Source of the DNA: an uncultured Clostridia bacterium
GTDB lineage: Bacteria > Bacillota > Clostridia > Christensenellales > Borkfalkiaceae
Length of the DNA stretch: 26,434 bases
Assembly: GCA_944369635.1 (NCBI GenBank)
Contig: CALVXL010000043.1
Location: 1-26,434, forward strand
Reading direction: 5' to 3'
Shown here: piece after piece, positions 1-26,434 of the stretch
Layout of the letters: each line of letters opens with the position of its first letter
Position numbering within the stretch: position 1 is the first letter of the stretch
Program-made: the position numbers and the translations under genes
The notes under the pieces: generated by a model
Databases searched by the model: none
Seen by the model: only the letters and a program-made list of their open reading frames with translations
Told to the model about the DNA's origin: nothing

Positions 1-37
1 TTGCCGAAAACGGCGAATCATTCGGGAGGTTAAGAAA

Positions 38-733
38 ATGAAGAAACAGGAAACGAGGAAAACAGGTGTTAAGGTTGAAGAATGCTCTTTGACGGCTTTA
101 ACATGGGCCAGAGAAAGCGATAGAGAAAAAGTCAGACCGAGTGTCGAGACGGTGATTACTCCGTCCAACGTCCTTATTTTAAGCGAGCTTATCGCTATGC
201 AGGCTTTAAGGTCAATCGTTCCCTATACGGGAAAGCTTTTCATTCAAATGCAAAGATCGCTTTACAAGGATATTTTCAGAAGAACGGATATCCATCATCA
301 GTTATCCGAAGGGTATGACCTTATCCAGACTGCAGCTTGCTTTTTATGCGGGTATATGGGAAAGAAAATCACAGATGAAATTATCCACAAGGGAAAGAAG
401 ATGACGATAAAGAACGCTTGTTATAACGTAATCAACAGTTATTTGTACAATATGGAGAATATGCTGAACAACCAAACATATATCCCTTACAAGATGGAAG
501 AAGAAATCCCGTGTATCGAAGAAGCGGAAAGCGAAGAGCAATTCGACAAAGCGGAAAAACTCGTAAGAAAAATGCATCTTACAAAAGGCGAGAAAGAAGT
601 GTTGAACTGCTATATGCAAAAGGCAGGACCCGTGAAAACCGCAAAGCTACTGAAAGTGAACAGGTCTACGATCTGGCGCAGAAGACAGAGTATGCAAAGA
701 AAATATCTTAAAATCGCCGGATGTTTTATCTAA
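38..733 (+). CDS. Sigma70 region-4/LuxR-type helix-turn-helix protein (ECF-sigma-like regulator of a mobile element), 231 aa
   Basis: RBS GGAGGT lies upstream of ATG 38. The C-terminus LTKGEKEVLNCYMQKAGPVKTAKLLKVNRSTIWRRRQSMQRK is HTH-like. The central DLIQTAACFL...ACYNVINSYL loosely resembles sigma region 2. Confidence 0.65.
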   Translation: MKKQETRKTGVKVEECSLTALTWARESDREKVRPSVETVITPSNVLILSELIAMQALRSIVPYTGKLFIQMQRSLYKDIFRRTDIHHQLSEGYDLIQTAACFLCGYMGKKITDEIIHKGKKMTIKNACYNVINSYLYNMENMLNNQTYIPYKMEEEIPCIEEAESEEQFDKAEKLVRKMHLTKGEKEVLNCYMQKAGPVKTAKLLKVNRSTIWRRRQSMQRKYLKIAGCFI

Positions 734-759
734 AAAACTTTATAAAATAAAAAAGATTT

Positions 760-788
760 TCAAAGTCGACAAAAATTGTCGACTTTGA
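760..788. terminator. Perfect 13-bp inverted repeat (terminator or operator) after the HTH gene
   Basis: tcaaagtcgacaa-aaa-ttgtcgactttga, 27 bp after the stop at 733, followed by a T-rich tract (gagttttat). Confidence 0.6.
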
Positions 789-1045
789 GTTTTATAGTGC
801 ATTTGACGATGAGACGTGTGCTTGTCTTTGATACAAGAACGCGCGTGCGCGTGTATGCGCGAGGATATTCTGAAATCTTTGTAATCGAAAGAAATGAAAA
901 AGGGCTTGCAGAAAAATTTTTTTAAGTTTTAAACTTTTTTTGCTCTAGACCGTGGACATCTGCTTAAAAGTGTACTTGAGATAGTGAAAGGAACTTTTTC
1001 ATATCATCTGCAAGTACCCTTAAAATGGCTGTAAAACCTACTTTA

Positions 1046-1111
1046 GTATCCCTAAAGTATACCTTTGGTTACTCAAAAGTAGCTCATTTGTATCCCCTAG
1101 GTGTCTTCCAT
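1046..1111 (+). repeat. Six degenerate tandem 11-bp repeats
   Basis: gtatccctaaa / gtatacctttg / gttactcaaaa / gtagctcattt / gtatcccctag / gtgtcttccat start at 1046, 1057, 1068, 1079, 1090 and 1101. A related unit gtacccttaaa is at 1014. Confidence 0.75.
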
Positions 1112-1162
1112 TTTAAAATTTGATGTGGTATAGTAGATACGTAAAAGCAAACAAATGTTTGC
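1106..1162 (+). promoter_or_regulatory. Putative sigmaA promoter with a palindromic operator just downstream
   Basis: TTCCAT(1106)-17 bp-TATAGT(1129) with an extended -10 TG at 1126. Inverted repeat gcaaaca-aa-tgtttgc at 1147-1162. Confidence 0.5.
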
Positions 1163-1420
1163 AACGTGTGGTGATTGCGCATTTAGTTGAATAAACTTTC
1201 CAGAAGAAAAACTGTCATGTTCAAAAGCACAGCTTCAAAAACTTATACACTAAAGACAGCGTTTCGGGAACGATGTTTCAGAGATAAGAAATATAAAGGA
1301 TAACAATTTATTATCTAAATGAACAATAATATTTCGGAAGGACGTACAGAAAATATTCGACTATTCTTTAATACGCAAAGAACTTGCGTATTGCGATCAT
1401 ATCCTATTTTTCAATAAAAC

Positions 1421-1449
1421 TTGTGTTTTTCGTGAGTGTGTGATATAAT
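1421..1449 (+). promoter_or_regulatory. SigmaA promoter of the integrase
   Basis: TTGTGT(1421)-17 bp-TATAAT(1444) with extended TGn, then RBS GGGAGG at 1466-1471. Confidence 0.7.
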
Positions 1450-1474
1450 TCTGCTATCACGAAACGGGAGGTAT

Positions 1475-2755
1475 ATGCAACAAAAGCAATTGACTGACCT
1501 GTTACAGTTTATTAAGAACACAAACAACGACCAAATCGATCTCGCAGCGATGATTCTCAAACTCGCTGCCGACTCCATCACTTTGGAAACGCTAAGGTCG
1601 TTGGCTGGTTCTGAAAAAGTTTTATCCGCTGTATCAGGCAAAAAGGAGAACGAAGTATCGGAAGAAGAAAAGACCGGCACACTATCTTTTACAAAAAAGG
1701 AGTTGGAATCTATGCCGAAATCTTTTCAAAAAACTTTTATTTATGACAACAGAATCGTAAAGTTCCGCTATTATAGGGGGCTTTTTCAGGCTCGTTACCG
1801 CAGAAATGGGTATAATATAGAAGTTGCATCCAAAGACTTCGATACGATGAAAAAGAAATTCATTGAGAAGTTGATAGGTCAGGCGGAGGTACAGGACATA
1901 CCCGTATCCGCCCCGCAGCGTCGGACTGCGAAGAATGTTCTTTTTGCGGAGTATGCCCAAGAATGGCTCAAGCTCAAAGAGCAGACGACTAAGCCTTCTA
2001 CATTTAAAGAATATTCTTGTATGTTTGCCGTCGATCTTCGACCGACTTTCGGGCATCTGTATCTTACGGAGATTAATCGACCGCTTGTGCAACAATACTT
2101 GTTTAAGTTTGTAGAGGCGGAGAAATACAGGACCGCGGAGAAACTAAAACTCATGCTGAACTGTATTTTCGATATGGCTGTGGAGGACTTCAATTTAGCT
2201 TCCCCGATGAAGAAGATCGTCTTGCCTTACCATGAGAGTAAGAAAGGTAGCGCGCTGAAGAAAGAAGAGGAAAAGAAGCTTGTGGAATATTGCCGTAACA
2301 GGAAAGACGATGTTGCTTCAGCCTTGCTGGTCTTGCTGTATTTCGGGCTTAGGCAAAGCGAATTATCGTCGTTAAAGATTATTGACGGCAACACGCTCGA
2401 ATGTGAAACGAGCAAAGAACGTATGGGCAGAAACGTTACTCTGCGATACATACCTTTTACGCCTATTTTTAAAAAGGTGCAAGACTTTGTCGATTTTGAA
2501 AAAGCCAGAACCGTAAACATTTACAAGTTGCGTTCCGCGTTTAAAAGACTTTTTCCCCAGCATCATCCGCACGAACTCAGATATACATTTATTACGCGGT
2601 GCAAGGAATGTGGCGTAAACCCTGAACTCGTTATGCTTTGGGACGGACACTCGGGGGATAAAGACGTTAAAACATCCGCTGTGGACAGAGGATATACCGA
2701 CTATTCAAAGGAATATATTCTATCCGAAGCGGAAAAAGTGAACTACGATTTGTAA
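1475..2755 (+). CDS. int: Tyrosine recombinase/integrase, 426 aa (start moved from 1436 to ATG 1475)
   Basis: Catalytic motifs YFGLRQSEL (R), HELR (HxxR), LWDGH and RGY (Tyr). It has a SAM-like core-binding region (FAEYAQEWL...TTKPSTFKEY). RBS GGGAGG precedes ATG 1475. Confidence 0.93.
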   Translation: MQQKQLTDLLQFIKNTNNDQIDLAAMILKLAADSITLETLRSLAGSEKVLSAVSGKKENEVSEEEKTGTLSFTKKELESMPKSFQKTFIYDNRIVKFRYYRGLFQARYRRNGYNIEVASKDFDTMKKKFIEKLIGQAEVQDIPVSAPQRRTAKNVLFAEYAQEWLKLKEQTTKPSTFKEYSCMFAVDLRPTFGHLYLTEINRPLVQQYLFKFVEAEKYRTAEKLKLMLNCIFDMAVEDFNLASPMKKIVLPYHESKKGSALKKEEEKKLVEYCRNRKDDVASALLVLLYFGLRQSELSSLKIIDGNTLECETSKERMGRNVTLRYIPFTPIFKKVQDFVDFEKARTVNIYKLRSAFKRLFPQHHPHELRYTFITRCKECGVNPELVMLWDGHSGDKDVKTSAVDRGYTDYSKEYILSEAEKVNYDL

Positions 2756-2878
2756 AGAAAAAAGATCGTCATAAAAACGGTCTTGAAAAACAAAAATTTA
2801 CTTCCCAAAAATTTCCCAATTTGCTCCCCGCTTACCCGAAGAGCCGGTTCAGAAGTATTCAGGATTTAATGAATACAA

Positions 2879-2922
2879 TAAAAAAAGGCCTTAAAAGTAC
2901 CGATTTTCGATTCTTTTAAGAC
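2879..2922 (-). terminator. Rho-independent terminator downstream of tRNA-Gln
   Basis: Minus strand reads GTCTTAAAAG-aatcgaaaatcggta-CTTTTAAGGC followed by C and a T8 run. Confidence 0.7.
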
Positions 2923-2928
2923 AAAAAC

Positions 2929-3003
2929 TGGCAGGGGTGGCTGGATTCGAACCAACGAATGACGGAGTCAGAGTCCGTGGCCTTACCGCTTGGCGACACC
3001 CCT
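2929..3003 (-). tRNA. tRNA-Gln(CTG), 75 nt with encoded CCA
   Basis: Reverse complement is AGGGGTG TC GCCAAGCGGTAAGGC C ACGGA CT-CTG-AC TCCGT CATTC GTTGG TTCGAAT CCAGC CACCCCT G CCA, giving a full cloverleaf. Confidence 0.97.
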
Positions 3004-3021
3004 ATTCGATTTACTTTTAAT

Positions 3022-3050
3022 ATTCTATCAATTTCGTCCGCAAATGTAAA
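3022..3050 (-). promoter_or_regulatory. SigmaA promoter of tRNA-Gln
   Basis: Minus strand TTTACA-17 bp-TAGAAT with extended TGn. Confidence 0.7.
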
Positions 3051-3117
3051 GCGTTTGAGAGAAAAACTTTTAAATTTTGCAATGAAAAATTTTTTTGCCG
3101 ATATTTTTTCGTTGCCG

Positions 3118-3146
3118 TTGATTTTTTACGAAAAAAATATTATAAT
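3118..3146 (+). promoter_or_regulatory. SigmaA promoter of the DJ-1 gene
   Basis: TTGATT(3118)-17 bp-TATAAT(3141). Confidence 0.7.
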
Positions 3147-3208
3147 TTTATCAAACGGAAAACCGTTTGAAACAAGATTAAATCGTTTCTGAAAAAGGAG
3201 ATAGAAAA

Positions 3209-3733
3209 ATGCTGAAAGTAGCGGTTATCTTTGCCGACGGCACAGAAGAGATAGAAGCCATTACCCCGGCGGACGTCTTAAAAAGAGCGGGGATCGGGTG
3301 CGACATCGTTTCGGTCAGCGGGAACTACCCCACCGGTTCGCACAACATTACCGTAAAGGCGGATTGCCTTGCCGAAAATTTCGATATGCGCGATTATGAC
3401 GGAATCGTTATTCCCGGAGGAATGCCCGGCGCGGTGAATATTTCGGAAAACAAAAAGGTAATCGAAGCGTTAAAATACGCGTTTGAAAACGGCAAACTCG
3501 TGGCATCGATCTGCGCATCCCCCGCCGTAGTCCTCGCGAAAAACGGATTTATAAAAGGAAAGAGGGCGACGTGCTACCCCGCGTCAAACTTTCTGTCGCT
3601 CATGAAAGACACGCAGTACACCGCAGAAGACGTTACAATCGATTCTTCGTTAATCACCGCAAACGGGCCGCGCGCGGCGATGAAATTCGCAACGGCCATA
3701 TGCGAATATTTCCGTCTGTCCCCGAAATTCTGA
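3209..3733 (+). CDS. DJ-1/YajL/PfpI family protein (glyoxalase/deglycase-like), 174 aa
   Basis: Motifs ADGTEEIEA (conserved Glu), IVIPGGMPGA, ASICASP (catalytic Cys) and ITANGP. RBS AAGGAG. Confidence 0.93.
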   Translation: MLKVAVIFADGTEEIEAITPADVLKRAGIGCDIVSVSGNYPTGSHNITVKADCLAENFDMRDYDGIVIPGGMPGAVNISENKKVIEALKYAFENGKLVASICASPAVVLAKNGFIKGKRATCYPASNFLSLMKDTQYTAEDVTIDSSLITANGPRAAMKFATAICEYFRLSPKF

Positions 3734-3754
3734 GCGATTTCCTTATAACGGCTG

Positions 3755-3789
3755 AAAAAGGCAAAGATTGATGCAATCTTTGCCTTTTT
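3755..3789. terminator. Bidirectional rho-independent terminator
   Basis: aaaaaggcaaagattg-atg-caatctttgccttttt, a perfect 16-bp stem including A/T tails, between convergent genes. Confidence 0.9.
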
Positions 3790-3897
3790 TTATTAAACGT
3801 CATTTCTTAACGGTTTTAAATCCGTCCGCCTTGCGGTTGAATAAGCGCCCCGAAGTAAATTCTTTTGGGCAAAAACCAAACCGCATAGGAGGCAACG

Positions 3898-5970
3898 TCA
3901 ACCTTCCCATGCAAGTATCGGCAAAGAGCCGCCGCCCAAAATCCATACGGTTTCGACAAAACCATTTTCGTAAGAAAGTTCTTTAATATCCTCCGAAGAT
4001 TTCGCAGCAATGCCGTCTCCGCGCCCCGTATCGGCGTTTCCGATGCGGTCTATGGGTGCGAGGGTATTATCGTACAAGCAGTTTTCGTAAACCGTTGCAT
4101 ACGTTCCGCCCACGGTCACGCCGACAAAGCCGCCGACTTTGATTTTCTCGCCGCTCTGCGCCGCGACACTCATCATGGATATACACCGAACGACTTTATT
4201 GTTATAACCTTCCATGCGCCCGATGAAGCCGCCTACGTGCGCGAGAGATTCGTTTTCGTTCGTCAACGAACCACTTGCATAACAGTCTTCCACCCTGCCC
4301 GTTCCCATGTAGCCGACAAATCCGCCACTGTAAGAAACGCTCGTCGTAACGGTGACGTCCGCCTTGCTCTGCTTTATCGTAAGGAAGTTATCCGTAAGCT
4401 GTCCGACAAAACCGCCGCAGAACACCGCTTCTCCTCCCGTGGCGGAAATAACCGCTTCCGCCGAGCAATACTTCCATTCGGAAGCGCGCACGGGATTATA
4501 AGTTTTTCCGACGAGTCCGCCGACCGTACAATCACTTGTTTCCAACGTACCGACAAAGGAAACCGAGGTCATATTCGCATAGGCAACCACCCCGATGACG
4601 CCGCCGACATACGCCGTGCCGTTATTCGATTGCACGACCGCGTCCGCATTGATTTTACAGTTTTCGATCTGCGCACCGCTTGCCGTGCAAGCCAGCACGC
4701 CGAACGCCCCGCCGTTTTCCGTCAGAGTGATATTGACGTCCGCCTCCACGGTGAGATTTTTAATCTTTGCGCCGACGAGAGAACCGAGCACCGCCGCCTT
4801 TACGTTTTTCAACGCAAATCCGTTTCCGTCAAGCGAGCCTTCGAACAGCGCAAAGCTCGCCGCCGCGCTCATATCGATATCCTGCGTCAGTTTATAATGC
4901 CCCGTCGGCTCCATGGCGGCGAATTCCTCCGCCGAAGCGACGGTTTTCGGATTCGCTTCCGAAAACTGCCCGACGCCGAACTTTTCGCTCAGAATTGACG
5001 AATCGAACAGAGTCGAATTGGCGCGCACCTGTAATTCGGAAACATCCGCGTCGAATAACGCCTGCGGAATTTCGTAACGGTTTTCCGTAACCGAAGCGAC
5101 CTCTTCCCCGTTATTGAACACAGTGTAGCCCGTTGCGCCCGTCACGGCGTCCCAGACGAGCGTTTTATCCTCCAGGCGAAGATTGGTCGGCGCAGACAGC
5201 GTTTCCTTTGCAAGATAGACGGAAACTTCCTCGCTGCGCGTCGAATCGAGATATTCTTCGCCGTCCGAAACGGCTTTGACGGACACCGAAATTTCACCGA
5301 CGTACAGATAGCGGAAGTCATATTCCGTAGAGGCGGTTTCGACAATCTTTTCCCCGTTTACGTAAACTTCGTACACGGAAGCGTTCTCCACCGCATTCCA
5401 GCTTACCGCCGTGCCGCTTACCGTTACCGCGGGGGTCGCGAGCGCATATTTCAGCACCAGCGTTTCGCTGTATGCAGAAGAAAGCAACGTCCCCTCGAGA
5501 TTGCCTTTCGCGAGCACCTTGACTTCCGTGCGCTCGGTTGCGGCGTAATCATAATACGTTTCCGAAACGGGATACTGTACCCCGTTGACGTTGACGATAT
5601 ATCCCTGCGCAAACGGGACTTCGTCCCAATTGATCCTGTTCCCGTCCTGCGCGACGTTCTGCGGAACGCCGAGCTGCCAGGTAACGGTCTTGCGCAGCGT
5701 TTCGGAATATTCGCTTTCCTTTTCTCCCGACACCGCTTTCACGCGCATATCGAGAACGCCGTAAACGCCGTCTGCAAGCGTGTAACTGTTTTCTGCCGTT
5801 TCGTATTCCGTGCCGTTGATATCCACGATGTAACCGCTCGCTTTGGCAACTTCGTCCCAAGTGAGCGTGCGTTCTTCAAACGCGAGGTTTGTCGGCGCGC
5901 CGAATTTTCCGCAGGCGGCCAGAAAGCACGCCGCCGCCAGAACGAAAATTAAAAAAAGATATTTTTTCAT
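3898..5970 (-). CDS. Lipoprotein with 4 Fn3-like repeats and a C-terminal GLUG-repeat domain, 690 aa (start moved to ATG 5970)
   Basis: RBS AGGAG, MKKYLF... signal and lipobox LAA-C. Four (P..)xxxWxxVxxAxxYxVxxNG repeats. GLUG-type repeats GGVIG, VGGLVG, CGGFVG, SGGFVG, VGGFIG and VGGFVG. Confidence 0.8.
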   Translation of the reverse strand: MKKYLFLIFVLAAACFLAACGKFGAPTNLAFEERTLTWDEVAKASGYIVDINGTEYETAENSYTLADGVYGVLDMRVKAVSGEKESEYSETLRKTVTWQLGVPQNVAQDGNRINWDEVPFAQGYIVNVNGVQYPVSETYYDYAATERTEVKVLAKGNLEGTLLSSAYSETLVLKYALATPAVTVSGTAVSWNAVENASVYEVYVNGEKIVETASTEYDFRYLYVGEISVSVKAVSDGEEYLDSTRSEEVSVYLAKETLSAPTNLRLEDKTLVWDAVTGATGYTVFNNGEEVASVTENRYEIPQALFDADVSELQVRANSTLFDSSILSEKFGVGQFSEANPKTVASAEEFAAMEPTGHYKLTQDIDMSAAASFALFEGSLDGNGFALKNVKAAVLGSLVGAKIKNLTVEADVNITLTENGGAFGVLACTASGAQIENCKINADAVVQSNNGTAYVGGVIGVVAYANMTSVSFVGTLETSDCTVGGLVGKTYNPVRASEWKYCSAEAVISATGGEAVFCGGFVGQLTDNFLTIKQSKADVTVTTSVSYSGGFVGYMGTGRVEDCYASGSLTNENESLAHVGGFIGRMEGYNNKVVRCISMMSVAAQSGEKIKVGGFVGVTVGGTYATVYENCLYDNTLAPIDRIGNADTGRGDGIAAKSSEDIKELSYENGFVETVWILGGGSLPILAWEG

Positions 5971-5980
5971 TTGAAATCTC

Positions 5981-8524
5981 CTATTCGGCAACATGTTCGA
6001 CAATGCCGTTGACGACGGTATAATACGACGCCCTGTTCAGCATTTCGGCGGTGGTGCCGTCCGCTAAATACGTCTCCACGTAATATTCTTGAGGCAGATT
6101 TTCGATCTGGGAAAGATCGATTTCCACGCTGACGAGCTGACCGTTGGAATATACTCCCTCGGGCAGGTGCGAAAAATGCTGCACCGTATAGGGAACGCTC
6201 ACGGTCTTGAGTAAATTTCCGTTTGTATCGTAAACTTTTGCGACCATATCGATATCCCACGCCGTCCTATCGTCGCCGTACTTCTTGTTGAGCGCGTAGG
6301 TCGAAGCGGTAAGTACCGTTCCGTCGAGGGAATATTCCGCCGCCCCCGCGCCGAAGTCCGCCCGCGCCGTCGCCAGCCCGACGTACATATCGCCCGAACC
6401 GTAGTAAAGATACCAGGTGTTGTCCACGCGCAGCATGGTATCGGCGAACATACATTTATTGAACAGACCGTAATCGTACTTGTTCGTATCCGTAGGATAG
6501 AGCGTGGGCTCGTCAAGATCGTCGGTGATGTTGGTGAGCTCAAACGGGTTAGATTTGGTGGTTTTAAGCACGCCCAGCGCATAGAACCAGCCGTTGACGT
6601 TGGGCTGCTGATATTGGATGTTTCCGTCGGAAAGAGTGCCGCCGCCGTACATGAGATAGATGTTTTCGTCGTCTTCCCCATACAGATTTGTCAGCGCCAT
6701 GCAGGACTCATTGCCTTTGGTGAGCGCTTCAATGCTGTTGGCCCCGAACCCGGAAGTATCGATGTCTACGATGTCCTCCGCCTCAATACGCGTGACGTCC
6801 GTCGTGAATCCGATGCGGGTATAGCCGCCGTCCTTCATATAGATGATGTAGACCTGACCCGTCTTTCCGGGACGCGGATCGTTGATTTTGACGGCGTTGC
6901 CTTCGGGATCGGTTACAAACGTGCCCGACTTATATGCTCCGCCGTAATCGGGCGCGAGCCTGCCCACCTTAGTAAACGTTTTGAAATCAAAGGTGTAAAT
7001 CATCCCCTCGCGCGTTACGGAGTTATCGTACATAGTGTAAGTAATATAATACGTCGTCCTTCCGCCGCGGTTGGGATCGTTTTCGATTTTGAAAATTCTC
7101 GGATCTTCCAGCCCGCCGCCCGCTTCGTCCGCCGAAGTCGGCCAGGCGATGGGGTTATTTTCTCCGCGGATATAATTGACTCCGTCGTAAGAATACGCAT
7201 ACGAAAGGGTTGACATGTGTCCGAGCTCATATTTGGGTCTGCCGTCTCCCATAAAATAATAGCGGAAGTTATCGGGAAGTTCCGTCCTGTAAATCATATG
7301 GAACATTCCGTTTTCCTCGTCGTAGATGACGGCGGGGTTATACGTTGCGTAGGATTCGAAACCGGGGATATCGCCGTCGGCGATGCTCGCCATGTCGGTA
7401 ACGACGCCGTCCGCCTCGATAGGATAGCCGATGGGCGCGAGGATCAGCCCCGTTTCGTTTGCCGTGATATTGCTCATCGCCGTCCAAGCGGGAGAATTTT
7501 TGGAAAATTCCATCACGCTTCCGAGCGGCACGCTTTCAATGCTTGCCCAATCGTAAAGTTCGAAGGAATAGAACGAGAACGTGGACTCCCACGGCAGTCT
7601 TCCGGTCTTTTTGATTTCCTCCATCGTTTCGCGCTGAATGAGCTCGATTTTGATGTAACGCGCGGTGGTCTTTTCGGAAAGCGTCCAGCTTTCCACTTCG
7701 CCGAGCCCCGCGTCGGTGGAGAAAATTTCCTTCCAGCTCGCGTCATCCCGGGACGGAGCGCTCGAGCCGCTCGCCGCGTAAATCGCATAGCGGCGGGCAA
7801 AGGAAACTTCCCAGCGGATTTTCACGGTATCGAAAGTCTTATCCTCGCCCAGATCGATGATAACGTACTGATTGTCTTCCTGCGCGGACGCCCAACGGGT
7901 GTTCGCGACGTTATCGACGATATTTTCCTTCTTATGCACGTCAGCCGCTTCGTAGCTGGAAACTTCCAGCACTTCCACGCCCTCGCCCGTGGCGAGGTTT
8001 TTCGGCCCGTACACTTCAAAACTGTAGAAGGAATAACCGTAATCGGTAGCGCGGCTCACGCCCTGAAACCTGACGAATCGGGTAGTGAGGTAATACGGAA
8101 AGGTGATGACGTCCTTCGACTGTGCGTCCTTTTGAACCACCGCGACGTCCGTCCAGGTGATCGCGTCCATGGAAAGCTGCAATTTATATTCCGAAGCGTA
8201 AGCGGCTTCCCAGTCGATGACGATCTTATTGATCTTTTCGGTATTGCCGAGATCCACGTAAAAATACGCGTCGTCTTCCCCTCTGGAAGCATAACGGGTA
8301 TCGGGATTTGCGTCCACGGCATAAGTATTGAGAACATCCCCGCTTTCGGCTTCCGTGGAAGATACCCGCCTTCCGTAAGCCAGATCTACGCCGTATTCCG
8401 TTTCCGCGCCCCGTGCCGTTTCCGTTTTCAGCCCGCCCGCCGAAAGGGCGAACGTCATGCCGAGCGCTAAAAACAGCAGAGCGCAAAGAATTCTGATCGT
8501 TTTGCTTTTGGTTTTCGATAACAT
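5981..8524 (-). CDS. Secreted GH130-family beta-mannoside-active enzyme with two N-terminal CBM32 (F5/8 type C) modules, 847 aa
   Basis: Signal peptide. Two discoidin modules (AVDANPDTRYAS..YFYVDLG..IDWE..YASEY; IVDNVANTRWAS..IIDLG..IRWE..FARRY). GH130 motifs YNPAVI..YR, GLEDPRI, YYITYT and WYLYYGSGD. Confidence 0.85.
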   Translation of the reverse strand: MLSKTKSKTIRILCALLFLALGMTFALSAGGLKTETARGAETEYGVDLAYGRRVSSTEAESGDVLNTYAVDANPDTRYASRGEDDAYFYVDLGNTEKINKIVIDWEAAYASEYKLQLSMDAITWTDVAVVQKDAQSKDVITFPYYLTTRFVRFQGVSRATDYGYSFYSFEVYGPKNLATGEGVEVLEVSSYEAADVHKKENIVDNVANTRWASAQEDNQYVIIDLGEDKTFDTVKIRWEVSFARRYAIYAASGSSAPSRDDASWKEIFSTDAGLGEVESWTLSEKTTARYIKIELIQRETMEEIKKTGRLPWESTFSFYSFELYDWASIESVPLGSVMEFSKNSPAWTAMSNITANETGLILAPIGYPIEADGVVTDMASIADGDIPGFESYATYNPAVIYDEENGMFHMIYRTELPDNFRYYFMGDGRPKYELGHMSTLSYAYSYDGVNYIRGENNPIAWPTSADEAGGGLEDPRIFKIENDPNRGGRTTYYITYTMYDNSVTREGMIYTFDFKTFTKVGRLAPDYGGAYKSGTFVTDPEGNAVKINDPRPGKTGQVYIIYMKDGGYTRIGFTTDVTRIEAEDIVDIDTSGFGANSIEALTKGNESCMALTNLYGEDDENIYLMYGGGTLSDGNIQYQQPNVNGWFYALGVLKTTKSNPFELTNITDDLDEPTLYPTDTNKYDYGLFNKCMFADTMLRVDNTWYLYYGSGDMYVGLATARADFGAGAAEYSLDGTVLTASTYALNKKYGDDRTAWDIDMVAKVYDTNGNLLKTVSVPYTVQHFSHLPEGVYSNGQLVSVEIDLSQIENLPQEYYVETYLADGTTAEMLNRASYYTVVNGIVEHVAE

Positions 8525-8533
8525 TGTAAACTC

Positions 8534-10951
8534 CTATTCGCTTAATAAATTAAAACCGAGAATATCCACAAGCACGAGCTGCGCATAGAGCGAACACGGC
8601 CAGGTAAAATAATCTCTGCTGTATTCCGACGGATTGTTCGCATTGAAAGCTTCGTGCATGACGAACATACCGCCCGTCGTATCCGTCATATATTTCACGC
8701 AAAGTTCCTTTTCCGCTTGATTGGTGCTTGTCAGCCCCTGCATCGCGATTGCCATATGCCAGGGAACGGGCACGTTTTTATGCGGATTTTCGGAAGAGCC
8801 AACCATATCGTGCGGATCGCCGATGCCGCTGGCATATTCGCCCTCATAATAATAGGGATTGTCGTCGCTCAGCGCAAAAGCGCGGGTGTTGAGGTAGGTT
8901 TCATCTTCGGCATCGCAATACCCCAGCCACGGCGCGGAGATAAGGCTTGGAATATTCGCCGCGTCCATCAGCAGTTTTCCCTCCGCAGAATTCGGATCGG
9001 CGTTGGTACCGTCCACTTCAAACGCGTAAATCCTGCCGTACGTCGGGTGATTATAAACGCCGTATGTTTCTATCGCCTGCCTGATTGACGAAGCAAAGGC
9101 CGCCATTTTATCGCGCAAATCGGCATTTAGCCCGATTTCGTCGAACATTTCGACCATATCTTCCAAAGCGGCAACGACGAACATATTGCCGGGAATATAA
9201 AACTTATAATAGCACACGTCGTCGCTCGGACGGTAGCCGCTCCAGATCAGCCCGCAGTTTTCAAAATCGTTCACGCCTTTTTCCTTATCCACATCGATGA
9301 CGGAGTAATTCGCGTCGCTGTGCGCGGTTTCGCTCTGCAAAACGGCGAGCAGTCTTTCCAGCGTTATTTCGAAAAAGCGGTTGAAAATTTCCGTATCGCC
9401 CGTGATGTCGTAATACTGTTTCGATAGCCATAACGGATAGCAGAGGGAATCGAGTTCGAATTTTCTTTCAAACACCGAGCCGTCTTCGTTAAACGCGTTG
9501 GCATACGGATCGCGGCGGATCAGCTCGAACTGTTTGAGCAAAAGCCCGCGCACGGTGTTCCGAACGTCTTCGTCAATCTTCATGAATTGCAGATATTGCA
9601 ACACCTGTGCGGAAGAATCGCGCAGCCACATGGCGTGAATGTCGCCGGTATAGCAAAATACGGTGCCGTTTGCATTATAGCGCAGCACGCCGTTATACGT
9701 ACCCTTGTCGTTGGTAAAACCGTCCAACGTAGCGTAAAACGTATTCGCAAAGGTCTTTTTCATGTCCGGATCCTCGATGGTTTCCGTCAGATTATCCACC
9801 GTTTCCCGCATGACGGAATAGGTCGGGTTGGTATTGACGTCCCTCCTGCAGTCAAACGCCGTTTCGTCCGTCAGCGTCATCGGCAGTTCCGTATACAGCG
9901 TGTTCAGCGCTTCAAAGGATACGGCGCCCCATTCTTCGCGGGAATTATCCACGATTTCGAGATACACCGCTTTGCCCAGATACTTCGACAAATCGAGATA
10001 ATAAAGGTGCGTGCTCTCTCCGTGCTCCGTCTTCCAGCGGTCGGAATACGTTCTGAACAGTTCTTCGTTTGTGCCGCATTCCATGACGGAAAGATACGTA
10101 AGGTCCGGATTTTGCGTCATGCCCAGCCGATAGGAGATGATCCCCGTACCCGAAACGGTAAACGCGGGCGAACGCAGCACGCCGACCGAGCCCGACGCGC
10201 TTTTGTTCGACAAGCGCTTTTGCGAATCGATCTGCGAAGCGGTGAAACAATCCGCTTCCCCCGCAGTCTGCCAACCCGTTAATCCGAGGGAGAAATCGGC
10301 GTTTTCGGGCACGCTGGGCGTGGACTCCGCACCCGCGTATAGCGGTTTGACGTCCTCTGCCGTCATATACGTTTCATCGGGCTCGCTTTCGTAATAAGTT
10401 ACAAAATCGTCAAAGCAGATATATCCGTAATTCGCCGTGGAACGGTCCACGATTTTAATGCGCGCCGTCTTGCCCAGCGCGACGGAAAGATCCGCTTTAT
10501 AGGCTTTCAGAACGTCGCTTGAAGAAGTTTCGAACGCCGTATTCCCGAAACGGAACAGTTCTTCGCCCGTTTCGCTTTCCACTACGGAAACGTAAGTCAG
10601 TCCCGCATTCATCGCGCCGCCGAGGCGAAATGTGATAAATCCGCTTCCGCCGATTTCAAACTCGCCGGAAAGAAGCGTGCCTTCCGCGCTTTCGTTGTAT
10701 TTCGTAAAATAGTAAGTTCCTTCTTTATTGTTGCCCTTTCCGTCGGCGGTTAAGAGGGAATCGGAAATTCCGAGGACGGAAAACGCATTTCCTTCCGCGC
10801 TCCATCCCGTAAGATCGCCGCTTTCGAAACCGCCGTTTTCAACGCGGTATTTCGCCGTGTCTCCCGTAGGCGCAATTCTTCTCGAAGAACAAGCCGCGCC
10901 GACGGCGGAAAACAACAATGCGCTGACGCACAGACAAATCAGTTTTTTCAT
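8534..10951 (-). CDS. Lipoprotein GH125 exo-alpha-1,6-mannosidase with two N-terminal CBM38-like beta-sandwich modules, 805 aa
   Basis: Lipobox GAA-C. GH125 motifs TGDIHAMWLRDS, DPYANAF, ERKFELDSLCY, RPSDD, YAFEVDG, MDAANIPSL, IGDPH and MHEAF...WPCSLY. Confidence 0.9.
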   Translation of the reverse strand: MKKLICLCVSALLFSAVGAACSSRRIAPTGDTAKYRVENGGFESGDLTGWSAEGNAFSVLGISDSLLTADGKGNNKEGTYYFTKYNESAEGTLLSGEFEIGGSGFITFRLGGAMNAGLTYVSVVESETGEELFRFGNTAFETSSSDVLKAYKADLSVALGKTARIKIVDRSTANYGYICFDDFVTYYESEPDETYMTAEDVKPLYAGAESTPSVPENADFSLGLTGWQTAGEADCFTASQIDSQKRLSNKSASGSVGVLRSPAFTVSGTGIISYRLGMTQNPDLTYLSVMECGTNEELFRTYSDRWKTEHGESTHLYYLDLSKYLGKAVYLEIVDNSREEWGAVSFEALNTLYTELPMTLTDETAFDCRRDVNTNPTYSVMRETVDNLTETIEDPDMKKTFANTFYATLDGFTNDKGTYNGVLRYNANGTVFCYTGDIHAMWLRDSSAQVLQYLQFMKIDEDVRNTVRGLLLKQFELIRRDPYANAFNEDGSVFERKFELDSLCYPLWLSKQYYDITGDTEIFNRFFEITLERLLAVLQSETAHSDANYSVIDVDKEKGVNDFENCGLIWSGYRPSDDVCYYKFYIPGNMFVVAALEDMVEMFDEIGLNADLRDKMAAFASSIRQAIETYGVYNHPTYGRIYAFEVDGTNADPNSAEGKLLMDAANIPSLISAPWLGYCDAEDETYLNTRAFALSDDNPYYYEGEYASGIGDPHDMVGSSENPHKNVPVPWHMAIAMQGLTSTNQAEKELCVKYMTDTTGGMFVMHEAFNANNPSEYSRDYFTWPCSLYAQLVLVDILGFNLLSE

Positions 10952-10972
10952 TGCACACTCTCTAACTTAAAA

Positions 10973-13900
10973 TCAAACGGTATACGGCAACTTGTAACCG
11001 AAATCGGTATTGATCCCGCTTACCGAAACGGCGCGGTCGCCTGCGGTAATGCCGTTATATTCCGCCGCGTCGATCAGACGGAAACTATCCGCCTTGAACA
11101 CGCCCCAGCTTGCGTCGGTGTTGTCCGCAAGTTCGATATAATATTCTTTATCGACGGACAACGAAGACAGATCGAGCAGGTGATTGTCGAAGTCGCCGTT
11201 CTGCTTTTCGCTGAGGTTATCCCTTCTCACGAAGCGGAGCACCTCGATGTTGGTGCCGACTTCCTTCACCGAAACGAACATCTGCTTATCGTATCTGAGC
11301 GCACCCGCCCAATCGAAACGGATATACATCTTATCGGAAGTAATGCGGAACGCGGAACTGCGCAAAACGCCCGTCGCCCCGTCGCCGCCGACGTTATTGC
11401 TGATGATATAGCCGCTTTCCGTCTTGTAAATTCCCGACGGATCGCTCCACCCCGTAAGGTCGGTATCGAAATTGCCGTTGACGATCGTATCGCCGCCCGC
11501 GCCGACACCCTGAATTTCGGGGAGAATGTTTTCGGCAAGATATCCTCCGTCAATATTCGGCGCGGTTTCGTGATAGGTAAAGAAGCTGTCCGCAGAAAGC
11601 ACGCACCACATATTGGACGCGGTGTCGTTCAGCGTGATGTAATAGCTCGTTCCCAAAGCGCCGACCGAGGTCAGATCGAAATAATATTGGAACATATACG
11701 CTTCCGCATTTTCCGTACCGCTCTTGCCCGTGTCGCCGAAATTCTGATTGCCGAAGCGCGCGACTTCCTTATCGGTTGCCGTCTCTTTTACGGAAACGTA
11801 CGCGAAGTCGGAATTTTTACCGCCGCCAAGCTTGAAGCTGATCCAGCCGCTGCCGCCCAGCACGAAATCGGAAGAGCGCAGAATGCCCATGCGTTCCTGT
11901 CCGCTGTCCTTGCTGATGTTGCCGCCGTAAATGCCGAGGTTGTAATTTCCGTCCCTGTTGTAATCGAAATTCTGGTCAAAATAGCCGCCGTTCACCACGC
12001 GATCGTCCGTCCATGCCATCATTCCCTCTTCGTTCTTCCAGATAGAGTACGCGTTCCACCCGTAAAGGTTACCAGTTTCAAAACCGCCGTTTAAGATTTC
12101 CGACGCGGCGTTCGCATACGTAACGGTAAAGGAAACGCTGCCATCCTCCGTCGAAAGAATAAAGGTATACTCAGTTTGCCCGAAACGGTAAATTTCATTC
12201 AGATAGCTGCCCGAAATGACGAGTTTGTCGCCGTCCGCGCCGTTTTCTATTTTCCATTTGTCCGCGCTCACTTCCTCCATTCCGTAAGACAACTTTGCCT
12301 GCGTTGCTCCGGCGAGGTCTAAATCGCTGATAATGTCATTTACACGGGCGATGTCATAATCGCCCGTGTTCGCTACCGTAGGTTGCGAACCGCTTTCCTC
12401 GATTTGAACGGTGAACGGAATTTCCGTTCCGTCGGACATTTTTGCGACGAACCCCAGCGAAGTTTGTTCTCCTGCCGCTTCGTCGACGTATTCACCGCTG
12501 ACGGTGAGTATGTTTTGTTCGAAATTCCAGTCGGCTGCATCGACTTCGTTGCCGCCCTGATACAGGGAAACAAACGATTTATCGTACATGAAAAACTCCA
12601 CTTTCACGCCGACGGAAGAATTGCGGAGATATGTTATTTCTTCGCTCTTCAGTTCGGGCGCGCGGCTGTCGGTCACGACGATTTTCAGCTCCAGCGCTCC
12701 GTAGCCGTTATCTACGGTAACGACGTTTTCCCCGTAAGAAAAACTTTCCGCAGCCGCCGCTTTAACGGTGAATACGCCCGTTTCGCCGTCGAAAGTATAA
12801 AGCGCGCTATCGAGCGAACAATTTACGACTTCCAGCGGATATCCGCTTAAATTAAACGTTACGTCCTGCGGCGCGTTTTTGTCAATTGCCGCCGCGTTTT
12901 CGGCGACAAGTTTGTCCACGACGCTGATCGTCACGGTGTTCCTGCCCCGCGCGGTATAAACAGTCAGTACGGTTTTTCCGTATCCGAGAGTGGAAAGATA
13001 ACTTGCTTTAACGGTAAAATATCTGTAATTGCCGCTCTTTTCGCCGAGGGTGTAGTCTTTGCCCGCTTCCAGCGCCGCGCCGCCGTTTTCGACGGCGACG
13101 ATCTCCGCGTCGCTTACGCCCTCCGCATTGGTGATCGTATAGACGATGTCTGCGGTTTCCCCGCTTCCGCTTGCTTTATAATATACTTTGTCGTCCTTTT
13201 CCCCGATTTCGGGCATACGCTGTTTGTATACGACGTCCATCGTGACGGCGTCGCTCGTAAATCCGTTGTTATCCGTCGCGGTATAAGTAAAGTAAACCGT
13301 ACCGAACCAGCCCGCCGCTCTGTCGAAATCAAAAGACTTATTCCCGTCGTTCAGCGTGATAACGCCGAAATTCCCACTCACGCTCTTTCCGTCTTCGGAA
13401 ACGACGGGTTCCGTATAGGAAGTTTCGGCATCCTGCACCTCTTCGATGTAGTCATAACTCTTCGCCCCGACGAAACGGAAAGACGTCAAAACGCATCCTT
13501 CGTCCGCGGAAACGCGCAGCAGTTCGTTGGAAATGACCTCTTCGGTAAACTTGGTGACGTTCTGACTGCCCTCGTTCGCCGTCGGGCGGTTCGCGCCGTA
13601 AACTTCAAAGTCGGCCGAACCGTTCGCGGTCACGACGGTAAGCGTCGCTTTTCCCGCGCTTAGCGTCGCCAGGTATTCTTTCGCTATCGTCAGTCTTTCG
13701 CCGCTTACACGGTAATTTTCAGAAGCGATCTCGTTCTCGCCGTTTTTCAGCGTGAAACTTTCCCCGAAGGCTTTCACGGTGTAATACAAATCGGCGCCCG
13801 TCCCCGCGAGATATACGTTCGTTTCCCCCGCGAGATATATTAACGGCGCATTTTTGTGCTCCGCATAGCTCTTCACCGATAGCGTTTTCGTCGATGCATC

Positions 13901-14683
13901 GTAGGCAAAGGAATACATGCCCTCCGCCGTCGCCGCTATTCCGTTTTCCGTAACCGTTGCGCTGTCAACCGCCGCCGCGTCGTATACTGCAGCCTTTTCT
14001 CCCGTCGTCGGGTTACACACGGTCACTTCGTCCCCTGCCGAAAGGTAAATCCCGTTCGCTTCATATATCCCGTTTGCTTCCGTCAGGCGATACGTCTGAT
14101 CGGCAGGATTGCTCAGATCCTTCCCTCCGATCGTTCCCGCAAGATAGTAATTATCGTAATCGAACGTATACTTTACCACAAAGTCCTTGTTTTCCGTCAA
14201 CTCCGAAGGATTTTGCAACGCCGCTTCCGCAACCTGTTTCACCGAGCGCGTCTGCGCGGGCGTATACGTCGTCACGCCGTCCTTTTCCATATAGAATACG
14301 GCGGTCAGAGCGGTGGAATACTGCGATACCGGTATACCCGCGATGACGACGTTGAACTCGTATTCCCCGTTCTTCAGCACGCCGTCAAGCCCTTCGAAAT
14401 GCACCGCTTCGGGATAGTTCCCCTTTTCCAGCGGCGTGTCTTCTGAAAGCATCTTTTCGGGGATGACCAGCGCCCCGATATTAACTCCCTCCGCCTTTTC
14501 TTCTTCCGCTATCGTCGCGGTAAAGCGTATGCCGTCGGGAGATTTCGTGCGAACGGACGCCCCGTTTTTCATCGCAAAGGAACTTTCTTCCGCCGCAAAT
14601 GCCGCGCTCATGCCGAACGCCGCCATCGCAAAACAAAATACCGTCGCCAAAACGATTACGATTCGTCTCTTCATCGCTTTCAT
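10973..14683 (-). CDS. Large secreted, apparently non-catalytic modular protein (N-terminal unknown domain, X2-like and cadherin/Ig-like modules, two C-terminal CBM38-like modules), ~1236 aa; the start could also be 14689
   Basis: Signal peptide ending AFA-A. X2-like repeats (NYRVSGERLTIAKEYLATL; YFTVKASYLSTLGYGKTVLTV; LVISGSYL). Cadherin-like FTYTATDNNG. NGGFETG and NGNFDTDLTGW modules. ATG 14683 overlaps the stop of the upstream peptide (ATGA). Confidence 0.78.
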   Translation of the reverse strand: MKAMKRRIVIVLATVFCFAMAAFGMSAAFAAEESSFAMKNGASVRTKSPDGIRFTATIAEEEKAEGVNIGALVIPEKMLSEDTPLEKGNYPEAVHFEGLDGVLKNGEYEFNVVIAGIPVSQYSTALTAVFYMEKDGVTTYTPAQTRSVKQVAEAALQNPSELTENKDFVVKYTFDYDNYYLAGTIGGKDLSNPADQTYRLTEANGIYEANGIYLSAGDEVTVCNPTTGEKAAVYDAAAVDSATVTENGIAATAEGMYSFAYDASTKTLSVKSYAEHKNAPLIYLAGETNVYLAGTGADLYYTVKAFGESFTLKNGENEIASENYRVSGERLTIAKEYLATLSAGKATLTVVTANGSADFEVYGANRPTANEGSQNVTKFTEEVISNELLRVSADEGCVLTSFRFVGAKSYDYIEEVQDAETSYTEPVVSEDGKSVSGNFGVITLNDGNKSFDFDRAAGWFGTVYFTYTATDNNGFTSDAVTMDVVYKQRMPEIGEKDDKVYYKASGSGETADIVYTITNAEGVSDAEIVAVENGGAALEAGKDYTLGEKSGNYRYFTVKASYLSTLGYGKTVLTVYTARGRNTVTISVVDKLVAENAAAIDKNAPQDVTFNLSGYPLEVVNCSLDSALYTFDGETGVFTVKAAAAESFSYGENVVTVDNGYGALELKIVVTDSRAPELKSEEITYLRNSSVGVKVEFFMYDKSFVSLYQGGNEVDAADWNFEQNILTVSGEYVDEAAGEQTSLGFVAKMSDGTEIPFTVQIEESGSQPTVANTGDYDIARVNDIISDLDLAGATQAKLSYGMEEVSADKWKIENGADGDKLVISGSYLNEIYRFGQTEYTFILSTEDGSVSFTVTYANAASEILNGGFETGNLYGWNAYSIWKNEEGMMAWTDDRVVNGGYFDQNFDYNRDGNYNLGIYGGNISKDSGQERMGILRSSDFVLGGSGWISFKLGGGKNSDFAYVSVKETATDKEVARFGNQNFGDTGKSGTENAEAYMFQYYFDLTSVGALGTSYYITLNDTASNMWCVLSADSFFTYHETAPNIDGGYLAENILPEIQGVGAGGDTIVNGNFDTDLTGWSDPSGIYKTESGYIISNNVGGDGATGVLRSSAFRITSDKMYIRFDWAGALRYDKQMFVSVKEVGTNIEVLRFVRRDNLSEKQNGDFDNHLLDLSSLSVDKEYYIELADNTDASWGVFKADSFRLIDAAEYNGITAGDRAVSVSGINTDFGYKLPYTV

Positions 14684-14802
14684 TTCCATGCTCCCTCCCA
14701 CGGCCAGTTTTCCACGTAATCGTCGTCGACCAGACTCGACAAAATCACGTCGCTTTCCACCGAAACCTTTTTAAGTTCGGGAGATTCATACTTCCTTCTC
14801 AT
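14680..14802 (-). CDS. Unannotated 40-aa peptide MRRKYESPELKKVSVESDVILSSLVDDDYVENWPWEGAWK
   Basis: Below the ORF-track cutoff. Strong RBS AAAGGAGGG lies 6 nt before ATG 14802. It is on the operon strand, fills the intergenic gap, and its TGA overlaps the next gene's ATG (ATGA). Confidence 0.8.
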   Translation of the reverse strand: MRRKYESPELKKVSVESDVILSSLVDDDYVENWPWEGAWK

Positions 14803-14870
14803 CTTTTTCCCTCCTTTATCAATATAATTTTATAGCAATACCTCCGAAAAAACTTTTGGTCTTTTTCCTT

Positions 14871-17792
14871 TTATTTTCCCGGCTCCGTCAGCGTAACCGC
14901 GCCGATATAAATACCCGTGCCGACCGCAAACGCGGAACCGTCCGTATTGGTCACCGTAACAAAACTGATTTCCCACTTGTTGTTGTCGTACGTTGCCCAC
15001 GCGCTGGCTTCAACCCATTTTACACAGACTTTCGCATAGCCTTCGGAATTTGCCGCGATGGTAGTGGTATACGTTCCCGACGGGCGATCGCACGTCACCG
15101 TAATTTCCTTATCCGTGGGATTTTTGATCCACATATACGCTTCGAATTCTCCCGAAGCGTTTTCGGGGATGTTCTGCCCTTTTACGAAACGCATCTGGAA
15201 AGATGTCGTGCTCTCCGCCGCGGACTGGATATAAAAACTTCCCTCCGCCGAAGCGTTGTTTTCGTCCTTTGCTCCCTTTACATAGGAATAATCATACGCC
15301 GCCCTGTGTCCGCCGTGCGGGTTGAAATGGAATCCGCCCTCGCTGCTTTCAAACGCAAAGACGCTGTCGCTGCCGTACACACCGCCCGTAATCGTGCCGA
15401 TGTAGAACGGTCCGCCGTCTTTGCTGCTGTCGTCGGCCAGGATAAATTCGATGACGTGATCGGGATTTTGCATCCAGTCATCCTGCCAGATCTCCGTCCA
15501 CATCGGCATGGAGCAGTCCATCGTAATATACTGCCATTGTCCAGGACTTACCGTCTGGTTATGGTTGTTTTTCTGCAAAAGATTGATCACCGATTCCTTG
15601 CTTCCGGCGTTATAAAACCAGAAACCTATGTAATCGAACTGCGACAAATCGTTGATCGCCGAAGAAATGACGAACGTAGGCATATTGTTGGGCGTCCCGA
15701 CGATTTTAACGGCGTTTGCGAGTTCTTCCGCGGACGGCTTTTCATAACCTTCCGCACCTTCGGGCAAAACGGCGTTGGGAACCAACTCCAGCGTGACGCG
15801 CTTTCCGTAGCTTCTAATCTGGTGCATACCCTCTTCGTCGTCGAGATAAGCGATGACGTTTTCACGCGCCTCGATATCCGATACGTACAGCGCGATTTTC
15901 TGTACGTTCGAATTGCCTGTTTCGCCCTTGGCTTCCACTACGTAATACCAATCTCCTGCGACATCGGGCGTTAAAACGCCGTCGGTGATTGCAACGCTCG
16001 AACCGTCGGGACGGAGCGCCGACCAGGAAATATATTCTTCGCCGAGCGCTTCGCCGCCCAAAGTGATTTCACAATCGGGAATGACGATCGGCTCGCCCGC
16101 CACCGCAAACCTGGGCGTGTTCTTCACCGTTATTACGGGTGAAGAGTCGCCGATTACCGCTCCGATGTAGAATCCGTCGCCGGCGGCAAAGTTGCTGTCA
16201 TCCGTATAATAAACATCCAAAAAGAACATCTGCCAGGGATTGTTATCGAAACGCATCCACGCATTGTCCTTATCGCTTCTGATCACCATAGGCACATACG
16301 CGGAGGACTTAGGCGCAACCGTTCCCGTTATTTTAACGCTTTCCGACGTTTCGGTCACAAATTTCAGCGTTTTCGTTTCGTGCGGGTTATAGACCCACGC
16401 TTTGACAAAATAATCTTTCACGAGGGAAGCGTCCGCCGTAACGTTCTTAGCCTTGATGAAACGCGCCTGAATGCTGGACGTGTTCTTGATTGCAAAGAAA
16501 TGCGTGCTGCCGACGCCGCCATCTTCTTTAACTGCCGTCGTATAGGAGTAACCGCTGACGTCGCGGTGCGCAACGTGGGTGTTCATATGCATTCTGCCTT
16601 CGGGCAAATCGAACGCAAAGACCGCATCGGAAGAATAATGATATCCGGAAATGCCGCCGATATAAAGCGCCCCGTCGAAAGAAGTCTGCTGAATATCGTC
16701 GTACAAGCTGAGTTCGACAACATGATCGAAGGGTTGCATTGCGTTCCACGCTTCGTTATACTGGTCCGCGCCGCAATAAAGCGCCATGAACTGCCACTGT
16801 TTGGGCTGAATGGTGTTCTGATTGAGGTTTGCAAAGCTGATATTCAGCGAAACGACGAGCGATGAATCGTTATATGCCCAGAACCCGATATAATCGTACC
16901 CGGACAAATCGTAGATCGTGGGGCTGATCAGTATGGAAGCACGCACGCCCTCCGCAGGATCGACTTTCAGCGCGCCTTTCAGCTCTTCGGCGGAGGGTTT
17001 GGGGAATTCCTCGCTGCCCTCAGGTAAATTCTCGTTCGTGACATAAGACAAATCTTCGTCTCTGTTTGCGAAAGGACGCACCTGTTGCATACCCCATTCT
17101 TCGTCGAGATAAGCGATTTTATCTTCCACCGGATCTTCGTCGATGACGGTGAGGTCGTATTGTTTTTCCACCGTGTTGCCGCCGAGGTCGGTCACTTTGA
17201 TCTTATAGGTCCATTTGCCGACCGTATCCGCGGTAAACCAGCCGTCTTCCGCCGTAGCTTCGGACCCGTCGGGACGAAGAATCTTTAAATCTATGTTTTC
17301 TTCGGGAATATCGTTATTATCCTCGATCGTGAATTCCGGCACGGGAACTTTTTGGTTCAGAAGCGCGAAATTCGCGATCATTTTATCGCCTACGGTAGGC
17401 GCTTCACTGTCCGAACACTGGAAGGCTTTTACCGCGTCCGCCACGCCTTCTTTCGCGCAGGTATACGTTACTTTATAATTGCCGGGAATATTCGGCACCA
17501 AAAACATGCCGCCCATTACGTTGGCATTGCCGCCGTTCGGGTCCGCAACGCTTTTGACGGATACTTTGTATTCATTGCCCGTCATCTTTTCTCCTTTCTT
17601 ATCGACGACATCGGGAATGGCAATCGTATACGTCTTGCCGAGCTCCGCCATAGGCAGACTCAGCGTTTCCACGTCGATCTTGTAATCGGAATCGGGAGTC
17701 GGATTTTTCTCCCCTCTGTTACAAGCGACAAATACCGCCGAAAGTACGAATAACATCATGACTACGGCTACTGCTGACAATAACTTTTTCAT
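14871..17792 (-). CDS. Lipoprotein with an internal ~421-aa tandem duplication (Ig-like plus two CBM-like jelly-roll modules per copy), 973 aa
   Basis: RBS GGAGG and lipobox FVA-C. Paired motifs: LRPDGS at aa172/593, IAYLDEEWGMQQVR vs IAYLDDEEGMHQIR, KPSAEEL twice, DLSGYDYIGFWAYN vs DLSQFDYIGFWFYN, and FDNNPWQ vs YDNNKWE. Confidence 0.8.
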   Translation of the reverse strand: MKKLLSAVAVVMMLFVLSAVFVACNRGEKNPTPDSDYKIDVETLSLPMAELGKTYTIAIPDVVDKKGEKMTGNEYKVSVKSVADPNGGNANVMGGMFLVPNIPGNYKVTYTCAKEGVADAVKAFQCSDSEAPTVGDKMIANFALLNQKVPVPEFTIEDNNDIPEENIDLKILRPDGSEATAEDGWFTADTVGKWTYKIKVTDLGGNTVEKQYDLTVIDEDPVEDKIAYLDEEWGMQQVRPFANRDEDLSYVTNENLPEGSEEFPKPSAEELKGALKVDPAEGVRASILISPTIYDLSGYDYIGFWAYNDSSLVVSLNISFANLNQNTIQPKQWQFMALYCGADQYNEAWNAMQPFDHVVELSLYDDIQQTSFDGALYIGGISGYHYSSDAVFAFDLPEGRMHMNTHVAHRDVSGYSYTTAVKEDGGVGSTHFFAIKNTSSIQARFIKAKNVTADASLVKDYFVKAWVYNPHETKTLKFVTETSESVKITGTVAPKSSAYVPMVIRSDKDNAWMRFDNNPWQMFFLDVYYTDDSNFAAGDGFYIGAVIGDSSPVITVKNTPRFAVAGEPIVIPDCEITLGGEALGEEYISWSALRPDGSSVAITDGVLTPDVAGDWYYVVEAKGETGNSNVQKIALYVSDIEARENVIAYLDDEEGMHQIRSYGKRVTLELVPNAVLPEGAEGYEKPSAEELANAVKIVGTPNNMPTFVISSAINDLSQFDYIGFWFYNAGSKESVINLLQKNNHNQTVSPGQWQYITMDCSMPMWTEIWQDDWMQNPDHVIEFILADDSSKDGGPFYIGTITGGVYGSDSVFAFESSEGGFHFNPHGGHRAAYDYSYVKGAKDENNASAEGSFYIQSAAESTTSFQMRFVKGQNIPENASGEFEAYMWIKNPTDKEITVTCDRPSGTYTTTIAANSEGYAKVCVKWVEASAWATYDNNKWEISFVTVTNTDGSAFAVGTGIYIGAVTLTEPGK

Positions 17793-17827
17793 ACAAATTC
17801 CTCCTGAATTATTTTTTATAGATGAAG

Positions 17828-19402
17828 TTATTTGATAAGTCTCAAAAGATCGGGATTTTCCGCATTGATTTTGGTGAAGCGCTGCTGCATTTCAGCCGGC
17901 GTTTCCGTTTTATGGAAGAACTGTCCTTCCACATAACCGACGTCTTTCAATCCGCCGGCATACATGATCGGGTATTTCTGATTATTTGCGACCATATGGA
18001 AATCGTCGCCCATCGCTTCCTTGACCGACTCCGTAAAGCTGTTGAACACGAAATCGGTCGTATCGAACCCGTAAGGCATGCTGAGTCCCAACTGATCCAT
18101 GGTAAAGAGCGCCTGCGCGGTATCTCCGGCAACGAACTTCAAAAACTGTTCCGCAAGTTTATACTGCGCGCCGTTTTTGTTGAGCCGCGGTACAACCATG
18201 ACGTGCTGATCGGCCGTAACCTGCCCCGTATAACGCAGAACGGAAATGCGATCGTAATCCGCTTCGCTCACCCCCAAAGACGCGTTCCATTCTTCCTTTG
18301 CGTCCACAGCGGAAACGACATTTCTCAAGGTCTCTTCCGAAACGTTTTCCGTTTCCAGTGTTTCGGTTATGCTGGAAATGATGGGTATTTTCATAAAGCG
18401 TATGTCCACGCCCGCCTTTTCGATGTCGTCCTGCATTTCTTTATAGACCCAGTCGCCGTTGATCATAAATGCAGACTTGGTCGTATCGTCGCCGTAACCG
18501 AGCCCCAAAAAGACCCTCTGCGCCTGCTGAAAAGTCAGATAATCGCATTTATTGTAGGAATATCCGCCGTAATCTACCGCCATGTATATGGGATACAGAA
18601 CTTCCAGCGCGGCGAGCCTGCCGGGATCGTCGAACGTTTTATATAAATCTTCCTTCGTCTCGCTCTTTTTATAGGTGATCGAGCCGTCGGGATTGGTTTC
18701 GGGATAATAGCCGAGGTAATAATAGTCCCTGCGCTCGCCGGAATACTGATTCCAAAGCGTCTGGAACACGTTATTCGAATAACTGCCTTCCGTATACATG
18801 ACAAAAGGAGCTACGGTGCCGTTGCTCGTCGTCAGAACGTCTTCACAAAGTTCCAGCAATTCGTCCGTCGTGCGCGGCATGGAATAATTTCCTTCGCCGA
18901 AAACTTCGTCGAGGATCGTTTTGTTATAAACGAACCCGGCAAACCCCGTCGTCCACGGCATCTGATAAACCTTTCCGTCATCCGTTTCGTAGTATTCCCA
19001 GATGGATTGATTCATCCTCTCTTTCAGCGACACGTCATAACCTTCCTGTACGGAATTGAACACTTCGGAAAGATCGTATAAATATCCGTCGTTCTGATTT
19101 GCGAACATGGAATCTACCGATACGATGATGTCGGACGTATTCGCGGTGGAGCGCACGATGGCTTTGATGGCGTCGCGGTCGGTGGTTTCCGTGATTTTTA
19201 CCTTACAGTTCGTATACTCTTTTTCGTACGCCGCGGCAATATCGTAAAGCCACTGCACGCCGTAACCCGCTTTAAGAATTTTGATTTCCAGCGTTCCTTC
19301 GTAATATCCCTGTTCGTTCAGTTTTTCCGTATTTCGCTGATTACAAGCCGTCATTGTGAAAATTAAGACGACGCAAAGCAGGATACTGAGTAGTTTTTTC
19401 AT
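17828..19402 (-). CDS. Extracellular solute-binding lipoprotein of carbohydrate ABC-transporter type, 524 aa
   Basis: Lipobox MTA-C. SBP-like segments GYLYDLSE, GKVYQMPW, VYNKTIL, AFMINGDW and AEQFLKFV. RBS AGGAGG. Confidence 0.85.
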   Translation of the reverse strand: MKKLLSILLCVVLIFTMTACNQRNTEKLNEQGYYEGTLEIKILKAGYGVQWLYDIAAAYEKEYTNCKVKITETTDRDAIKAIVRSTANTSDIIVSVDSMFANQNDGYLYDLSEVFNSVQEGYDVSLKERMNQSIWEYYETDDGKVYQMPWTTGFAGFVYNKTILDEVFGEGNYSMPRTTDELLELCEDVLTTSNGTVAPFVMYTEGSYSNNVFQTLWNQYSGERRDYYYLGYYPETNPDGSITYKKSETKEDLYKTFDDPGRLAALEVLYPIYMAVDYGGYSYNKCDYLTFQQAQRVFLGLGYGDDTTKSAFMINGDWVYKEMQDDIEKAGVDIRFMKIPIISSITETLETENVSEETLRNVVSAVDAKEEWNASLGVSEADYDRISVLRYTGQVTADQHVMVVPRLNKNGAQYKLAEQFLKFVAGDTAQALFTMDQLGLSMPYGFDTTDFVFNSFTESVKEAMGDDFHMVANNQKYPIMYAGGLKDVGYVEGQFFHKTETPAEMQQRFTKINAENPDLLRLIK

Positions 19403-19520
19403 TTTTGCTCCTCCTTTTTCTGATTTTTTCGCGGCTCTTTGCTTTTTACCGCTTGCGCGGCGTTCTGCTGCGCCGCCAAAATCCTTTTACGATATCAAAA
19501 AGCGAACTTTCGGCGCATTT

Positions 19521-20387
19521 TTACAAAACGCCTTCTTTTTGCAGCGCGATTTTGATTTTCGCTTCATCCGCCGCCGTCAGTTTTCTGAACGGTCTGCGGG
19601 CGTGTCCGCACGGAATATCCATCAATGACAAAACGTATTTTATGCTTTCGATCAGGCCGCATTCGCACACACAACGCACGAGCTCGTTCACGCCGTGCTG
19701 TATTTTCAGGGCTTCTTTCATGCGATTGCCGTCGAAAAGCTCTTTGATTTTGATAAAATTTTTCACCATGAAGTTGAACGTGGAACCGATTCCGCCGTCC
19801 GCACCCGCCGCCAGCGCGGAAAGAAAATCTTCGTCCTTTCCCGAATAGACGATCTTCCCCGTATGCGAACGGATCTGTTCGAGAACGAAATAGTCGGTAT
19901 CGGTGAATTTTATGTATTCCACGCGATCGTCGGCAAGAAGCGTTTCCAGCTGCGAAACCGTAAAACCGTTGTTCGTAAGGTCGGGAATGTTATAGATCAT
20001 CATCGGCAATTTTGTCTTTCGCGCAAGGTCGTGGTAATACGCCGCGATTTCGTCAAACGAAAAGCGAAAGTAAAACGGCGGTACGCTGGAAACGGCGTTC
20101 GCGCCCGCTTTTTCCGCATGCGCGGCGAGCGTTTCCGCAGGGATTGAGCCGACCGTTCCGATATTTGCAATGACGAATGCCCCGTCCGCCGCCTTCACCA
20201 CGGTTTCGAGCGCGGCCATCCGCTCTTCCTCGCTCATCAAAAAACATTCCGCCGACGATCCGCCCGCGTAAATCCCGTCCGCACCGCTGTCCAGCACAAA
20301 GCGGACAAGCTTTTTCAAAGCTTCGTGATCCACGCTCTCGTCTTTTTTGAATGGCGTTACAACGGGCACTAAAATCTTGTTGTTCAT
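19521..20387 (-). CDS. nanA: N-acetylneuraminate lyase-like aldolase (DHDPS/NAL family), 288 aa (start moved to ATG 20387)
   Basis: VVTPF, GIYAGGSSAE, PPFYF, IYNIP, Schiff-base IKFTD and GADGGIGSTFN (a NanA-type signature). RBS GGAGGA and ATGA overlap with the upstream gene. Confidence 0.75.
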   Translation of the reverse strand: MNNKILVPVVTPFKKDESVDHEALKKLVRFVLDSGADGIYAGGSSAECFLMSEEERMAALETVVKAADGAFVIANIGTVGSIPAETLAAHAEKAGANAVSSVPPFYFRFSFDEIAAYYHDLARKTKLPMMIYNIPDLTNNGFTVSQLETLLADDRVEYIKFTDTDYFVLEQIRSHTGKIVYSGKDEDFLSALAAGADGGIGSTFNFMVKNFIKIKELFDGNRMKEALKIQHGVNELVRCVCECGLIESIKYVLSLMDIPCGHARRPFRKLTAADEAKIKIALQKEGVL

Positions 20388-21478
20388 AATTCCTCCTCGA
20401 TATTCCATTTCGTAAACCAAATCGCCTGTCCGCCCGTTTTTTCAGACCGCTGATAATAAACGGTCAAAATCTCTCCGTCGCACAGTTCCGCGCTCGCGGG
20501 GTATCCGAGATCCCATCCGTCCCCGTCCGAACGCAGAATGATTTCTTTGCTCCAACTCTTTCCGCCGTCTTCGCTGATGCGGGCGCGCTGTCCGAACGGC
20601 GCGATCCTGCGCCCGTACGTCAGCACGATTTTTCCGCTTTTTGTCAATAGCAGGTGCGGCGGCGAACCGTGAAATTCTTCTTCCCCCACGGGAATGCGCT
20701 CCGGCACGGAAAAACTTTTTCCGCCGTCTTCCGAATAACACTGATAGATGGAAAACAGCCCTTCTTTCTGCGCACGGATATGTACCAGTATTCTGCCGTC
20801 CGCAAGTTCCAGCGCATGCGGTTCGCAAAACAGCACGCCGTCTTCCTTTTCTTTCTTTGGCAAAGGGATCCAAACCGGATCGGAAAAGGAAACGCAATCC
20901 CCCGTCGAAATGCAGCCGATCCTGTTTTCCTCGTCGCATTCCGCCCCGGTAACGTCCTCATGGTAAAAATTCCGCCCCACGTAAAGCAGTTTTCCGCCGC
21001 GCGTTTGTGTGAACCCGTGCGGCGACGTTACGGGTAATTTCCCCCAATGCTGCAAATTGCAGTCGCCGTCGAATACCGCGTAAAGCGATCCGAAGTATTT
21101 TCCTTCGTCGGCGTCGGATACCGTGGCGAGATATTCGTCGATCAGCTTTCTTTCGGAAGGCGGATACTCCCATTTTTCCTCGCATTTTTTCTGAAACAGT
21201 CGGGTATTGTTGAACGTGGTCAGCACAAACCCGCCGCGAAACGGCGTGACGCCCGCGTCGCGATCGTCCAAAGGCGTGTCGAATAAGACAAAGGGTTTGC
21301 TCCAGCTTTTTCCGTCGTCTTTTGAAATACTTGCGGCAACTTTTCCGAACGGACACACATGTTTCATTCTGAAACCTGAGCTGACCGCGATCAGCCGTCC
21401 GTCACGCAATCTGGCGATGCTCGGCCACATGAAGTTCTTTTTTCTGCCTCTGCCGGACATCACTATTCCGTGTTCCAT
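20384..21478 (-). CDS. Cytoplasmic BNR/Asp-box beta-propeller, sialidase-like (GH33-related) protein, 364 aa
   Basis: Asp-boxes SKDDGKSWS, SEDGGKSFS and SEDGGKSWS. Also FCEP..EL, HIR and LGYP. No signal peptide, and no RIP motif (MWPS instead). Confidence 0.75.
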   Translation of the reverse strand: MEHGIVMSGRGRKKNFMWPSIARLRDGRLIAVSSGFRMKHVCPFGKVAASISKDDGKSWSKPFVLFDTPLDDRDAGVTPFRGGFVLTTFNNTRLFQKKCEEKWEYPPSERKLIDEYLATVSDADEGKYFGSLYAVFDGDCNLQHWGKLPVTSPHGFTQTRGGKLLYVGRNFYHEDVTGAECDEENRIGCISTGDCVSFSDPVWIPLPKKEKEDGVLFCEPHALELADGRILVHIRAQKEGLFSIYQCYSEDGGKSFSVPERIPVGEEEFHGSPPHLLLTKSGKIVLTYGRRIAPFGQRARISEDGGKSWSKEIILRSDGDGWDLGYPASAELCDGEILTVYYQRSEKTGGQAIWFTKWNIEEEL

Positions 21479-21510
21479 AAATCTCCTCCTGCCACGTGAT
21501 CAATTTAATC

Positions 21511-21566
21511 TTACATCACGATCGGGAAAGAATCCATAACAAAAGATGACCGAAAATATAACAAAA
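21511..21566 (-). promoter_or_regulatory. Putative activator-dependent promoter of the glycan operon, with direct repeats
   Basis: Minus-strand TTTTGTTAT occurs at 21558-21566 and 21536-21544 (22-bp spacing). The proximal copy overlaps a weak -35 TGGATT-17 bp-TAAGAT. A third copy is at 21719-21727. Confidence 0.45.
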
Positions 21567-21617
21567 CTGCTTTCTTTCTTTTCTGCCGCATTCCTCCGTT
21601 CGCCGAAAATATTTTCC

Positions 21618-21641
21618 GCCCGAAAACAACCGTTTTCGGGC
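21618..21641. terminator. 10-bp stem-loop (terminator-like on the plus strand, or an operator)
   Basis: gcccgaaaac-aacc-gttttcgggc followed by ttttt on the plus strand. Confidence 0.4.
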
Positions 21642-21727
21642 TTTTTACCGCTGCGTTTTTATTGTTTTGCGTTTATGCTTCCCGCATATACCGACGGCCG
21701 CATTTTGCTGATTATTTTATAACAAAA

Positions 21728-21759
21728 GGCGGACCTTTGCCGATCGGCAAAGGTCCGCC
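21728..21759 (-). terminator. Rho-independent terminator of the marR-MATE-kinase cluster; a perfect 32-bp palindrome
   Basis: ggcggacctttgccga|tcggcaaaggtccgcc followed by ttttgtt on the minus strand. Confidence 0.85.
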
Positions 21760-21810
21760 CGCTCGCATCGCTTTTTTATCCGCTTTCGCGAAAGCAATTT
21801 TCCGCCTTTT

Positions 21811-22386
21811 TCAATAAAGTTCTTTGACGATCTTTACGCACGCGTCGATTCCCAGCGTGCCGCTGTTCAGCGTAAGATCGTAATTCTGCGCCCGCCCCCA
21901 TTTCATATTGGTATAAAAACGGTGATACGCCGCGCGGCGCTTATCCTTATCTTTTATCCTCTGCTCGGGTGATTGCGCGCGTTCCCCGTACACATTTACT
22001 ATGCGAGCCGCGCGGAACGCCATGTCCGCGTGAATAAACACTTTCAGGCAATCCGCCGTTTCCCGAAGAATATAATCCGCACAACGCCCCACGATCACAC
22101 AGGACTCCTTTTCGGCGATTTCCGTTATGATCTTGCATTGTACGTTCCAAAGATAATCCTCGTTGTTCAATCCGAATGCCCGATTGGAAAGAAAGGATAA
22201 ATATCCGCCCGAACCGTATTCGTCGCATTCCTTGATATACTCCGTATTGAATCCGCTTTCCTTTGCTATTTTCCCGATGAGCTCGCTGTCGTAACAGGGG
22301 ATTTTCAATTCTTCCGCGACCTTTTTGCCGATCGTTCTTCCGCCGCTTCCGAATTCGCGGCTGATGGTGATGATTCTGTTTTTCAT
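21811..22386 (-). CDS. Cytidylate kinase-like family protein, 191 aa (start moved to ATG 22386)
   Basis: P-loop-like IITISREFGSGG, plus VIVGRCADYIL, D..R..Y and YDLTLNS. RBS GGAGG and ATGA overlap with the MATE stop. Confidence 0.9.
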   Translation of the reverse strand: MKNRIITISREFGSGGRTIGKKVAEELKIPCYDSELIGKIAKESGFNTEYIKECDEYGSGGYLSFLSNRAFGLNNEDYLWNVQCKIITEIAEKESCVIVGRCADYILRETADCLKVFIHADMAFRAARIVNVYGERAQSPEQRIKDKDKRRAAYHRFYTNMKWGRAQNYDLTLNSGTLGIDACVKIVKELY

Positions 22387-23792
22387 TCCGACCTCCCGTA
22401 ATTTTCTTTTTCGCATTCTTGCGCCGAATGCTTTAATTGTTTCATTTCATACATGATCAGGAAAAAGGACAGCACGAACGCCAGCGCGTCCGCGACGGGC
22501 CCCGACCAAAGTACGCCCGTCACCCCCATATAAATCGGCAAAATTATCGCTACGGGCACGAGAAAAACGATTTGCCGCGAAAGCGTTACAATCGCCGATT
22601 TGACGGGTTTTCCGATCGCCTGCAAATAGATCGCCGCCACCGTCTGGAATCCGTTCAGAGGACAAAGCATCAAAAAGATACGGAAACATTTGACGGCAAA
22701 TTCATTATACAGCCCTTCTTCCGATCCGAAAAGGTAGACGATGGCCATCGGCGCGAACTGAAAGATAAAAAAACAAATGACCGCAACGGTTTCCGCCGCG
22801 GCGATCGCGATCAGAAACGCCTTTTTCACGCGCGCAAAATTTTTACTGCCGTAATTGAACCCGATCACGGGCTGCGCCCCGATGGCGATGCCGACGAGAA
22901 CGGAAAGCATGATCTGATTGACTTTCATGACGATTCCCATCGCCGTCAAAGGGATTTCCGAACCGTATACGGACGTCGCGCCGTAATTTTTCAACAGGTT
23001 ATTGAACAGCACCATGACGATCGTTATGGCAATCTGCGTAATGAAACTGCTGACGCCCAGACTGTGAATGTTCCCGCAGATTCTCCCGCTCAGACGAAAC
23101 GCCGATTTGTTGAGCTGAATCGTTTTAAAACGGGGAATATAGACGACGGATACGATAAACGACGCAACCTGCCCCATTACGGTGGCAATGGCGGCGCCGC
23201 GCACCCCCATGCCGAACACAAAGATGAAGATCGGATCGAACACGGTATTGATCGCCGCGCCGAGCAACATGGAAAACATGGCGAATTTCGGGCTCCCGTC
23301 CACGCGGATCATGGCGTTGAGCGCAGTGGAAATCATCGTAAACGGCAGACCTATGGCTATAACGTACCCGTATTCCCGCGCATAATCGCGCAAGGCGTCC
23401 GTCGCCCCGAACAGCGTAAGGATCGGATCCATGAACGCCAGAAAGACGACCAGAATCAAAACCCCCGCGATCACCACCATCACGATGGAATTTGCCAAAC
23501 CTTTTTTCACGCTTTCCGCATCGCCTTTTCCGAGCTTCAGACTCAGGAACGCGGCGCCGCCGTCACCGATGAGAACGGCCAGCGCCAGCGCGATGATCGT
23601 GATGGGAAAGACGATGTTCGTCGCCCCGTTGCCGAGATACCCCACGCCCCATCCGATAAATATCTGGTCGACGATGTTGTAAAGCGCATTCACTACCAGC
23701 GAAATGACGCAGGGAACGGCAAACTTCACGATCAGTCTGCCGATCGGCTCCGTAGCAAAAATACTTTGCTTTTCTTCGGAATTTTCTTTCAT
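22383..23792 (-). CDS. MATE family efflux transporter (MepA-like), 469 aa
   Basis: IVKFAVP, LYNIVDQIFIG, RVDGSPK, NTVFDPIFIF, GVRGAAIAT, QPVIGFNYG and SRQIVFLVP; about 12 hydrophobic segments. Confidence 0.95.
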   Translation of the reverse strand: MKENSEEKQSIFATEPIGRLIVKFAVPCVISLVVNALYNIVDQIFIGWGVGYLGNGATNIVFPITIIALALAVLIGDGGAAFLSLKLGKGDAESVKKGLANSIVMVVIAGVLILVVFLAFMDPILTLFGATDALRDYAREYGYVIAIGLPFTMISTALNAMIRVDGSPKFAMFSMLLGAAINTVFDPIFIFVFGMGVRGAAIATVMGQVASFIVSVVYIPRFKTIQLNKSAFRLSGRICGNIHSLGVSSFITQIAITIVMVLFNNLLKNYGATSVYGSEIPLTAMGIVMKVNQIMLSVLVGIAIGAQPVIGFNYGSKNFARVKKAFLIAIAAAETVAVICFFIFQFAPMAIVYLFGSEEGLYNEFAVKCFRIFLMLCPLNGFQTVAAIYLQAIGKPVKSAIVTLSRQIVFLVPVAIILPIYMGVTGVLWSGPVADALAFVLSFFLIMYEMKQLKHSAQECEKENYGRSE

Positions 23793-23812
23793 TTTATACT
23801 TCTCCTTATTTT

Positions 23813-23828
23813 AAGTAACCTGTTACGT
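23813..23828. promoter_or_regulatory. Putative MarR operator upstream of MATE
   Basis: aagtaacctgttacgt (GTAAC-CT-GTTAC palindrome), 13/16 identical to the site at 24371. Confidence 0.65.
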
Positions 23829-23905
23829 ATTTGAGCAAAAAAGAAGGCAGCAGACGCAAAAACCTGAAAGCGCGCTGCCCGATTTTATTCTTTTGTGTGA
23901 AAAAT

Positions 23906-24346
23906 TCAATCTTGTTCGATGTTTTTCAATATCATGCCCGTCATTTTAAGATAGCTTTCCTTTTCCTCTTCCGAAAAATCTTTGCACAGCTCGGAAAAAA
24001 CCTCCTCGTCCTGCGCGAGGATGGTGTTATGTATCCCGCGGGATTTTTCGGTACTGGAAATCTTTTTGTAACGGCGGTCTTTCGTGCCGGGAAGACACAT
24101 GACAAAACCTTTGCGTTCGAGTTTCTGGATGAGCTTTGTCATGGCGGGATGCGTAACATGCTCTATTTTCTCCAGATCGTTCTGGTGGATTTCCGTCTCC
24201 CCCGCCGCCTCCAGACGGCTGATCGAGCCGAGAACCCTGAGCTGTACCGAAGTCAGCCCCATGGCGGACGCTTTTTCGTCCATCTTTTTTCGGAATGCGC
24301 GGTTGATAATGGCGATCTTCAACCCGAAAGGCATTTTTACAGACAT
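23906..24346 (-). CDS. MarR family transcriptional regulator, 146 aa (start moved to ATG 24346)
   Basis: GLTSVQLRVL, HQNDLEKIEHVTHPAMTKLIQKLERKGFV and DRRYKKI. RBS AAAGGAG. Confidence 0.93.
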   Translation of the reverse strand: MSVKMPFGLKIAIINRAFRKKMDEKASAMGLTSVQLRVLGSISRLEAAGETEIHQNDLEKIEHVTHPAMTKLIQKLERKGFVMCLPGTKDRRYKKISSTEKSRGIHNTILAQDEEVFSELCKDFSEEEKESYLKMTGMILKNIEQD

Positions 24347-24370
24347 CGTTTCGCTCCTTTTCATACAAAC

Positions 24371-24415
24371 AAGTAACTTATTACCTATTATATGTTTTTT
24401 AAGTGCGTTTGTCAA
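24371..24415 (-). promoter_or_regulatory. Consensus sigmaA promoter of marR with an overlapping operator
   Basis: Minus strand TTGACA(24410-24415)-17 bp-TATAAT(24387-24392). Operator aagtaacttattacct at 24371-24386 is immediately downstream of the -10. Confidence 0.85.
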
Positions 24416-24549
24416 CAAAAGCGCAGGCGTTTCAAAAATTTTCCGAAAGGATAAAAAGGCGCGCGGCGCACAACCTTTTTGCCGCAACAAAAAGTCAGTT
24501 TTTAAATTCGGAAAAAAGGACGTTACGGCAGAGATGTGCGGCGAATAAG

Positions 24550-24578
24550 TTGACGAAATGCAAAAATTATGTTATAAC
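24550..24578 (+). promoter_or_regulatory. SigmaA promoter of the dehydrogenase
   Basis: TTGACG(24550)-17 bp-TATAAC(24573) with extended TGn. Confidence 0.75.
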
Positions 24579-24610
24579 AATAGAAAATTGTCATGGAGGA
24601 CAGGATCAAT

Positions 24611-25561
24611 ATGGAAATCAAAAAAGTCGTCGTCGCCGGCGGCGGCGTTCTGGGCAGTCAGATCGCGTTTCAGGCGGCGTATTGCGGCTTTGACGTGACG
24701 ATCTGGTTGCGGAGCGAAGGCAGTATCACGCGCACGCAGCCGAAACTGGATCATCTGAAAGAAGCTTACACGGAAACCGTAAAACTGATGGCTTCGCCCG
24801 AAGGTAAAACGCCTGCAAACTGGGCGCGCGGCATCGCCGATTACGAAGATTTCGACGAAAAAAAATGCCTTGCTAAAGTAGAAAACGCCTATAAGAGCAT
24901 CAAACTCGAACTCGATTTGCAAAAAGCGGTGAAAGACGCCGACTTAGTGATCGAATCGATGGCTGAAAACGTCGATGAAAAAATCGCTTTCTATAAAAAA
25001 ATGGCGCCCTTTTTGCCCGAAAAAACCGTTATCGTAACCAATTCTTCCACGTTGTTGCCTTCTAAATTCGCCAAATCGACGGGAAGAAAAGAAAAATATC
25101 TTGCTCTGCATTTTGCAAACACGATCTGGAAAAACAACACGGCGGAAATCATGGCGCAAGCGGATACCGATAAAAAATATTTTGACCTTATCTGCGATTT
25201 TGCAAAAAATATCCGCATGATACCGCTGCCCGTCCGCAAGGAAAAATCGGGATACTTGCTCAATTCCATGTTGGTGCCCCTGTTGTTTTCGGCAATGGAT
25301 TTGTACGTCAACGGCGTTTCCGATCCCGAAAGCATAGACAAGGCCTGGACCTTAGGCACCGGCGCACCGAAAGGACCTTTCCGCATTCTCGATACCGTAG
25401 GCCTTACCACCGCTTACAACATCGTTCAAATGTATGTTAAGATCCCCTCTTTCCTTGCCCCTTACAACTTTAAAGGCATGGCGAAAATGCTGAAAAAATA
25501 CATCGACGAAGGCAAGCTCGGCATGTCCTCGGGCGAAGGTTTTTATAAGTATCAAAAATAA
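24611..25561 (+). CDS. 3-hydroxyacyl-CoA (3-hydroxybutyryl-CoA) dehydrogenase family protein, ~316 aa (start probably 24611; 24593 possible)
   Basis: Rossmann VVVAGGGVLGSQIA, DLVIESMAE, NSSTLLPS, LALHFAN (catalytic His), GYLLNS and GPFRILDTVGL. Confidence 0.92.
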   Translation: MEIKKVVVAGGGVLGSQIAFQAAYCGFDVTIWLRSEGSITRTQPKLDHLKEAYTETVKLMASPEGKTPANWARGIADYEDFDEKKCLAKVENAYKSIKLELDLQKAVKDADLVIESMAENVDEKIAFYKKMAPFLPEKTVIVTNSSTLLPSKFAKSTGRKEKYLALHFANTIWKNNTAEIMAQADTDKKYFDLICDFAKNIRMIPLPVRKEKSGYLLNSMLVPLLFSAMDLYVNGVSDPESIDKAWTLGTGAPKGPFRILDTVGLTTAYNIVQMYVKIPSFLAPYNFKGMAKMLKKYIDEGKLGMSSGEGFYKYQK

Positions 25562-25584
25562 TCGCTATATTAAGGAAAATCCTT

Positions 25585-25613
25585 CCGCCCCGCGGCAGAT
25601 TGCCGCGGGGCGG
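25585..25613. terminator. Stem-loop between convergent genes
   Basis: ccgccccgcggca-gat-tgccgcggggcgg, a perfect 13-bp GC-rich stem. Confidence 0.8.
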
Positions 25614-25654
25614 GTAATTTATTGATGTCGTTTCAAAAAATTATACTCTTAAGA

Positions 25655-26323
25655 TTATATATTTTCCTGTTTTTCTTCTTGCAACTTCGCTTCGTATTCC
25701 GCGATTTTATCTTCCTCAATCCCGCGCGTATCGCAAAATTTATCCACACCGAAAAACTGCCGCAAGTATTTATAGTTTTTATAATTCCCGTCTATGACGA
25801 TAAACTCCTTTTCGCGCAATGTTTCCCACGAATAGTCCGCATATTTTTGCAGTTCCTCAATCGTTTCGAGACTCATGGATAGATAATATTTATCGATAAA
25901 CTTTTTTTCCGTATATAAAACGAATGCGGGATATATTTTGGGCGGAAACAAATGCTTTTTGACCACAATCGTATCGTTCAGCGCACTCACATTAAATAAA
26001 TCCAAAAGGTTCGTATAGCTTATTTTCACTTCGCTGCATTTCATTTTTTTATGATTAAAAAAGAAATAATAAATTTTTACAAAACCTTTATCTGCCTTTA
26101 TAAATTTAGGATTTATTTTTTTATCCGTTAAGCTTAACACAATAAACAGAAAAATCAAGATTACAAAAAACCAAACTATTTGGTCTTTTCTCAGGCACAA
26201 CGTCATAATAAAAAGTATTGTCATCGAAATTCCCATACAAATTATTATTACGAGATATGCTTCATGCGTACTATTTTTTGCTTCCGGAAACCATTGAATT
26301 TTTTTTAATTTATCTTTCTTCAT
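25655..26323 (-). CDS. Hypothetical membrane protein with two N-terminal TM helices, 222 aa, AT-rich
   Basis: Two hydrophobic segments (AYLVIIICMGISMTILFIMTLCL and IVWFFVILIFLFIVLSL) followed by a Lys-rich soluble region. No family recognised. Confidence 0.7.
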   Translation of the reverse strand: MKKDKLKKIQWFPEAKNSTHEAYLVIIICMGISMTILFIMTLCLRKDQIVWFFVILIFLFIVLSLTDKKINPKFIKADKGFVKIYYFFFNHKKMKCSEVKISYTNLLDLFNVSALNDTIVVKKHLFPPKIYPAFVLYTEKKFIDKYYLSMSLETIEELQKYADYSWETLREKEFIVIDGNYKNYKYLRQFFGVDKFCDTRGIEEDKIAEYEAKLQEEKQENI

Positions 26324-26434
26324 TTCGCCCCCACAAAGATACTTTTAATTTAATCTTTTTACGTCAACTAAATTTATTATTATGCTCCGTTACTACCGCG
26401 AAAACCGCCTTGAAATTTTTATAACCCATGTCTT

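Follow-up and report, generated by a model that had tools for sequence, protein, structure and literature searches.

The closest known systems to the mannoside-active part of the locus described here are the BT3780/BT3781 pair of the Bacteroides MAN-PUL and the beta-1,2-oligomannan cluster of Thermoanaerobacter; a characterised equivalent of the locus was not found in the literature. In the yeast-mannan PUL of B. thetaiotaomicron, BT3780 is a GH130 beta-1,2-mannosidase and BT3781 a GH125 exo-alpha-1,6-mannosidase, the latter a periplasmic enzyme acting on imported oligosaccharides with E174 and E439 as catalytic residues (PMC4978465). Within GH130 an E/K pair is diagnostic of the beta-1,2 linkage and a Y/R pair belongs to beta-1,4 enzymes (PMC4599007, PMC7660257). 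The Thermoanaerobacter sp. X-514 cluster, Teth514_1785-1796, encodes an SBP, two permeases and two cytoplasmic GH130-type beta-1,2-mannoside phosphorylases (PMC4264767). More generally, the term gpPUL (Gram-positive polysaccharide utilisation locus; Sheridan et al. 2016) covers by definition only loci that have their own regulator and transport system (PMC5320581).

The window, i.e. the whole stretch of 26,434 nt that was analysed, is one contig of a fragmented MAG (76% complete, 174 contigs), and at least four studies of chicken-gut metagenomes contain its sequence. The minus strand carries a row of nine co-directional ORFs, g1 to g9, from 21478 down to 3898, the putative 40-aa ORF g5 included. 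The spacings from g1 to g9 are -4, 118, 35, 68, -4, 21, 9 and 10 nt, with ATGA overlaps at 20384-20387 (g1/g2) and 14680-14683 (g5/g6). All nine frames are intact and have RBSs and coupled starts. The upstream boundary is a strong intrinsic terminator on the minus strand at 21727-21760 (15-bp stem with 10 GC pairs, T-run; dG -33.5 kcal/mol, z -6.05), which ends the preceding cytidylate-kinase-like/MatE unit. Downstream, a bidirectional intrinsic terminator at 3755-3789 (dG -19.7 kcal/mol, z -6.53, flanking A- and U-runs) sits between g9 and a convergent DJ-1/PfpI gene. No strong terminator was detected within the row by consensus scan, and for the two widest gaps in the row, folding is no stronger than for shuffled sequence. 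Judged from spacing and hairpins, this is probably a real, terminator-bounded, single transcription unit. PROSITE-type lipoboxes are present in four proteins (g3, g4, g7 and g9) and type-I-like signal peptides in g6 and g8, both of which lack LPxTG in a motif scan; a signal scan found no signal peptide in g1 and g2. In these respects the initial annotation was accurate: it had listed nine co-directional genes (a count that includes the 40-aa ORF) with gaps of 118 nt or less and two ATGA overlaps, four lipoproteins and two secreted modular proteins, no clear internal terminator and a strong one past the end, to which the upstream hairpin can be added.

The first part of the row, termed here the head cassette (21478-14871), encodes a cytoplasmic sialidase-fold protein, a NanA-like aldolase, an SBP and a duplicated Ig/CBM-like lipoprotein. 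The 364-aa g1 product (20384-21478) belongs to the sialidase-fold BNR_2 family (Pfam, 46.5 bits) and has three Asp-boxes; it has no signal peptide and is therefore taken to be cytoplasmic. Its sole PDB match is the uncharacterised 5hx0, the matching protein-atlas clusters, of about 358 aa, bear the name 'exo-alpha-sialidase family', and inspection by eye revealed no obvious RIP motif. The start of g2 (19521-20387) overlaps the g1 stop via ATGA; this gene encodes a 288-aa class-I aldolase of the DHDPS family (Pfam, 211 bits), closest to N-acetylneuraminate lyase (NCBIfam PRK04147, 271 bits, just under the cut-off of 281). Because a RIP motif is not obvious in g1 and g2 stays just under the NanA cut-off, the ligand of the head may not be Neu5Ac. 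A 524-aa lipoprotein, the SBP of a carbohydrate ABC importer (Pfam SBP_bac_1; lipobox), is encoded by g3 (17828-19402). The 973-aa lipoprotein g4 (14871-17792; lipobox) arose as a tandem duplication of a ~425-aa unit and matched no Pfam family. An AF2 model of its residues 28-548 (pLDDT 91) has two Ig-like and two beta-sandwich domains, with B. ovatus SGBP-B, tandem CBM22 and CBM51 as Foldseek matches, and on this model g4 is predicted to have a glycan-binding, non-catalytic role at the cell surface. The g4 family is rare: a set of 1.84 billion proteins contains 66 representatives, most of them 500-600 aa long with a single unit.

The order of the head is kept in three related genomes, with an AraC regulator in front and two ABC permeases and another lipoprotein of ~470 aa behind. 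The most similar arrangement, in G177, reads AraC / BNR (64%), NanA (71%), SBP (62%), g4 (60%), two permeases, a 474-aa protein and a GH127-like gene. G018 and G121 share this order, but their g4-like genes are single-unit. Orthologues of g1 (45-64% identity) lead the cassette in all three genomes, and in G177 and G018 the g3 orthologue is followed by the g4-like gene(s) and then the two permeases.

The remainder, the tail cassette (14802-3898), comprises an X2/CBM-rich protein, a lipoprotein GH125, a secreted CBM32x2-GH130 and an FN3-GLUG lipoprotein. Its first ORF is g5 (14680-14802), a putative gene judged by its RBS and ATGA overlap with g6. A single further copy of g5, identical at 38 of 40 residues, lies on contig C165 of this MAG; the related loci compared all lack it. 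The 1236-aa g6 product (10973-14683) is secreted and anchorless and contains two CBM_X2 modules, Big_9 and two C-terminal 'NGG' CBM-like modules at 11558-12106 and 11057-11497 (Pfam; module alignment A2/A3); g6-like proteins flank the tail in other MAGs as well. In the 805-aa lipoprotein g7 (8534-10951; lipobox), two N-terminal NGG modules (10379-10852 and 9881-10324; module alignment) precede a GH125 exo-alpha-1,6-mannosidase domain matched over its full length (Pfam, 373 bits, profile positions 1-414 of 414). The model of the NGG module (pLDDT 97) has a CBM4/6/16/22/61-like jelly-roll fold. In the PDB, g7 matches BT3781, SpGH125 and CpGH125 at E of about 1e-75 to 1e-80, BT3781 being among the best, and the catalytic Glu/Glu equivalent to E174 and E439 of BT3781 is kept, together with the RPSDD Asp.

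In the 847-aa secreted protein g8 (5981-8524), two CBM32 (F5/8 type C) modules are followed by a GH130 domain of divergent sequence and by a beta-rich extension at the C-terminus; both modules are Pfam-confirmed, as is GH130 (48.6 bits vs a cut-off of 26). NCBIfam yielded only weak matches, to beta-1,2-mannobiose phosphorylase and the BT3780-type mannosidase, the latter with 47 bits against an equivalog cut-off of 550, so that the domain is highly divergent and not an orthologue of BT3780. When the g8 profile was compared with the PDB, 3taw, 7fip and 5a7v (BT3780) were among the best matches (E about 1e-17), and the N, R, E-D, K-S-G and D of g8 align with BT3780 active-site residues (PMC4599007). 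An E/K pair is present, formed by the Glu adjoining the catalytic Asp and the K-S-G Lys aligned on Lys199 of BT3780. According to hhalign, three of the four invariant basic residues of the cytoplasmic paralogue family are replaced in g8 (Arg225, Arg233 and His252 by Asn271, with Glu272 next to it, Met and a gap) and one, Lys230, is retained at a phosphate-site position. From its sequence, g8 is predicted to be a beta-1,2-mannosidase and a hydrolase rather than a phosphorylase. Both calls are to be read as predictions, since the domain is divergent, Lys230 is retained and the alignment is not confident in the region holding the BT3780 catalytic glutamates. Orthologues of g8 with 61-95% identity occur in more than 15 loci. 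Thus, the export signals and CBM-like modules initially ascribed to both mannoside-active enzymes are indeed there.

The last gene, g9 (3898-5970), encodes a 690-aa lipoprotein (lipobox) containing roughly four FN3-like repeats and, at its C-terminus, a domain with GLUG motifs (Pfam Glug and, weakly, Peptidase_M26_N). It has no PDB sequence match, the protein-atlas clusters matching it are fn3 plus Glug hypotheticals, and in related loci it always lies immediately 3' of the GH130 gene. Pfam and a motif scan detected neither an enzyme family nor an HExxH motif in g4, g6 and g9, which together with the g4 model agrees with the earlier description of the large accompanying proteins as non-catalytic.

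The order GH125 (NGG x2), GH130 (CBM32 x2), FN3/GLUG lipoprotein recurs in G166, in G005 and in some 15 loci; more than 12 Bacillota MAGs share it, among them Clostridia, Bacilli, Erysipelotrichia, Acholeplasmatales and Izemoplasmatales. In L037, L039, L041, L046, G166 and the MAG's own C165 the tail is located directly downstream of genes for a cytoplasmic GH130 (GH130cyt), an SBP, two permeases, a DUF1861 protein and an NGG lipoprotein. This canonical set up to DUF1861 follows the logic of the Thermoanaerobacter cluster, which lacks a surface GH125, an exported GH130 and large binding proteins, whereas the window holds the surface part only, with no import or phosphorolysis genes. With BT3780/BT3781 the row shares an exported GH130 adjoining a GH125 and the proposed target, beta-1,2-capped fungal alpha-mannan (PMC4599007, PMC4978465); fungal or yeast mannan, suggested already in the initial annotation, is a sensible substrate. 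However, the row is from a monoderm, whose enzymes are lipoproteins or secreted and in which an ABC importer takes the place of SusC/D; the GH125 of the row would act on the outer face of the membrane, both enzymes of the row bear CBM-type modules that the Bacteroides ones lack, and GH76, GH92 and GH99 partners are missing. The likeness to Sus loci noted earlier already has a name: as in gpPULs, co-directional CAZymes are joined with an ABC SBP in a Firmicute, and CBMs and lipoproteins fill the Sus binding role (PMC5320581). The window nevertheless falls outside the gpPUL definition, as a Pfam/ORF survey of the 26-kb contig found no permease, ATPase or regulator and g3 is the sole transport component. 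Its canonical relatives do carry these elements, AraC plus ABC in G177 and LacI plus ABC on C37/C165.

One could also read the row as a dedicated N-glycan operon, co-regulated as an adaptation to host or dietary glycoproteins: sialylated fragments would be imported, desialylated inside the cell and passed to a Neu5Ac lyase by the head, and the tail would act on the alpha-1,6 arm and the core beta-mannose. The closeness of g2 to N-acetylneuraminate lyase, the sialidase fold and Asp-boxes of g1 and a NanE gene elsewhere in the MAG are in line with this, as are the S. pneumoniae GH125 enzymes, which act in N-glycan breakdown according to PMC5215778, and those GH130 enzymes that cleave Man-beta-1,4-GlcNAc (PMC4599007). 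We still regard it as rather unlikely. The window contains no ENGase (GH18/GH85), GH20, GH2, GH29/95, GH38 or GH92, and g8 has the beta-1,2-linked E/K pair instead of the beta-1,4 Y/R pair (PMC7660257). Furthermore, in every other genome the tail accompanies a cytoplasmic GH130, likewise with the E/K pair, and DUF1861, never sialic-acid genes, and the GH127-like gene next to the head in G177 points away from N-glycans.

The whole 17.6-kb row was not found in any of about 200 genomes of the family or in 19 loci of other Bacillota. Taken singly, both halves have syntenic counterparts elsewhere, each accompanied there by ABC permeases and a regulator; the initial proposal of one new system can thus not be upheld, and the label 'mannoside operon' does not suit the first two genes, for a sialidase-fold protein and a NanA-like lyase. 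On sequence comparison the row is a mosaic of two separately conserved cassettes without permeases or regulator of its own, a rearranged locus of a known kind and not a new system. In this Clostridia-type chicken-gut MAG the tail was cut in two and its surface half fused to the unrelated sialidase-fold/NanA/SBP head. The junction (14819-14868) consists of 50 nt without counterpart on C54 or C165 in a blastn search within the MAG. The sequence on its right (14869-16083) shares 91% identity with C54, on which permeases come after g4'; the sequence on its left (14469-14818) shares 97% with the end of C165. Two Logan contigs from independent studies, X1 (14765-15138) and X3 (14271-14940), bridge the junction with 2 and 6 mismatches.

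Other contigs of the MAG carry its AraC and LacI homologues as well as the two pairs of permeases: permeases orthologous to those of the head cassette (79-80% identity) on C54, the mannoside importer and phosphorylases on C37/C165. C43, C54, C165 and C37 represent either paralogous loci or co-assembled strains. This dispersal, the lack of any permease, ATPase or regulator on the contig itself and further g6/g4 hybrid joints in other metagenomes, a sign of ongoing shuffling, would suit a non-adaptive remnant, cut from its importers and regulators by recombination of paralogous surface-protein genes and now heading for loss or poorly expressed. There is only a small chance of this, given intact frames with RBSs and coupled starts, conserved catalytic residues, a junction found in samples of two independent studies and importers that are still in the genome, so that surface enzymes would be useful even without linked transporters. 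That two strains or loci mixed in the metagenome bin produced the contiguity is hardly credible, even though near-copies of both sides lie on contigs ending exactly at the junction and the MAG is fragmented and incomplete, because the 50-nt junction is unique and offers no shared repeat for a chimeric join, and independent chicken-gut assemblies bridge it.

Fairly probable, in our view, is that the row arose when the head of one glycan-utilisation locus became joined to the tail of a second one and that it trims beta-1,2/alpha-1,6-mannosides. The head would be the leading part of a locus built around an importer, whose ligand, an acidic oligosaccharide of the sialic/ulosonic-acid type, would be captured by the SBP g3 and the surface protein g4 and, after import, processed by g1 and g2. 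The tail would be the surface-enzyme end of a beta-1,2/alpha-1,6-mannoside locus widespread in Bacillota. Its polymer, most likely a Candida-type fungal mannan or phosphopeptidomannan, would be held at the cell surface by the CBM32 and NGG modules, the X2-rich g6 and the lipoprotein g9; secreted g8 would hydrolyse off beta-1,2-linked mannose and membrane-tethered g7 would trim exposed alpha-1,6-mannose. The locus contains neither an endo-mannanase (GH76/GH99) nor an alpha-1,2/1,3-mannosidase (GH92/GH38) and could therefore only trim, not fully degrade, branched yeast mannan. In the canonical form, the products would enter via the SBP/two-permease importer and be split by the cytoplasmic GH130 and the DUF1861 protein. 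As the importer and phosphorylase genes of this organism are on other contigs, the row would have to work with transport and regulation provided in trans.

The gene row on the minus strand from 21478 to 3898 has the composition proposed in the initial annotation. It consists of nine co-directional ORFs, namely eight large ones and a putative gene of 40 aa (here g1 to g9), which according to inspection of the start sites are separated by gaps of -4, 118, 35, 68, -4, 21, 9 and 10 nt; the two ATGA overlaps lie at 20384–20387 and 14680–14683. PROSITE-type lipoboxes mark four of the products as lipoproteins, the SBP g3, the 973-aa protein g4, the GH125 protein g7 and the 690-aa protein g9. Two further products, the 1236-aa protein g6 and the GH130 protein g8, have type-I-like signal peptides and lack a sortase motif, and g1 and g2 have no export signal. 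A GC-rich hairpin of 15 bp with a U-run (21727–21760, dG -33.5) ends the preceding unit, and beyond the last gene lies a bidirectional hairpin (3755–3789, dG -19.7, z -6.5). A clear internal terminator is lacking, as had been stated, the two longest internal spacers folding no better than shuffled sequence. The row is probably co-transcribed, judging from this layout. The one run labelled as RNA that was compared with the window gave hardly any coverage and probably consists of DNA reads. The leader upstream of g1 also holds a plus-strand terminator-like hairpin (21618–21641, 10 bp, GC-rich, followed by a T-run), for which there is no obvious plus-strand gene to terminate.

The MAG which holds the window comprises 1.42 Mb in 174 contigs and is 76% complete; the runs in which the window sequence occurs belong to chicken-gut metagenomes of several studies. 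The GC content is 0.493 for the genome, 0.519 for the gene row and 0.41 for the left flank (1–3800), which carries an integrase gene and a tRNA-Gln. Horizontal acquisition of the row as judged by GC content was ruled out, since its value is close to the genome mean, and the compositionally foreign part is the left flank. Within positions 1–3003 (GC 0.39–0.41), a tyrosine integrase gene (1436–2755, plus strand) abuts the 3' end of a tRNA-Gln(CTG) gene (2929–3003, minus strand), and 46 nt at 2928–2973 are repeated exactly on contig C13 of the same MAG (68–23). This segment resembles an integrative element that has gone into a tRNA gene, with a possible second att copy. At the other end of the window, 122 nt at 25683–25804 are 90% identical to positions 19859–19980 of contig C130, in or beside an unannotated ORF of 222 aa (25655–26323).

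The idea of a single conserved system could not be maintained. The row is a mosaic of a head (g1–g4, 21478–14871) and a tail (g5–g9, 14802–3898), each of which is syntenic in other places but apart from the other. In G177, a genome from another genus of the same family, g1–g4 recur in the same order with 60–71% identity. A divergent AraC gene lies upstream of them, and downstream are genes for a pair of ABC permeases, a protein of 474 aa and a GH127-like protein. No g5–g9-like genes were found there within 40 kb of the g1–g4 homologues. The same head exists in two more genomes, G018 and G121, where the g4-like genes consist of one unit and the permeases are present.

The tail is anchored by g8, a protein with two CBM32 modules and a GH130 domain. 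Full-length orthologues with 61–95% identity are present in the genomes G005 and G166 and in about 15 loci, belonging to MAGs of Clostridia, Bacilli, Erysipelotrichia, Acholeplasmatales and Izemoplasmatales. In all cases with flanking DNA, a GH125 gene with the same N-terminal modules immediately precedes the g8-type gene and a g9 homologue immediately follows it; proteins resembling g6 are encoded nearby, and g1–g4 never are. The trio is preceded in G166 and in the loci L037, L039, L041 and L046 by a set of genes for a cytoplasmic GH130, an SBP, two permeases, a DUF1861 protein (the family to which the Leishmania mannogen phosphorylases belong) and a lipoprotein of ~490 aa with two copies of NGG, the CBM-like module of g6 and g7. 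This distribution suggests that the tail cassette may have spread laterally as a whole. Over the loci L035–L047, from distant Bacillota classes including wall-less-type lineages, the gene order of the cassette is kept at 51–75% protein identity.

The complementary halves of both cassettes are found on other contigs of the same MAG. C165 carries the set of cytoplasmic GH130, SBP, two permeases, DUF1861 protein and NGG lipoprotein; at its end stand the 40-aa ORF and the initial 71 codons of g6, in a copy with 97% identity. On C54, the closing 404 codons of g4 come first (91% identity), and behind them lie two permease genes, which share 79–80% identity with their G177 counterparts, and a gene for a 465-aa lipoprotein. 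An AraC homologue is located on C18/C37, and C37 also has a LacI-type gene in front of the head of the mannoside locus. Three genes lie at C37 1972–6597, between the AraC fragment and this head; by eye from their N-termini, they appear to encode a trehalase/GH37-like protein, a GH112 (lacto-N-biose phosphorylase)-like protein and a LacI-type regulator. The 40-aa ORF g5 itself (14680–14802) has a basic start, a YxxPxL-like motif and a Trp-rich acidic end. Its second copy (C165 215–334) differs by two conservative changes (R3K, V25I), and both copies are coupled directly to a g6-type gene. Among the related loci no homologue of g5 was found, the only copies being the two within this MAG.

The region homologous to C54 ends at 14869 and that homologous to C165 begins at 14818, and the 50 nt in between are unique. 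The junction is also bridged by contigs assembled independently in two other studies (X1, covering 14765–15138, and X3, covering 14271–14940). An assembly chimera is ruled out by this unique sequence together with the independent bridging contigs, and thus the join is no artefact. Contigs of two other chicken-gut studies (runs X3 and X5) contain a further joint, 16149|GTC|13590, at which, read on the coding strand, g6 breaks off near residue 364 and the second g4 repeat follows exactly from its first position. Of the variants listed for the contig with this joint, 5 of 8 coincide with C54 of the MAG itself, which suggests a hybrid gene, made from the N-terminal part of g6 and the C-terminal part of g4, upstream of the C54 permeases. 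It is plausible that two ancestral loci have swapped their tails, so that the window represents head A with tail B, and C37, C165, the hybrid gene and C54 represent head B with tail A. As the MAG is incomplete and strains are possibly mixed, we rate this scheme as plausible at most.

For the head, the ligand can be narrowed down only tentatively. The product of g1 has the BNR_2 sialidase fold and three Asp-boxes; its N-terminal motif reads MWPSIARL by eye and not xRIP, and its assignment is so far based on the fold family and the Asp-boxes. GH33 sialidases have a catalytic set made up of an Arg triad with the RIP motif, Tyr/Glu and Asp. The class-I aldolase g2 reaches 271 bits with PRK04147, a model of N-acetylneuraminate lyase (cut-off 281), and 221 bits against TIGR00683 (cut-off 382), and g3 is a carbohydrate SBP. 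Genes nanE or nanK linked to the lyase gene g2 are absent from the window, and an AGE-type epimerase was not found. Since a NanE gene (167 bits) exists elsewhere in the MAG, on contig C93, Neu5Ac is a possible head ligand. The score of g2 below the NanA cut-off, the lack of an obvious RIP motif in g1 as inspected by eye and the GH127-like gene in G177 count against it. A search of the literature for pairs of cytoplasmic BNR_2 and NanA proteins gave nothing relevant. Within C93 4816–7140, the NanE (ManNAc-6-P epimerase) gene adjoins a gene for a 502-aa protein, DUF4127-like by eye, with two genes for large exported proteins alongside; this region, unlinked to the window, may provide the rest of a sialic-acid route.

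Both mannoside-active enzymes of the tail have export signals and CBM-like modules, as had been noticed from the sequence: g7 a lipobox and two NGG modules, g8 a signal peptide and two CBM32 modules. In g7, a full-length GH125 domain (373 bits against PF06824, cut-off 23.4, profile positions 1–414 of 414) stands behind 360 residues of unassigned modules. It matches seven solved GH125 sequences, including BT3781, SpGH125 and CpGH125, with E-values of about 1e-75 to 1e-80. In the alignment to 2p0v and 2nvp, its motifs FERKFE, RPSDD and MHEAF fall on ERKWE, RPSDD and MHE(S/G)F; the Asp of RPSDD we take to be the general acid of CpGH125. The catalytic residues of BT3781 are Glu174 and Glu439 (Cuskin et al., PMC4978465). 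This Glu pair and the RPSDD Asp are retained in g7, for which exo-alpha-1,6-mannosidase activity is predicted.

The GH130 domain of g8, located behind two F5/8-type-C (CBM32) modules, gives a weak but supra-threshold match to PF04041 (48.6 bits, cut-off 26). A catalytic profile from 15 orthologues matches 3taw, the beta-1,2-mannobiose phosphorylase 7fip and 5a7v, which is BT3780, about equally (E about 3e-17). Export is indicated by an N-terminus that is basic, by a hydrophobic core with a hydropathy of 2.8 and by an ALS-AGG site, after which come the two CBM32 modules. The invariant residues Asn62, Arg79, Glu139-Asp140, Lys198 and Asp378 align on Asn74, Arg89, Glu141-Asp142, Lys199 and Asp363 of BT3780, whose active-site residues have been assigned (PMC4599007); thus E139-D140 (in GGLEDPR) and K198-S199-G200, all invariant, stand opposite GGCEDPR and CKSG. 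According to published work (PMC4599007, PMC7660257), the Glu/Lys pair marks beta-1,2 specificity, and the possession of a signal peptide marks GH130 hydrolases. In the hydrolase BT3780 the basic residues of the phosphate site are replaced by the carboxylates Glu227 and Glu268. We compared g8 by hhalign with the cytoplasmic GH130 family of the same cassette (motifs E-D, DNKD and HRP), whose four invariant basic residues Arg225, Arg233, His252 and Arg195 correspond, with low confidence in this stretch, to Asn271, Met291, a gap and Lys230 of g8. Glu272 of g8 adjoins Asn271 in an invariant N-E-S-C, similar to T-Glu268-Cys of BT3780 in a weak alignment, and HMMER gave no alignment of the phosphate-site stretch of g8 to BT3780. 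This comparison leans towards a hydrolase, with an alignment that is weak in this stretch. With 47 bits against the BT3780 equivalog NF058598 (cut-off 550), g8 would be BT3780-like in its working at best and is not an orthologue. A search for stand-alone close relatives of its GH130 domain yielded nothing but copies of this multidomain family itself, in truncated form. Since no CBM was seen on any of 6308 GH130 sequences surveyed (Li et al., 2020, PMC7660257), the combination of CBM and GH130 in g8 was an unrecorded architecture at least in 2020.

The NGG module of about 150 residues occurs in four copies in the window and 66 in the fetched loci, with no match in Pfam and no sequence match in PDB. 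Its model (pLDDT 97) is a jelly-roll, the nearest folds being CBM61, a porphyran-binding CBM, CBM4/6/16/22 and MAM domains (TM 0.5–0.6). A CBM38-like nature was ruled out, as neither CBM38 nor CBM66 appeared in the Foldseek top 50 and Pfam and PDB gave no sequence match. From its predicted fold NGG can be termed a CBM-like module of unassigned family. For g4, no family could be assigned; the model of residues 28–548 (pLDDT 91) has two Ig-like and two beta-sandwich domains and resembles B. ovatus SGBP-B, tandem CBM22 and CBM51, and in 1.84 billion proteins its family amounts to only 66 representatives. The secreted protein g6 contains two CBM_X2 modules. The lipoprotein g9, with a GLUG motif, resembles only hypothetical proteins with fn3 and GLUG domains and has no sequence match in PDB. 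Because neither an enzyme family nor a zinc-protease motif was detected in g4, g6 or g9, it is reasonable to regard them as putative non-catalytic binding or spacing proteins.

Judging from its genes, the tail as a whole would act on Candida-type alpha-mannan with beta-1,2-mannosylation, or on other beta-1,2-mannans of microbes. This reading is based on the pairing of an exported E/K-type GH130 with a GH125, on the cytoplasmic E/K-type GH130 and DUF1861 protein that the canonical cassette adds, and on its resemblance to BT3780/BT3781 and to a Thermoanaerobacter cluster for import and phosphorolysis (PMC4599007, PMC4978465, PMC4264767). As GH76, GH92, GH99 and GH38 are absent, trimming rather than full depolymerisation is to be expected. 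The initial annotation had left the choice between yeast mannan and host N-glycans; Candida-type mannan is favoured, and N-glycans are the weaker candidate, since ENGase, hexosaminidase, galactosidase and fucosidase are missing and the linkage markers of g8 are wrong for Man-beta-1,4-GlcNAc.

Compared with the gpPUL definition (PMC5320581), the window has the degrading enzymes that the definition asks for, GH125 and GH130. Its only transport component is the SBP, and no transcriptional regulator lies in or beside the row or elsewhere on the 26-kb contig. Neither BPD_transp_1 nor an ABC ATPase was found among the scanned window ORFs of at least 100 aa; permeases are encoded on C54 and C165. Without transporter and regulator the window falls outside the definition, whereas the canonical relatives of its cassettes come within it. 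Functionally, the row is an arrangement of the gpPUL type. The suggested parallel to Sus loci, with different parts, does not extend to a SusC/SusD pair, as no scanned window ORF matched a TonB-dependent receptor or SusD.

The tail proteins (X2/NGG secreted protein, NGG-GH125 lipoprotein, CBM32-GH130 and FN3-GLUG lipoprotein), joined here by the Ig/CBM-like g4, might form a cell-surface multiprotein glycan-harvesting assembly of monoderms, analogous in function to the utilisomes of Bacteroides. At least three undescribed binding-module families (NGG, the g4 sandwich domains and the GLUG domain) would be involved, and modules would pass from locus to locus by recombination exactly at the borders of modules or genes, which could re-wire surface enzymes to another regulon and importer. 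We consider this proposal speculative and rather unlikely; its part on boundary-exact exchange fits the head/tail mosaic and the g6–g4 joint in two other metagenomes.

The gpPUL concept, the GH130 hydrolase rule and the function of GH125 are already established. New are the tail cassette in a chicken-gut Clostridia-type MAG, its splitting and fusion to the head of an unrelated cassette, and the evidence for boundary-exact shuffling of surface-protein modules. To our knowledge, almost all that is understood of how yeast and fungal mannan is degraded in guts comes from Bacteroides. A Bacillota cassette which is conserved and uncharacterised would reveal the route of monoderm gut bacteria to beta-1,2- and alpha-1,6-mannosides, and it offers an exported CBM-bearing GH130 and a GH125 with an undescribed CBM-like module. 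Poultry are often fed yeast-cell-wall products, which gives the cassette a relevance for these hosts. The value of the window itself is evolutionary: it documents the modularity of such loci, in which cuts and new joins can occur at gene boundaries, with the surface enzymes parted from their importers.

What the first reader, a model, noticed from the sequence alone, without database searches (positions are those of the whole stretch)
14680..14802. Hidden 40-aa peptide with a RiPP-leader-like YxxPxL motif, translationally coupled to the giant surface protein
MRRKYESPELKKVSVESDVILSS-LVDDDYVENWPWEGAWK is missed by the ORF track, yet it has a strong RBS and an ATGA overlap with the next gene. The N-half (basic start, YxxPxL, an alternating VSV strand, DVILSS) resembles RRE-binding leaders of lasso peptides. 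The C-half is acidic with three Trp. The window has no lasso cyclase, RRE, peptidase or radical-SAM gene and the peptide has no signal sequence, so an ordinary RiPP cluster does not explain it. My recollection is that similar YxxP...D(V/I)IxxS micro-ORFs recur beside surface-protein genes in gut anaerobes without a known function. Hypotheses: a beta-strand-donating chaperone or export partner for the downstream protein's N-terminal domain, a precursor matured in trans, or a translational-coupling device.
Basis: partly seen in the sequence, partly recalled or inferred. Interest (0 to 1): 0.82.

Follow-up and report, generated by a model that had tools for sequence, protein, structure and literature searches.

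The report
Orphan phosphopeptide precursor before surface-protein gene
The 40-codon frame is a real, conserved gene that most likely encodes the raw peptide for a recently described kinase/chaperone/peptidase/exporter pathway found elsewhere in the same genome, and its fixed place in front of secreted proteins sharing one unnamed N-terminal module gives a testable lead to what these peptides do.

Summary
The ORF lies at 14802..14680 (-), with an AAGGAGGG ribosome-binding site 7 nt upstream and an ATGA overlap with the downstream 1236-aa secreted protein.

It is not a chance frame. A profile built only from other genomes finds exactly four such frames among 30,843 in this chicken-gut Clostridia MAG. 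Within its bacterial family, 73 of 201 genomes carry about 165 copies, all in 36-110-aa frames. Y5, P8, D18 and S23 are invariant.

The window has no maturase, but the genome does. It holds an HprK-fold kinase plus a PqqD RRE (contig C53), a SipW-like peptidase plus an ABC exporter (C6), and an NTP_transf_5 gene (C73). These match LppK/B/S/D/N of the linear polyphosphorylated peptides (LPP; Popov 2026). Of the 73 genomes with the micro-ORF, 68 have the kinase. In one genus the micro-ORF heads the kinase-RRE-peptidase operon.

The best reading is therefore an LPP-type precursor matured in trans. This scan has already reached that reading for the same family on other genomes.

Added here: the downstream partner is usually a secreted protein that begins with one unnamed beta-sandwich ("GASVR..GIRF"), and the peptides placed there carry Trp-rich cores. 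No modification or expression of the peptide was shown.

The parts
14809..14816 (-). Shine-Dalgarno site AAGGAGGG of the micro-ORF, 7 nt before its ATG
   Evidence: Read directly from the sequence. Equivalent sites (AAAGGAGG and AAAGGAGAG) precede the copies on C165 and in G005.
14680..14802 (-). Micro-ORF of 40 codons plus the TGA stop. It is the putative LppA-like precursor peptide.
   Evidence: Searches show the ORF. The family profile gives hits. A leave-own-out HMM scores it at E 2e-9. Y5, P8, D18 and S23 are invariant in 27 homologues.
14743..14802 (-). Putative leader, residues 1-20 (MRRKYESPELKKVSVESDVI). The YxxP RRE-binding motif has Y5 at 14790-14788 and P8 at 14781-14779, and D18 lies at 14751-14749. 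The boundary is inferred by analogy with LppA.
   Evidence: This half is conserved across the family. The Tyr-to-Ser spacing is 18, as in the published LPP consensus YxxPxVLxHQxIxFETxxS (PMC13381572). Cleavage was not shown.
14683..14742 (-). Putative core, residues 21-40 (LSSLVDDDYVENWPWEGAWK). S23 (14736-14734) would be core Ser3, the position that is phosphorylated in LppA. The tail is acidic and Trp-rich.
   Evidence: S23 is invariant. Tails across the family are 26% D/E, 5% K/R and 15% aromatic. Trp-type cores track the downstream N-domain. The modification is inferred, not shown.
14691..14699 (-). SD GGGAGGGAG of the downstream gene. It is embedded in micro-ORF codons W-E-G-A, 7 nt before ATG 14683.
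   Evidence: Read from the sequence. It is conserved in the G005 copy.
14680..14683 (-). ATGA overlap: the micro-ORF stop (14682-14680) overlaps the start codon of the downstream gene (14683-14681).
   Evidence: The same ATGA overlap is seen in a 38%-identical homologue (L006), and gaps of 0-14 nt are seen in others.
10973..14683 (-). Downstream gene for a 1236-aa secreted protein. It has a type I signal peptide (about 14591-14683) and CBM_X2 modules, but no LPxTG motif and no C-terminal membrane anchor.
   Evidence: ORF. Pfam CBM_X2 hit at 8e-19. Regex and hydropathy scan.
14084..14599 (-). Unnamed N-terminal beta-sandwich module ('GASVR..GIRF') of the downstream protein. This is the recurrent neighbour of the micro-ORF family.
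   Evidence: The local HMM finds it in only 5 ORFs of this genome, and 3 of those sit directly behind micro-ORFs. It occurs in 69 of 201 genomes of the family. AF2 models it as a beta-sandwich. Fold matches to CBM56, CBM21 and GNBP3 are weak. AFDB places the same module at the N-termini of diverse secreted enzymes. It has no Pfam family.
14803..14870 (-). 68-nt spacer between the upstream 973-aa lipoprotein gene (14871-17792) and the micro-ORF. The consensus scan finds no promoter-like or terminator-like site on this strand.
   Evidence: consensus scan only.

Best explanation
The micro-ORF is a genuine gene for a ribosomally made precursor peptide of the LPP (linear polyphosphorylated peptide) type. 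Its maturation enzymes are encoded elsewhere in the genome.

Proposed mechanism:
1. The peptide is translated from the operon mRNA immediately ahead of, and coupled to, the secreted 1236-aa protein.
2. Its N-half (YxxP...DVI) is bound by the discrete PqqD-type RRE (contig C53:1184-1447).
3. The HprK-fold kinase that overlaps the RRE gene (C53:468-1184) phosphorylates the invariant Ser23, which corresponds to core Ser3.
4. The RRE presents the leader to a small SipW-like Ser/His peptidase (C6:2557-2138), which cuts about three residues before that Ser.
5. The acidic, Trp-rich 20-mer leaves the cell through the ABC exporter whose gene overlaps the peptidase gene (C6:2138-483). A PF14907 nucleotidyltransferase (C73) may decorate it further.

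What is shown:
- The gene is real and conserved.
- All five machinery genes exist in this genome.
- They co-occur with the micro-ORFs across genomes.
- In some genera they sit in one operon headed by a micro-ORF of the same family.

What is inferred by analogy with LppA/K/B/S/D/N: RRE binding, phosphorylation, the cleavage site and export.

The role of the product is unknown. Its wiring to one class of secreted proteins suggests a job at the cell surface together with them.
For: (1) The gene is real.
- It has a strong SD and the frame is conserved. Homologues of 33-58 aa keep Y5, P8, D18 and S23 invariant.
- A leave-own-out HMM finds only the 4 copies in 30,843 frames.
- About 165 matches in 73 of 201 genomes all lie in 36-110-aa frames.

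(2) The architecture is that of a leader plus core.
- The N-half is conserved and the C-half is variable and acidic.
- The Tyr-to-Ser spacing is 18 in 18 of 29 peptides and 19 in 9 of 29. It is 18 in the LPP consensus (PMC13381572).

(3) The machinery is present in this genome.
- The PqqD RRE scores E 9e-18, above the Pfam cut-off. Its best NCBIfam hits are lasso PqqD chaperones, and its best PDB matches are 9x90_B and TbiB1.
- The neighbouring 239-aa protein has a SGTGKST P-loop and weak HprK-related NCBIfam hits. Its AF2 model has pLDDT 92, and all 50 listed PDB matches are HprK/P or PEPCK.
- The 140-aa peptidase gives sub-threshold hits to TIGR02228 and SipW. Its Ser23-His62 spacing is 39, the same as LppS S29-H68.
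- The MsbA-like exporter gene overlaps the peptidase gene.
- PF14907 scores E 8e-47.

(4) The parts are linked across genomes.
- In other genera, K-B-S(-D/-N) are adjacent.
- In genus g20 a micro-ORF of the same family sits 80-117 nt upstream of K-B-S.

(5) The parts co-occur.
- 68 of 73 micro-ORF-positive genomes are kinase-positive, against 92 of 201 overall. The odds ratio is 59 and the naive Fisher p is 1e-26.
- Inside the split genera g15 and g13, all 5 and all 11 micro-ORF-positive genomes are kinase-positive.
- The peptidase and PF14907 show the same genus pattern, even where they are unlinked from the kinase.

(6) The kinase-RRE pair here has no precursor gene next to it. It therefore needs distal substrates.
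Against: - No experiment or read data show that the peptide is made, bound, phosphorylated, cleaved or exported. RNA contigs cover only the downstream gene.
- The kinase and peptidase score below every curated family cut-off. Their assignment rests on fold, motifs and synteny.
- The RRE is no closer in sequence to the chain that is probably LppB (9x8z_B, E 0.8) than to lasso B1 proteins. Clade membership is untested.
- The leader differs from the LPP consensus after YxxPxL. It has no HQ, and it reads DVI where LPP has FET.
- Five micro-ORF-positive genomes lack a detectable kinase, and 24 kinase-positive genomes lack a detectable micro-ORF.
- The co-occurrence counts are not corrected for shared ancestry.
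- The MAG is 76% complete.
Confidence: 0.72

Rival explanations
1. The ORF is a cis-acting coupling or leader ORF. It exists only to load ribosomes onto, or to regulate translation of, the downstream secreted-protein gene. The peptide itself would have no function.
For: - The stop and start overlap as ATGA.
- The downstream SD is embedded in the micro-ORF.
- Many homologues show a similar overlap or a gap of 0-14 nt.
- No expression or product data exist.
Against: - Four residues are invariant at the protein level across homologues of 30-40% identity, and the spacing motif is conserved.
- Copies occur with no downstream gene (C99), or only trailing a gene (L020, L024, L026, L035), or heading the kinase operon (L101, L102).
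- The micro-ORFs co-occur strongly with K/B/S/N genes that are unlinked to them.
- A coupling role can coexist with the precursor role.
Confidence: 0.1
2. The peptide is an unmodified intracellular partner of the downstream protein's N-terminal beta-sandwich, acting as a chaperone, strand donor or export escort.
For: - The micro-ORF is strongly adjacent to genes whose products begin with that module: 3 of 4 copies here, 13 of 26 loci chosen by micro-ORF, and 8 of 14 independent loci chosen by domain.
- Trp-type cores track the module.
- Translation is coupled.
Against: - The downstream protein has an ordinary Sec signal peptide, and its module folds as a complete sandwich in the AF2 model.
- 10 of 26 micro-ORFs have no such neighbour in view.
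- This reading does not explain the leader-type YxxP motif, the invariant Ser, or the genome-level link to the RRE, kinase, peptidase and exporter.
- No multimer model could be run.
Confidence: 0.08
3. The peptide is a lasso-peptide precursor whose cyclase and B2 peptidase lie in the unassembled quarter of the genome.
For: - The leader has a YxxPxL motif.
- The RRE's best family hits are lasso PqqD chaperones.
- The MAG is only 76% complete.
Against: - No PF13471 (B2) match reaches the cut-off in any of 8 genomes of the genus, two of which are 94% complete.
- Asn-synthase hits are not near the RRE.
- The peptide has no Thr at all, so it lacks the penultimate-Thr leader signature.
- The conserved operon partner is a Ser/His SPase-like peptidase, not B2.
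Confidence: 0.02

Closest known systems
Linear polyphosphorylated peptides (LPP), lppA-K-B-S-D-N of Paenibacillus alginolyticus and other Bacillota (Popov et al., Nat Commun 2026, PMC13381572)
   Same: - The precursor is short, with an N-terminal YxxP leader, a conserved Ser 18 residues after the Tyr and a hypervariable C-terminus.
- The RRE is a discrete PqqD protein.
- The kinase has the HprK fold.
- The leader peptidase is small and SipW/archaeal-type, with the same Ser-His spacing.
- There is an MsbA-like exporter and a PF14907 nucleotidyltransferase.
- There is no cyclase.
   Different: - The precursor genes are dispersed (4 here) and wired into operons for secreted glycan-degrading or surface proteins, instead of sitting in the cluster.
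- The machinery is split over at least 3 loci in this genus.
- The leader reads DV(I/L)xxS instead of HQxIxFETxxS.
- The kinase and peptidase are too divergent to reach curated cut-offs.
- The host is a small-genome gut Clostridia lineage, not Bacilli.
- The neighbourhood is not a capsule locus.
- Nothing has been shown biochemically.
Paeninodin-type phosphorylated lasso peptides (A, B1, B2, C, HprK-like kinase, nucleotidyltransferase, ABC exporter)
   Same: Both use an RRE-recognised [Y/W]xxP leader, an HprK-like Ser kinase, a PF14907 transferase and an ABC exporter.
   Different: - No macrolactam synthetase or B2 cysteine peptidase was found.
- The leader has no penultimate Thr.
- The motif is Tyr-type, not the Trp-type of paeninodins.
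Translationally coupled upstream micro-ORFs (ATGA-overlapped gene pairs)
   Same: The stop and start overlap, and the downstream SD lies inside the upstream frame.
   Different: The peptide sequence is conserved as a protein family, with its own trans-acting gene set. Many members have no coupled downstream gene.

Membership tests
LPP (linear polyphosphorylated peptide) RiPP system | Precursor with an N-terminal YxxP RRE-binding motif, a conserved Ser about 18 residues after the Tyr, and a variable C-terminus | tested here: met
   Y5, P8 and S23 are invariant in 27 homologues. The spacing is 18 or 19 in 27 of 29 peptides, against 18 in the published consensus. The intervening residues differ from the consensus.
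LPP (linear polyphosphorylated peptide) RiPP system | Discrete PqqD-type RRE (LppB) | tested here: met
   C53:1184-1447 scores Pfam PqqD 64.8 bits against a cut-off of 23.4. Whether it falls in the LppB clade was not tested, and the match to 9x8z_B is weak.
LPP (linear polyphosphorylated peptide) RiPP system | HprK-like kinase (LppK) next to the RRE | tested here: met
   The C53:468-1184 gene overlaps the RRE gene. Its AF2 model has pLDDT 92, and its top PDB hits are HprK/P and PEPCK. It has a SGTGKST P-loop. Its NCBIfam HprK-related hits are only sub-threshold.
LPP (linear polyphosphorylated peptide) RiPP system | SipW/archaeal-type signal-peptidase-like leader peptidase (LppS) with a Ser/His/Asp triad | tested here: inconclusive
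   C6:2557-2138 scores TIGR02228 at E 0.003, below the cut-off, and a relative hits SipW at 1e-4. It has an NSMWP Ser23 and an LHRV His62, the same 39-residue spacing as LppS S29-H68. It is adjacent to K-B in other genera and has the same genus distribution. No fold model was made.
LPP (linear polyphosphorylated peptide) RiPP system | MsbA-like ABC exporter (LppD) | tested here: met
   C6:2138-483 encodes a 552-aa protein with ABC_membrane plus ABC_tran domains. The gene overlaps the peptidase gene.
LPP (linear polyphosphorylated peptide) RiPP system | Uncharacterised nucleotidyltransferase (LppN, PF14907) | tested here: met
   C73:13596-14282 scores 159 bits, above the cut-off. The family occurs in 92 of 201 genomes with the kinase's genus pattern, and it lies next to K-B-S in several genomes.
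LPP (linear polyphosphorylated peptide) RiPP system | Precursor gene located inside the biosynthetic cluster | tested here: not met
   The window holds none of the machinery, and K-B on C53 has no adjacent precursor. The feature is met only in genus g20 relatives.
LPP (linear polyphosphorylated peptide) RiPP system | Multiple phosphorylation of core Ser3 and RRE-dependent leader cleavage | not testable with these tools
   This needs mass spectrometry or reconstitution.
Lasso peptides | Asn-synthetase-like macrolactam cyclase and B2 transglutaminase-like peptidase | tested here: not met
   PF13471 finds nothing above the cut-off in 8 genomes of the genus. The PF00733 hits are not near the RRE. 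The own genome is 76% complete.
Lasso peptides | Leader with penultimate Thr before the core | tested here: not met
   The 40-aa peptide contains no Thr (sequence).

The most novel reading that the evidence does not exclude
The mature, exported (phospho)peptide may be the extracellular partner of the unnamed N-terminal beta-sandwich carried by the protein translated right behind it. It could be, for example, a cell-wall-linked anchor or ligand that retains otherwise anchorless secreted enzymes on the Gram-positive surface.

This would give LPP-type peptides their first biological role and would define a new surface-display mechanism.

Support so far is circumstantial:
- The module is the recurrent neighbour of the micro-ORF.
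- The module sits at the N-terminus of many unrelated secreted enzymes.
- The 1236-aa protein has no known anchor.
- The module is largely confined to kinase-positive genomes (61 of 69).
- Trp-type cores go with the module (23 of 25, against 2 of 15 elsewhere).
Probability: 0.15. Interest if true: 0.85.

Novelty: new variant of a known kind. Interest (0 to 1): 0.6.

Why it matters
LPP-type peptides were described only in 2026, and their function is stated to be unknown (PMC13381572, Discussion).

Here the same toolkit serves precursor genes scattered through the genome. The kinase family alone has more than 5,000 protein clusters, all annotated as hypothetical. The precursors are translationally coupled to secreted glycan-foraging proteins that share one uncharacterised N-terminal module.

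This turns an orphan natural-product class into a concrete hypothesis about surface biology in gut Clostridia. The peptide and the module are named, so direct binding, localisation and knockout tests are possible.

It also warns that cluster-based RiPP mining misses most precursors of this family.

Tried and rejected
- Single-sequence searches with the 40-mer found only its own cluster and one 78%-identical cluster (word-indexed search; full HMMER over 1.8 billion representatives). The query is too short, and profiles were needed.
- Pfam and NCBIfam have no model for the peptide or for the N-domain. Rfam finds no RNA family at 14300-15200.
- A PDB profile search with the peptide alignment gave only a chance hit.
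- dN/dS between the three closest copies is uninformative. There are 2-13 differences, and non-synonymous changes are at least as many as synonymous ones.
- RNA runs (chicken-gut metatranscriptomes) cover pieces of the neighbouring genes but not the micro-ORF.
- PF27840, the precomputed Pfam label of the kinase family, is not in the local library, so its name could not be read.
- Literature searches found no paper on dispersed LPP-like precursors beside surface proteins.
- Chance ORF, RNA element and lasso precursor were all considered and rejected, for the reasons given under the rival explanations.
- No AlphaFold-Multimer run was possible for peptide with RRE or peptide with N-domain.
Full report
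**Observation**

On the minus strand, an ATG at 14802 opens a 40-codon frame that ends with TGA at 14682-14680.
- An AAGGAGGG site lies 7 nt upstream of the ATG.
- The stop overlaps, as ATGA, the ATG at 14683 of a 1236-aa protein that has a type I signal peptide.
- That gene's own SD (GGGAGGGAG, 14699-14691) lies inside the micro-ORF at the right distance for this ATG.
- The peptide has three Trp. Its N-half has charge +1 and its C-half -4, and it has no hydrophobic segment.
- The window is a mannoside-utilisation operon: BNR sialidase-like, DHDPS-family aldolase, solute-binding lipoprotein, 973-aa lipoprotein, micro-ORF, 1236-aa CBM_X2 protein, GH125, GH130, GLUG protein. It holds no RRE, kinase, peptidase, cyclase or radical-SAM gene.
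- No Rfam family matches the region.

**Is it a gene?**

Single-sequence searches found only near-identical copies. The own genome is a 1.42-Mb, 76%-complete MAG, and public runs holding the sequence are mostly chicken-gut metagenomes. It holds a second copy at 95% identity on C165. Relatives hold diverged copies.

A profile of 27 peptides keeps Y5, P8, D18 and S23 invariant. At E<=0.01 it finds about 165 matches in 73 of 201 genomes of the bacterial family. Every match lies in an open frame of 36-110 aa.

An HMM built without this genome's peptides, and without those of its nearest relative, picks exactly four frames out of 30,843 here:
- C165:212-334
- the window copy
- C99:4430-4555
- C30:12690-12812

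All four are 40-41 aa and begin MKK/MRR-x-Y-x-x-P.

Close copies differ too little for a dN/dS argument. The case for coding therefore rests on family-wide conservation of frame, length, start, SD and motif.

**What it resembles**

Notes from earlier follow-ups of this scan pointed to the linear polyphosphorylated peptides. I read the paper (PMC13381572). Its main points are:
- LPP clusters encode LppA (leader YxxPxVLxHQxIxFETxxS), an HprK-like kinase LppK, an RRE LppB, a SipW-like peptidase LppS (S29/H68/D93), an MsbA-like exporter LppD and a nucleotidyltransferase LppN.
- The leader is cut after T-1.
- Core Ser3 receives several phosphates.
- The function is unknown.

In the family studied here, the Tyr-to-Ser distance is 18 in 18 of 29 peptides and 19 in 9. 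In the LPP consensus it is 18. By analogy, the leader would end at I20 and S23 would be core Ser3.

**Is the machinery present?** I tested this in the own genome.
- Kinase and RRE. Contig C53 carries a PqqD RRE (64.8 bits). Its gene overlaps that of a 239-aa protein. That protein has an invariant SGTGKST P-loop and weak HprK-related NCBIfam hits. Its AF2 model has pLDDT 92, and all 50 best PDB matches are HPr kinase/phosphatase or PEP carboxykinase. The RRE's closest solved relatives are lasso-type B1 proteins, 9x90_B and TbiB1.
- Peptidase and exporter. In other genera of the family, K and B are followed by a 150-165-aa peptidase and an ABC exporter. The own genome has that peptidase on C6 at 39% identity. 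It hits archaeal-type signal peptidase I below the cut-off, and its Ser23-His62 spacing equals that of LppS. Its gene overlaps that of an MsbA-like exporter.
- Nucleotidyltransferase. PF14907 is present on C73.
- Lasso enzymes. No B2 peptidase reaches the cut-off in any of 8 genomes of the genus.

**Linkage and co-occurrence**

Counts over the 201 genomes of the family:

| Feature | Genomes |
|---|---|
| Kinase | 92 |
| Peptidase | 90 |
| PF14907 | 92 |
| Micro-ORF | 73 |

The first three show almost the same genus pattern, even in genera where they are unlinked.

Of the 73 micro-ORF-positive genomes, 68 are kinase-positive. Of the 109 kinase-negative genomes, 5 carry a micro-ORF. The odds ratio is 59. 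The Fisher p is naive, because related genomes are not independent.

Within the split genera g15 and g13, all 5 and all 11 micro-ORF-positive genomes are kinase-positive.

In genus g20, a micro-ORF of the same family (MKKSYEKAELELIIFEEKDIITMS...) sits directly upstream of K-B-S. This is the canonical cluster layout.

In the own genome, K-B has no local precursor.

**The neighbour**

Three of the four copies here lie directly before genes whose products begin, right after the signal peptide, with a shared 'GASVR..GIRF' module. A local HMM finds that module in only five ORFs of the genome.

Across the family, the module occurs about 290 times in 69 genomes, and 61 of those genomes are kinase-positive.
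- In loci chosen by the micro-ORF, 13 of 26 have the module in the next gene and 3 have it at the end of the previous gene.
- In loci chosen by the module and not used to build its profile, 8 of 14 have a micro-ORF directly upstream.

The module has no Pfam family. AF2 models it as a beta-sandwich with weak likeness to CBM56, CBM21 and GNBP3. AFDB places it at the N-terminus of varied secreted enzymes. The 1236-aa protein has no LPxTG motif and no C-terminal anchor.

The cores fall into two types:
- 23 of 25 micro-ORFs directly before the module contain Trp.
- Only 2 of 15 others contain Trp. These carry D-F-G or DDFF motifs instead.

This could reflect co-inheritance of a micro-ORF plus N-domain cassette, since the C43 and C165 copies are near-identical. 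It could also reflect a specific partnership between core and module.

**Conclusion**

The finding is real. It is best read as an orphan LPP-type precursor that is matured in trans and co-expressed with a secreted protein.
- It works like LPP.
- Membership is supported for six of seven testable features. The peptidase is only inconclusive, and cluster co-localisation is not met.
- The chemistry is untested.
- Expression of the peptide is not shown. An RNA contig covers only 14281-14482 of the downstream gene.

The scan had already reached the LPP reading for this family on other genomes. New here are the split but co-inherited machinery, the defined N-terminal module as recurrent partner, and the Trp-type cores that go with it.

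Noticed in passing
G000 contig C165:1-1834 (L002), compared with window 14680-14870: There is a second locus with a 95%-identical micro-ORF and the same downstream N-terminus. It is preceded by a different gene, a 442-aa lipoprotein at a 12-nt gap. Contigs of DNA run X1 show both junctions diverging at window position 14810, so both arrangements coexist in one sample. They could be paralogues or strain variants.
   Followed up: partly
window 14691-14699 (-): The SD of the downstream gene is encoded by micro-ORF codons W-E-G-A. The last residues of the peptide are therefore under a double constraint, from both the peptide sequence and the ribosome-binding site. The stretch is conserved in G005.
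   Followed up: partly
L013 (G000:C53), L055-L058, L061: In genera g1 and g8, the kinase-RRE pair is always followed by a DUF1846 (UPF0371) gene and preceded by a divergent ApbE gene. In genus g1 it is further followed by a PNP_UDP_1-like gene, a 425-aa unknown, DUF6320 and a second MsbA-like exporter. It is unknown whether any of these belong to the pathway.
   Followed up: no
G020:C39:30820-32005: In a genome where the kinase query finds nothing, a micro-ORF lies directly upstream of the PF14907 nucleotidyltransferase gene, and a peptidase homologue lies elsewhere. This may be a kinase-less or kinase-divergent variant.
   Followed up: no
G138 (L031/L071) and G175, G028, G115: These genomes carry micro-ORFs, and G138 also carries four N-domain genes, but none has a detectable kinase or peptidase. 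They are exceptions to the co-occurrence. They are 79-94% complete.
   Followed up: no
(kinase homologues): The 239-aa kinase family has 5,141 clusters at E<=1e-10 in public data. Nearly all are 'hypothetical protein' from Clostridia MAGs, and they carry a precomputed Pfam label PF27840 that is not in the local Pfam copy.
   Followed up: partly
window 1436-2752 (+): A tyrosine-integrase gene (Phage_int_SAM_3 / Phage_integrase) lies beyond the end of the glycan operon, next to a DJ-1/PfpI gene.
   Followed up: no
window 19524-21478 (-): The operon is headed by a BNR-repeat sialidase-like gene and a DHDPS/NAL-family aldolase gene, ahead of mannoside enzymes (GH125, GH130). No ABC permease genes follow the solute-binding lipoprotein gene within the operon.
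   Followed up: no
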